Shown piece by piece: positions 1 to 64,000 of a DNA stretch of 64,000 bases; position 1 is the stretch's first letter, and every line of letters begins with the position of its first letter. The notes under the pieces were generated by a model. That model had not been told where the DNA came from. It saw only the letters and a program-made list of their open reading frames with translations, and searched no databases. The stretch is from Antedon mediterranea (Eukaryota; Animalia; Echinodermata). Made by a program: the position numbers and the translations under genes. Location of the stretch: positions 14,145,045 to 14,209,044 of the forward strand of contig NC_092680.1 in assembly GCF_964355755.1 (NCBI RefSeq). The letters run 5' to 3'.

Positions 1-92
1 AGTGGGCAAGTAAAAAAATGATGAGGGCAACCAAAATCCAAAACCTACTTGCCCGAAGGGCAACCAAATATTTTAGGATTCTGCGAGCCCTG
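1..92. mobile_element. Possible end of a hAT-like MITE
   Basis: Repeated gggcaa(g/c) motifs ending gcgagccctg (CAGGG-type terminus); the other end lies outside the window. Confidence 0.3.
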
Positions 93-139
93 GCATTTAT
101 TATTTACCATTATACAGGATTTCACAATAAGGTATAAAT

Positions 140-970
140 GTGTACCGCAAAATGTAAAACAGTTTTCACTATTACGATATTGTTCCATATTTCTATCTTA
201 GGAATATATTAGATATATAAGAGTTTTAAAACAAAATTTCTGATTCATCGGTAGATTTTCAACTCAATTTCAATTGTACGCGGTCAAAGTAATTTCTGGG
301 TTCACGATGAGTTTACAGGTTCACCTTGCAACTACCTGGTTTCAGTTAAGTTGGTCATTAGTGGCTATAGCTATTTTAGTTTTTTGTTTATTTTCGGATC
401 GGACCGCGCGTGTGAAGGTACAGTAGTTAAAAAATAAATCCCGATAGCCGAGTTTTATTGAGTAAGCTGGCAGGAATAACTGTAGGCTATCTGTGTCCCA
501 TTAGGGCCCATATTGCAAGCCGTCTAAAACACCTTCCTTCTTGGGCCGAAACGGCCTACACTGTCGCGGAAGTTAGTTTCAAAAGATGTTTAAATTAAAT
601 AATGTATTATGATGGTATTTATTTGAATAAACGCCTCCCCAATAAAACATCACTTTGAATAATAATCGCCTACACCCACCTACCCAACTATCTAATGAAC
701 GCCCATCCACATTAATTATACACACAATATTATATATACTATTTATAATAGAATTCATTACACTGTTAACTATAATTTACCAAGCATTTGTTATAATTTT
801 TTACCACTTTTCATATCTATTAGAGGATTTTATTTGATTATAAATGTTACGATATTATTAAAACTAAAAAATCCCTCGAATAAGCATCTCCCTCAAATGA
901 ACTCTGCCTCCCCACCTCCGCCCTATAAAACAATAAACACTATACTTTAAAATGTTATTAATCATCTAAG
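140..970 (+). mobile_element. Diverged non-autonomous Helitron, 5' part (target of the TIR transposon)
   Basis: Colinear similarity to 22600-23660 (aaatcccgatagc.gagttttattgagtaagct; aataaaacatcactttgaataataa). 5' boundary approximate. Confidence 0.85.
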
Positions 971-1304
971 TATGGGGCGCCATAAGCAGCAAAAGTGTGT
1001 TGCTGAAAAATGTATGTGTACATTTAAAATGTGTGCGTGTGTAATTGCAAAATGTATTTGTAAACCTAAAAATGTGTGTGTATTTGTAAAATGCATGTTT
1101 GTAATTGTAAAACGTAGTTGTACATTTGTAAAATGTAGTTGTACACTTTTAAAATGTAGTTGTACACTTTTAAAATGTAGTTGAAACAAGGAATGTACAC
1201 TTGTAACGCTTGGTTAGAGATCTCTAATCAAGCGTGAAGACCATACCATTTCTCGAAAGGGGTTTATCGTCTAGAATGGCTAGATGACCGGCGGCCTGCC
1301 ACCG
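971..1304 (+). repeat. Left terminal inverted repeat (~335 bp) with internal 21-bp tandem units
   Basis: Near-perfect reverse complement of 11086-11440 up to ~1260, looser to ~1304; units tgtacacttttaaaatgtagt; palindrome ttagagatctctaa at 1214-1227. Confidence 0.92.
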
Positions 1305-2050
1305 CCTGCGAATAACCTCTACGCACCCTCATGGTATTCAGCAAGTGAGACGAGCATGCACCACATGTTTGGATGGAATCTGGAATGCATACCCATACTT
1401 CTTTTAATCGTTGATTAGGGCTATCTATACTATAGTCAACTGTCAGTGTCATCCTATTGTTGAGGTAGGCAGGCCTACACAGTACAGTATGTAAAGTAGC
1501 CCATTCCTTAGAGCTGTAAACCAGTATAGGGCCTACTAGGCCTAGCCTAGCCTAGTACAGCTACAACAGTACAGGGCCTAGCTAGCGTAGCTAGTCTACT
1601 AGTAGGCCAAGAGGCATACATAGGCCTATTATATAGGTGCCGCCTAGGCCTAACTAGGCAAACCGCATAAACTAGCTAAATGCCTACATCACGCAGCTTA
1701 AGTGTCAGCGTTTACTGTACCTGTCATCAATTTAAAAAAGGATTTATTTGTTTATACATTTTATAAGGGTCAGACGTGAGCCTACTTATGAGGCCTACTT
1801 AAAGCCTAAATCCAAGATTTGCTATTCATGATATAGTTAGTTAACACATTTGGAGTTGATAACAGCAGTAGGGCTGGTGTTAGGCTAGCCAAACCTGCAG
1901 GGTATGGCCTAGCCTAGTAGTAGCCCAGCTAGTTGTAAGCTAGCCCTACTAGACCTGGGTAAAACAATCAATATTTTACTACTGAAATAACAAAATGCGA
2001 TATTCTATTCTTCTTCTTGTAATGTAGAATAATCCTTTAAAATATATCTA

Positions 2051-2452
2051 AACTAGAGGGTACTCCGAGAGTACAAACCTCCGCCTACTGTAAAATTCCC
2101 CTACATAAAATTCCCTCCGAAAATGGTTTTTTTTTTACATTTTTTTTATTAGTTCTAAGTGTAAATAGGCTAACTGCACACTACAAAGTTGTGGATGAGA
2201 GTTTGGTGTAATGGTTATGTATCCAGCCTCTCACAGTTAAGGTCCCTGGTTCAAATCCCGCTGAGAGTTTTTTTTATTTTTATATATTTTTTTTTTCGTC
2301 CGAGCTTTTGGGGCATAGACCATTGTGTCCAAATTTGGTGAGAATCGGATAAAAACTGTGGCCTTCAGGCTGTTCACAGACACAAACACACCCACACACG
2401 CGCACCCACGCACCCAACAGGGGTGAAAACATAACCTCCTTGGCGGAGGTAA
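2051..2452 (-). mobile_element. Short HINE-type element containing a tRNA-like segment
   Basis: On the minus strand: 5' ttacctccgccaaggaggt, microsatellite-like tract, 3' ggcggaggt + hairpin gtactctcggagtac + ctagtt. The same 5' end recurs at 45464. Confidence 0.7.
2197..2268 (+). pseudogene. tRNA-derived (SINE-head-like) fragment
   Basis: A box tggtgtaatgg (2204) and B box ggttcaaatcc (2248); acceptor and anticodon stems pair poorly. Confidence 0.5.
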
Positions 2453-2579
2453 CAAAATATGAGCTTCACCACTAGTACTGTGTAGTAGGATAGTTAATTC
2501 AGTACTGTATCTGTATTGATGAATTTAATTATTAATAATAATTTGTTTTGTTTCAGATAACTACTGTAAAAATAAAACC

Positions 2580-4556
2580 ATGGCATCGCTTTCAACAACT
2601 GATATAGATAATTTAACCAAATCCCTACTATCAAATGACAATTTTTTAACAATCATTCAGAATGTAACTCCAAATGCTCAACCTCAAGCACATAGAAATA
2701 CTACAAGAAGACCACACCAAGATCTAAATAGTGAAATGAATAGTTTATTTACCACACCATCAACAAGATCAAGAAATACCACCAGAAGAAGAACACAAGA
2801 TAATTCAAGGTCTCGTTCATGCTCTAATTCTAGGCAAAACCAAAATTACTTCTACTTAAAAGAAGTCATTTTATTGGATACATCACAAAGCGATCAAATA
2901 CCCAGGGCAAATTACTATGGAAAACTAGATGAAAAAGGTTAGTTATTTATTATGATTATTATCCTAATCTACTATGTATTTCAGTTTTTTTATTCAATAC
3001 TAATAAAAACAAGGCCAACAGCCATAAGTCGCGTGCTAAAACGCATAGTGATACCGGACCAACAGACAGACCGACCGACCGACATAGTGAACTATAGAGT
3101 TGCGTACACGCAACTAAAAATATTGTTTCTTACCAATTTTTGTTTCAGAAACTTTTTTGGCACATTCACTTAAAAAAATGTATTTATAGTCTAAACATTT
3201 AGGTAATGAACTTTTTTAAACAAAATTCCTCAATTCATGAATAAATATATAAAAAGTATAGAACAGTGTCTTGAGTAAAAAATAAATTGATTTTTTTTTT
3301 CAATCTTTTGAAAGTTGATAAACATTTTCAAGGTTCAACATGGCCTATTTTTGTTTTTGTCTACATGAGAAATCATATTTACTGATTATGTATCATGAAA
3401 TTTACTTTTAACACTACAGGTCATGTTTATCATCATGTTGAACTAGAACAATGCATGACAGCAAAAGAAGTTTACAAAAAATTGGAAAATATGTTTTCAG
3501 ATATATTGGAAATTGAAAGTGATCCGAATAAGTAAGTTCTTTTGATTTATTTAAATTTAAAATAAAGTACTGTAACTGTAGTGAAAACTAAAATGTTAAA
3601 TTTAGTTTACAAGCAATGTTTGATTTGCAAAAAAATATTTTGAATAAGTTTTTGCTCAGCGAAAGTGGGATTCTGATTGGTTACAAGCATGACTGATTCA
3701 TAGAAACAATATTCCAGCTTCCTTTTCATCTTCAAAAGATTAAACAAAATGCCTTGCAAAATCTTAACTTTGAGCTTTCAATATAATGTGATAGTACCAA
3801 CATAAGAAGTTTGTTAACCTGTGTGCAATGATATGATGTACAGTTAAGATCAGAATAATTTTTGATTGGTCATTACAATATACACACCAGTACATATTCT
3901 GAATGTTTTTAATAAATAACTATAATAATAAATGAACTGTACCTTGATATTTAGGTGCTGAGCGTTTTAAGTCAGAAAAAAAAGAATGCCTTGTGTACAG
4001 CTTTCACCTCCCTTCAGTAAATAACATAACATTTTGTCATCTACATTTTATAAATTATATCTTCTAGGTTTGAGTTTATGATTGGAATGGGTTCACGATT
4101 AACTAAACTACGTTTAACTGATGATCAAGAAAGGAATGCACAGCTTTTGCATCGTTTATATGGAAACAAGAGGGTGTACTTGTTGCCTTCCCGAGATATT
4201 GTTAGTACAACTAACAGTAACATTAGTGACTATTTATTACCTCTTAGTCCTACATCTGATGCAAAAGAAAGTGATACTGAAGCATAAGAGATGGCCTTCA
4301 GTATACAGAACTTATGCCATTCATTGAAAGATGCAATGAAATGTGTTCTATTTTCCTAATGAAACATGTGGATATGACACCCGAGTTGATGGTAGACATA
4401 GTAGAGTGGGATACTCTGGAGAATGTTCATAAAGAGAAAGAGTGGTTACGGGAAGCAATTAATGAGATGTCGTGCCAAGAATTAACATGTATGCTAAAAT
4501 TTTGTACCAGCTTTACACAGTTCTTTTCTCAAACCAAAAATGTTGTTGATAGCTGA
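2580..4556 (+). pseudogene. Second transposon gene, three exons, ending in a truncated HECT-like (G2E3-like) E3 ligase fragment
   Basis: Exons 2580-2937, 3420-3531 and 4068-4287 have GT-AG sites and splice in frame (..KLDEKG/HVYHHVELEQ..DPNK/FEFMIGMG..). From ~4283 another frame reads IRDGLQYTELMPFIERCNEMCSIF..EWLREAINEMSCQELTCMLKFCTS, resembling the HECT N/C-lobe junction (W..i.ems.ee...lLkFvTG). No catalytic-Cys segment seen. Confidence 0.65.
3008..3120. repeat. ~110-bp dispersed mini-element (DINE-1/HINE-like) in an intron
   Basis: Near-identical to 15952-16060; (GACC/GACA)n tract and terminal hairpin agttgcgtacacgcaact. Confidence 0.75.
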
Positions 4557-5564
4557 TCTTATTCAATTGTTATGTTTCTTTGAATGCTTGAGCATTCAGA
4601 CTTTAGACAATTTAGTTTTTATTGTAGCAATGATAGCTTTAAAATGTTAGTACTGTAATTAAGTGCTAACATGTTTAATACAATAATGACATTCAGTTTT
4701 GTTATTGTTAATATGTTTTTATTGTTTTAATCAAGCTTAATTCAAAGTCTTAATTCCAATTTAAAAAAAAATATTTTGCAATTAGTGGCTACATTTTTTT
4801 TTTACAATTTTTGTTTAATATTATTGTTGGGAAACACAATCATAAAGTTATTTTTATCACATACAGTGGTAGTTATATTTTGAACACCAGTTTTAACATA
4901 GTTACATGAATGTTTTAATGATGGAGGGTTTTATTTTTAAATCACATTTAAATAATTATATAATATTGAGAGTTTTTTTCCCTAAAAATCATATTATGAA
5001 TTGCTCATTTATGTCAGACTTCAATACTTGATTTGTATGTATAGAAATTGATTTTCTACTACATCTTAAATGTATAAAGATAATTTCATGTTAAATATCT
5101 TCAATGCTTGTTACTTTCATTCATTTAATACCATGTACCACATTTTTTTTTTCTTGTACTTTTATACTTGAAATTCATATAAACTATACTTTGGTAATGT
5201 TTGGGTTACTTATAAACCAAAGGATTCATTTCTATTTAAAAAAAAAATTTGGTTTAGAATAAAAGAACAGCCTCTATAATAAGCTATTTCTTTGCACTTA
5301 TGGGTATGTTAAATAATTCCACAGAAATTTTACTTAACACGCTTCTTGTTGTTATTAGATTAAAAACTGATTTTATAACGTATTTATAGTATGGTACCTT
5401 CATGGAGTTTTGCATACTTTTTAAAGTTTGTGATTGTATTTAAAACAACTAAACACTGCATTAAAAGTATTTTTGAGTCTGTCTTATTTTGTTGTTTGTT
5501 TGAACTTATTGAAAGTATACCGCTGCAAAAACAATGTCACAAAGGTCAATTTTTTCAATGCCCG

Positions 5565-5748
5565 ACAACTCCCAGTTCACTCAGCTGTAAAATGAGTACC
5601 TGGTTGAAAATACTAGGGAGAAAAAAGGCGGCGTGGAAAGGAACTGGCCACCCTACCACATAATGCCGAGGCTTAGTACAATGAGCTCCTAACAGCTCAT
5701 TCCCCTACGTTCAGAGAACACGGGACTCACCTTTACTTTACCTTTACA
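5565..5748 (+). mobile_element. SINE fragment with Nin/Deu-like central domain and (ACCTTT)-type tail
   Basis: cactcagctgtaaaatgagtacctgg..aaggcggcg..ggaactggccaccctacc; tail cacctttactttacctttac. Confidence 0.6.
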
Positions 5749-7010
5749 CTATTTTGTGTAACAATTATCTCAAAAAGTTCACTCATCTGTGACGTAATTT
5801 ATACGCAATTTTGTGAAATCACATTATCGATCATATCTCAATATTACTTGTAATCACATGTCAATAAAATTCACTATACATAAACTGCATGTCAAGGGTA
5901 AAAAGAATAGCAAATAAAATAAAAATTAATAGTGAAATTGCGCGTTAAAAATTTAAAAAGCTCAAAATTACATTCACCAAATTTGAGTCTATTCCGACTT
6001 TAAATAACGCTATACGAGCAGGTTAAAAAATGACAAAATGCGCACATTAATTGCACAAAAGTGTCAAAAACGGTAAAAAATAAGGCCTTATAATATATAA
6101 ATATAACTCTTCAGAATGGACGCTTACCCCCATTTTTTTTAACTGATTATGGAAGCCAATGAGTTGGAGGAGTTATGAATGCATCATGTACATATTAGAC
6201 GTACAAAATTATATGTCATCATTTGGCCACATAAATAAAAAAATTGGATTTTTTTCGTTTCATCTTAGACAATCATATTGAACAGAGGGCATCTCGCTTA
6301 TCTGTGATCGATTTTCTTTTAATTTTTAATATATTCTACCTCAACCAATTATGTTACTCATGAGTTGCCAACATTTCCATTTAGATGATTTCATCATGTC
6401 TAAAAATTTAAATAACGCTGATTACGTAATTTCACCTACAACGGATATTTGAATACCTTGCAGCTCTTCTGAAATAAAGTTGACCTTGATTTTTATAACT
6501 TATTATGAGAGCTTGTAAAATGTAGATATGAATTTATTTAAAAATTAGGTCTATCGGATGTTGTAACGTTATCATATGGCCAGTTGAAGTTAAAAAGTAG
6601 TTTTTTCATCTCTTTCGTCAAAGTTATACAAATTTTAAAGAGCGCGCACCACGCTTCTACGTGCCAAATTTTCTTCCAATTGTTATATTTTATTACTCAA
6701 TTCATTATCTTTCGATATTGTTATCCACAAGTTTATTTTGATAATGTTATCAATGCCAAAAAATTAGAACATGATGTGTGTCCGTAATTTCACCAATACT
6801 ACACGGTATATAGATATACAGTATATACTGTACTTAATGTATATGGCATATAATATACACAACTCAGCACTATATAAGCGTATAATAGGAAGGCATACAT
6901 CAACATTTTCCGATCGTATGTTCGCATACGTGCATGTTTAAAAAATATTAATGTCCATAAAATTATAAAAATGATCAACAATAATTCGTCAAAGTTAAAT
7001 TAATTTCTAG
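5749..7010 (+). mobile_element. Older HINE related to the 20-45 kb and 58-64 kb families, between the two transposon genes
   Basis: Shares atcggatgttgtaacgttatcatatggccagttgaa and gcatctcgctta blocks with 58000-64000; ends aattcgtcaaag..tttctagtt. 5' boundary uncertain. Confidence 0.65.
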
Positions 7011-8319
7011 TTTTTTTTATATCTATATTGAAAATTTGTTTAGAAACAATAAAAATCAATTTGTGGGTAATAGGGGCAGACGCAGGGGTGTTGCCTGGGC
7101 AATTCCTTCTTTCTGCAAATTTCAATATTTTTTTCTGGAGTGTTGTTTAGGCAACACTGTTTATACAGTTTATAGTGGATAAATGAAAATAAATTTTGCT
7201 AATTGTGGTTTTACTGACTTATTTAGCATTTATTTCAAAATAATACAATTAAACCTTTTGCTCAAAATATTTATAGCAGCAGCCTCTTATTTTTTGTTTA
7301 GCTTTTTAAAATTATGATTTGATAATAAATAATTTGTACTCATTATAATTGCTAATTAAATTTAATTAATTAATTTCCGGCCATCTAGTGGTGTAATTAA
7401 AAAAAATTTGCATCGCTCCTCTTTGGGCCAAATATGTGGTTTTGCGGCTGGACTCTTCTTGGCCAACACCCTTAAAATAGTCCTCTGCGACCACCCTTGC
7501 CTGTTAAAATTGCATGTTGCAAATCTAGCCAAAATACAATCGATTTTAAATAGCTTGGATCAGCTCTGTATTTGTTTTGCATTGGGAAATCTGTAACATT
7601 CACAACAAATATAGTTTTTACTAAAAAAAAAATCATGTCATTCAAATTTTGTTAATATAAATTTATTTATGGATAAGTTTCTAGCCACAGTACAATTGAG
7701 TTTAGATGAGCTCAGCTCTACCTTTTGTTTGAAGGCTCTGTGTTTACTGTACGTTATTAATATAGCTATCATAAAAATTTGAGTTTTTACACCAAAAAAC
7801 TGTTAAAAATCATGTTACTGTATTTATTTAAATAAACACCTGAGGATTGTTATGAGTACAAAGCACTATCCAATCGTATGCTACACCTCAAACAATATAA
7901 ATTATAATATAAAATAAAACTAAACAATAGATTAAAGCAACAACAAAAAATTTATTTACAGTTAAAATGTTTCATGAGTACAGAAAAAAGCTGCTTAATA
8001 TAACATTGGAGAGCTGTCGCAAATATGTTGAAAATAATAAAGAATGTTCTTTTGGAATATCTTGCCATACACAGAGACAATTATTATAATAAATATTAGA
8101 AAAACTAACTCTCTCGTCCATAGAAAGTAAATTTAAATTACCCATTGCACAAAGTTGTATTTGTGCTACAGTAGTATTATATTTTTTCAAAAAAGAAAAC
8201 CAGACTCTAGTGGTCCTACGGAAACCGGTGAAAAGTCTCATTAGAATCAATGTTTGTTAATTTCTAGGGTTGTTTACTATCACTGATCGGAGATAGTTAC
8301 TAAATGGTTGTTTAGGGGT

Positions 8320-10039
8320 TTACATCATGCCTTCCACTATATGAACTAAATTGACATAAATGTCTATACACTGGTCAACATCTGCTTTATTAGCACCTAG
8401 TGCATATGATTTAATAAATTGTTCTTGGTTGTTGGTTAATGGCAATTGTATATATGGAACAACAATCTGTTCATTATTGTTGTCATCAACAGCTTGTGGC
8501 CCATCTTCATCAATTCCATTGTGAATTAGATCTTGATATTCTTCAGGATTGGTAAATGCATAAGCATTTAATCCCATATGCCAAAGTTGATTCGGTGAAA
8601 GATTATGTTCGCTACTCATGGGATGGTCATTCCAATTGCCTTCCATCTCTCTTAATGAATCATTAATGAGACTTAAAAATACCGAATGAAGGCAATAAAT
8701 ATGAATCTGGTTTAAGGGATCAAGAATTCCCAAATTTTCCATGTAGTTAAATATACCTTGAAATTGTTTAACAGTTCGTTTGACATCCAGCCACAGCCTT
8801 TCAATTCTTTGATTGTGAACTGATGAACCTGTTATATGGCTGCCACGATTTAAGCCTCTATTGCTTAACATAAAGCGAGCCACCAATACATTCTCGCCTC
8901 CTTTATCAGATCTGACTCGTGATGGTAAACCATGCTGTCCAACAGCTTCTTGAAATAGCTGAAGAACACTCTCTGCTTTGTTATTTGTGCAACATCTAAG
9001 ATAAACAATCTTGCGTGAATATCCATCAATGCCTCCTAATATGACAAAGTTCCAGCAAATTAACTTATGATGGCCATCGATGTGCCTGTAAAACAAAACA
9101 AATTGGCTACTCTCTTGAATCATGCATAATAAACTTTTTGTACTGACGTACATTGTTAATGTTACATGTGTATATTTTCTTATCAATTATATGTACAGTA
9201 CCTCAACAATAATTCATGCAAATAAGTATTATGGGCAACTTATTATTCACATCTTAAAAAAGTTCATACTTTTTTTTAAATCTGCTAAATATACTGTATT
9301 TATTATTGTTAGTAAAAACATCTACCGTATACTGTAATCCGTCATAAACTATTTGGACTTGCAACATTGTAAACTCTTCTTATAACAGATCTGGTTCGCC
9401 TTAATGATCTATTGATTGGGTCAACCTCCATTATAGCATCCCGAATTAGACTTCTCTGAACATGTATACGCCTTCTTCTTAATCCACCAATAATTAATGT
9501 TTCTCCAGCATCAGGCAATAAAATCAATATTCTTCATTTAAAAGCTGATCTCTTGAAATATTTGAATAGTAGTTTCTAGTAGAGTTAGGCTGGGAAACGA
9601 GCAAACCATATAATCTTCTTCTTCTTCGAAGTGTATCAACAGAAATCGCTAATTGATGTGCAACAATTTTCCAACTATGAAATATTTCAAATAGTTCTTC
9701 AATATTCTCTTTATTAACTATAATCCTTGGCCGCCCATTAGATGTTTGTTCAGTTTGATGCGATGCAAACTACCTATGATGATCATGATTTCCGTTTATT
9801 CTTTCATCATATGAGGCAAAAATAGAATTTAATTCAGTAGAAAGTATAACAAATTGTTCAATGGTATCTAGAGGAACATCACTCTCTTGTAACCTTCTTA
9901 AAACAATATTAAATAAAATGTTTAAATTCTCAATCCTAAGATGCCAGTTTTCAAGCACATTAATATTGTCAGATATAAGACCTCTTTGCGCCTGGCATAA
10001 AGTTCCTGGTAATTCTCTGATAATTTGCAGCAAATCCAT
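8320..10039 (-). pseudogene. DDE integrase-core transposase with N-terminal HTH, disrupted
   Basis: Last exon 9085-8320 (acceptor ttttacag|G): [40 protein letters not shown] triad intact. Upstream exon from ATG 10039: in-frame TAG at 9772-9770, then HTH-like GRPRIIVNKENIEELFEIFHSWKIVAHQLAISVDTLRRRR, frameshift near 9535, then RRVYNVASPNSL; the expected GT donor after TG (~9343) is missing. Confidence 0.88.
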
Positions 10040-11085
10040 GGTAAATGCCTGTTCTGAAATAAAAATATGTACAAATTAATTCTTAAAATTTGATTTGAAA
10101 TAAGAATTATTATTAGCTAGCTAGCCTAGGGCCTTTAGTACGCCTACAGGGAACATTTTCGCCAGTGTAGCGTAGCAAAAAGCTATACAAAACAACCTTA
10201 TTGCTACACATTTTGAAAATTGTGTAGCAAAAAATACAATACAAAACTATGTTTCTCGACTTAAAAATCAGTTTGATTAGCAATATTGCTAAACAACATT
10301 TTTAAATGAAAATTTTCCCTGGCCTACTAGTACTACTACTAGGCCCGAGTCTATGGTCTCCAGGGAGGCTATATTTATTATAGGCTAGTACTAGCCTACT
10401 AGGGCCTATACGCCTAGAAGGCTAGTAGTAGAAGGACTAGGGCCTAGTAGTCTAGGCCTGCCTACTATAGCTAACTATGCCTAGCTAGTAAAGACCTAGC
10501 CTATAGGCCTGCTAGGTAGGCAAGAGGTAGGCCTAGCCTAGCTAGCTTAGTAGTTAGTGGGCATAAGCCTATAGAGGTCTTTGGTTAGTTTAGTAGGCTC
10601 CTTGATTGAGAGCTAGCCTATATAGGCCTAGGCCTAGCCCTATTTAGGCCCAGGGCTTTAGGCCTACTGGCTAGTAGGCTTAGGCCTAGCTAGCCTAGCC
10701 TAGGTTTAGGCCCGGGCCCTACTTCTACTATACTACACAGGCTAGGCCTCTATAGGCCTAGTATAGCCTAGCTAGGCTAGTAGTAGTAGGCCTAGTTACT
10801 CCCGTTACTAGGCCTAGGCCTAGGCCTAGTAGGCTAGCTGTTTCATTCTTTTCTTTTAATAACGGAATTGGGTCTTTATTTATAGGCGCGAGGTCTAGCC
10901 TAAACTAAATATTGTATTGTTATACATACCTACCACCCTTAGTGATTTAGTATAGTCCGGCCTAGGCCTAGTTATTATATAATTTAGTAGACGACCGACA
11001 ACAGTGTTTCGCCGTCGCTTTTCAATATAATCAAAACTCCCAAAACGCCAATGCTATAACGATAAAAAGGAAATAAATATACCAT

Positions 11086-11440
11086 CGGCGGCCGGCCGCC
11101 GGTCAGATAGCCATTTTCCATGGTATACCCCTCTCGAGAAATGGTATGGTCTTCACGCTTGATTAGAGATCTCTAACCAAGCGTTACAAGTATACATTCC
11201 TTGTTACAACTACATTTTAAAAGTGTACAACTACATTTTAAAAGTGTACAACTACATTTTAAAAGTGTACAACTACATTTTACAAATGTACAACTACGTT
11301 TTACAATTACAAACATGCATTTTACAAATACACACACATTTTTAGGTTTACAAATACATTTTGCAATTACACACACACACATTTTAAATGTACACATACA
11401 TTTTTCAGCTACACACTTTTGCTGCTTATGGCGCCCCATA
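11086..11440 (-). repeat. Right terminal inverted repeat (~355 bp), one extra 21-bp unit
   Basis: Reverse complement of the left TIR; the ORF track shows three CTLLKCS units here versus two on the left. Confidence 0.92.
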
Positions 11441-11446
11441 TCTAAG

Positions 11447-11629
11447 ACACTGTGAAACAGAGTAGGTTTAGTTTTTCGAATGTCAAGCATTTTCAATAAT
11501 GGTAACCGACAGAAAACGTACAAGGAGAACGTCCTTCTAAAACCTTTTTACCCGAGTCATTATCATTCCGAGAACCTTCGTTTACACTTCCTAGAGGGGA
11601 GCGAGCAAACTAGAAGTCTAACCCTCTAG
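11447..11629 (+). mobile_element. Diverged non-autonomous Helitron, 3' part ending in CTAG
   Basis: Continues the match to 23662-23814 (gaatgtcaagcattttcaataatggtaaccgacagaaaa) and ends accctctag|t. Confidence 0.85.
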
Positions 11630-12554
11630 TTAGACGTAATTGTTGTTGAATATTTGATATAAATTGTTAAGTTGTTCCATACTTTTGCAACTCCAACGAT
11701 TATTTAATTTAATAGTCATAGTGGGGTATTATATATCTGTTATATAGAGGACATTGACAACTTTAGCCTTATATTTACAATTTACAATCCTGTGAGAAGT
11801 GACAATTTTAGAAAATTGTGTACAAACAACAATTTATGCACACATATTTAAAAAAAAATTATTTAAAGAATTTAATTTTTAGTGGCAGCCATTTTGAAAT
11901 CCAAGATGGCCGACAGATTATCGCTTTACATAGTTAGGATTGTATAATGGGTACAGTAATACCATCAAAACGGACTTGTTCCACATTCATAATTTGTATT
12001 ATTAGTGATATTCTGATTTTTAATAGGGTTATTTGAATGTTGGCGGCCATCATGAATTTGGTCCTTTAAATGTCTTTTGAAAAAATGGCAACATATTTTT
12101 TTTCATTCCTTATATTATCAAGATATGAAATAAAGTCAAAGTTTGCTTTTAACAAAAAATATACACGACATTCATATAAACGACATACCAGCCTACACTA
12201 TAATGCCAGATTGGGAAAAATAATGCCAAATCCCCAAAATGTGGCCCTAATTAGCGCCACCAACGGTTGCATGTCTAAAAAACGTCTATAAAACCCCCAA
12301 CTGACACAAAGGGCCTAAAATTGTATCCCCTGTCGTTTTGTGTAATAACTAATTTAATTTCCAATATCTGCTGGGGTGCGAAAATGGTAACTGCAAATGT
12401 CATCAGCCCCTACCCTGCAACTCCCCTCCCCCCCCCCCCCCCACACACACACACACCTGCAACACCCCCACCCCCTGCCAAATTAAAAACAAGGACATTC
12501 TGAATTTTTGGCTGAAATATGTTCGGAAATAGCATAAAAATCCATTAATGTCTT

Positions 12555-13870
12555 CTCAGCCCCACCATAGTTGGGGCTAAGGAAAGAAAATTTTGAAAAA
12601 TAGAGCTGCTCGATGGCCGGAAATGGCACTTACCGTACTGACGCGGGTATAAGCCCATACTCGGGTATAAAGCCCACCCCGACTTTTGACTAATTTTCAT
12701 GAAAAATGAGGCACTCGGGTATTAGCCCACCCATTAATTCGAAGATCTACAGTGTGTGTCGTAATACATTATTTTGTATTTGGCGACGTCCATACACCGA
12801 ATACACCTACCTTTGATCATAACCAAGCTAGGCTAATATACGCTAGGCCATATGAGGCCTAGCGGTCCTGTTTTGTTTACACTCCATCGCGGTCGAAGAT
12901 CGCTTCACACACGACGCTACAAGTCGCCAAAACGGAAAACCACTATTTGGTATCAGCTGCCATAAACAAGCTTATTAAATTTCTTTGGTACATTTCTATT
13001 TAACGAACATTGTATACTTGCTTTTCTGCTTGATACATTCTTGTTAAATTGATGTTTAAAATAAGATATTCTACGATAAATTACACGAACTATAAACTCT
13101 ACACCTCGTGTATTTAGAGGCGAGGCAACGTCGTACACGTGAGGGCGCTCGCTCGCATGGTGGAATACACAGTGTACATGTGCTGTTTTTGAAGATCTGC
13201 ATTTTTGGATCCTCGGGTATAAGCCCACCCCCCAAACTTGATGTGATTTCATGTTCGAGGGGGGTGGGCTTATACCCGCGTCAGTACGGTAATTTCAAAT
13301 ATGAAATACAAATATATTTATTAGTACCTCCAGGATCTTAGCAAACTATGGTCCAAAAATGGCACTCATAATTTAAAATAGGAAATAAAAATATATATCC
13401 TAGTGTCTCAAGGACCTCAGCCCCAAAATGGTTAGGGCTGAGGTAAGAACATTTTGAAAAATAGAGCTGTTCGATGGCCGGAAATGGCACTTAATTTCAA
13501 ATATGAAATAAAAATATATTTATTAGTGCCTCTAGGATCTTAGCAAACCATGGTCCAAAAATGGCACTCATAATTTAAGATAGGAAATAAAAATATATAT
13601 TAGTGTCTCCAGGACCTCAGCCCCACCATGGTTGGGGCTGAGGTAAAAAATTGGGGGAATAGAGCTGCTCGATGGCCGGAAATGGCACTTAATTTAAAAT
13701 AAAAATGTGTAAAAGTCTCTAGGACCTCGGGCCATTATGGTCACTGGGGCTGAGGTAAGAACATTGAGCTACGATTCCCGGAATTGGAACTTAATTTGAA
13801 ATATGGAAAAAAATTCTCTAGTAGAAAAAATGTTCAAAATTAGAGCTGCTAAGTTACCGGAAATTGCCCT
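12555..13870. repeat. Degenerate tandem repeat (~120-190 bp units) interrupted by the MITE
   Basis: Recurrent ctcagccccaccatggttggggctgagg hairpin and agagctgctcgatggccggaaatggcactta at ~12556, 13416, 13616, 13726. Confidence 0.75.
12633..13289. mobile_element. Tc1/mariner(pogo)-type MITE, TA TSD
   Basis: TA|ccgtactgacgcgggtataagccca ... tgggcttatacccgcgtcagtacgg|TA; internal cgggtataagcccaccc repeats; empty site aaatggcacttaattt in the neighbouring tandem units. Confidence 0.88.
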
Positions 13871-14994
13871 TTTAAGGGCCGGTAGGGGTGTGGGCGCTTT
13901 TTATACTTATGAACTGAACAAACAAAACCCCTTTCATAATGTTTTAGTTCAATTGTCTCTACATCATCTGTGGGGATCCAATAACCTGCATGATCTCTGT
14001 AATAGAGCAACATAATCGGTCAATCGCGGCTATTCTCGGCGTTTCGTTGTGCTGACTATCGCACACACGGTAGTTTCTGAGCAGAAGCCTGCCAGCCTAT
14101 CATAAGAGTCGATTGAGTCCGAAATGAAAGGATGGAGGAACTAATGTACGGAAAAAACTTGACAGACCTGTTTTGTACGATATGATATTGTGCAAGGTGA
14201 TATGCAAGATTAACCAAATATTATTCTTGTTCTGTGGTATATTATTTTTTTGGTTGTTCAAAAAACACAAAATTATGCCAGATTATGCTAAAAACGGCTA
14301 AATAATGCCGCGGCATTATGCCAGATGCCGCGGGCCTCCAAATAATGCCAAAAAGCATAATAATGCCAGAAATGGCAACTATGTTTCAAACCACGAGTTT
14401 GCATTATGCATGATGCTAATTAGGATTGTTTACAACTCGTCACGGTTGAGAAAGTGTTCTCACACAGATCGCGAGGAAGTTTTATGATGATGCATACAGA
14501 GTAGCCAAACAAGCGCGTTGCATTATGAAATATGTTTTGATCGAAAACTTTGACTGGAAGTCAAAGTTATTTTTTGAACAAAAAAACATCTGTATTTCAG
14601 TTAAATGATTTTTTTTAAACAAATTTTTGGTGAAAGTTAATACTGTAACTATTATGTTTTTGAAATCTTTTTTTTACATTTTTTTGGAATTAGTCAAAGG
14701 AACAATACATCTTTAATGTTTATTATACCTATATCTCACCTTTTATGAGTTCTTTGTAAAAGGAATTGTACATTGTAAATAAAAATTGTAGTAGCATTTG
14801 ATTAACGTTTTTAATTTTTTGTTTGTCAACAACCACATTCAACATACAGATTTATAGATTATCGTTAAAACAATGGAAAAAAGGGGACTGAGATTTGTTT
14901 TATATAAATTGTCTACATGATGATGTTACATGGTTGTAGATAGAGTATGGGGCGTTGTATTATAAGGTACGTGCGCAGTCAAACATGGTAAAGG

Positions 14995-15120
14995 ACAAGC
15001 TTGCTGGTTATCGTGCGTGCCTTCCAATCCCAAGGTCCGGGGTTCAATCCTGACCTAGTGCACCCACGCCTCTTTCAACTCCACTGCCTAAGCCTCAAAT
15101 GAGACTTAGTTTATAAGCAT
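14995..15120 (+). mobile_element. Probable decayed tRNA-derived SINE head
   Basis: tggttatcgtgcgtgccttccaatcccaaggtccggggttcaatcc with a B-box-like motif. Confidence 0.4.
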
Positions 15121-15951
15121 AATAAATTATAAATTAATAATTATACATCCTGTAATTGGCGAGTTACTCGGGTTTGGATACGTATGAAATAGAAAACAGA
15201 TAAAAGTGGTATTTGAGAAGTTTATAAATTTATTGTAATGATTAGCGTATCGTTAATTTACCATGACCGTCCTATTCAAATTAACGAATTTATTTTATTA
15301 TAAGGTTCAACACGGGACCGTGCTTCTAGATCAGCTAATACGATTATACCAACACACACACATTTTGTACTCTATCACGGAAGAGTTAAATTAAATTATT
15401 AAATGTAATTTAACTCTTTCGTACTATTAAAGTAAATCGTTTGTAATTGAACCTTTGGCGCATGTTACAGAAACATAAAAAACACACCTTAATTTATTGT
15501 TTTAAAATTGTAATTGTGATGGAATCTTTTTTTGTATTTATATATACTGTACTTTATAACTTCATTTTTAAAACTGTTTGTATGGGTCGAACTAATACAT
15601 ATTATAGGCCTATACATTTACCATTTTAAAACGTAAGCGGACTCAAGCTTAGTTTCTCGTATTCGTGTTTTAAATAGACACAATAAATTATTCATATTGA
15701 TCTATATTATTAACCGCCGTTCAATTTCCCATTAAAGATGTTTTTCCCCCTGAAAAAATTCAACAACATTTTTGTTGAATATGCCATTTTAATGTAACAT
15801 AATAGTTATTATACACTTTCACCAAAAATTGGATCGAAAAAATATGTATTTACCTGAAAAAAACTGTAATTTAAAGCAAAAATTGGTCAAATTGGCTGCC
15901 AGCCATGGGTTTTTGGTGGAATTTAACCATTTATTTGGTCATTTTATAAGT

Positions 15952-16060
15952 AACAAGGCCAACAGCCATAAGTCGCGTGCTAAAACGCATAGTGATACCG
16001 GACCGACAGACAGACCGACCAACATAGTGAACTATAGAGTCGCGTCCACGCGACTAAAAA
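15952..16060. repeat. ~110-bp dispersed mini-element, second copy
   Basis: Matches 3008-3120; hairpin agtcgcgtccacgcgact shows a compensatory change. Confidence 0.75.
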
Positions 16061-18146
16061 CATTTTTTTTTTTTTTTTTTTCTACTGAAGTGATTAACTT
16101 TATTAAAATTACAAAATAACATATTCAAAGTCTGATTTAATTAATCTTAATTTTTCATGTTTTTTTTTTTGGAGGGGGGGGGGGGGGCAATACATCTTTA
16201 ATATTTCTAATATAAGTACTACAGTAGTAAAATATCTAACACAAACCGGTACAGGATTGAACCATAGCATGATCTGCAACGTCAACGATGCGTCAAAACA
16301 CAAACGATGCTTTGTGATGTCAAATATTAGAAGAAATCGGCTGACTAGGTGTACTGTAAGTTGTGGGTTAAAAAGAGCTGGACAAGGGTTACAAAAGCCT
16401 GCACATGATACTTTTAATTGATTTCTACCAGGTCTACAATTGAACATGATGATGTGTTTGTTATGGTTAATCATTGGAGTATTTGTTAGTGTTACTGAAG
16501 CGGCAGGTAATCATATATTTTTTTCAAGATATCATATAATTCGTTCCAGTGTTGATCGACTCGAACTGCTTTTAGAGATCGTATAATATAAATGAATTAG
16601 GCCTACATTTTACACGTATTGTTTTTATAAGAAATATAACGCCGCCTTAGATTATTTCCCGAATTAAATATTGTAGGGCTACCTTAAGGTAAGGTAAGGT
16701 TGTGGACCTAATACAACGAAGACCAAATCATAATTATTTAAAGGAGGAGCAATATTTATTTTGTGTGAATCATAATTTCATAAAAGTTCATATTCATTTT
16801 GATTCGCTGTAACTGTTTTTTGTCTTTGTGTCTTTTATGTGTAAACTGACTTTGGGGTTGGGTCAACCGGCTCAGCTACAGTGATTAAGTTCACTTAGGT
16901 TGTCCCTGGTCTCCCCAATTTCAGTTTTTTTTGTTTTGTATTTACTTAAATAGACCAAATAAATAATGAAATGAAATGAAATAATTCAATTCCTGACATG
17001 CGATCGTGTTTTGAAACTAGGGTGGGTGTTTATTTTAGTTCGCATATTTTGCTCACCACCAGCATCTGTGCTTATTTTTGGAATACTTAATAATAGATAA
17101 AATACATTTTAATATATAATAATGTATATTATATAATATAATTTTTATTTATATAAATTTTATTGCTTATTTATTTTAAAATATGCCTCTATTATTAGTG
17201 ACAGAGGACAAGGAAGCCCGGATCAAAAACATATTCACACGTCGTCCACTATAAACACATTTTAAATATAAAACAAAACATAGTAATTATTGTAATTTTG
17301 AATTGGTATAGGTCACATCTTTAAAATATAAGTTTCTTATTAATTTATAATTATCTTCTAATGAATTATTATTAAAATACAGTATACATGTCACATGTCG
17401 CCCTGCCAAACTAAACTTTATGAAAGGAGCTTTGCGCTGCGTCTGTAAACTCCAGAGTCAGGAGAGCTAGCCTGCTAAACTTTACATTGGAAGAATAGGG
17501 ATGGAGCTTTACGTCCGCAAACTCTCCAGAGTCACGAGAGAGTTAGCCTGCTAAACTTTACCGGAAGTCGATAGTTTCGCCTGAACGGTTTTCTATTCAA
17601 AGCATACAGGCAAGCATTGCACTGGTAGCTGGGGGGAAGACAACAGTTAGAACAGCATTCGTGTTCTAAGGTCTTGGCTCTAAGGGAATTAAATACTTTT
17701 TAAAGTTTCAAAATACGTTATATTTGATGGATTTTTACAAATCGAAGATAAATTTGTATGTTTTACATACTTCTGAACACATTTATCTTGTTTAAAGTGA
17801 TGAAATATGTTTCTGAAAAAAGTTAGGATATGCTGTAAAAACTTGTAGTAGGCCTACACATGTTATCAGTTGATTAATCTATTATGTAAACAATGCTAAT
17901 TACTTACAATGCAATTTTGACTGGTGACTCTACTTATCCCTCAAATTTCATATACCCCAGCAGACATAGCATCATTCTAAATGTATAGGTTAAGCAACCA
18001 GGTAAAGATAATAAACATTAATTCATATGCAAATCGAGCGAGCGTCAACCATCAGGTTCATAATAGGAAGCATATCAGTACTCTACAACTATCAGTCACA
18101 AGACAAATTCTTCCTCCTTGTGAACGTACGATAAACGCAATTAGTT

Positions 18147-19558
18147 ATGAACAGCCGACACTCAGTAGTCTGGAGGTTTCTGACGGTTTCTATACTAAAC
18201 TATGTAGTATTTGCAAACGGTAAGAGTAATACACTCACAGTGTCATTTTAAAATGTGTTTTATATTTTGAAAAACTTGGCAAAATTACTAAATTTGACAA
18301 TTTATATATATGAATTGAATTTTTTTCTGATTATCGATGCAAACTGCATGCATGAATCTATTAATATAATAATGATATAGGCCTAACGTACATTTTTGAA
18401 AGGTTTTTGTTTTACATGCTTTAGATTATCCAACAAAATGGAACATAGTTTGCAATGCAGTGTTCTAATCTCATCGTATTTGTTTGTTGTCACTCTCTGT
18501 CCATAATTTTAATTTAGGCCTACGTTATAAAATGCAACTTTACAAACTTACTGTACATTGTACATTTCCTTCTATGTCAGATGATTGTCCAGAAGAAGTC
18601 AAACACGGAGAAAGAAATAGTAAGGGTGAAGTGACATGTGACACGGGCTACAACAGAGTAGAATGTAGTACACCAACTCCTGCACCAGCAGGATATGAGG
18701 CGGCGAAATGTGAACTTGGTGGTAAGCGTTATCAAATTCATACTCATGAAAGCCCTTCAGACTTAGGCGGGTAATTTTGTATATATATATATATTTGATT
18801 ATATCAGCAGCGCATTTATTCAACAAGTCTTTTTTTTCAGATTTAGTTTCTCTTGCTGTCGCCGTTGCTTTGATGGTCATCCTCGTTATTGCTTCCATTT
18901 TTATTTTATCCATTATTTTGCGAAGGTAACGTTACACTAGTTTGCAATTATAGTTTTAACATGTATGTGTATTCTGTTTCGATGGAAAATAGAGGTAATT
19001 AAACGATGTCGATATTTATATACTTGCATTGTTATTTGTCAAATTTAAACATTAATTGTTTTAGATAAAACAATCAAATAGAATTAATGTATATACAATA
19101 ATAATCATCATTATCATCATTTGTTCCATAGTCTACATTTTGCATATTATTTTTTATAAGAATAATGTTACATACATCTGGTAATTACTGGTAAAAATGT
19201 TAAAATGCATATTTGCACTGAATCTATATATTCATGATTTTTGTAACAGATTTTGTAATAGAGGAATACGTTCACGTCGGAGAGATTTGACAACAAACTC
19301 AGCTATAGTAGAAGGTGGTTCGGTATTAGAATCAGGGTATGGCTACTACTAATGTTATTTATGTGCGAACAATATTGAGAACATTAACACAATTTTATAT
19401 TCCTAAGTGATTTTGCCAATGTAGTATTCCTGAAATACTTACTTTGGCCTCTATTGTAATTCTTTAGGATTGAAGTGACTGTAGCCAATGATGAACTTTA
19501 TAGAATTCAAGAACCACGCTATGTGTATGAACAACAACTTATATCCACACAAAAATAA
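18147..19558 (+). CDS. Type I membrane protein: signal peptide, single sushi/CCP-like module, TM helix, Tyr-motif cytoplasmic tail (158 aa if read to TAA)
   Basis: Exons 18147-18219 (MNSRHSVVWRFLTVSILNYVVFAN), 18581-18721 (DDCPEEVKHGERNSKGEVTCDTGYNRVECSTPTPAPAGYEAAKCELG, phase 1-1), 18841-18925 (DLVSLAVAVALMVILVIASIFILSIILRR), 19250-19336 (FCNRGIRSRRRDLTTNSAIVEGGSVLESG), 19468-19558 (IEVTVANDELYRIQEPRYVYEQQLISTQK*). All four introns are GT-AG and phases match. Confidence 0.82.
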
Positions 19559-19653
19559 GTTATAATGAGTTTTGCTAAAAGTGTATTGTATCTTTCTCTG
19601 TTTCTTACCTTATGTGAATGCTTATTCTCTTTTTATAATGGTTTTATTGTTAG

Positions 19654-19761
19654 AAATTGTCAACAAGAAGCAGATAATGAAGCCACCGATGGATGTGATG
19701 TTGATGTAACTGACGGAATCCAACTACACCATGCGTACGAAAAATTTATATTGACTCAAAC
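19654..19761 (+). CDS. 108-bp phase 2-2 cytoplasmic exon, copy 1 (NCQQEADNEATDGCDVDVTDGIQLHHAYEKFILTQ)
   Basis: Acceptor ttttattgttag|, donor |gtaagt, open frame; 3' end resembles the previous exon (YEQQLISTQ). Confidence 0.72.
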
Positions 19762-19842
19762 GTAAGTTAATGAACAACTTCCTGGTTTTACCATACGTAT
19801 ATATATTTCTCTCTTGTCTGTATTGTTATTCTTAACGCTTTA

Positions 19843-21279
19843 TTAGGTTATATGCATTATCATGCATATGACCTCTTGATTCTGTCAAAATCTTTGTTTA
19901 TTTATTCTTTCCTTAGCACTATTTTGTCCGTGAATTATCTTGATATCAGTTTCATCTAGCTAAGTCAATTTTTCAGAGTATATTCCTTATGGCCAGGAAT
20001 CGATGTGGTTATGTTTTCACGGTGCGCAATCAAACATTACGCGGTCTACGCGCGATTTAATGAAATCACGTTTGTAATCATATCTTCACAAGCATGAATC
20101 ATTTTTAAACAAAATTTGGTACTCATAAATGTCAGGTCATATTTCATCATATGGCAATACGATTACGTGTGTAGCGCATATAACGCATGCGTACGCGCGC
20201 TTAAAATGTTCAAAATTGTCAGAATTTATTTTTGATGAAATTAGACTACGTTTCAGGCAATTTTAAGCGTTTAAAAAACTACCATGAGTGCAGATTTTTG
20301 CGCGTCAAACGTTAATACGCACTTTTTTTGTCCGATTACTGTTGTATAACCTTTCTTTGATAATATCATCATATTTTATTCACTTTTCAACGCGAAACAG
20401 CGTTATACGAGCAAGTTAACGAGGTAAGTTAACAAAATGGTAAAAATATGCTAAATTTTAAAATTAATATATATCGTTAGAATGCTCGGGAACACCAATT
20501 TTTTATTTCATTTTCTTGAAGTGTATGTATCATATGTATTATTTATTATGAAATTAAGAGAAAAAAAGTTGATTAAGTCATCATTAATGGCATATTAAAT
20601 TTAAAAAAAATTATTTTGACAATCAAACAAATTATAACATTTTCTTAGGCCGAAATAACAAACTTAACATTAACTTTCTTCCTTAAGAAGTTCATATATT
20701 AAAGTTAAAAGTATATAGTTTGACAGTGCATCATTTGTTTACATTTTAAAGATGTCATCATAGTAAAAAATTATAATTCATTGCGGTATGTAATAATCTA
20801 TTTTCACCAAACTGGTTACTGCATAGTAAATACACGGAGGAATTTTTCTACAACTTTTAGTCAGTTGTGTATGGCTCGATGGTCTGTGCTCGTGTCTATG
20901 GCATTCAAGGTACCGAGATCGAGTCTCACCTTGGGAAACGAAATAATATTTTTTTTTATTATCCGTATTGTTTGTTCAAATTTATTTCTTAGTGTATAGA
21001 TTATACACATGATTTATAATGAAATCTAGATAAAAAGTAACTTATGTCTTTATTATTATGTAACAACAAATGTGGTTTATGACATTATACGCATATGGAT
21101 CTTTGATCGGATTGTGATACCAGCTATGGTGTTCGCGTTAGCAAGGTCCTATCATATATTATAAATAATTAAAGATTCTGAGAAAACCAATCAATCAATA
21201 TATCTTTTAAAAATCAATTATCTTTATTTAAATCAATGCATATAACCTATAATTCGTCATAGTGACGAATTAAATCTAG
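19843..21279 (+). mobile_element. HINE (Helentron-type non-autonomous element), variant A, first copy
   Basis: 5' palindrome aggttatatgcattatcatgcatat(g/a)acct; 3' subterminal inverted repeat aatgcatataacct, hairpin aattcgtcatagtgacgaatt, end ctag|tt; no TSD. Confidence 0.8.
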
Positions 21280-23941
21280 TTTATTTATTCTTTCCTTAGC
21301 ACTATTTTGTCCGTGAATTATCTTGATATCAGTTTCATCTATCTAAGTCAATTTTTCAGAGTATATTCCTTATGGCCAGGAATCGATGTGGTTATGTTTT
21401 CACGGTGCGCAATCAATCATTATGCGGTCTACGCGCGATTTAACGAAATCACGTTTGTAATCATATCTTCACAAGCATGAATCACAATTAAACAAAATTT
21501 GGTACTCATAAATGTCAGGTCATATTTCATCATATGGCAATACAATTACGTGCGTAGCGCATATAACGCTTGCGTACGCGCGCTTAAAATGTTCAAAATT
21601 GTCAAAATTTATTTTCGATGAAATTAGAGTACGTTTCAGGCAATTTTAGGCGTTTAAAAAATTGCCATGAGTGCGCAGATTTTTGCCCGATTTCTGTTTT
21701 ACAGTCTTTCTTTAATAATATCATCATATTTGATCCACTTTTCAACTCGAAATTGCGTTATACGAGCACGTCAAAAGTGACAGGCTACGCACGTATAAGT
21801 TAACAAAATGGTGAAAATATGCTAAATTTTAAAATTAATATATATCGTCAGAATGCTGGGGAACACCTATTTTTTTGTTTCATTTTCTTGAAGTGTATGT
21901 ATCATATGTTTGATTTATTATCAAATTAAGAGAACAAAAGTTTATTAAGTCTTCATTAATTGCATATTAAATTTAAAAAAAATTATTTCGACAATCAAAC
22001 AAATTATGACATTTTCTTAGGCCGAAATAACAAACTTAACATTAACTTTCTTTCTTAAGAAGTTCATCATCATTTTTTTACATTTTTAAAGATGTCATCA
22101 TAGTAAATAATTATAATTCATTGCGGTATGTAATAATCTATTTGCACCAAAGTGGTTACTGCATAGTAAATACACAGAGGAATTTTTCTACAACTTTTAG
22201 TCAGTTGTGTATGGCTCGATGGTCTGTGCTCGTGTCTATGGCATTCAAGGTACCGAGATCGAGTCTCACCTTGGGAAACGAAATAAGATTTTTTTTTTTT
22301 ATTATCCGTATTGTTTGTTCAAATTTATTTCTTAGTGTATAGATTATACACATGATTTATAATGAAATCTAGATAAAAAGTAACTTATGTCTTTATTATT
22401 ATGTAACAACAAATGTGGTTTATGACATTATACGCATATGGATCTTTGACCGGATTGTGATACCGGCTAAGGTGTTCGCGTTAGCAAGGTCCTATCATCT
22501 ATATATAAATTATGGTTAATTCTGACATAGGCGAGCACAATGCAAAAACTTCGGTACAAATTTCCGCCTTGGATACCTACCTTATCTATCCGAGATGTAC
22601 CGCGAAACGTAGATTTGATAACATTAGTGTGCACGCCGACGCTATTGTTCCATATTTATATCTTAGGAAGATATTATAAAGAGTTTTTTAACAACATTTA
22701 TGATTTCAACATTGGATTTTCCTCTCAATTTCAATTCTTCCCGGTCAAAGTAATTTCCGGGTTTAAGATAAGTTCACCTTAGTTTCAAATATTTTCTCTC
22801 TTTTATACACAAGGGAGCAGTTAAAATAATAGATTTGACCCTAAAGGTGGCACTTTCCATCAATCAATACAGTGTCCCTTTGGAAGACGAAAAAAAAATT
22901 GGCCATTAATCATAGCCATTTCAGTTTTTTGTTTATTTTAAAACATACCACACTTGTGTGAAGGTACAGTAGTTAAATAATAGGAATTATACTGCAAATT
23001 AATAAAGATCAAATTAAATATACGCCATAAAGAATCAGAATATATTGTGGGGAATAGTATTATAAAATTACATAGGGAGATTTGATAAGACATTTTTCGA
23101 GTGAAATCCCGATAGCTGAGTTTTATTGAGTAAGCTTGCAGGAATAACTGTAGGCTATCTTCCTGTGTCCCGTTAGGACCGAGATGTCTGCCCATGTTGC
23201 AAGCCGTAATGTCTTCTTTCTTGGGCCCACTCTGTCACGGCAGTTAGTTTCAAAAGATGATTAAATTAAATAATGTATTAATAATTATTAGGATGGTATT
23301 CATTTGAATAAACGCCTCTCCAATAAAACATCACTTTGAATAATAACAACCCCCCTCCCCACCCCACAACCCAACTATCTAATAAACGTCCATCCACATA
23401 TTTATAATAACACAATTTTAATATTTGTAGTAGAATTCACCGCACTGTTATCTGCAATTTACCAAGCATTTGTTATTCTTTTTAACCACTTTTCATATCT
23501 ATGAGAGGATTTCATTTGATTATAAATGTTACCATATTATTAGAACTAAAAAATTTAAAATATATCCCTCGAATAAGCAACTCCCTCAAATGACCTCCGC
23601 CTCCCCAAAGGGCCCTACCAAACAATAAAAACTATACTTTAAAATGTTATTAATCATCTAAAACACTTTGAAACAAAGTAGTTTAGTTTTACGAATGTCA
23701 AGCATTTTCAATAATGGTAACCGACAGAAAATGTATAAGGAGAACATTATCATTCCGAGAACCATCGTCTACACTTCCTAGAGGGGGAGCGAGCGAAGCG
23801 AGCTCACCCTCTAGTATATTATAAATAATTACAGATTCTGAGAAAATCAATCAATCAATATATCTTTTAAAAATCAATTATCTTTATTTAAATCAATGCA
23901 TATAACCTATAATTCGTCATATAGTGACGAATTAAATCTAG
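21280..23941 (+). mobile_element. HINE variant B, lacking the first ~54 bp, with nested Helitron
   Basis: Starts right after the CTAG of A at the sequence equivalent to 19897; same 3' structure. Confidence 0.8.
22498..23814 (+). mobile_element. Non-autonomous Helitron (1317 bp), copy 1
   Basis: 5' TC, 3' CTAG, subterminal hairpin gagggggagc..gctcaccctc, inserted between A and T with no TSD; empty site cctatca|tatattata at 42286/42287 and 43948/43949. Confidence 0.92.
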
Positions 23942-23970
23942 TTCTCTTTTTATAATGGTTTTATTGTTAG

Positions 23971-24078
23971 AAATTGTCAACAAGAAGCAGATAATGAAGC
24001 CACCGATGGATGTGATGTTGATGTAACTGACGGAATCCAACTACACCATGCGTACGAAAAATTTATATCGACTCAAAC
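23971..24078 (+). CDS. 108-bp exon, copy 2 (..HAYEKFISTQ)
   Basis: Same splice sites and open frame; TCG instead of TTG. Confidence 0.6.
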
Positions 24079-26846
24079 GTAAGTTAATGAACAACTTCCT
24101 GGTTTTACCATACGTATATATATTTCTCTCTTGTCTGTATTGTTATTCTTAACGCTTTATTAGGTTATATGCATTATCATGCATATGACCTCTTGATTCT
24201 TTCAAAATCTTTGTTTATTTATTCTTTCCTTAGCACTATTTTGTCCGTGAATTATCTTGATATCAGTTTCATCTAGCTAAGTCAATTTTTCAGAGTATAT
24301 TCCTTATGGCCAGGAATCGATGTGGTTATGTTTTCACGGTGCGCAATCAAACATTACGCGGTCTACGCGCGATTTAATGAAATCACGTTTGTAATCATAT
24401 CTTCACAAGCATGAATCATTTTTAAACAAAATTTGGTACTCATAAATGTCAGGTCATATTTCATCATATGGCAATACGATTACGTGTGTAGCGCATATAA
24501 CGCATGCGTACGCGCGCTTAAAATGTTCAAAATTGTCAGAATTTATTTTTGATGAAATTAGACTACGTTTCAGGCAATTTTAAGCGTTTAAAAAACTACC
24601 ATGAGTGCAGATTTTTGCGTGTCAAACGTTAATACGCACTTTTTTTGTCCGATTACTGTTGTATAACCTTTCTTTAATAATATCATCATATTTTATTCAC
24701 TTTTCAACGCGAAACAGCGTTATATGAGCAAGTTAACGAGGTAAGTTAACAAAATGGTAAAAATATGCTAAATTTTAAAATTAATATATATCGTTAGAAT
24801 GCTCGGGAACACCAATTTTTTATTTCATTTTCTTGAAGTGTATGTATCATATGTATGATTTATTATGAAATTAAGAGAAAAAAAGTTGATTAAGTCATCA
24901 TTAATGGCATATTAAATTTAAAAAAAATTATTTTGACAATCAAACAAATTATAACATTTTCTTAGGCCGAAATAACAAACTTAACATTAACTTTCTTCCT
25001 TAAGAAGTTCATATATTAAAGTTAAAAGTATATAGTTTGACAGTGCATCATTTGTTTACATTTTAAAGATGTCATCATAGTAAAAAATTATAATTCATTG
25101 CGGTATGTAATAATCTATTTGCACCAAACTGGTTACTGCATAGTAAATACACGGAGGAATTTTTCTACAACTTTTAGTCAGTTGTGTATGGCTCGATGGT
25201 CTGTGCTCGTGTCTATGGCATTCAAGGTACCGAGATCGAGTCTCACCTTGGGAAACGAAATAATATTTTTTTTTATTATCCGTATTGTTTGTTCAAATTT
25301 ATTTCTTAGTGTATAGATTATACACATGATTTATAATGAAATCTAGATAAAAAGTAACTTATGTCTTTATTATTATGTAACAACAAATGTGGTTTATGAC
25401 ATTATACGCATATGGATCTTTGATCGGATTGTGATACCAGCTATGGTGTTCGCGTTAGCAAGGTCCTATCATATATTATAAATAATTAAAGATTCTGAGA
25501 AAACCAATCAATCAATATATCTTTTAAAAATCAATTATCTTTATTTAAATCAATGCATATAACCTATAATTCGTCATAGTGACGAATTAAATCTAGTTTA
25601 TTTATTCTTTCCTTAGCACTATTTTGTCCGTGAATTATCTTGATATCAGTTTCATCTATCTAAGTCAATTTTTCAGAGTATATTCCTTATGGCCAGGAAT
25701 CGATGTGGTTATGTTTTCACGGTGCGCAATCAATCATTATGCGGTCTACGCGCGATTTAACGAAATCACGTTTGTAATCATATCTTCACAAGCATGAATC
25801 ACAATTAAACAAAATTTGGTACTCATAAATGTCAGGTCATATTTCATCATATGGCAATACAATTACGTGCGTAGCGCATATAACGCTTGCGTACGCGCGC
25901 TTAAAATGTTCAAAATTGTCAAAATTTATTTTCGATGAAATTAGAGTACGTTTCAGGCAATTTTAGGCGTTTAAAAAATTGTCATGAGTGCGCAGATTTT
26001 TGCCCGATTTCTGTTTTACAGTCTTTCTTTAATAATATCATCATATTTGATCCACTTTTCAACTCGAAATTGCGTTATACGAGCACGTCAAAAGTGACAG
26101 GCTACGCACGTATAAGTTAACAAAATGGTGAAAATATGCTAAATTTTAAAATTAATATATATCGTCAGAATGCTGGGGAACACCTATTTTTTGTTTCATT
26201 TTCTTGAAGTGTATGTATCATATGTTTGATTTATTATCAAATTAAGAGAACAAAAGTTTATTAAGTCTTCATTAATTGCATATTAAATTTAAAAAAAATT
26301 ATTTCGACAATCAAACAAATTATGACATTTTCTTAGGCCGAAATAACAAACTTAACATTAACTTTCTTTCTTAAGAAGTTCATATATTAAAGTTAAAAGT
26401 ATATAGTTTGACAGTGCATCATTTTTTTACATTTTTAAAGATGTCATCATAGTAAAAAATTATAATTCATTGCGGTATGTAATAATCTATTTGCACCAAA
26501 GTGGTTACTGCATAGTAAATACACAGAGGAATTTTTCTACAACTTTTAGTCAGTTGTGTATGGCTCGATGGTCTGTGCTCGTGTCTATGGCATTCAAGGT
26601 ACCGAGATGGAGTCTCACCTTGGGAAACGAAATAAGATTTTTTTTTTTTATTATCCGTATTGTTTGTTCAAATTTATTTCTTAGTGTATAGATTATACAC
26701 ATAATTTATAATGAAATCTAGATAAAAAGTAACTTATGTCTTTATTATTATGTAACAACAAATGTGGTTTATGACATTATACGCATATGGATCTTTGACC
26801 GGATTGGGATACCGGCTAAGGTGTTCGCGTTAGCAAGGTCCTATCA

Positions 26847-28163
26847 TCTATATATAAATTATGGTTAATTCTGACATAGGCGAGCACAATGCAAAAACTT
26901 CTCTACAAATCTCCGCCTTGGATACCTACCTTATCTATCCGAGATGTACCGCGAAACGTAGATTTGATAACATTAGTGTGCACGCCGACGCTATTGTTCC
27001 ATATTTATATCTTAGGAAGATATTATAAAGAGTTTTTTAACAACATTTATGATTTCAACATTGGATTTTCCTCTCAATTTCAATTCTTCCCGGTCAAAGT
27101 AATTTCCGGGTTTAAGATAAGTTCACCTTAGTTTCAAATATTTTCTCTCTTTTATACACAAGGGAGCAGTTAAAATAATAGATTTGACCCTAAAGGTGGC
27201 ACTTTCCATCAATCAATACAGTGTCCCTTTGGAAGACGAGAAAAAAATTGGCCATTAATCATAGCCATTTCAGTTTTTTGTTTATTTTAAAACATACCAC
27301 ACTTGTGTGAAGGTACAGTAGTTAAATAATAGGAATTATACTGCAAATTAATAAAGATCAAATTAAATATACGCCATAAAGAATCAGAATATATTGTGGG
27401 GAATAGTATTATAAAATTACATAGGGAGATTTGATAAGACATTTTTCGAGTGAAATCCCGATAGCTGAGTTTTATTGAGTAAGCTTGCAGGAATAACTGT
27501 AGGCTATCTTCCTGTGTCCCGTTAGGACCGAGATGTCTGCCCATGTTGCAAGCCGTAATGTCTTCTTTCTTGGGCCCACTCTGTCACGGCAGTTAGTTTC
27601 AAAAGATGATTAAATTAAATAATGTATTAATAATTATTAGGATGGTATTCATTTGAATAAACGCCTCTCCAATAAAACATCACTTTGAATAATAACAACC
27701 CCCCTCCCCACCCCACAACCCAACTATCTAATAAACGTCCATCCACATATTTATAATAACACAATTATAATATTTGTAGTAGAATTCACCGCACTGTTAT
27801 CTGCAATTTACCAAGCATTTGTTATTCTTTTTTACCACTTTTCATATCTATGAGAGGATTTCATTTGATTATAAATGTTACCATATTATTAGAACTAAAA
27901 AATTTAACATATATCCCTCGAATAAGCAACTCCCTCAAATGACCTCCGCCTCCCCAAAGGGCCCTACCAAACAATAAAAACTATACTTTAAAATGTTATT
28001 AATCATCTAAAACACTGTGAAACAAAGTAGTTTAGTTTTACGAATGTCAAGCATTTTCAATAATGGTAACCGACAGAAAATGTATAAGGAGAACATTATC
28101 ATTCCGAGAACCATCGTCTACACTTCCTAGAGGGGGAGCGAGCGAAGCGAGCTCACCCTCTAG
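26847..28163 (+). mobile_element. Non-autonomous Helitron, copy 2
   Basis: Same termini and site. Confidence 0.92.
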
Positions 28164-28319
28164 TATATTATAAATAATTACAGATTCTGAGAAAATCAAT
28201 CAATCAATATATCTTTTAAAAATCAATTATCTTTATTTAAATCAATGCATATAACCTATAATTCGTCATATAGCGACGAATTAAATCTAGTTCTCTTTTT
28301 ATAATGGTTTTATTGTTAG

Positions 28320-28427
28320 AAATTGTCAACAAGAAGCAGATAATGAAGCCACCGATGGATGTGATGTTGATGTAACTGACGGAATCCAACTACACCATGC
28401 GTACGAAAAATTTATATCGACTCAAAC
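28320..28427 (+). CDS. 108-bp exon, copy 3
   Basis: Intact AG/GT and open frame. Confidence 0.6.
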
Positions 28428-31001
28428 GTAAGTTAGTGAACAACTTCCTGGTTTTACCATACGTATATATATTTCTCTCTTGTCTGTATTGTTATTCTTA
28501 ACGCTTTATTAGGTTATATGCATTATCATGCATATAACCTCTTGATTCTGTCAAAATCTTTGTTTATTTATTCTTTCCTTAGCACTATTTTGTCCGTGAA
28601 TTATCTTGATATCAGTTTCATCTAGCTAAGTCAATTTTTCAGAGTATATTCCTTATGGCCAGGAATCGATGTGGTTATGTTTTCACGGTGCGCAATCAAA
28701 CATTATGATGAAATTAGACTACGTTTCAGGCAATTTTAAGCGTTTAAAAAACTACCATGTGTGCAGATTTTTGCGTGTCAAACGTTAATACGCACTTTTT
28801 TTGTCCGATTACTGTTGTATAACCTTTCTTTAATAATATCATCATATTTTATTCACTTTTCAACGCGAAACAGCGTTATACGAGCAAGTTAACGAGGTAA
28901 GTTAACAAAATGGTAAAAATATGCTAAATTTTAAAATTAATATATATCGTTAGAATGCTCGGGAACACCAATTTTTTATTTCATTTTCTTGAAGTGTATG
29001 TATCATATGTATGATTTATTATGAAATTAAGAGAAAAAAAGTTGATTAAGTCATCATTAATGGCATATTAAATTTAAAAAAAATTATTTTGACAATCAAA
29101 CAAATTATAACATTTTCTTAGGCCGAAATAACAAACTTAACATTAACTTTCTTCCTTAAGAAGTTCATATATTAAAGTTAAAAGTATATAGTTTGACAGT
29201 GCATCATTTGTTTACATTTTAAAGATGTCATCATAGTAAAAAATTATAATTCATTGCGGTATGTAATAATCTATTTGCACCAAACTGGTTACTGCATAGT
29301 AAATACACGGAGGAATTTTTCTACAACTTTTAGTCAGTTGTGTATGGCTCGATGGTCTGTGCTCGTGTCTATGGCATTCAAGGTACCGAGATCGAGTCTC
29401 ACCTTGGGAAACGAAATAATATTTTTTTTTATTATCCGTATTGTTTGTTCAAATTTATTTCTTAGTGTATAGATTATACACATGATTTATAATGAAATCT
29501 AGATAAAAAGTAACTTATGTCTTTATTATTATGTAACAACAAATTTGGTTTATGACATTATACGCATATGGATCTTTGATCGGATTGTGATACCAGCTAT
29601 GGTGTTCGCGTTAGCAAGGTCCTATCATATATTATAAATAATTAAAGATTCTGAGAAAACCAATCAATCAATATATCTTTTAAAAATCAATTATCTTTAT
29701 TTAAATCAATGCATATAACCTATAATTCGTCATAGTGACGAATTAAATCTAGTTTATTTATTCTTTCCTTAGCACTATTTTGTCCGTGAATTATCTTGAT
29801 ATCAGTTTCATCTATCTAAGTCAATTTTTCAGAGTATATTCCTTATGGCCAGGAATCGATGTGGTTATGTTTTCATGGTGCGCAATCAATCATTATGCGG
29901 TCTACGCGCGATTTAACGAAATCACGTTTGTAATCATATCTTCACAAGCATGAATCACAATTAAACAAAATTTGGTACTCATAAATGTCAGGTCATATTT
30001 CATCATATGGCAATACAATTACGTGCGTAGCGCATATAACGCTTGCGTACGCGCGCTTAAAATGTTCAAAATTGTCAAAATTTATTTTCGATGAAATTAG
30101 AGTACGTTTCAGGCAATTTTAGGCGTTTAAAAAATTGCCATGAATGCGCAGATTTTTGCCCGATTTCTGTTTTACAGTCTTTCTTTAATAATATCATCAT
30201 ATTTGATCCACTTTTCAACTCGAAATTGCGTTATACGAGCACGTCAAAAGTGACAGGCTACGCACGTATAAGTTAACAAAATGGTGAAAATATGCTAAAT
30301 TTTAAAATTAATATATATCGTCAGAATGCTGGGGAACACCTATTTTTTGTTTCATTTTCTTGAAGTGTATGTATCATATGTTTGATTTATTATCAAATTA
30401 AGAGAACAAAAGTTTATTAAATCTTCATTAATTGCATATTAAATTTAAAAAAAATTATTTCGACAATCAAACAAATTATGACATTTTCTTAGGCCGAAAT
30501 AACAAACTTAACATTAACTTTCTTTCTTAAGAAGTTCATATATTAAAGTTAAAAGTATATAGTTTGACAGTGCATCATTTTTTTACATTTTTAAAGATGT
30601 CATCATAGTAAAAAATTATAATTCATTGCGGTATGTAATAATCTATTTGCACCAAAGTGGTTACTGCATAGTAAATACACAGAGGAATTTTTCTACAACT
30701 TTTAGTCAGTCGTGTATGGCTCGATGGTCTGTGCTCGTGTCTATGGCATTCAAGGTACCGAGATCGAGTCTCACCTTGGGAAACGAAATAAGATTTTTTT
30801 TTTTATTATCCGTATTGTTTGTTCAAATTTATTTCTTAGTGTATAAATTATACACATGATTTATAATGAAATCTAGATAAAAAGTAACTTATGTCTTTAT
30901 TATTATGTAACAACAAATGTGGTTTATGACATTATACGCATATGGATCTTTGACCGGATTGTGATACCGGCTAAGGTGTTCGCGTTAGCAAGGTCCTATC
31001 A

Positions 31002-32318
31002 TCTATATATAAATTATGGTTAATTCTGACATAGGCGAGCACAATGCAAAAACTTCGGTACAAATCTCCGCCTTGGATACCTACCTTATCTATCCGAGAT
31101 GTACCGCGAAACGTAGATTTGATAACATTAGTGTGCACGCCGACGCTATTGTTCCATATTTATATCTTAGGAAGATATTATAAAGAGTTTTTTAACAACA
31201 TTTATGATTTCAACATTGGATTTTCCTCTCAATTTCAATTCTTCCCGGTCAAAGTAATTTCCGGGTTTAAGATAAGTTCACCTTAGTTTCAAATATTTTC
31301 TCTCTTTTATACACAAGGGAGCAGTTAAAATAATAGATTTGACCCTAAAGGTGGCACTTTCCATCAATCAATACAGTGTCCCTTTGGAAGACGAAAAAAA
31401 AATTGGCCATTAATCATAGCCATTTCAGTTTTTTGTTTATTTTAAAACATACCACACTTGTGTGAAGGTACAGTAGTTAAATAATAGGAATTATACTGCA
31501 AATTAATAAAGATCAAATTAAATATACGCCATAAAGAATCAGAATATATTGTGGGGAATAGTATTATAAAATTACATAGGGAGATTTGATAAGACATTTT
31601 TCGAGTGAAATCCCGATAGCTGAGTTTTATTGAGTAAGCTTGCAGGAATAACTGTAGGCTATCTTCCTGTGTCCCGTTAGGACCGAGATGTCTGCCCATG
31701 TTGCAAGCCGTAATGTCTTCTTTCTTGGGCCCACTCTGTCACGGCAGTTAGTTTCAAAAGATGATTAAATTAAATAATGTATTAATAATTATTAGGATGG
31801 TATTCATTTGAATAAACGCCTCTCCAATAAAACATCACTTTGAATAATAACAACCCCCCTCCCCACCCCACAACCCAACTATCTAATAAACGTCCATCCA
31901 CATATTTATAATAACACAATTATAATATTTGTAGTAGAATTCACCGCACTGTTATCTGCAATTTACCAAGCATTTGTTATTCTTTTTTACCACTTTTCAT
32001 ATCTATGAGAGGATTTCATTTGATTATAAATGTTACCATATTATTAGAACTAAAAAATTTAACATATATCCCTCAAATAAGCAACTTCCTCAAATGACCT
32101 CCGCCTCCCCAAAGGGCCCTACCAAACAATAAAAACTATACTTTAAAATGTTATTAATCATCTAAAACACTGTGAAACAAAGTAGTTTAGTTTTACGAAT
32201 GTCAAGCATTTTCAATAATGGTAACCGACAGAAAATGTATAAGGAGAACATTATCATTCCGAGAACCATCGTCTACACTTCCTAGAGGGGGAGCGAGCGA
32301 AGCGAGCTCACCCTCTAG
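31002..32318 (+). mobile_element. Non-autonomous Helitron, copy 3
   Basis: Same termini and site. Confidence 0.92.
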
Positions 32319-32474
32319 TATATTATAAATAATTACAGATTCTGAGAAAATCAATCAATCAATATATCTTTTAAAAATCAATTATCTTTATTTAAATCAA
32401 TGCATATAACCTATAATTCGTCATATAGTGACGAATTAAATCTAGTTCTCTTTTTATAATGGTTTTATTGTTAG

Positions 32475-32582
32475 AAATTGTCAACAAGAAGCAGATAATG
32501 AAGCCACCGATGGATGTGATGTTGATGTAACTGACGGAATCCAACTACACCATGCGTACGAAAAATTTATATCGACTCAAAC
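32475..32582 (+). CDS. 108-bp exon, copy 4
   Basis: Intact AG/GT and open frame. Confidence 0.6.
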
Positions 32583-33784
32583 GTAAGTTAATGAACAACT
32601 TCCTGGTTTTACCATACGTATATATATTTCTCTCTTGTCTGTATTGTTATTCTTAACGCTTTATTAGGTTATATGCATTATCATGCATATAACCTCTTGA
32701 TTCTGTCAAAATCTTTGTTTATTTATTCTTTCCTTAGCACTATTTTGTCCGTGAATTATCTTGATATCAGTTTCATCTAGCTAAGTCAATTTTTCAGAGT
32801 ATATTCCTTATGGCCAGGAATCGATGTGGTTATGTTTTCACGGTGCGCAATCAAACATTATGATGAAATTAGACTACGTTTCAGGCAATTTTAAGCGTTT
32901 AAAAAACTACCATGTGTGCAGATTTTTGCGTGTCAAACGTTAATACGCACTTTTTTTGTCCGATTACTGTTGTATAACCTTTCTTTAATAATATCATCAT
33001 ATTTTATTCACTTTTCAACGCGAAACAGCGTTATACGAGCAAGTTAACGAGGTAAGTTAACAAAATGGTAAAAATATGCTAAATTTTAAAATTAATATAT
33101 ATCGTTAGAATGCTCGGGAACACCAATTTTTTATTTCATTTTCTTGAAGTGTATGTATCATATGTATGATTTATTATGAAATTAAGAGAAAAAAAGTTGA
33201 TTAAGTCATCATTAATGGCATATTAAATTTAAAAAAAATTATTTTGACAATCAAACAAATTATAACATTTTCTTAGGCCGAAATAACAAACTTAACATTA
33301 ACTTTCTTCCTTAAGAAGTTCATATATTAAAGTTAAAAGTATATAGTTTGACAGTGCATCATTTGTTTACATTTTAAAGATGTCATCATAGTAAAAAATT
33401 ATAATTCATTGCGGTATGTAATAATCTATTTGCACCAAACTGGTTACTGCATAGTAAATACACGGAGGAATTTTTCTACAACTTTTAGTCAGTTGTGTAT
33501 GGCTCGATGGTCTGTGCTCGTGTCTATGGCATTCAAGGTACCGAGATCGAGTCTCACCTTGGGAAACGAAATAAGATTTTTTTTTTTATTATCCGTATTG
33601 TTTGTTCAAATTTATTTCTTAGTGTATAAATTATACACATGATTTATAATGAAATCTAGATAAAAAGTAACTTATGTCTTTATTATTATGTAACAACAAA
33701 TGTGGTTTATGACATTATACGCATATGGATCTTTGACCGGATTGTGATACCGGCTAAGGTGTTCGCGTTAGCAAGGTCCTATCA

Positions 33785-35101
33785 TCTATATATAAATTAT
33801 GGTTAATTCTGACATAGGCGAGCACAATGCAAAAACTTCGGTACAAATCTCCGCCTTGGATACCTACCTTATCTATCCGAGATGTACCGCGAAACGTAGA
33901 TTTGATAACATTAGTGTGCACGCCGACGCTATTGTTCCATATTTATATCTTAGGAAGATATTATAAAGAGTTTTTTAACAACATTTATGATTTCAACATT
34001 GGATTTTCCTCTCAATTTCAATTCTTCCCGGTCAAAGTAATTTCCGGGTTTAAGATAAGTTCACCTTAGTTTCAAATATTTTCTCTCTTTTATACACAAG
34101 GGAGCAGTTAAAATAATAGATTTGACCCTAAAGGTGGCACTTTCCATCAATCAATACAGTGTCCCTTTGGAAGATGAAAAAAAAATTGGCCATTAATCAT
34201 AGCCATTTCAGTTTTTTGTTTATTTTAAAACATACCACACTTGTGTGAAGGTACAGTAGTTAAATAATAGGAATTATACTGCAAATTAATAAAGATCAAA
34301 TTAAATATACGCCATAAAGAATCAGAATATATTGTGGGGAATAGTATTATAAAATTACATAGGGAGATTTGATAAGACATTTTTCGAGTGAAATCCCGAT
34401 AGCTGAGTTTTATTGAGTAAGCTTGCAGGAATAACTGTAGGCTATCTTCCTGTGTCCCGTTAGGACCGAGATGTCTGCCCATGTTGCAAGCCGTAATGTC
34501 TTCTTTCTTGGGCCCACTCTGTCACGGCAGTTAGTTTCAAAAGATGATTAAATTAAATAATGTATTAATAATTATTAGGATGGTATTCATTTGAATAAAC
34601 GCCTCTCCAATAAAACATCACTTTGAATAATAACAACCCCCCTCCCCACCCCACAACCCAACTATCTAATAAACGTCCATCCACATATTTATAATAACAC
34701 AATTATAATATTTGTAGTAGAATTCACCGCACTGTTATCTGCAATTTACCAAGCATTTGTTATTCTTTTTTACCACTTTTCATATCTATGAGAGGATTTC
34801 ATTTGATTATAAATGTTACCATATTATTAGAACTAAAAAATTTAACATATATCCCTCAAATAAGCAACTCCCTCAAATGACCTCCGCCTCCCCAAAGGGC
34901 CCTACCAAACAATAAAAACTATACTTTAAAATGTTATTAATCATCTAAAACACTGTGAAACAAAGTAGTTTAGTTTTACGAATGTCAAGCATTTTCAATA
35001 ATGGTAACCGACAGAAAATGTATAAGGAGAACATTATCATTCCGAGAACCATCGTCTACACTTCCTAGAGGGGGAGCGAGCGAAGCGAGCTCACCCTCTA
35101 G
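33785..35101 (+). mobile_element. Non-autonomous Helitron, copy 4
   Basis: Same termini and site. Confidence 0.92.
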
Positions 35102-35257
35102 TATATTATAAATAATTACAGATTCTGAGAAAATCAATCAATCAATATATCTTTTAAAAATCAATTATCTTTATTTAAATCAATGCATATAACCTATAAT
35201 TCGTCATATAGTGACGAATTAAATCTAGTTCTCTTTTTATAATGGTTTTATTGTTAG

Positions 35258-35365
35258 AAATTGTCAACAAGAAGCAGATAATGAAGCCACCGATGGATGT
35301 GATGTTGATGTAACTGACGGAATCCAACTACACCATGCGTACGAAAAATTTATATCGACTCAAAC
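35258..35365 (+). CDS. 108-bp exon, copy 5
   Basis: Intact AG/GT and open frame. Confidence 0.6.
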
Positions 35366-37908
35366 GTAAGTTAATGAACAACTTCCTGGTTTTACCATAC
35401 GTATATATATTTCTCTCTTGTCTGTATTGTTATTCTTAACGCTTTATTAGGTTATATGCATTATCATGCATATAACCTCTTGATTCTGTCAAAATCTTTG
35501 TTTATTTATTCTTTCCTTAGCACTATTTTGTCCGTGAATTATCTTGATATCAGTTTCATCTAGCTAAGTCAATTTTTCAGAGTATATTCCTTATGGCCAG
35601 GAATCGATGTGGTTATGTTTTCACGGTGCGCAATCAAACATTATGATGAAATTAGACTACGTTTCAGGCAATTTTAAGCGTTTAAAAAACTACCATGTGT
35701 GCAGATTTTTGCGTGTCAAACGTTAATACGCACTTTTTTTGTCCGATTACTGTTGTATAACCTTTCTTTAATAATATCATCATATTTTATTCACTTTTCA
35801 ACGCGAAACAGCGTTATACGAGCAAGTTAACGAGGTAAGTTAACAAAATGGTAAAAATATGCTAAATTTTAAAATTAATATATATCGTTAGAATGCTCGG
35901 GAACACCAATTTTTTATTTCATTTTCTTGAAGTGTATGTATCATATGTATGATTTATTATGAAATTAAGAGAAAAAAAGTTGATTAAGTCATCATTAATG
36001 GCATATTAAATTTAAAAAAAATTATTTTGACAATCAAACAAATTATAACATTTTCTTAGGCCGAAATAACAAACTTAACATTAACTTTCTTCCTTAAGAA
36101 GTTCATATATTAAAGTTAAAAGTATATAGTTTGACAGTGCATCATTTGTTTACATTTTAAAGATGTCATCATAGTAAAAAATTATAATTCATTGCGGTAT
36201 GTAATAATCTATTTGCACCAAACTGGTTACTGCATAGTAAATACACGGAGGAATTTTTCTACAACTTTTAGTCAGTTGTGTATGGCTCGATGGTCTGTGC
36301 TCGTGTCTATGGCATTCAAGGTACCGAGATCGAGTCTCACCTTGGGAAACGAAATAATATTTTTTTTTTATTATCCGTATTGTTTGTTCAAATTTATTTC
36401 TTAGTGTATAGATTATACACATGATTTATAATGAAATCTAGATAAAAAGTAACTTATGTCTTTATTATTATGTAACAACAAATTTGGTTTATGACATTAT
36501 ACGCATATGGATCTTTGATCGGATTGTGATACCAGCTATGGTGTTCGCGTTAGCCAGGTCCTATCATATATTATAAATAAATAAAGATTCTGAGAAAACC
36601 AATCAATCAATATATCTTTTAAAAATCAATTATCTTTATTTAAATCAATGCATATAACCTATAATTCGTCATAGTGACGAATTAAATCTAGTTTATTTAT
36701 TCTTTCCTTAGCACTATTTTGTCCGTGAATTATCTTGATATCAGTTTCATCTATCTAAGTCAATTTTTTAGAGTATATTCCTTATGGCCAGGAATCGATG
36801 TGGTTATGTTTTCACGGTGCGCAATCAATCATTATGCGGTCTACGCGCGATTTAACGAAATCACGTTTGTAATCATATCTTCACAAGCATGAATCACAAT
36901 TAAACAAAATTTGGTACTCATAAATGTCAGGTCATATTTCATCATATGGCACTACAATTACGTGCGTAGCGCATATAACGCTTGCGTACGCGCGCTTAAA
37001 ATGTTCAAAATTGTCAAAATTTATTTTCGATGAAATTAGAGTACGTTTCAGGCAATTTTAGGCGTTTAAAAAATTGCCATGAGTGCGCAGATTTTTGCCC
37101 GATTTCTGTTTTACAGTCTTTCTTTAATAATATCATCATATTTGATCCACTTTTCAACTCGAAATTGCGTTATACGAGCACGTCAAAAGTGACAGGCTAC
37201 GCACGTATAAGTTAACAAAATGGTGAAAATATGCTAAATTTTAAAATTAATATATATCGTCAGAATGCTGGGGAACACCTATTTTTTTGTTTCATTTTCT
37301 TGAAGTGTATGTATCATATGTTTGATTTATTATCAAATTAAGAGAACAAAAGTTTATTAAGTCTTCATTAATTGCATATTAAATTTAAAAAAGATTATTT
37401 CGACAATCAAACAAATTATGACATTTTCTTAGGCCGAAATAACAAACTTAACATTAACTTTCTTTCTTAAGAAGTTCATCATCATTTTTTTACATTTTTA
37501 AAGATGTCATCATAGTAAATAATTATAATTCATTGCGGTATGTAATAATCTATTTGCACCAAAGTGGTTACTGCATAGTAAATACACAGAGGAATTTTTC
37601 TACAACTTTTAGTCAGTTGTGTATGGCTCGATGGTCTGTGCTCGTGTCTATGGCATTCAAGGTACCGAGATCGAGTCTCACCTTGGGAAACGAAATAAGA
37701 TTTTTTTTTTTATTATCCGTATTGTTTGTTCAAATTTATTTCTTAGTGTATAGATTATACACATGATTTATAATGAAATCTAGATAAAAAGTAACTTATG
37801 TCTTTATTATTATGTAACAACAAATGTGGTTTATGACATTATACGCATATGGATCTTTGACCGGATTGTGATACCGGCTAAGGTGTTCGCGTTAGCAAGG
37901 TCCTATCA

Positions 37909-39256
37909 TCTATATATAAATTATGGTTAATTCTGACATAGGCGAGCACAATGCAAAAACTTCGGTACAAATCTCCGCCTTGGATACCTACCTTATCTAT
38001 CCGAGATGTACCGCGAAACGTAGATTTGATAACATTAGTGTGCACGCCGACGCTATTGTTCCATATTTATATCTTAGGAAGATATTATAAAGAGTTTTTT
38101 AACAACATTTATGATTTCAACATTGGATTTTCCTCTCAATTTCAATTCTTCCCGGTCAAAGTAATTTCCGGGTTTAAGATAAGTTCACCTTAGTTTCAAA
38201 TATTTTCTCTCTTTTATACACAAGGGAGCAGTTAAAATAATAGATTTGACCCTAAAGGTGGCACTTTCTATCAATCAATACAGTGTCCCTTTGGAAGACG
38301 AAAAAAAAATTGGCCATTAATCATAGCCATTTCAGTTTTTTGTTTATTTTAAAACATACCACACTTGTGTGAAGGTACAGTAGTTAAATAATAGGAATTA
38401 TACTGCAAATTAATAAAGATCAAATTAAATATACGCCATAAAGAATCAGAATATATTGTGGGGAATAGTATTATAAAATTACATAGGGAGATTTGATAAG
38501 ACATTTTTCGAGTGAAATCCCGATAGCTGAGTTTTATTGAGTAAGCTTGCAGGAATAACTGTAGGCTATCTTCCCGTGTCCCGTTAGGACCGAGATGTCT
38601 GCCCATGTTGCAAGCCGTAATGTCTTCTTTCTTGGGCCCACTCTGTCACGGCAGTTAGTTTCAAAAGATGATTAAATTAAATAATGTATTAATAATTATT
38701 AGGATGGTATTCATTTGAATAAACGCCTCTCCAATAAAACATCACTTTGAATAATAACAACCCCCCTCCCCACCCCACAACCCAACTATCTAATAAACGT
38801 CCATCCACATATTTATAATAACACAATTATAATATTTGTAGTAGAATTCACCGCACTGTTATCTGCAATTTACCAAGCATTTGTTATTCTTTTTTACCAC
38901 TTTTCATATCTATGAGAGGATTTCATTTGATTATAAATGTTACCATATTATTAGAACTAAAAAATTTAACATATATCCCTCGAATAAGCAACTCCCTCAA
39001 ATGACCTCCGCCTCCCCAAAGGGCCCTACCAAACAATAAAAACTATACTTTAAAATGTTATTAATCATCTAAAACACTGTGAAACAAAGTAGTTTAGTTT
39101 TACGAATGTCAAGCATTTTCAATAATGGTAACCGACAGAAAATGTATAAGGAGAACATTATCATTCCGAGAACCATCGTCTACACTTCCTAGAGGGGGAG
39201 CGAGCGAAGCGAGCTCACCCTCGAGGGGGAGCGAGCGAAGCGAGCTCACCCTCTAG
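37909..39256 (+). mobile_element. Non-autonomous Helitron, copy 5, with duplicated 31-bp terminal hairpin
   Basis: gagggggagcgagcgaagcgagctcaccctc occurs twice in tandem at 39192-39253. Confidence 0.92.
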
Positions 39257-39412
39257 TATATTATAAATAATTACAGATTCTGAGAAAATCAATCAATCAA
39301 TATATCTTTTAAAAATCAATTATCTTTATTTAAATCAATGCATATAACCTATAATTCGTCATATAGTGACGAATTAAATCTAGTTCTCTTTTTATAATGG
39401 TTTTATTGTTAG

Positions 39413-39520
39413 AAATTGTCAACAAGAAGCAGATAATGAAGCCATCGATGGATGTGATGTTGATGTAACTGACGGAATCCAACTACACCATGCGTACGAA
39501 AAATTTATATCGACTCAAAC
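39413..39520 (+). CDS. 108-bp exon, copy 6 (T>I variant)
   Basis: Intact AG/GT; ACC>ATC. Confidence 0.6.
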
Positions 39521-42442
39521 GTAAGTTAATGAACAACTTCCTGGTTTTACCATACGTATATATATTTCTCTCTTGTCTGTATTGTTATTCTTAACGCTTT
39601 ATTAGGTTATATGCATTATCATGCATATAACCTCTTGATTCTGTCAAAATCTTTGTTTATTTATTCTTTCCTTAGCACTATTTTGTCCGTGAATTATCTT
39701 GATATCAGTTTCATCTAGCTAAGTCAATTTTTCAGAGTATATTCCTTATGGCCAGGAATCGATGTGGTTATGTTTTCACGGTGCGCAATCAAACATTACG
39801 CGGTCTACGCGCGATTTAATGAAATCACGTTTGTAATCATATCTTCACAAGCATGAATCATTTTTAAACAAAATTTGGTACTCATAAATGTCAGGTGATA
39901 TTTCATCATATGGCAATACGATTACGTGTGTAGCGCATATAACGCATGCGTACGCGCGCTGAAATGTTCAAAATTGTCAGAATTTATTTTTGATGAAATT
40001 AGACTACGTTTCAGGCAATTTTAAGCGTTTAAAAAACTACCATGAGTGCAGATTTTTGCGTGTCAAACGTTAATACGCACTTTTTTTGTCCGATTACTGT
40101 TGTATAACCTTTCTTTAATAATATCATCATATTTTATTCACTTTTCAACGCGAAACAGCGTTATACGAGCAAGTTAACGAGGTAAGTTAACAAAATGGTA
40201 AAAATATGCTAAATTTTAAAATTAATATATATCGTTAGAATGCTCGGGAACACCAATTTTTTAATTCATTTTCTTGAAGTGTATGTATCATATGTATGAT
40301 TTATTATGAAATTAAGAGAAAAAAAGTTGATTAAGTCATCATTAATGGCATATTAAATTTAAAAAAAATTATTTTGACAATCAAACAAATTATAACATTT
40401 TCTTAGGCCGAAATAACAAACTTAACATTAACTTTCTTCCTTAAGAAGTTCATATATTAAAGTTAAAAGTATATAGTTTGACAGTGCATCATTTGTTTAC
40501 ATTTTAAAGATGTCATCATAGTAAAAAATTATAATTCATTGCGGTATGTAATAATCTATTTGCACCAAACTGGTTACTGCATAGTAAATACACGGAGGAA
40601 TTTTTCTACAACTTTTAGTCAGTTGTGTATGGCTCGATGGTCTGTGCTCGTGTCTATGGCATTCAAGGTACCGAGATCGAGTCTCACCTTGGGAAACGAA
40701 ATAATATTTTTTTTTATTATCCGTATTGTTTGTTCAAATTTATTTCTTAGTGTATAGATTATACACATGATTTATAATGAAATCTAGATAAAAAGTAACT
40801 TATGTCTTTATTATTATGTAACAACAAATGTGGTTTATGACATTATACGCATATGGATCTTTGATCGGATTGTGATACCAGCTATGGTGTTCGCGTTAGC
40901 AAGGTCCTATCATATATTATAAATAAATAAAGATTCTGAGAAAACCAATCAATCAATATATCTTTTAAAAATCAATTATCTTTATTTAAATCAATGCATA
41001 TAACCTATAATTCGTCATAGTGACGAATTAAATCTAGTTTATTTATTCTTTCCTTAGCACTATTTTGTCCGTGAATTATCTTGATATCAGTTTCATCTAT
41101 CTAAGTCAATTTTTCAGAGTATATTCCTTATGGCCAGGAATCGATGTGGTTATGTTTTCACGGTGCGCAATCAATCATTATGCGGTCTACGCGCGATTTA
41201 ACGAAATCACGTTTGTAATCATATCTTCACAAGCATGAATCACAATTAAACAAAATTTGGTACTCATAAATGTCAGGTCATATTTCATCATATGGCAATA
41301 CAATTACGTGCGTAGCGCATATAACGCTTGCGTACGCGCGCTTAAAATGTTCAAAATTGTCAAAATTTATTTTCGATGAAATTAGAGTACGTTTCAGGCA
41401 ATTTTAGGCGTTTAAAAAATTGCCATGAGTGCGCAGATTTTTGCCCGATTTCTGTTTTACAGTCTTTCTTTAATAATATCATCATATTTGATCCACTTTT
41501 CAACTCGAAATTGCGTTATACGAGCACGTCAAAAGTGACAGGCTACGCACGTATAAGTTAACAAAATGGTGAAAATATGCTAAATTTTAAAATTAATATA
41601 TATCGTCAGAATGCTGGGGAACACCTATTTTTTGTTTCATTTTCTTGAAGTGTATGTATCATATGTTTGATTTATTATCAAATTAAGAGAACAAAAGTTT
41701 ATTAAGTCTTCATTAATTGCATATTAAATTTAAAAAAAATTATTTCGACAATCAAACAAATTATGACATTTTCTTAGGCCGAAATAACAAACTTAACATT
41801 AACTTTCTTTCTTAAAAAGTTCATATATTAAAGTTAAAAGTATATAGTTTGACAGTGCATCATTTTTTTACATTTTTAAAGATGTCATCATAGTAAAAAA
41901 TTATAATTCATTGCGGTATGTAATAATCTATTTGCACCAAAGTGGTTACTGCATAGTAAATAGACAGAGGAATTTTTCTACAACTTTTAGTCAGTTGTGT
42001 ATGGCTCGATGGTCTGTGCTCGTGTCTATGGCATTCAAGGTACCGAGATCGAGTCTCACCTTGGGAAACGAAATAAGATTTTTTTTTTTATTATCCGTAT
42101 TGTTTGTTCAAATTTATTTCTTAGTGTATAGATTATACACATGATTTATAATGAAATCTAGATAAAAAGTAACTTATGTCTTTATTATTATGTAACAACA
42201 AATGTGGTTTATGACATTATACGCATATGGATCTTTGACCGGATTGTGATACCGGCTAAGGTGTTCGCGTTAGCAAGGTCCTATCATATATTATAAATAA
42301 TTACAGATTCTGAGAAAATCAATCAATCAATATATCTTTTAAAAATCAATTATCTTTATTTAAATCAATGCATATAACCTATAATTCGTCATATAGTGAC
42401 GAATTAAATCTAGTTCTCTTTTTATAATGGTTTTATTGTTAG

Positions 42443-42550
42443 AAATTGTCAACAAGAAGCAGATAATGAAGCCACCGATAGATGTGATGTTGATGTAACT
42501 GACGGAATCCAACTACACCATGCGTACGAAAAATTTATATCGACTCAAAC
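42443..42550 (+). CDS. 108-bp exon, copy 7 (G>R variant)
   Basis: Intact AG/GT; GGA>AGA. Confidence 0.6.
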
Positions 42551-44104
42551 GTAAGTTATTGAACAACTTCCTGGTTTTACCATACGTATATATATTTCTC
42601 TCTTGTCTGTATTGTTATTCTTAACGCTTTATTAGGTTATATGCATTATCATGCATATAACCTCTTGATTCTGTCAAAATCTTTGTTTATTTATTCTTTC
42701 CTTAGCACTATTTTGTCCGTGAATTATCTTGATATCAGTTTCATCTAGCTAAGTCAATTTTTCAGAGTATATTCCTTATGGCCAGGAATCGATGTGGTTA
42801 TGTTTTCACGGTGCGCAATCAAACATTACGCGGTCTACGCGCGATTTAATGAAATCACGTTTGTAATCATATCTTCACAAGCATGAATCATTTTTAAACA
42901 AAATTTGGTACTCATAAATGTCAGGTCATATTTCATCATATGGCAATACGATTACGTGTGTAGCGCATATAACGCATTCGTACGCGCGCTTAAAATGTTC
43001 CAAATTGTCAGAATTTATTTTTGATGAAATTAGACTACGTTTCAGGCAATTTTAAGCGTTTAAAAAACTACCATGAGTGCAGATTTTTGCGCGTCAAACG
43101 TTAATACGCACTTTTTTTGTCCGATTACTGTTGTATAACCTTTCTTTAATAATATCATCATATTTTATTCACTTTTCAACGCGAAACAGCGTTATACGAG
43201 CAAGTTAACAAGGTAAGTTAACAAAATGGTAAAAATATGCTAAATTTTAAAATTAATATATATCGTCAGAATGCTGGGGAACACCAATTTTTTATTTCAT
43301 TTTCTTGAAGTGTATGTATCATATGTTTGATTTATTATCAAATTAAGAGAACAAAAGTTTATTAAATCTTCATTAATTGCATATTAAATTTAAAAAAAAT
43401 TATTTCGACAATCAAACAAATTATGACATTTTCTTAGGCCGAAATAACAAACTTAACATTAACTTTCTTTCTTAAGAAGTTCATATATTAAAGTTAAAAG
43501 TATATAGTTTGACAGTGCATCATTTTTTTACATTTTTAAAGATGTTATCATAGTAAAAAAATTATAATTCATTGCGGTATGTAATAATCTATTTGCACCA
43601 AAGTGGTTACTGCATAGTAAATACACAGAGGAATTTTTCTACAACTTTTAGTCAGTTGTGTATGGCTCGATGGTCTGTGCTCGTGTCTATGGCATTCAAG
43701 GTACCGAGATCGGGTCTCACCTTGGGAAACGAAATAAGATTTTTTTTTTTTATTATCCGTATTGTTTGTTCAAATTTATTTCTTAGTGTATAGATTATAC
43801 ACATGATTTATAATGAAATCTAGATAAAAAGTAACTTATGTCTTTATTATTATGTAACAACAAATGTGGTTTATGACATTATACGCATATGGATCTTTGA
43901 CCGGATTGTGATACCGGCTAAGGTGTTCGCGTTAGCAAGGTCCTATCATATATTATAAATAATTACAGATTCTGAGAAAATCAATCAATCAATATATCTT
44001 TTAAAAATCAATTATCTTTATTTAAATCAATGCAAATAACCTATAATTCGTCATATAGTGACGAATTAAATCTAGTTCTCTTTTTATAATGGTTTTATTG
44101 TTAG

Positions 44105-44212
44105 AAATTGTCAACAAGAAGCAGATAATGAAGCCACCGATGGATGTGATGTTGATGTAACTGACGGAATCCAACTACACCATGCGTACGAAAAATTTAT
44201 ATCGACTCAAAC
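44105..44212 (+). CDS. 108-bp exon, copy 8
   Basis: Intact AG/GT and open frame. Confidence 0.6.
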
Positions 44213-45612
44213 GTAAGTTAATGAACAACTTCCTGGTTTTACCATACGTATATATATTTCTCTCTTGTCTGTATTGTTATTCTTAACGCTTTATTAGGTT
44301 ATATGCATTATCATGCATATAACCTCTTGATTCTGTCAAAATCTTTGTTTATTTATTCTTTCCTTAGCACTATTTTGTCCGTGAATTATCTTGATATCAG
44401 TTTCATCTAGCTAAGTCAATTTTTCAGAGTATATTCCTTATGGCCAGGAATCGATGTGGTTATGTTTTCACGGTGCGCAATCAAACATTACGCGGTCTAC
44501 GCGCGATTTAATGAAATCACGTTTGTAATCATATCTTCACAAGCATGAATCATTTTTAAACAAAATTTGGTACTCATAAATTTCAGGTCATATTTCATCA
44601 TATGGCAATACGATTACGTGTGTAGCGCATATAACGCATGCGTACGCGCGCTTAAAATGTTCAAAATTGTCAGAATTTATTTTTGATGAAATTAGACTAC
44701 GTTTCAGGCAATTTTAAGCGTTTAAAAAACTACCATGAGTGCAGATTTTTGCGCGTCAAACGTTAATACGCACTTTTTTTGTCCGATTACTGTTGTATAA
44801 CCTTTCTTTAATAATATCATCATATTTTATTCACTTTTCAACGCGAAACAGCGTTATACGAGCAAGTTAACGAGGTAAGTTAACAAAATGGTAAAAATAT
44901 GCTAAATTTTAAAATTAATATATATCGTTAGAATGCTCGGGAACACCATTTTTTTATTTCATTTTCTTGAAGTGTATGTATCATATGTATGATTTATTAT
45001 GAAATTAAGAGAAAAAAAGTTGATTAAGTCATCATTAATGGCATATTAAATTTAAAAAAAATTATTTTGACAATCAAACAATTTATAACATTTTCTTAGG
45101 CCGAAATAACAAACTTAACATTAACTTTCTTCCTTAAGAAGTTCATATATTAAAGTTAAAAGTATATAGTTTGACAGTGCATCATTTAAAAAAATTTTTA
45201 AAGATGTCATCATAGTAAAACATTATAATTCATTGCGGTATGTAATAATCTATCTGCACCAAAGTGGTTACTGCATAGTAAATACACTGAGGAATTTTTC
45301 CATAACTTTTAGTCAGTTGTGTATGGCTCGATGGTCTGAGCTCGTGTCTATGGCATTCAAGGTACCGAGATCGAGTCTCATCTTGGGAAACGAAATAAGA
45401 TTTTTTTTATTATCCGTATTGTTTGTTCAAATTTATTTCTTAGTGTATAGATTATACACATGATTTACCTCCGCCAAGGAGGTATATGTAATCTGTCTGT
45501 TTGTTACTTGGCAAAAAAGAATTTTGCCAAGTATAGTATTCACTTTATTTGTATGTATGTTTGTATGTTTGTATGTTTGTTACTTGGCCAAATTGAAAAT
45601 TGGCCAAGTATG

Positions 45613-48600
45613 TTTTTTTTTTTTTTTTTTTCATTTTTTTTTTATTCATTTCAAAAAATACAACCATAACACAAATCACTTAAATATAAAGTAATAGGTA
45701 TCAAAAAGATATGAACGTTTAAATAAAGTAACTTACAGTGATCAAACAATATTAAAAACTATAAATTATTAATTCCATTTTTTTTTTAAAGTAAATAATT
45801 AATTAATTTGGTAAATGCTGTGTTTTCCACAATTATGTAACTAATCTAACTAAATATAATTGTATTAATCAAATTAGCCAGAGATATACATTTACTAACA
45901 TATTAATTTTTTTTTTTGTCTTTACATAGCAATAATAAATAATACTCATATTTATACATACACATACATACACACAAATATATCTTAATCTGTACTATTA
46001 CCAAGGAACTATAATATAATTGTGTTAATTAAAATCAGATACATACATTTAACAACATAACCATTTTTGTTTCTTTAAAATAATACATATATATTAATAA
46101 AATACATATTTTTAATTTTTTAATTATCTGTATTGTAACCAAGGAACTAATAGTATGCCTATAATAAATACTTGAATATATCTAACAAGTGCAAATAATA
46201 ATTTCTGGTTTACATTTTAATTTAATACAATAATAAAGAGCAAGCGTAATAATAATAATAATACACAAAAGTAAGTCATTTCCTCGAGAAACAGTATCGT
46301 TAAGTTATCAAATATAATCTTCTATTAATCTCCACTTTTGTCTGAAATTATACAATGTACTTCTTTTAGAAGCAATGTTTTTCTCTACGTTATAATTAAA
46401 TTTTAACCGATTAAAGAAAACCTGGAAGACTGGCTTTTTGTGAGTTAATTTGTAACTAAATATAATTTTCTTAATCAACAAAATACATAGATTTAATAAC
46501 ATATCAGGATTTTCTGTATTGTAACCAAATAATATGGAGGTTTTATCAAGGTAAATCTTTGTTTTTGAAATGTTTTCCCACCAAGTTGTGAATTCCTCCC
46601 ATAGTTTGGTTGCAATGTTACATTCAACCAAAAGATGGGTCATAGTTTCACTATTTGATTCACAATAGGAACACATATTACTCGCCACAATATTCATTTT
46701 ATGTAGTCTACTATTAGTTGACAAGCAATTCACATTAATTTTATACTGAAATATTCTGGTTCTTACCTCCTGAGAACATTTAAATGGTAATACATATATA
46801 TTTTCCCATTTATCGCTATCTACACCTAATTCATCCTGCAATTTACTTTGAGATGTTGGTATTTTAAAGATTTTTTTAATTAAGGCTCTGTATATATTTT
46901 TTGTACTCATACTTTCTAATTCTTTCTCTTCATTCTTTACTTCCACTATAAACCCTCTCTTTTTATAATTTGTTCGTAAAAACCCTAGCTTCATGTTTGC
47001 TTTCCACTGTGGGGGTATTGCAGATATCGTCATTCTCCAGTGCATGAAATTACTTGTCGATAAGCCTCTCTTTATCCACGTATTAAAGGGAATGATATTA
47101 CCGTTTTCATAAAAAAGGTCGCTTACTAAACATATCCCAACATCTCTGAGGCTCTTGTAATAAAATGGCTTGCCATGTATATGCATGTGCCTATTAAACC
47201 ATATATATTGGGACCCTTCGTTTACTGTATCAGGATGTATTAATTCGAAATAAGCGTTTAACATATCCTTATAAAACAATGGAATATTTTTCCAACTACG
47301 GACACAGTCCGCGCTTACATTACAATAAAAAATAGTGTCGCCTCCTTGCTTATTTAGGAACCTATGTAGTAGAGATCTCCATGCTGCATTGACATTTATG
47401 TTATATCGTTGTATCCATTTTATCTTTAATGCCTTAAACATACTTTTGATATCTACCATTTTTAAGCCGCCTTCTTCAATATTCCCAATTAATGTTGTTC
47501 TTTTTATCATACCTTTACCACCGTTCCATAAGAAATTAAATAGAATTGTTTCAATTGATTTAACTACATTGGGGCGGTATATGTATGACAGATGCTAAAT
47601 ATATAAATTGGGATATTGCGAATGTTTTAATTAAAATTATTTTTCCTGCTAAGGTTAGTTGTCTGGTTCTCCATATGTTTAATATTGTTTTTAGTTGTTT
47701 AATTTTCGTTTCGAAATTACATTTTTCCCGTTGTCTTTCATTATAAGAAAAGTAAACTCCTAATGCTTTTACTGGTTGTTGTGGCCATTGCATATGTATT
47801 GGTTTGTTTTTACATCGCCTATTTGAACCAAGCCATATAGCCTGCGATTTGCTTATATTTAATTTCAAGCCCGATATTTTTGAAAATTTCTCTATTAAGT
47901 TAATTATATTTTTTGCTGACACTTCATCTTTCAAAAAGCATGTGGAGTTGTCTGCATATTGAGTTATTTTAATTTCTCTATTATTTACTGCAATCCCCTT
48001 AATAGTTTTATCGTCTCGTATGGCACATGCTAGTAATTCTATTGATAGGATAAATAAGTAAGGGCTGAGGGGGTCACCCTGTCGTACACCCCTTCCAACT
48101 GGAAAATAACTTGATGACTGCCCATTATTTATCACGCAACTACTTATATCAGTATATAATGCTTTTATGAATTGAATAAATTTTTCTCCGAGGTTTACTT
48201 TTTTTAAAACCTGAAACAAAAAACCCCATTCAAGCGAATCGAATGCTTTTTCATAGTCCAAAAAAAGCATAATTCCTGGAATATTTTTTATTTTGGTAAA
48301 CTCCATAATATCTTCAATTGTTCGTACTGACTCGCCAATGTATCGGCCCTTTACAAAACCGGTTTGATCAATGTGGATAAGGGAAGGAATAAACTGGCTC
48401 AATCTAGTGGATAGTGCTTTCGATGCTATTTTGTAGTCCACATTTAGTAATGATATGGGTCTCCAATTCTTTAATTTGCATCGGTCTTTGCCTTCTTTTT
48501 CAATAAGAGTTATTACCGCCTGTCTCTGTGAGGTACTCATTTTTCCGCTATTTAAACCTATATTAAGTGTTTTTACCATTATTGGACCTATAATATCCCA

Positions 48601-49218
48601 GAATTTTAAATACCATTCGTTTGATAAACCGTCATTACCAGGGCTTTTATTTTGTGGCATGCTTTTTAGGGCATTGTAACATTCTCGAATTGTCAGGTCT
48701 CCTTCACAGATTATATTACTTTCTTCAGTTAAAGTTGGGATACTTTCGCTATTGAAAAAACTGTTATCTGTAAGACTTTCATTTATTTGAGTATTCGATT
48801 TGTATATTTTTTCGTAATAATCTTTTTGTAAATTTAATATATCTTGTGGATTAGTTATTTCTATCTCTGCATCTGTTATTATTTTTTTACATTGTTTTTT
48901 TCTATTATTCCTTTTTTCTAAACCTAGGAAATATTTATTGCTTTTTTCTCCTTCTTCTGCCCATTTAATCCTCGATCTTACAATAAGGCCATTGATCAGC
49001 TGTGCATCCAGCTCCTCTAGCTCCAGTTTAACTCTCTCTAATTCTAATAAATTTATTTCACTTGGATCTTCTGCGACTTTAATGTCCAGTTGGATCATTT
49101 TCAAATTCAGTTCTTCTATTTTATTTTTATTTTTTTTACATTGTTTTTTGGAATAATTAATCGTTTTTTCCCTACATTTAAATTTTAGCCACTCCCATTT
49201 GACTTGCTCGTCTGATAA
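45613..49218 (-). mobile_element. 5'-truncated L1/Tx1-clade LINE with poly(A) tail and TSD
   Basis: T tract from 45613; TSD gccaagtatg at 45603-45612 and 49219-49228; the uninterrupted target is visible at 49861-49880. Confidence 0.9.
46308..49218 (-). pseudogene. L1/Tx1 ORF2 fragment: reverse transcriptase and CCHC zinc finger
   Basis: KWEWLKFKCRE, RSRIKWAEEGEKSNKYF, KSPGNDGL, NWRPISLLNVDYKI, GVRQGDPLSP, YADN (YADD altered), CSYC..ETMTHLLVEC; frameshift near 47570; endonuclease absent. Confidence 0.92.
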
Positions 49219-52200
49219 GCCAAGTATGTTGATTGGTGCGGTTTGTGTGTGTGTGTGTTTGTTTGTTTGTCATCACTCTAGCGCTCACAATTTTGATTCG
49301 AATGACTCCAAAGGACAACACTGCCCAATTTTGGTTAAAATCCGGACCACAGTCCCAATTCTGGACCACTTTTAAAAATTATTTTCAGACCTGCTAGTGT
49401 TAAAAGATAGGACAGAATTATCAAAAGCCGGTGAGCAGTCTTAAATTAACAAGTAAACTTAAATTGCATTTTCTCGGGAACTACTTGTCCAAAAAACTTC
49501 ATTTTTGTACAAGAGGCAAGAGTTATAATTTGTGATTTGTAATTTTAAAACTGAATTAGATTTAATATAGAGGTTTTTTGATGCGAGTAGTTTACAAAAC
49601 CTATTTCTTTTCAAATTCACCCGTGTGTTTTTCGCGTTGCTGTTCTATTGTTAGCCGACTGAAGCTATTGTTCGTTGAAAGGCTGGTTACATAACCTGTA
49701 CACCAAACTCGTATACACATGATTGTAGTGAAATTAGCCTAAATCACACAGCATAAGACACACACTTTTGGTGAAAATTTGGTCAATGTCAGGAGGCCAA
49801 TTTTGATTTGGCCAAGTATCGCGCTAAGCGCGAAGGCTAGTTACTTGGCCAAATTGAAAATTGGCCAAGTATGTTGATTGGTGCGGTTTGTGTGTGTGTG
49901 TGTGTTTGTTTGTTTGTCATCACTCTAGCGCTCACAATTTTGATTCGAATGACTCCAAATTACTACCATACATGTCACCTGGTGCAAGGACGACACTGCC
50001 CAATTTTGGTTAAAATCCGGACCACGGTCTCAATTCTGGACCACTTTTAAAAATTATTTTCAGACCTGCTAGTGTTAAAAGATAGGACAGAATTATCAAA
50101 AGCCGGTGAGTAGTCTTAAATTAACAAGTAAACTTAAATTGCATTTTCTCGGGAACTACTTGTCCAAAAAACTTCATTTTTGTACAAGAGGCAAGAGTTA
50201 TAATTTGTGATTTGTAATTTTAAAACTGAATTAGATTTAATATAGAGTTTTTTTGATGCGAGTAGTTTACAAAACCTATTTCAAAGTTATTTATTTTCAA
50301 ATTCACCAGTGTGTTTTTTCCGCGTGCTGTTCTATTGTTCGGTTTGTGTGTGTGTTTGTCATCGCTCTATCGCTCACAATGGTAAATACACATAGGAATC
50401 TTTCTTCAAATGTTAGTCAGTTGTGTATGGCTCGGTGGTCTGTGCTGGTGTCTACAGCATTTAAGTTACCGAGATCGAGTCTCACCTTGGGAAATGAAAC
50501 GAAATCAGATTTTTTTTTATTGTTTGTTCAAGTATATTTCTTAGTATATAAATTATACGGCTGATTTATAATTAAATCTAGAGAAATTATGTCTCTATTT
50601 TCATGTTACATGGGAGGTTTATGACATATACTGAACTTTGATCGGGTTAAAATCGGTCAAGGTCAAGTTTGTTTAGGAGGCCAATTTTGATTTGGCCAAG
50701 TATCGCGCTATGCGCGAAGGCTAGTTTGTTTGTTACTTGGCCAAATTGAAAATTGGCCAAGTGATCTGTTTGGTTTGTGTGTGTGTTTGTTTGTTTGTCA
50801 TCACTCTAGCGCTCACAGTTTTGATTCGATGACTCCAAATTACTACCATACATGTCACTTTGTGCAAGGATGACACCGCCCAATTTTGGTTAAAATCCGG
50901 ACCACGGTCCCAATTCTGGACCACTTTTAAAAATTATGTTCACCTGCTAGTGTTAAAAGGTAGGACAGAATTATCAAAATCCGGTGTAGTCTTAAATTAA
51001 CAAGTAAACTTAAATTGCATTTTCTCGGGAACTACTTGTCCAAAAAACTTCATTTTTGTACAAGAGGCAAGAGTTATAATTTGTGATTTGTAATTTTGAA
51101 ACTTAATTAGATTTAATATAGAGGTTTTTTGATGCGAGTAGTTTACAAAAACCTATTTCTTTTCAAATTCACCCGTGTGTCTTTCGCGTTGCTGTTCTAT
51201 TGTTAGCCGACTGAAGCTACAGTATTGTTCGTTGAAAAGCTGGTTACATAACCTGTACACCAAACTCGTATACACATGATTCTAGTGAAATTAGCCTAAA
51301 TTACACAGCATAAGACACACACTTTTGGTGAAAATTGGGTCAATGTCAGGAAGCCAATTTTGATTTGGCCAAGTATCGCGCTATGCGCGAAGGCTAGTTT
51401 GTTTGTTAGCACGATAGCGCCTACAGTTTTCAAGTTATCGTTCTGAATTTTTGGGTGTTGATAGGTATATATTGTCAGACCATGCCTATTGAAAATCAAC
51501 AAAATTGGTTTATTAATAACTTCACAAATAACAAAAATGATATTATTTTCAGACCGGCTAGTGTTAAAAGATAGGAGACAATTTTCAAAAGCCGGCGAGC
51601 AGTCTTAAAGTAACAAGTGTACTGAAATTGCATTTTCTCGAGAACTACTTGTCCAAAAAACATCATTTTTGTACAAGAGGCAAGAGTTATAAATTGTGAT
51701 TTTTAATTTTAAAACAAAAGTTGATTCAGTGTACCAGCTTTTTTATACGAGTAGTTTTAAAAAAAACCTATTTCTTTTCAAATTCACCCGTTTGGTTTTG
51801 GCGTTGCTGTTCTATTGTTATTCAAATTAAACTATTGTAAGTTGATAAGTAGTTTTGTTAGCACCAGCGTGTGTCCTTCCTTATTTCATCAGGTATACTT
51901 ACAGAACATGCCTATTGATTTTCAGGTAAATTGATATATTACTACATGGGTTAAGGCAGAGGCGCCGCAAATCGGTACAGCTTCAAGACACTCATCGACC
52001 ATTATTCTGGTCAAACTTGATTTTAGAAAGGTCATTGTTGCAATGCCGGAATTGTTTGCATTAAAAATTATTTAAACAAATTATTAACCTTATCAGTATT
52101 TTAACCATGTAAAGATAATACCTAAAGCAAAAATTGTATCTTTCAACATGCTCCCAGTCAGTGGATATATTTTGCCAAGTACTTCACTCAGTTTCTGAGT

Positions 52201-52952
52201 GCTTTCATATGTTTGTTAGCAGGATTACTCAAAAAGTAATTACAAGATCTTTACCAAAATGAATTTACAGATAGATATGTGGTCAAGGACCATTCCATTA
52301 AATTTTGGGACCATTTGGGACCACAGTTCCAATTCTGGACCACTTTTTAGTATACTTTTTCAGACCTGCTAGTGTTAAAAGATAGGACAGAATTTTTCAA
52401 AAGCCGGCGAGCAGTCTTAAAGTAACAAGTAAACTGAAATTGCATTTACTCGAGAACTACTTGTCAAAAAAACTTCATTTTTGAACAAGAGGCAAGAGTT
52501 ATAATTTGTGATTTGTAATTTTAAAACATAATTTGATTTAATGGGCACGTTTTTTGATGCGAGTAGTTTAAAAAACCTATTTCTTTTCAAATTCACTCGT
52601 TTGATTTTCGCGTTGCTGTTCTATTGTTAGTCAACTGAAGCTATTGTTAATTGAAAGGCTTGTTACATAACCATTGCACCAAACTCGCATACACATGCTT
52701 GTAATGAAATTAGCCTAAATCACAAACAGCACACACACACAAATATATATATATTTTTTAACACTTTCTGTCCATAATAGGGACTAGAGGGCGCTGTTGT
52801 TTGTCCATAATAGGTGACATTCATAATTGGCTGTCCACAAGGGGAGTTTATTGCAGTAGTTCGCCATCCATTGTGTTGTCCATAATAGGTGATTTTTTTT
52901 GGCGTTCTCGATCGTGCGTACGTAGTTTATTTCGCGAGTAGAAGTAATCCTA

Positions 52953-53864
52953 ATGGCGCTAGTTCCGTTTCGCACCTGTCGTTTATTTCGACTCAAAATT
53001 GGTTAAGTAACTTTATTGTGAGTACCACACCTTAGAATTAGGCCTCAAAAATACTTTTACGAAGGAGATCACACAAAAAGTAAAAAATAAATCCTTTAAA
53101 TTGATGAATTTACAGACGTGTTTCTCGCACATCGGTTCGTGAATTTCGCATACTCCATGTTCAATGTTGTTGTTTCTATGGAGCGCCAAAAGAGCAATCA
53201 TAATAGAGGGCTAAAAACTCAGTAAATTTCGTGTATTTAATGCATTTATTGGTGAAAATTACGTTCAATTTTATCATATTTTGTCAATGTCAATGCAACA
53301 AAAATATTACTGTTGATACTGTACATGGTTTTTGCAGGAGCTTTTGAATGAATGAAAATCGACAAATTCATCATCATATTACAGACATGTACTGTAGTGT
53401 AGGGGTATACCTTAATCTAAATAATATGCCTCTTAGTCTTACTCTTAGGCCTAGGGTTGGTTGCTATTTGAAAACAGCAAATTATTAGCAGTAAAATGTT
53501 ACAGCATTTTTATTGACAAAATATATTAAAATTAAACGTGTATTTCAATAATAAATGCATTAAAATAAAAGAAGACGCATTCCACTGAGGTTTTAACCAT
53601 CTATTGTTGTTGCTCTTTTGGCGCTCCATAGAAACGAAAATATTGAACTTCGAGTATGTTAAATTCGCGGCGAACGGTATGCGAGAAACATGTCTGTAAA
53701 ATCATCAATTTAAGGATTTATTTGTTACTTTTTATGTGATTCTTCTTCATAAAAGTACTTGTGAGGCCCAATTTTAAGGTGTGGTATTCACAATAAGTTG
53801 CTTAACAATTTGGAGTCAAAAGGAAGTCGAAATAAAAACAGGTGCGAAACGGAACTAGCGCCAT
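52953..53864. mobile_element. Foldback/MITE-like element with ~255-bp imperfect inverted repeats
   Basis: atggcgctagttccgtttcgcacctgt..ggagcgccaaaagagcaa (52953-53208) mirrored at ~53600-53864. Confidence 0.8.
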
Positions 53865-54833
53865 ACTAATTTGCTTTCTGTTCAGACTAGGAGGCCTAAT
53901 TAGTATAATTATTGAAGTCTCTCTAGCCTAGGCTAGTCCTGTTAGTTAGGCTACCTCTATAGGCCTACTAGTACTACTAGCCTAGGCCTAGTCCATTTTT
54001 TATTGTCCACTAATAATGAAATGTGAAATTTATTCAGCAACAAATAATTTAATTTGTAAAATAAATCACCCAACCCACACGTTCTTTTACAAAAATAAAA
54101 AATACCCCATAATACTCTAATAGTGATAAAGTTTTATTTTTTTAAATGCATTGGTGTTCAATGTAATTTTTTTTTTCTTTGGACTTTATTTTGTTTTGTT
54201 AACAGTAATAATAAAAATCAACTTTATCAATTTAATATTGAAAAAGACATCACAGTTCAGCACTTCATTTCGTAATTTTAGGTCCTCCCCTATTTCAAAA
54301 TCCTGGATCCACATAGCTCAATGACAAATCATCCCAGTCTGAAGTGGATCAACAGCAGCACATCTCATCCATTTATTATATTGTTTAATTAAATGAATCA
54401 ATTGTAATGTTTAATAATAAGAAATAAGACAATAAATCAAGTTTACATACACGCAGTGTACAATCAACACCTTTGTTCTGTATTCAGAACAGTTTATTCA
54501 AAATCTAAATCACATTAAAAAAATAGGGTAGTAACAAAGTGCGAGGCAGCGAGGCACGCGAGGCAGGGAAGGCATGCGAGGCAAGTCAAGCAAGAAAATA
54601 CTTATTTTCATGCTTCTTTGTTTTCTTATTTGATGTTTGGTGTGGATATTCTGTTTGCATTTAACTGTCTGTTTGTGGTGATGTGATTTGTTTGGTGAAA
54701 CTTTGTTTGTGCTGTCTATAAATTGTCAAGTTGGAACTGTACTAAAGCTAGGTCCATTGTTGGTACATATAACATCTCGGATTCGCCGGAAACGTTGCAG
54801 TGGTGGAGAGGCTTGTCCTGACGGAACATTCCA

Positions 54834-57790
54834 GTGATCCTCATTTGCATAACAATGTGTTTCAGTAGAGAGCGTATCGCTGGCTATAAGTATTCCGACG
54901 CTAAACTAAGCAAGGATGTATTCGTTTCTCTTAAAGAGCTGGGAATTCTAGCCACCCACCATCGCGGTTGTCGTGGAGGTAGATTCATACAGAGAGTAAT
55001 ACCAGTTAGGATATCCTCAAGACATAACCATAGGCAGTGTGGAAAAGGTTCCAGTGGATGTAACCCCCCTAACAACCTTGTTCATCTCGCTCAACAATAT
55101 ACTGGGTGGAATTTTCCTTCGTTTTTTAGTACTAATGCTCTATCGCTACCAAACAAAATGGACGAACTTGTCCATAGAGTTAAACAATCTGCCTACGACA
55201 TCATTACAATTACGGAAACTCACCTCAAACCATTTATTTTAAATACGATTGTGGAAATTGAAGGCTACTTTCTTATTAGATCAGATAGACCATGCGATAG
55301 AAGAGGCGGAGGAGTAGTCGTATATGTGAAAGACTCAATTCCTTATAAAGTTTGGTCAGAAATTAAGGATGAAGCATTCGAGAGTATATGGATAACCATT
55401 CGTCCCAAACGCTTGCCACGCAAAATCGCGAATATAACCATAGGATTGATCTACCACCCTCCAAATTCAAATGATTTAGAAATGTGCAACCATATTATTC
55501 ACAGTCTTGATTATGTGTGCTCAAAGCACCCGGAAACCGGCATCGTGATTACTGGTGATTTTAACCGCATGAAGGACTATAAATTGGTAAAGTTCCCGCT
55601 AAAGCAACTAGTTAAAATACCCACAAGAAAGGAAGCGATTCTCGATTTGTTTTATACGTCATTGGGAGAGTTTTATTTGGCCCCTATCACCGAGCCTCCT
55701 CTTGGCCTTTCGGACCATAGGGTAGTTATCTGCAAGCCGGTCGCAAATGTGAAACTTGATCACTACTACACTAACAAGAGCCTTAAGAGGTTGTTAACAC
55801 AGAACAATAAACTTTTGTTTTTTGAGGACATTTGTAGTATTAGATGGCATGATATGTATAAGTTAAATGATTGTTATAGTCAATTTAAGTTTTTTAATGA
55901 TAAGTTACAATCTTTATATAACCATCATTTTCCCCTTGTTCCCTTAACACAGTAGCCTATGTGATGGATAAACCCTGGGTTACTTCCAAATATAAGAATC
56001 TTATTCGTAAACGTCAAATTGCTTTTAAGGAAGGAATTCTTATTGAGTTCCGCTCACTGAGAAACAAAGTTAACCGGATGTCAAAATCCCTACGTAAATC
56101 TTTTTACAAAAAAAATGTAGCTAAGCTCTTGAATTTGGATTCCCGATCCTGGTGGAAGCACACCAAAAGGTTTCTCAATCTAGGATGCAAAGAAAATCAT
56201 GCACTTGTAGGAATGTCAAATTTGCTGTGTAACGGCAATAATACCTTGCTTTCAAATAAAATTAATCAATTTTTTGCCTCATTGACCACGGAATTTAACC
56301 CCCTCCCTCCCCTAGATCCACTATTAGATATTGATGAAATCCCTAGTCACCTTATCATAGAGCTGGAAACTGTCAGGATTAAACTTAATCAAATTAAATG
56401 TAATAAAGCCCCTGGTCCAGATGACCTTCCCCCCTGGGTGTTTAAAGAGGGTGCTGAGATTCTTGGTCCTTTATGTGCTATTGCTAACTCAAGTGTTAGA
56501 AACGGATGGGTTCCCCAAGAATGGAAACAAGCCAATATTGTCCCAATCCCAAAAGTGTTTCCCCCAAAGTTGGTCGAAAGTGATCTCCGCCCAATAGCTT
56601 TAACTCCTATAATGGCAAAGGTAATTGAGAGCCTAGTGGGCGAAATGATCTGGCACCAAGTTAAGGATAAGATAAACCTAAACTAATTTGGTTGTTGTAA
56701 AGGTGTTTCTACGGTTGACGCCTTAATTGAATTCTTTAATGTTTGTTTCCTTGCCACTGATGCGGGCGAAGAGGTTAGAGTTTTATTATTGGATTTTAAA
56801 AAGGCCTACGATTTGATCGACCACAAAATTCTATTAAACAAACTCATTGCGCTGGGGGTTGATAGTCACCTGATCCGATGGGTTAATGCCTTCCTGTATA
56901 ACCGACAACAACGTGTTAAAATTGGTGATAGTCTTTCTGAATGGCTATCGCCAAACGGAGGCATACCCCAGGGGTCGTGGATTGGCCCTATTATGTTTAT
57001 TATTTTTATCAATGACCTTTTAAATGGTAAACCATGTGTTAAATTTATGGATGATACTACTGTATTCGAAAGGGTGTCTAAACTGTCCAATAGTAATTAA
57101 CTTGCAAAATATAGCTAACTCGGCCCTTGCATGGACTCGGCTTAACCATATGACCCTCAATGCTAAAAAAACATGTGAATTAATTGTGAGTTGTAAGAAA
57201 AACAAGTTGATATTTAATCCTCTAATTATTAATAAATGTATAGTGTTAACCAGGTTTGCCGTACTAAGCTCCTTGGGATTATTATATGTGACAATTTATC
57301 ATGGCAACCCCATATTGATTCTTTGATAGCTAAATCAAACTCACGGTTATATTTATATTTCATTATTTTTATATTTCAATTGCGCCGGTCCGGTCTAGAC
57401 GCCCAAGCCTTATGCTATTTCTATTGTTGTGTTATCAGACCTGTACTAGAATACGCCGTCCCCGTTTGGGGAACGTGCTTAACTAAATTGCAGTCTGACC
57501 AACTGGAAAGTATCCAACGAAGGGCGCTTAGAATCACGTTCCCAGAGCTCAGTTACAACAAAGCAATGGCTCAATGTAATGTGCCTGTGCTATGTGAACG
57601 TCGAACTAGACTGTGCAAGGATTACTATCAGAAACTTAAAAACCCTTCCCATAGACTACATCACCTTCTGCCAAAAGCGCCTAAATCTAGATACAATTTA
57701 AGACAAGTTAAAGAATTTTGCATTCCAAAAATAAAAACGGAACGATCAAAAAATTTTATTGTAAACTTTGGTCTCTTTCACAAGTGGTAA
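54834..57790 (+). pseudogene. Decayed CR1-group LINE (Daphne/Rex-Babar-like) ORF: AP endonuclease and RT
   Basis: HRGCRGG, ITETHL, RGGGVVVY, YHPP, GDFN, SDH, KAPGPD, LRPIALT, DFKKAYD, GIPQGS, FMDD, LESIQRRALR, RLHHLLP; stops at ~55953 and ~56684, frameshifts near 57095 and 57240. Clade assignment tentative. Confidence 0.9.
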
Positions 57791-57870
57791 GCATACATAT
57801 ATATCCCTGCACAGTCGCTTCGTTCCCTGACTTGACTTCAGTTTGTCTGTTCTTCGATGTTTTTGTGTTA

Positions 57871-60800
57871 TTAGTTATCCGCTTGGTATACCAAGCGGAT
57901 AACTCCTTGTTATTGTATGAGATCAACATTTTTGGTTATCCGCAACTAGTAAGTTGCGGATAACCCTTGTTATTGTAAATATCTTTTTTCTTCATCTTTA
58001 TTAGTTATCCGCATTGAGCGGATAACTCCTTGTAATCGTCCTGGATCTTTTTCTGCTTCTTTCTTTCTCCCCCATTTTTGTGCAGAACGTATCTCAAAAA
58101 CTTGTAAACATAACATTTCATAACTTTATCAACATATGGGCATTTACGTGAAGTTGTGCACCTCCTATTTTGGAATGACGTCAGAGTTGCGCAACATGAC
58201 TTACGCGCGATTTTATGATTTTTTATGATTGATCATAGACTAAAAACCAAGCATAATTTTGTTTTGACACTTTGTGAAAATTTAAGTCATATCAGGGGCA
58301 AACTTTTTGTGGATTAAAAATGGCACGTTTTACAAGAAGTTACGCGCGCACGCGTATTTAAAATTTCAAATTGCGCAAAATTAATTTCTAATCAACTTTT
58401 TACGCGATTCATGACATTTTGCGCATGTAAAAAATTCCCACGGGCGCGCAAATTTTTACGCGCGCGGTGGCGAACGTAGCGCTAAAACATCCTTTTTTTG
58501 CGTGAATTATGTTTTATAAGCCTTTTATAGTAATTTGACCAATTTTTATACAATTTCTACTTAAAATTACGTCATACGAGCACGTCGAATTGTTCAATTT
58601 GCACGCCTTTTTAATGAAAAAGTTCAACAATTTGTCAAAATTATGCCTTTTTTTAAACAGTCATAGATTCTAAACTACGAGGTAAACCTTTTTTTAATTA
58701 CATATTCTGGAAGTTGATGAGTTGTAGATATCGGATCATGAATCAATATGGCTAACCGGACATTGTGATGTCATCGTATGGCCACACGAATGTAAAATAT
58801 AGGATTTTTGTCTCTTTCGTTATTGCTCATCACATTCAACAGAGCGCATCTCGCTTATACGTATTCCATTTCCCCCGAGATTTTAATATTGTCTCCGTCT
58901 ATCAACTATCTTTCGCATGAGTTAAATATATTTTAATTTTTCTAACGTCATCATGTCTAAAAATGTAAATAACGTGGGTCACATATTTTCATCTTTACAT
59001 TAAATTTCAATCTGTTATAGCTCGTCAGAATAAAAAGTGATAATCATGATTACAACGTTTTCTGGAAGCTATTGGATTGTAGATACGAATTCATGTAAAC
59101 ATTTTGCCAATCGGATGTTCTGACGTCATCATATGGCCAGTTGAATAAAAAAAGTCGTATTTTCATATTTTACGTAATAGTTCATCACATTTAAAAGGGC
59201 GCGCATCTATATTTTACGTATTCAAATTTCTTCTACACTTGAATATGTTGTTCCTGAGATAATTTCCTTCCGAAATTGCTATCTAAGTGTTTCATTTTGA
59301 TACCGTCGCCATGTTAAAAATTTGAATAAATGGCGGGTCCCGTAATTTCACCTATTCTACACTGTATGTAATATGTATACAGATTATACTGTAGTGTTTG
59401 CATGTATATACTATATGACACAAAATTGACAGAATTCAGCACTAACAGCATATCATATTCTTCAGTTCTTGTCATAATGCCATAATCTTTATCTGTGTGC
59501 AATATTCCAACGTATGACGTGCACGTGGCGTTTGTCGTGGTGCGGATAACTAACTCGTCAAAGTGACGAGTTTCATGTCTAGTTCTTCTTTCTTTCCCGG
59601 ATTTTTGTGCGTCGCATATCTCTCATCCTTGTCAACATAAGATTGTATAACTTTGTCAAAAGATTGACCTGTAGCTGTAGATGTGCAAGAAACTTCGTTA
59701 TATGACTTTAGAGTCGCGCAGCGTGAGTTACGCGCGATTTTATGAATTTCAATGATTGGTCATAGATTATAAACCAAAAGTAATTTTATATTGAAACTTG
59801 GTGAAAATTTAAGTTAAATTAAGGGCAAACTTTCTATGGATTAAAAATGACATGTTTCACAAGAAGTTACGCGCGCACGCGCATTTAAAAATTTAAAATG
59901 CGCAAAATTAATTTCTAATCAACTTTCTACGCTGATCATGACATTTTGAGCATGTCAAAAATTCCCACGCGCGCGAAAAAAATTACGCGTAAGGTGCGCA
60001 CGGAGCATGAAAATCATGTGTTTTTCTCTTGAATTATAATTTTACAGTCTTTCCTAGTTATTTTAAAAAAGATTGACATCATTTCAAATTAAAATGACGT
60101 CATACGAACACGTTGATTTACACCATTTGCGTGCGTTTTAGTTGCAAAAGTGACAACATATTGTCAAAATTAAGCCTATTTTTAATCTATTATAGCTCCT
60201 CAGGATCATCCACGACCCCCAATTTTTTTAATTTAATATGTAAGCAGATATGTTGTAGATATGAATTCATGCCGAACCTTTACCACTCGAATGTTATGAC
60301 GTCATCGTATGGCCACACGAATGTAAAATATAGGATTTTTTACTCTTTCGTTATTGCTCATCACATTCAACAAACCGCATCTCGCTTATACGTATTCCAT
60401 TTCCCCCGAAATTGTAATATTGTCTACGTCAATCAACTATCTTTCGCATGAATTAAAAATATTTTAATTTTTATGACATCATCATGTCTAAAAACGTAAA
60501 TAACTTGGGTCACTTATTTTCATCTTTACAGTAAATATCAATCTGTTATAGCTCGTCAGATTAAAAAGTAATAATCATGATTAAAACGTTTTCTGGAAGC
60601 TATTGGATTGTAGATATGAATTGATGTGAATATTTTGCCAATCAGATGTTGTGACGTCATCATATGGCCAGTTGAATTAAAAAAGTCATATTTTCATCTC
60701 TTGCGTCAAAGTTCATTGCGTTTAAACGAGAGCGCATCTCACTTTTACGTTCCCAAAATTCTTCAAATTTGTTTTAATGTAATTATTTAGATAATTATCT

Positions 60801-63800
60801 TCTAAAGTGGTTATCTTTATATGTCAATTTGATGATGTCATCGTGTTAATAATTGGATTTTAAAGATGGGTCTCGTAATTCCGTCTATGCTACACTGTAT
60901 ATAACATATATACAGTTTATTCTGTAAAATACTGTAATATGGTGTATGCTACATAATAGGTACAATTCAGCACTGTAAACATTTTTATTTCATGTCAAAG
61001 GATGGCATAATAATTGTCGAGGTTCATAATTAGTTTAAAGTACGTGCATGTTGCGTATGCGCGGATAACCCGAACTCGTCAAAGTGACGAGTTCAAATCT
61101 AGTTTTTCTGTATTATTAGTTATCCGCTTAGTAGCGGATAACTCCTTGTAATCGTCCTGTTACTTTTTTTTTTTTTTTTTCTTATTTCTTTCTCCCTCAT
61201 TTTTGTGCCTCACGTATCTCAAAAACTTGTAAACATAACATTTCATAACTTTGTCAACATATGGGCATTTACGTGAAGTTGTGCACCTCCTATTTTTGAA
61301 CGACGTCAGAGTTGCGCAACGTGACTTACGTGCGATTTTATGATTTTTTATGATTGATCATAGGCTAAAAACCAAGCATAATTTTGTTTTGACACTTTCT
61401 GAAAATTTAAGTCATATCAAGGGCAAACTTTTTGTGGATTAAAAATGCCATATTTTACAAGACGTTACGCGCGCACGCGCATTTCTCCTTTATTTTTGTG
61501 TCTCGCTTATGTAAAATATGTGTAAACATAACATTTTATAACTTTGTCAACATATGGGCATTCACGTGAAGTTGTGCACCTACTATTGTGAATGACGTCA
61601 GAAATGCGTAACGTGACTTACGCGTGATTTTATGAATTTCCCGTATTTAACATAGATTGAAAACCAAATAACAATTTATGTTGAAACTTAGCAAAAGTTT
61701 AATTTATATCTTGCGCTAACTTTTTGTGCACTAAAATGGCATGTTTTACACGAAGTTACGCGCGCACGCGCATTTAAAATTTAAAATGCGCAAAATTAAT
61801 TTCTAATCAACTTTCTACGCTGATCATGACATTTTGAGCATGTCAAAAATTCCCACGCGCGCGAACAATTTTACACGCGTGGTCCGCACGTAGCGCTAAA
61901 AACATCTTTTTTTGCGTGAATTATGTTTTTCCAGCCTTTTATAGTAATTTTACCAAATTTTAAAACAATTTAGACTTAAAATTACGTCATACGAGCACGT
62001 CGAATTGTACAATTTGTGCGTGTTTTTAATGAAAAAATTCAAAAATTCGTCAAAATTATGACTTTTTAAACAATCATAGATTCTAAACTACGAGGTAAAC
62101 TTTTTTTTACTTACATATTCTGGAAGGTGATGAGTTGTAGATATCGGATCATTAATCAATATGGCTAACCGGACATTGTGACATCATCGTATGGCCACAC
62201 GAATGTAAAATATCGGATTTTTTACTCTTTCGTTATTGCTCATCACATTAAATGGAGCGCATCACGCTTATCTGTATTCCTTTTTCTCCGAGATTTTAAT
62301 AGTGTCTAGGTCAATCAACTATCTTATGCACGAGTTAAAAATATTTAATTTTTATAACATCATCATGCCTAAAAATTTAAATTACGTGTATACAGATTAT
62401 ACTGTGTACTTTAAAATGTATATACAATATGACAAAAAAATAGACAGCATTTAGCACTAACAACATATCATATTCTTCAGTTCAGGTCATAATACCATAA
62501 TCTTTTTCTGTGTGCAACATTCCAACGTATGACGTGCACGTGGCGTTTGACGAGCGGATAACTAACTCGTCAAAGTGACGAGTTTCATGTCTAGTTCTTC
62601 TTTCCTTCCTTCCTTTTTGTGAGTCGCGTTTCTCTAAAATGTGTAAACATAACATTTCATAACTTTGACAACATATGGGCATTTACGTGAAGTTGTGCAC
62701 CTCCTATTTTTGAATGACGTCATAGTTGCGCAACGTGACTTACGCGCAATTTTATGAATTTCAATGATTGATCATAGATTAAAAACCAAAAGTCATTTAG
62801 TATTGACACTTTGACAAAATTTAAGTCATATCAGGGGCAAACTTTCTACGGATTAAAAATGGCATGTTTCACAAGAAGTTACGCGCGCACGCGCATTTAA
62901 AATTTCAAAATGCGCAAAATTAATTTCTAATCAACTTTTTACGCGTTTCATGTCATTTTGAGCATGTCAAAAATTCCCACGGGCGCGCAATTTTTTACGC
63001 ACGCGGTGCGCATGTAGCGATAAAAACATATTTTTTTCTCTTGAATTATATTTTTCAAGCCTTTCCTAGTAATTTTGAAAACAATTTAGAACTTTTCCAG
63101 TTTAAATAACGCCATACGAACACGTTGAATTAGACAATTTGTGCGCGTTTTTTATGAAAAAGCTTAAAAAATCATCAAAATAATGTCTTTTTTTAAACAG
63201 TCATAGTTTCTAAAGTAAACCGTGAACCGTTTATTTTTATAACAAAATCTAGAAGTTGATGAGTTGCAGATATCGGATCATGCATCGATAAGGCTAAAAA
63301 AACATTGTGACGTAATCGTATGGCCACACGAATGTAAAATATAGGATTTTTGTCTGTTTCGTTATTGCTCATCACATTCAATGGAGCGCATCACGCTTAT
63401 CTGTATTCCTTTTTCTCCTATATTTATATATTGTCTAGGTCAATCAACTTTCTTTAGCATGAGATAAAAATATTTTAATTTTTATAACGTCATCATGCCT
63501 AAAAATTTTAATTACGTGGGTCATTAATTTCATCTTTACAGTCAATTTTAATCTGTAATAGCTCGTAAGAATAAAATGTGATAATCACGATTAAAACGTT
63601 TTCTGGAAGCTATAGGATTGTAGATACGAATTCATGTAAACATTTTGCCAATCGGATGTTGTGACGTCATCACATTGCCAGTTGAATAAAAAAAGTCGTA
63701 TTTTCATATTTTGCGTAATAGTTCATCACATTTAAATGTGCGCGCACCAACATTTTACGTATTCAAATTTCTTCTACACGTTAATATGTTGTTGCTAAGA

Positions 63801-64000
63801 TAATTTTCTTCAGAAATTGCTATCGTTGTGTTGTTTTTTTTATGACGTCATCATGTTAAATATTTGAATTAAAGGCAGGTCCCATAATTCAGTTAATATG
63901 TCATATAATAATACAGTAGTACAATGTACACCAGCATAGTCACTGATGTGAGCAAATTGTTGTTTGCTGCCCTCTGTATCATGTAGAATTAATGTCTCCT
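57871..64000 (+). repeat. Tandem/nested array of ~1.5-kb HINEs
   Basis: 5' palindromes (a/g)gttatccgc..gcggataac at ~57871, 57933, 58001, 61116; 3' ends gcggataac..aactcgtcaaagtgacgagtt..ctag at 59582, 61102, 62594; fourth unit runs towards the window end. Confidence 0.85.

Follow-up and report, generated by a model that had tools for sequence, protein, structure and literature searches.

On balance, we favor the explanation that the window (the whole stretch of DNA that was analysed, 64,000 nucleotides from the feather star Antedon mediterranea) carries a likely chimeric copy of a small predicted membrane-protein gene of a likely crinoid family, in which exon 6 together with 110 bp of flanking sequence was brought to eight copies, likely by an adjacent rolling-circle-type element. 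The donor of exon 5 is broken just upstream, and the exon-6 copies are therefore likely passengers. The gene itself is a real spliced gene and encodes a putative single-pass membrane protein of small size. Its first five exons and the broken donor are listed here.

18147..18219, + strand: exon 1, with the ATG, a predicted signal peptide and a phase-1 donor; aligns to the N-terminus of XP_071964835.1 (P0001)
18581..18721, + strand: exon 2, phase 1-1; ectodomain with 4 Cys at spacing 16/8/14
18841..18925, + strand: exon 3, spliced in run X8; predicted transmembrane helix (KD19 3.24) with RR after it
19250..19336, + strand: exon 4, 87 bp, phase 2-2; the tail begins here and is unrelated to the P0001 tail
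19468..19554, + strand: exon 5, 87 bp, phase 2-2, encoding x-V-Y-E-Q-Q-L-I-S-T-Q; older homologue of exon 6
19555..19558, + strand: broken exon-5 donor and in-frame TAA; A where other runs have G

The splice sites of exons 1-4 are canonical, the encoded N-terminus is hydrophobic and the transmembrane segment is strong, in agreement with the signal peptide and membrane span of the original prediction. Its "sushi-like" ectodomain found no support, as a Pfam search of all six exons returned 0 families at E<=1. A sushi (CCP) domain has four Cys and a Trp preceding the last Cys. The ectodomain, a single 141-bp exon encoding 46 aa, lacks Trp, its Cys spacing is 16/8/14, and Pfam gave no family over the P0001 ectodomain; the assignment is not supported by sequence. 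A single-sequence structure model has pLDDT 61, and neither fold nor PDB searches had a significant match (E 2.5, Z 3.1 and sequence E 0.35 at best). An EGF-like domain is not supported either, since such a domain has six Cys in EGF spacing and exon 2 has only four, with no Pfam EGF match. An Atlas feature search with P0001 residues 24-130 gave EGF-like clusters at 0.80-0.86, which is a lead only. The 12 phmmer matches of exon 2 comprise P0001, ten Cys-free repeats and one weak 31% match; the 11 other than P0001 (the ten being apparently bacterial surface-protein repeats) were dismissed as summed weak matches.

Exons 1-3 match the Antedon mediterranea protein XP_071964835.1, with 93% identity over exon 2, and they alone matched when P0001 was used in tblastn against the window. 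This protein and its relative in Anneissia japonica (P0002) have the signal, ectodomain (93%) and transmembrane exons in common with the window gene. The 320-aa P0001 tail, in contrast, is unrelated to the tail of the window gene, carries conserved Tyr motifs of its own (GLYQSM and VYAQV) and is 51% identical to P0002. The family consists of expressed crinoid membrane proteins in which one ectodomain is joined to either of two unrelated Tyr-bearing tails, and the window copy likely belongs to it. On the best reading, this chimeric receptor-like family is lineage-specific. Because exons 1-3 match a protein whose own Anneissia-conserved tail differs from the tail here, exon shuffling would have joined them to the new tail, before the split of organisms A and B; contigs of organism B (records 11, 12, 18 and 19) are continuous across exon 3, intron 3 and exon 4.

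How this tail is spliced can be followed in X8, a single RNA-like run from an individual other than the window source. Low-coverage DNA, a reading of X8 taken from depth ratios, was rejected, as the run has four joints at predicted introns that are absent from the three other runs compared; none of the matching runs listed by the run search is recorded as RNA. Exon 1 is without cover in X8, which is evidence neither way. In record 27, exons 3, 4, 5 and 6 are joined at the predicted introns and are followed by a different, exon-6-like exon 7. This contig has 1, 1 and 2 other letters than the window in exons 4, 5 and 6, respectively, and P0001-type letters in exon 3, which marks it as another allele or a near paralogue; record 28 has the same splicing pattern for a paralogue. 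The RNA evidence on tail splicing comes from haplotypes other than that of the window, which counts against our explanation. The first 29-30 letters of exon 7 are known, from RNA alone. Exons 5 and 6 align with a score of 87 (top of 1000 shuffles, 83), and exons 5, 6 and 7 are older homologues of one another. Since the tail splices 4>5>6>7 in another individual and exons 5, 6 and 7 are alike, tandem duplication of exons had already built it at an earlier time. The idea of a tail of repeated symmetric Tyr exons is supported by these three homologous exons. By motif resemblance, the Tyr motifs of exons 5 and 6 are putative phospho-Tyr/SH2-docking sites; Y-x-x-hydrophobic is also a sorting-signal pattern.

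The original prediction was of a five-exon gene followed by the copies, which could add up to 288 aa. In the window, the exon-5 donor is AT, not GT (19555), and a TAA follows at 19556-19558. Read-through past exon 5 stops at codon 159, giving a product of 158 aa, and because exon 5 reads into this TAA, the 158-aa end cannot simply gain 288 aa. All listed depth at 19555 is G in runs X1, X2, X4, X5 and X7 (5/5 DNA-like runs, representing 3 samples from 2 studies). The cryptic donor at 19525, which is in frame, was rejected, as it agrees with only 4/9 consensus positions. The introns flanking exon 5 are short (131 and 99 bp), and intron retention is plausible where a donor is broken and the flanking introns are short. 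Both exon-7 starts, searched with <=3 mismatches, gave 0 matches in the window, including the 19.8 kb after the array, in line with the earlier remark that no terminal exon lies downstream. The empty-site flank search gave 1 match, at chance level. Given the AT donor, the stop in frame behind it and the lack of an exon-7 start in the last 19.8 kb, the gene would mainly yield a truncated protein of 158 aa or a transcript subject to decay, and exon-5-skipping isoforms would be minor at most.

Certain observations count against our explanation. Because contigs drop minority variants, a consensus error may account for the A at 19555, or GT alleles may bear the array as well. Exon 7 may sit beyond 64000. 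The X4 flank contig has a depth of 891, compared with 114-493 for the other listed low-copy gene contigs of that run, which is compatible with amplification in the X4 sample, depth being no copy number. Contig depth was rejected as a measure of copy number, as X4/X1 ratios for the same or overlapping contigs vary ~3- to 18-fold.

The array and the exon-6 copies within it are arranged as follows.

19625..45467, + strand: whole array, 8 units of 4317, 4349, 4155, 2783, 4155, 3030, 1662 and 1392 bp (last truncated)
19625..19842, + strand: host flank present in every unit, 218 bp (exon 6 with the 29 bp of intron 5 that precede it and the first 81 bp of intron 6)
19654..19761, + strand: exon 6 copy 1, Leu variant
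19843..21279, + strand: first full non-autonomous rolling-circle-type element, with 5' TT, subterminal inverted repeat with 5' hairpin, 3' subterminal repeat, hairpin and CTAG
22498..23814, + strand: nested canonical-type non-autonomous Helitron, A/TC ... hairpin CTAG/T (slashes mark the element borders), 5 copies
23971..24078, + strand: exon 6 copy 2, 108 bp
28320..28427, + strand: exon 6 copy 3, 108 bp
32475..32582, + strand: exon 6 copy 4, 108 bp
35258..35365, + strand: exon 6 copy 5, 108 bp
39413..39520, + strand: exon 6 copy 6, Ile variant
42443..42550, + strand: exon 6 copy 7, Arg variant
44105..44212, + strand: exon 6 copy 8, 108 bp
45188..45467, + strand: array end, ~280 bp, matching neither internal element type and cut off by another repeat

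All eight exon-6 copies are 108 bp long and of phase 2-2; each has AG/GT borders, is open in frame and encodes HAYEKF, and Leu, Ile and Arg distinguish copies 1, 6 and 7, exactly as first described. No ninth exon-6 homologue was found by blastn or tblastn of the window, and a protein search with the exon-6 frame gave no candidate, which is weak evidence.

The most serious alternative is that the array is a working tail-length variant, with exon 5 skipped or its donor intact on array alleles and 1-8 copies of exon 6 spliced in, which would multiply the Tyr motifs. This is the model of the original prediction once exon 5 is corrected for, and we give it a clearly lower probability than our preferred explanation. 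Skipping of exon 5 stays in frame, such that exons 1-4 joined to the 8 copies encode 417 aa without a stop inside, and every copy has a strong donor (8/9 consensus positions), read-through of which ends in a stop; these features count against the passenger explanation. Moreover, the natural tail is already made of repeated homologous exons. In organism B, exon-6-like sequence is found on 3-5 contigs versus 2 at the exon-5 end, and from these contigs exon-6-type duplication seems to recur. However, both X8 contigs over exon 6 (2/2, from another individual) go on to a different exon and not to a second exon 6. The broken donor between two short introns makes retention plausible, only 29 bp of acceptor intron is left in copies 2-8, and AATAAA sites (2-7) occur in 7/8 of the stretches downstream of a copy. 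The intactness of the copies is uninformative on function because the youth of the array alone predicts it (P 0.56-0.85 for all 8 under neutrality), and 9/10 listed differences to a paralogous exon 6 change the residue, near the neutral expectation of ~81%. The unchanged Tyr codon among those differences was rejected as a signal of constraint, as it has a chance of ~0.7 (hand arithmetic). With the exon-5 donor dead, the idea that copy number or splicing tunes the number of phospho-Tyr sites is not supported here. A broader proposal, which we find slightly more doubtful still, is that the cytoplasmic tail of a chimeric crinoid receptor family grows by repeated tandem copying of symmetric H-x-Y-E exons and that a rolling-circle element is caught in this act on the present haplotype, that exon-5-skipping transcripts would carry 1-8 Tyr copies, and that transposon copy number would set signalling valency between individuals.

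The origin of the array from a rolling-circle transposon, as the original prediction had it, is upheld by the element termini and by the position of the extra copies: 7/7 of them start exactly after the hairpin-CTAG end of the element. Twelve such ends are present in the array; the neighbour is host flank at 7 of them and one internal position at the other 5, compared with 0-1 hairpin-CTAG sites in each of 10 shuffled windows. The element lies 81 bp 3' of exon 6, and its exact CTAG end joins an A/T site (between A and T) 29 bp 5' of exon 6, where the 218-bp host flank begins; run X5 has an empty-site contig for this junction. The 5' repeat at 19844 shares 13 bp with the 3' repeat at 21237, and this match recurs in the other element copies; the 5' hairpin region has -11.8 kcal/mol and the 3' hairpin 10 bp, and no stop-to-stop frame in the array is >102 aa. 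The element sequence has very high depth in all four runs compared. With its subterminal inverted repeats, 5' inverted repeat, 3' stem-loop and no coding capacity, the element has the features of a non-autonomous Helentron (HINE/DINE-1); since it is inserted at A/T with a CTAG end (X5 empty-site contig, flank junction) and not at TT, we class it only as rolling-circle type with mixed ends. The nested element (starts at 22498, 26847, 31002, 33785 and 37909) has the 5' TC that is a criterion for canonical Helitrons, a 3' hairpin with CTAG and an A/T target without target duplication, and its empty site is present in a-type copies. The last ~280 bp of the array has 12 private letters (5 in one tract), whereas each of the 12 other copies has 1-5 per ~840 bp, and by its letters it belongs to a third type of element. 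The tandem array is young; divergence among units 1-6 is 0.22-0.57%. An exon-free array at 57998-63889 has the same fixed-end tandem pattern.

On our preferred explanation, a transposase acting in trans would have made the CTAG-to-flank junction, a step for which only two independent junctions are the evidence, and rolling-circle copying with unequal exchange would then have multiplied the unit. An origin of the unit without a transposase, through ordinary duplication in tandem (by repair or replication slippage) and crossing-over between unequal partners, appears unlikely. The two internal element copies form a/b mosaics in units 4 and 7, and the shared deletions show stepwise exchange, as this model would have it, but both junction types begin exactly after the CTAG of the element, and the host junction at A/T is an insertion signature of Helitrons and proto-Helentrons. 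An assembly artefact, in the array as such or in its number of copies, is very improbable. In its favor, 19624/19625 is spanned without a break by contigs of 3 samples, and no loose end at 19625 appears for any run among the rows listed (24 of 40 and 24 of 477). Against it, this ancestral junction is also in the window, as copy 1, and mis-expansion would not create units of 7 different lengths with deletions in common and with substitutions both private and shared.

Related systems are known. [quoted passage not shown] DINE-1 prefers TT targets (PMC4067079). Here the amplified host DNA lies 5' of the element and was kept in place as an intragenic tandem array. Rolling-circle-type DINE-1/DNAREP1 repeats of Drosophila adjoin duplicated or chimeric genes; the cases described are whole or dispersed duplicates, whereas one internal symmetric exon is in tandem here (PMC3359341, PMC2211543). 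Tandem Helitron concatemers, head-to-tail and partly truncated, are attributed to rolling-circle replication in work cited in PMC5148889 and PMC11934779; the window unit differs in that a coding exon of the host and another Helitron, nested in it, are part of the repeat. The fester/FcoR families of Botryllus are single-pass proteins that vary in copy number and recombine ectodomains with tails; each tail has several Tyr motifs, and stops from intron retention alter it (PMC12582321). The window gene is likewise that of a predicted invertebrate single-pass protein with a Tyr-motif tail. FcoRs have three Ig-like domains along with one sushi domain and include ITIM (I/L/VxYxxI/L/V) and hemITAM ([ED]3xYxxL) motifs, as given in PMC12582321, whereas the window ectodomain, from one 141-bp exon, has 46 aa and 4 Cys. 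By eye, the exon 5 and exon 6 motifs fit neither pattern (exon 7 was covered for its first 29-30 letters only), and the comparison found no sequence relation to Botryllus FcoR and no allorecognition role for the window protein.

Even if the copies are passengers, the window shows at base resolution how an element of rolling-circle type multiplied, in place, an internal coding exon in its 5' flank. Should transcripts with several copies turn up, a transposon would directly set the number of motifs in a receptor at this locus. That the event befell a gene already bearing older exon duplications of the same type suggests a possible route to tails with repeated motifs.

The 108-bp exon 6 was found eight times on the + strand by a six-frame scan and an exact search of the window.

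Starts 19654, 23971, 28320, 32475, 35258, 39413, 42443 and 44105, + strand: exon 6 copies 1-8, 108 bp each (exact search)

As originally predicted, all eight copies are intact, with an AG 5′ and GTAAGT 3′, phase 2-2 and an open frame, and each codes for HAYEKF together with an acidic segment in which 8 of 35 residues are D/E and one is K/R. The copies differ by three substitutions, S>L in copy 1, T>I in copy 6 and G>R in copy 7, the variants named in that prediction. Upstream of the array, exons 1-4 have canonical splice sites and comprise a hydrophobic N-terminus, a four-Cys segment, a TM helix (KD19 hydrophobicity 3.24) and, as exon 4, a phase 2-2 exon of 87 bp. Exon 5 has the same length when measured to the point homologous with the exon 6 donor. 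At this donor position the window has AT in place of GT, and a TAA closes the frame after residue 158. Hence, the five-exon gene as first described ends before the exon 6 copies and does not continue into them as had been proposed.

In each array unit, 218 bp of host flank (19625-19842) precede a non-coding element that is present once or twice. This element has a 5′ and a 3′ hairpin, a 13-bp subterminal inverted repeat and CTAG, a layout that agrees with that of DINE-1/HINE in PMC4067079. An empty-site contig in X5, a DNA-like run, sets the element start at 19843, and the termini and insertion site that follow from this (TT at the 5′ end, CTAG at the 3′ end, A|T) are those described for proto-Helentron-Pi in the same paper. 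The hairpin-CTAG ends, the subterminal inverted repeat and the empty site thus bear out the rolling-circle-transposon array. Five units also contain a nested Helitron of canonical type (A|TC ... CTAG|T). Seven of the 12 hairpin-CTAG ends in the array adjoin host flank at the A|T site 29 bp 5′ of exon 6, and the other five adjoin an internal position roughly 55 bp into the element; in ten shuffled windows, the number of such sites was 0-1 per window. The 12 joins trace to two independent junctions and, because both sit at the exact element end, the sequence favors a join that would have been made by a transposase. Divergence is 0.22-0.57% for units 1-6 and 1.3-2.4% for units 7 and 8. Shared deletions, together with the a/b mosaic structure of units 4 and 7, show that unequal exchange followed and speak against an assembly artefact. 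As for the array in other individuals, the unit boundary is crossed by unbroken contigs in three samples, with no loose end there among the matches listed; one X4 contig over the host flank is unusually deep. A related element forms another, older tandem array at 57998-63889, whose hairpin-CTAG ends (59579, 61099 and 62591) all adjoin internal positions; the fixed-end pattern is the same and no host exon was noticed.

Under neutrality, all eight copies would be intact with a probability of 0.56-0.85 at the observed divergence, so intactness is uninformative on use; three of three changes being replacements has a neutral probability of 0.52.

At position 19555, 5/5 DNA-like runs (X1, X2, X4, X5 and X7; three samples, two studies) have only G in the depth listed, although contigs drop minority variants and all-G contigs are compatible with an A allele in the same samples. 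The RNA-like run X8 splices at this position. Given both observations, the A in the window either arose as a derived change or is an error of the consensus. Neither exon 7 start seen in X8 matches the window at ≤3 mismatches, although 19.8 kb lie past the last copy, in agreement with the original statement that no terminal exon was found downstream; exon 7 may lie beyond position 64000. The last element copy ends abruptly at 45467, and its final 280 bp carry 12 letters of neither internal type (5 in one tract), whereas each of the other 12 copies has 1-5 such letters in about 840 bp. Past the array are other repeats, some clearly older. This foreign-type end, the cut at 45467 and the repeats beyond suggest that the array exchanged with an outside copy and became separated from the 3′ exons of the gene. 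Other elements in the window are as follows.

45613-49218, - strand: 5′-truncated LINE with a poly(A) tail, a 10-bp target duplication and two long frames (RVT_1, E 8e-36; zf-RVT)
54822-57790, + strand: decayed endonuclease/RT-type LINE, several frames (frame and profile searches)
965-11447: about 10.5 kb between 360-bp inverted repeats (90% alike)
8320-9186, - strand: integrase-core frame within 965-11447 (PF24764, E 2e-69)

The first LINE sits inside another repeat, starting about 45465, that cuts the array. Region 965-11447, which also has broken frames on the + strand, is likely a DNA transposon with cargo.

X8, whose label "RNA?" is a guess, represents one sample from one study; it has four joints at predicted introns that are absent from X2, X5 and X7 and was therefore treated as spliced cDNA. 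Its record 27 (372 nt, depth 6.3) has exons 3, 4, 5 and 6 spliced in order, followed by 29 letters of a different exon, and differs from the window by 1, 1 and 2 letters in exons 4, 5 and 6. Since its exon 3 carries letters of the XP_071964835.1 type, this record represents another allele or a near paralogue, not the haplotype of the window. Record 28 (depth 16.5), from a paralogue with 11 differences in exon 6, is likewise spliced into a different exon. By eye, 14/19 first letters agree between the exon 7 and exon 6 starts in both records, and the exon 5-exon 6 alignment scores 87 against a maximum of 83 among 1000 shuffles. An H-x-Y-E motif is present in exons 5 and 6, with Y in place of the H in exon 5 of the window. 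Exon similarity and X8 splicing together indicate that older symmetric exons, diverged from one another, make up the natural tail. The predicted tail of repeated Tyr exons therefore holds for the homologous exons 5, 6 and 7 but is not supported for the copy number, as both X8 contigs over exon 6 have one exon 6 and then exon 7. At 19734-19745, paralogous and organism-B forms (X5, X7 and X8) read H-E-Y-E-Q-I, and the H-A-Y-E-K-F of the window is thus less widespread among the runs compared. The deepest X8 contig over exon 2 (record 25, 18566-18717) has exon 2 spliced to exon 3 in the XP_071964835.1 form, with intron-like letters before exon 2. In organism B, one of the two source organisms of the runs, an X7 contig at 19779 has letters resembling the exon 5 end 18 bp past exon 6, hinting at further tail-exon duplications; one contig (runs X5 and X7) has a 26-bp palindromic insertion and a short duplication in intron 5 (19560-19565).

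The ectodomain had been called sushi-like, a description that is not supported: Pfam returned no family for 6/6 exons searched, exon 2 is without Trp, and a low-confidence structure model was unmatched in fold searches. An Atlas search points weakly to EGF-like proteins (0.86), as a lead only. Spacing within the central Cys pair, 8 residues, is that of EGF, but only four Cys are present. Among five candidates, the exon 2 search retrieved a single protein, XP_071964835.1 (P0001; Antedon mediterranea, 442 aa, 93% identity); phmmer against 1.84 billion proteins gave 12 matches, of which the other 11 were not accepted. Window exons 1-3 align with the signal, ectodomain and TM regions of P0001, whose 320-aa tail has no match anywhere in the window. 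Because this tail is 51% identical to an Anneissia japonica protein, the TM exon was probably joined to it ancestrally, and the window gene is likely a chimera. The P0001 match also makes Antedon or a close crinoid the likely source of the window. The two tails have the Tyr motifs GLYQSM, VYAQV and EGYGEE in common; the Anneissia model begins within the TM segment and is probably incomplete. Organism-B contigs run from exon 3 into exon 4, and the chimeric arrangement is therefore common to both organisms. Eight runs contain part of the stretch, and six of them were compared (X1, X2, X4, X5, X7 and X8); most exons are covered by several diverged contigs in the DNA-like runs; hence paralogues or divergent alleles exist.

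The feature is real, and parts of it resemble known systems: gene duplication adjoining DINE-1 elements (PMC4067079, PMC3359341, PMC2211543), tandem Helitron concatemers (PMC5148889, PMC11934779) and families of invertebrate receptors in which Tyr tails are swapped or spliced variably (PMC12582321). The window gene is without the domains and motifs of these families. A literature search, weak in that subscription papers were mostly outside it, returned no account of the crinoid family or of in-place rolling-circle amplification of a receptor-tail exon.

We consider it reasonably probable that the element behind exon 6 multiplied this exon as a passenger on the haplotype of the window, and that the broken exon 5 donor would lead to read-through to the 158-aa product, or to decay. 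A lengthened tail carrying exon 6 copies is unlikely, even though skipping of exon 5 stays in frame (417 aa with eight copies), any exon 6 copy could terminate the protein by donor read-through, and exon-6-like sequence is on more organism-B contigs than exon 5. Passenger multiplication would concern this haplotype; normal alleles likely encode a single-pass protein whose ectodomain is short and Cys-rich and whose acidic tail has a few Tyr motifs, which, by analogy, may serve in phosphorylation, SH2 docking or sorting.

What the first reader, a model, noticed from the sequence alone, without database searches (positions are those of the whole stretch)
23880..23975. Every duplication breakpoint is a HINE 3' CTAG joined to an upstream TT site: a mechanism for exon capture
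Seen: units 2-8 start aaatctag|ttctcttttt whereas the original context is gctta|ttctcttttt (19625), ~220 bp upstream of the HINE 5' end and 29 bp before the exon, so the acceptor tract is kept. The A-to-B junction is the same kind of join (ctag|tttatttattc, equal to internal site 19897), as are 59582 and 62594. Inference: the element's 3' end was strand-transferred to a nearby upstream TT; an internal target gives 5'-truncated tandems and an external target duplicates host flank. One such event followed by unequal crossover would be enough.
Basis: partly seen in the sequence, partly recalled or inferred. Interest (0 to 1): 0.72.

Follow-up and report, generated by a model that had tools for sequence, protein, structure and literature searches.

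The report
Exon array from recombining transposon copies
A small exon of an animal gene sits in eight tandem copies, seven of them starting exactly at the tail end of a rolling-circle-type transposon, but the copies carry a crossover scar that makes ordinary transposon insertion followed by unequal recombination the likely cause rather than a new exon-capture reaction, much as was proposed for a fruit-fly gene.

Summary
The junction letters are real, but the 12 joins in the array are copies of two events, and 59582 and 62594 are not duplication breakpoints: they close as ordinary nested insertions, each tail with its own head. CTAG|TT is this family's normal insertion end. Other breakpoints in the array are not at CTAG. 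The new evidence is a crossover scar. The A copies match the last unit's element left of element position 842-899 (51 of 54 informative sites) and resemble B right of it (10 of 10), while the exon copies are nearly identical. The end at the exon junction therefore likely belongs to an incoming family member. Best reading (0.6): a self-nested HINE pair inserted at TT 19625/6 on another chromosome copy, then unequal crossover with the resident HINE, then further unequal crossovers. This resembles Drosophila hydra/DINE-1. The exon is duplicated in place; capture is not shown. A one-ended join is not excluded (about 0.3 for two variants together).

The parts
19625..19839 (+). Duplicated host piece H, original copy: 29 bp of intron with acceptor, 108-nt exon 19654-19761 (phase 2-2 predicted), donor and 78 bp of intron
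   Evidence: two contigs of a run guessed to be RNA start and stop at the exon's edges
19840..21279 (+). HINE copy A of unit 1: 5' arm with hairpin, 3' arm, stem-loop, CTAG end; likely a hybrid of the resident copy (left) and another family member (right)
20681..20738 (+). Interval of the inferred founding crossover (element position 842-899); the same interval is 45132-45189 in unit 8
21280..23941 (+). HINE copy B of unit 1, lacking its first 57 bases; its CTAG end forms the exon junction
22498..23814 (+). Canonical non-autonomous Helitron (TC start, hairpin, CTAG end, between A and T) inside B of units 1-5, absent from units 6-7
23934..23951 (+). Exon junction CTAG|TT (23941|23942); repeated at 28290, 32445, 35228, 39383, 42413, 44075; one event
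21272..21290 (+). A-to-B join CTAG|TT, 55 bases behind the start of the 5' arm; repeated at 25596, 29752, 36691, 41037; one event
23942..45467 (+). Units 2-8 of the array (H starts 23942, 28291, 32446, 35229, 39384, 42414, 44076); 8 of 8 exon copies keep AG, GT and an open frame
32661..35228 (+). Unit 4 element: A/B hybrid (switch between element positions 997 and 1108)
42629..44075 (+). Unit 7 element: A/B hybrid (patchy switch, element positions about 581-699)
44291..45467 (+). Unit 8 element, likely the unrecombined resident copy; cut at element position 1177 by another insertion; its 3' end is not in the window
45468..52740 (+). Nest of a third HINE-type family: heads 45580, 49841, 50733 pair with tails 49840, 50724, 51397, inserted serially in the TTTG tract of an outer copy; a LINE interrupts the first
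57870..64000 (+). Nest of a second HINE-type family: four heads (arms at 57874, 57935, 58004, 61119), tails 59582, 61102, 62594; outer copy open at the window's end
18581..19554 (+). Upstream predicted exons of the host gene (18581-18721 cysteine-bearing, 18841-18925 hydrophobic, likely membrane-spanning, 19250-19336, 19468-19554); the donor after the last reads AT here but GT in three runs
   Evidence: no Pfam hit for the 5 pieces scanned

Best explanation
The exon array likely arose by ordinary insertion followed by unequal crossover: a HINE copy (B) carrying a second copy (C) nested 55 bases behind its head likely sat at the TT at 19625/6 on another copy of the chromosome, and a crossover between C and the resident copy R at element position 842-899 would give exactly exon - R/C hybrid - headless B - CTAG|TT - exon - R. 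That one crossover would drop both missing heads, leave both CTAG|TT joins as plain insertion ends and make A a hybrid. Later unequal crossovers raised the count to eight. Shown: the joins, the terminus, the switch point, the nests in families 2 and 3, and hybrids in units 4 and 7. Inferred: the parental haplotype with B+C at 19625/6, and that unit 8 rather than A is the unrecombined copy.
For: Switch point: A equals unit 8 at 51 of 54 informative sites on the left and equals B at 10 of 10 on the right, four of those ten in one block; 0 of 5000 permutations reach it. Without that block, each of 5 A copies differs from unit 8 at 4-7 of 620-813 sites on the left and 9-10 of 295 on the right (Fisher p=0.003 for u2A). 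A versus B falls from 53 of 785 to 12 of 559 (p=8e-5). The event is young: H differs at 1 of 215 sites between unit 1 and the common form of units 2-8. That is like the 8 substitutions in 1205 host bases against run X1, and unlike unit 8's distal 9 of 295 (p=0.002). Needed processes are visible here. Family members insert 59, 69 and 71 bases behind heads in family 2, against 55 for the A-B join. Six of six tails in families 2 and 3 pair with a head of matching arm type. Two more crossovers between 93%-alike copies occurred inside the array (units 4 and 7). One sample has the resident head with an unduplicated exon: a contig runs unbroken over 19504-19867. Precedent: hydra/DINE-1 (PMC1904467) and DNAREP1 at duplicate breakpoints (PMC2211543).
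Against: The parental haplotype was not seen: no joint 19625-to-19841 among 15 of 122 joints shown, and no genome is held. In the distal segment A-B (5 of 296) is not significantly lower than B-unit 8 (9 of 295; p=0.30), so the foreign distal part could be unit 8's. H (1 of 215) against 9 of 295 is only borderline (Fisher p=0.05; binomial 0.009 at 3.1%), so an older duplication with a homogenised left part is not excluded. The model needs a nested pair to land 216 bp from a same-strand resident copy; Helraiser showed no local hopping (PMC4778049). The resident's 3' end and right flank are not in the window.
Confidence: 0.6

Rival explanations
1. One reading: the resident element's own CTAG end was joined to an upstream TT (a one-ended transfer, or a circle begun or ended at the wrong TT), once internally and once in host DNA; the product re-entered the locus and unequal crossover expanded it.
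For: Both joins are at the exact terminus and a TT, with 0-1 base of microhomology. Both lack the head that a full insertion would bring (no head upstream of 19835). Head-to-tail circles are shown for Helraiser (PMC4778049) and suggested for FoHeli1 (PMC5148889 abstract). End bypass was proposed for DINE-1-linked duplications (PMC4067079 section 15).
Against: It predicts A = B at birth and unit 8 = A throughout. Seen: A and B differ at 53 of 785 sites on the left, and A and unit 8 switch sharply, so at least two extra exchanges are needed. At 7 of the 8 listed family-variable sites A departs from the family majority and B carries the majority letter at all 8 (8 of the best-supported rows, 148 rows not shown). 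Its supporting cases in family 2 fall away. In Helraiser the 5' end is the essential start and flank capture is downstream (PMC4778049); here the copied flank is upstream.
Confidence: 0.17
2. Homology-guided half-insertion: an incoming B+C strand or circle paired with the resident copy, its CTAG end was joined by the transposase to a nearby TT (19625/6), and the other end was resolved by strand exchange at position 842-899, with no intermediate haplotype.
For: It gives the same product as the best explanation, including the hybrid point and the missing heads. It would explain why a new copy landed 216 bp from a same-strand relative and why copies cluster behind heads.
Against: No observation requires it. 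The T-rich tract behind heads explains self-insertion by TT preference alone (inference and PMC4067079 passages). No precedent found in five literature searches.
Confidence: 0.15
3. Assembly artefact: the array or its junction was built by the assembler.
For: Untested directly; the window's own reads were not available.
Against: Units carry nested shared variants (Helitron in units 1-5, 190-bp deletion in units 3-5, 33-bp deletion in units 1 and 5) and clean hybrids; B copies differ pairwise at 3-10 sites.
Confidence: 0.05
4. Transposase-independent repair (template switch or end joining) that happened to break at the hairpin.
For: The 3' hairpin is stable (z -5.0) and could stall replication (inference).
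Against: The join is 9 bases past the stem, exactly where 13, 16, 2 and 15 contigs of other copies end, with no microhomology.
Confidence: 0.03

Closest known systems
Drosophila hydra exon-1 array with DINE-1 (Chen et al. 2007, PMC1904467; passages and section 15 read)
   Same: Tandem exon copies (nine there, eight here), most followed 3' by a HINE-type element, exon beside rather than inside the element, expansion ascribed to unequal crossover, copy number varying between lines.
   Different: Here the exon is internal and predicted frame-symmetric, the elements are young with intact ends, the junction is base-exact at the terminus, and a founding crossover can be placed.
DINE-1/DNAREP1 at breakpoints of young gene duplicates (Yang et al. 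2008, PMC2211543; Kogan et al. 2012, PMC3359341; passages read)
   Same: HINE-type elements at duplication breakpoints; NAHR versus transposase action left open, NAHR favoured by Yang et al.
   Different: Those are mostly dispersed duplicates with decayed elements; this is a local tandem with readable ends.
HINE / Helentron non-autonomous elements (Thomas et al. 2014, PMC4067079; passages and section 15 read); HLE2 (PMC11417382, passages)
   Same: Subterminal inverted arms, 5' hairpin, 3' stem-loop, TT target, no duplication of the target, clustering; end bypass already proposed for linked duplications.
   Different: End reads CTAG before the Ts; no autonomous partner in the window.
FoHeli self-insertion and multiple 5' termini (Chellapan et al. 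2016, PMC5148889; abstract and sections 6, 10, 14 read)
   Same: Copies inserted a few tens of bases behind the head of another copy (repeated heads of 31-85 nt there).
   Different: There two heads with one tail; in family 1 here one head with two tails, and whole nests in families 2 and 3.
Helitron 3' read-through capture (Grabundzija et al. 2016, PMC4778049; passages and Discussion read)
   Same: CTAG-ended rolling-circle element next to duplicated host DNA; head-to-tail joins exist.
   Different: Capture there is downstream of the 3' end and the piece moves elsewhere; here the piece is upstream of the head and stays in place.
ToxB-HLE tandem amplification model (bioRxiv 10.1101/2025.11.13.688278; passages read)
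   Same: Tandem host-gene units whose junction holds a Helitron-like right end; insertion, then rolling circle and unequal crossover proposed.
   Different: That model is unvalidated by its authors' own words and rests on putative ends; here the ends belong to an abundant family and the units are mosaic.

Membership tests
HINE (non-autonomous Helentron/HLE2) | Subterminal inverted arms at 5' and 3' ends | tested here: met
   5' arm at 19842 onward matches the reverse complement near each 3' end
HINE (non-autonomous Helentron/HLE2) | Short inverted repeat pairing with the 5' arm | tested here: met
   hairpin z -6.2, 0 of 200 shuffles
HINE (non-autonomous Helentron/HLE2) | [quoted passage not shown] | tested here: met
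   z -5.0, 0 of 200 shuffles
HINE (non-autonomous Helentron/HLE2) | Insertion at TT without target duplication | tested here: met
   contigs in 4 of 4 runs end at CTAG+TT with mixed flanks; nests of families 2 and 3 close without duplication; an empty site for family 1 was not seen
HINE (non-autonomous Helentron/HLE2) | No coding capacity | tested here: met
   0 of 14 ORFs of 110 aa or more lie in 19625-45467
HINE (non-autonomous Helentron/HLE2) | Autonomous Rep/Hel partner with matching ends | not testable with these tools
   no genome held; no Rep/Hel family hit among the 6 of 14 window ORFs scanned
Helitron-type gene capture (transduction) | Host piece lies between the element's ends and moves with it to a new locus | tested here: not met
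   unit 1's exon has host DNA on its left and no head; the two longest DNA contigs listed over H in run X4 are this locus and a likely paralog with its own intron (list cut)
Helitron-type gene capture (transduction) | Captured flank lies downstream of a bypassed 3' end | tested here: not met
   the copied flank is upstream of the head; polarity from PMC4778049
Single rolling-circle concatemer | Identical units made at once | tested here: not met
   Helitron in 5 of 7 B-type tails, nested deletions and hybrids
Repeat-mediated unequal crossover (NAHR) duplication | Hybrid repeat with a switch point in the duplication | tested here: met
   switch at element position 842-899
Repeat-mediated unequal crossover (NAHR) duplication | Parental repeats on both sides of the duplicated piece | tested here: inconclusive
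   the right repeat is present in one other sample; a repeat at 19625/6 was not seen among 15 of 122 joints shown
Canonical Helitron (insert in B) | TC start, 3' hairpin, CTAG end, A^T target | tested here: met
   the empty form is unit 6's B

The most novel reading that the evidence does not exclude
Helentron transposase can complete only the CTAG-end half of an insertion at a TT beside a related resident copy, with homology resolving the other end (or can start a circle at a TT upstream of the head). HINE tails would then directly duplicate upstream host exons with their splice sites, a route to tandem exon arrays with the opposite polarity to Helitron 3' capture.
Probability: 0.3. Interest if true: 0.65.

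Novelty: new member of a known kind. Interest (0 to 1): 0.32.

Why it matters
Whether DINE-1/HINE elements cause gene and exon duplications by recombination or by their own transposition has been left open in print (PMC4067079, PMC2211543, PMC1904467), because the fly elements are decayed. This locus is young, has intact ends and keeps a likely founding crossover, so it is a clean test case, and it points to recombination. It also warns that CTAG|TT joins and headless tandem copies are what nested insertion leaves behind. The biological weight of the array is doubtful: splicing of the extra exons is untested, and this haplotype reads AT instead of GT at the donor just upstream of the array.

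Tried and rejected
Genome-wide scan: impossible, no genome held. Reads: no RNA holder listed on record; one run is only guessed to be RNA. No contig of the 4 runs laid bridges 23941|23942 among the 32 of 556 pieces shown, and no joint was listed. These are other or unknown individuals and contigs show presence only, so this is not counted for or against. No exon-to-exon go-back joint in the guessed RNA run: not informative for the same reason. Naming the host gene failed: 0 Pfam families for 5 pieces; the homologue search and the atlas gave no result. Search for the resident's 3' end right of 45467 found none. Search for a displaced family-1 head left of 19835 found none. A hairpin at the 19625 target was rejected (z -1.1). 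Family-2 joins as tandem duplications were rejected: bodies are 76-85% alike, and the odd body and tail (61102) pair with the odd head (57935). Earlier-note look-ups by place near, words and sequence returned nothing. One X4 contig joins a family-1 tail region to a head-proximal site (21272 to 19942); it fits nesting elsewhere but does not separate the models.

Full report
What was checked. The window was self-compared and decomposed. From 19625 to 45467 lie eight units of a 215-bp host piece H (acceptor, 108-nt exon 19654-19761, donor) followed by a 1.44-kb non-coding element A and, in five units, a second copy B that lacks its first 57 bases. Units 4 and 7 hold single A/B hybrids, and unit 8 is cut by another insertion. 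The element has HINE anatomy: inverted arms, a 5' hairpin (z -6.2) and a 3' stem-loop (z -5.0). No genome is held. Earlier unreviewed notes call the organism a feather star; I did not test that.

Observation. All quoted junctions exist: seven CTAG|TTCTC, five CTAG|TTTAT, and CTAG|TT at 59582, 61102 and 62594. The distances of 29 bp and about 216 bp are right. In 4 of 4 public runs, contigs of other family copies stop at CTAG+TT and go on into unrelated flanks (13, 16, 2 and 15 contigs, agreement 0.49-0.58). The seven and the five joins are each copies of one event. What needs explaining is not the join but the missing head that a full insertion would have brought.

The supporting cases are nested insertions. 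Family 2 has four heads and three tails in the window. The head at 57935 has a variant arm that matches only the tail at 61102; that tail is 79% alike to the other two, which are 96% alike to each other, and its body is the most divergent (76-80%). Closing the nest restores continuous T-rich tracts that align with intact heads, including the 12-base spacer after 61102. Insertions lie 59, 69 and 71 bases behind the outer head. Family 3 behaves alike: three heads, three matching tails, serially placed in a TTTG tract. So 6 of 6 tails in these two families have their own head; only the two family-1 joins lack one. I had noted the nest reading before the look-up. Earlier notes report the same habit on other DNA of this genome, 37-81 bases behind heads (AI notes, not support), and self-insertion was proposed for FoHeli (PMC5148889, sections 10 and 14). 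The A-B join at 55 bases falls in that zone.

Not every breakpoint is at CTAG. Inside the array are two A/B crossovers (units 4 and 7), a 190-bp deletion shared by units 3-5, a 33-bp deletion in units 1 and 5, a Helitron present in units 1-5 and absent from 6-7, and a 31-bp duplication of its hairpin. It also shows that crossovers between diverged family copies happen at this locus.

The crossover scar. Comparing the majority A (5 copies), the majority B (5 copies) and unit 8's element over positions 58-1177, 64 of 68 variable gap-free sites split A=unit 8 or A=B. The other four were left out of the test (two B=unit 8, two all different). Left of position 842-899, A sides with unit 8 at 51 of 54; right of it with B at 10 of 10, four of them in one block (0 of 5000 permutations). 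With the block removed, every A copy differs from unit 8 at 4-7 of 620-813 sites on the left and 9-10 of 295 on the right (p=0.003). A against B drops from 53 of 785 to 12 of 559 (p=8e-5). B differs from unit 8 by 3.6, 13, 6 and 3% in four segments. Meanwhile H differs at 1 of 215 sites between unit 1 and the common form of the rest, about the level seen between this window and run X1 in host DNA (8 substitutions in 1205 bases over five contigs). So the duplication is young, and three different family members meet in the array: a resident R, a copy C giving A's right part, and B.

Mechanism. The shortest history is: R sits in the intron; on another chromosome copy B lands at the TT at 19625/6 with C nested behind its head; R and C misalign and cross over at 842-899. 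The product is exon - R/C - headless B - CTAG|TT - exon - R, which is the observed start and end of the array. Steps shown: terminus, joins, switch point, nesting habit, later crossovers. One other sample carries R's head with the exon in its original context on one unbroken contig (19504-19867). Steps inferred: the parental haplotype, and which of A or unit 8 holds the foreign right part.

Against it. The parental haplotype was not seen (15 of 122 joints shown). Distal A-B is not significantly below distal B-unit 8 (p=0.30), and H against unit 8's distal divergence is borderline (Fisher p=0.05). So a local one-ended join with a later swap of unit 8's right part, or an older duplication with a homogenised left part, stays open. 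A same-strand nest landing 216 bp from a relative is a coincidence unless targeting helps. The family is abundant (contig depth over the element is hundreds to thousands of times that over the host flank, a rough measure), but Helraiser showed no local hopping (PMC4778049). R's 3' end is outside the window.

Exon capture. All 8 exon copies keep AG, GT and an open frame, with one shared and two private amino-acid changes. Two contigs of a run guessed to be RNA match the exon's edges, so the exon is likely real. But it lies beside, not within, the element, upstream of the head rather than downstream of the tail, and no moved copy was seen; this is duplication in place. Whether several copies are spliced is untested, and the donor upstream of the array reads AT in this haplotype. 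The gene is a predicted single-pass membrane protein without a Pfam hit in the five pieces scanned.

Literature. Seen: PMC1904467 (passages, section 15), PMC4067079 (passages, section 15), PMC2211543 and PMC3359341 (passages), PMC5148889 (abstract, sections 6, 10, 14), PMC4778049 (passages, Discussion), PMC11417382 (passages), bioRxiv 10.1101/2025.11.13.688278 (passages). Five searches listed no paper showing a base-exact HINE 3' end joined to its own upstream flank; the library lacks most subscription journals. Papers on tandem plant Helitrons and on tandem insertions in Drosophila are recalled, not read. No supplements were read; those of PMC1904467 and PMC2211543 hold breakpoint alignments that could contain such joins.

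Verdict. Observation partly confirmed; interpretation partly supported. This is a new, unusually readable member of a known kind: an exon array built around HINE copies, likely by recombination. Interest 0.32. The novel reading (a transposase-made one-ended join that duplicates upstream exons) keeps about 0.3 probability and would deserve 0.65.

Noticed in passing
window 971-11440: A 10.5-kb insertion with about 350-bp inverted ends starting TATGGGG and a 6-bp target duplication splits a copy of the same Helitron (174-969 and 11440-11630); it holds an integrase-core ORF (rva_4, E 2e-69). The IS3EU label that fits these ends is recalled, not from a call.
   Followed up: partly
window 19553-19556: The donor of the predicted exon before the array reads AT here and GT in runs X1, X4 and X8; retaining the 99-nt intron gives an immediate stop. 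This allele may be damaged or skip that 87-nt exon.
   Followed up: partly
window 19654-19761: A second, 10-11-site different copy of the exon occurs in contigs of DNA runs and of the guessed RNA run, so the host gene likely has a paralog.
   Followed up: no
window 22498-23814 and copies: A canonical Helitron sits inside a HINE in units 1-5 but not 6-7; in unit 5 its 3' hairpin is duplicated (31 bp, 39226-39256).
   Followed up: partly
window 61186-61775: A roughly 300-bp head-proximal block is repeated (80% alike) with a join near 61482 that is not at CTAG; family 2 thus has five body starts for four heads. Unexplained.
   Followed up: no
window 45615-49215 (-) and 54600-57790 (+): Two broken LINE-type retroelements (RVT_1 and zf-RVT; Exo_endo_phos); the first sits inside a family-3 HINE head with a short target duplication.
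   Followed up: partly
window 5757-7010: An old solo relative of these HINEs with a decayed tail ending CTAG|TT at 7010; 68-72% alike to family-2 bodies.
   Followed up: no
window 50379-50648: A 77% alike piece of the family-1 body lies inside the family-3 nest, suggesting chimeric elements between families.
   Followed up: no
window 52953-53864: An element with about 350-bp inverted arms (80% alike), MITE-like.
   Followed up: no
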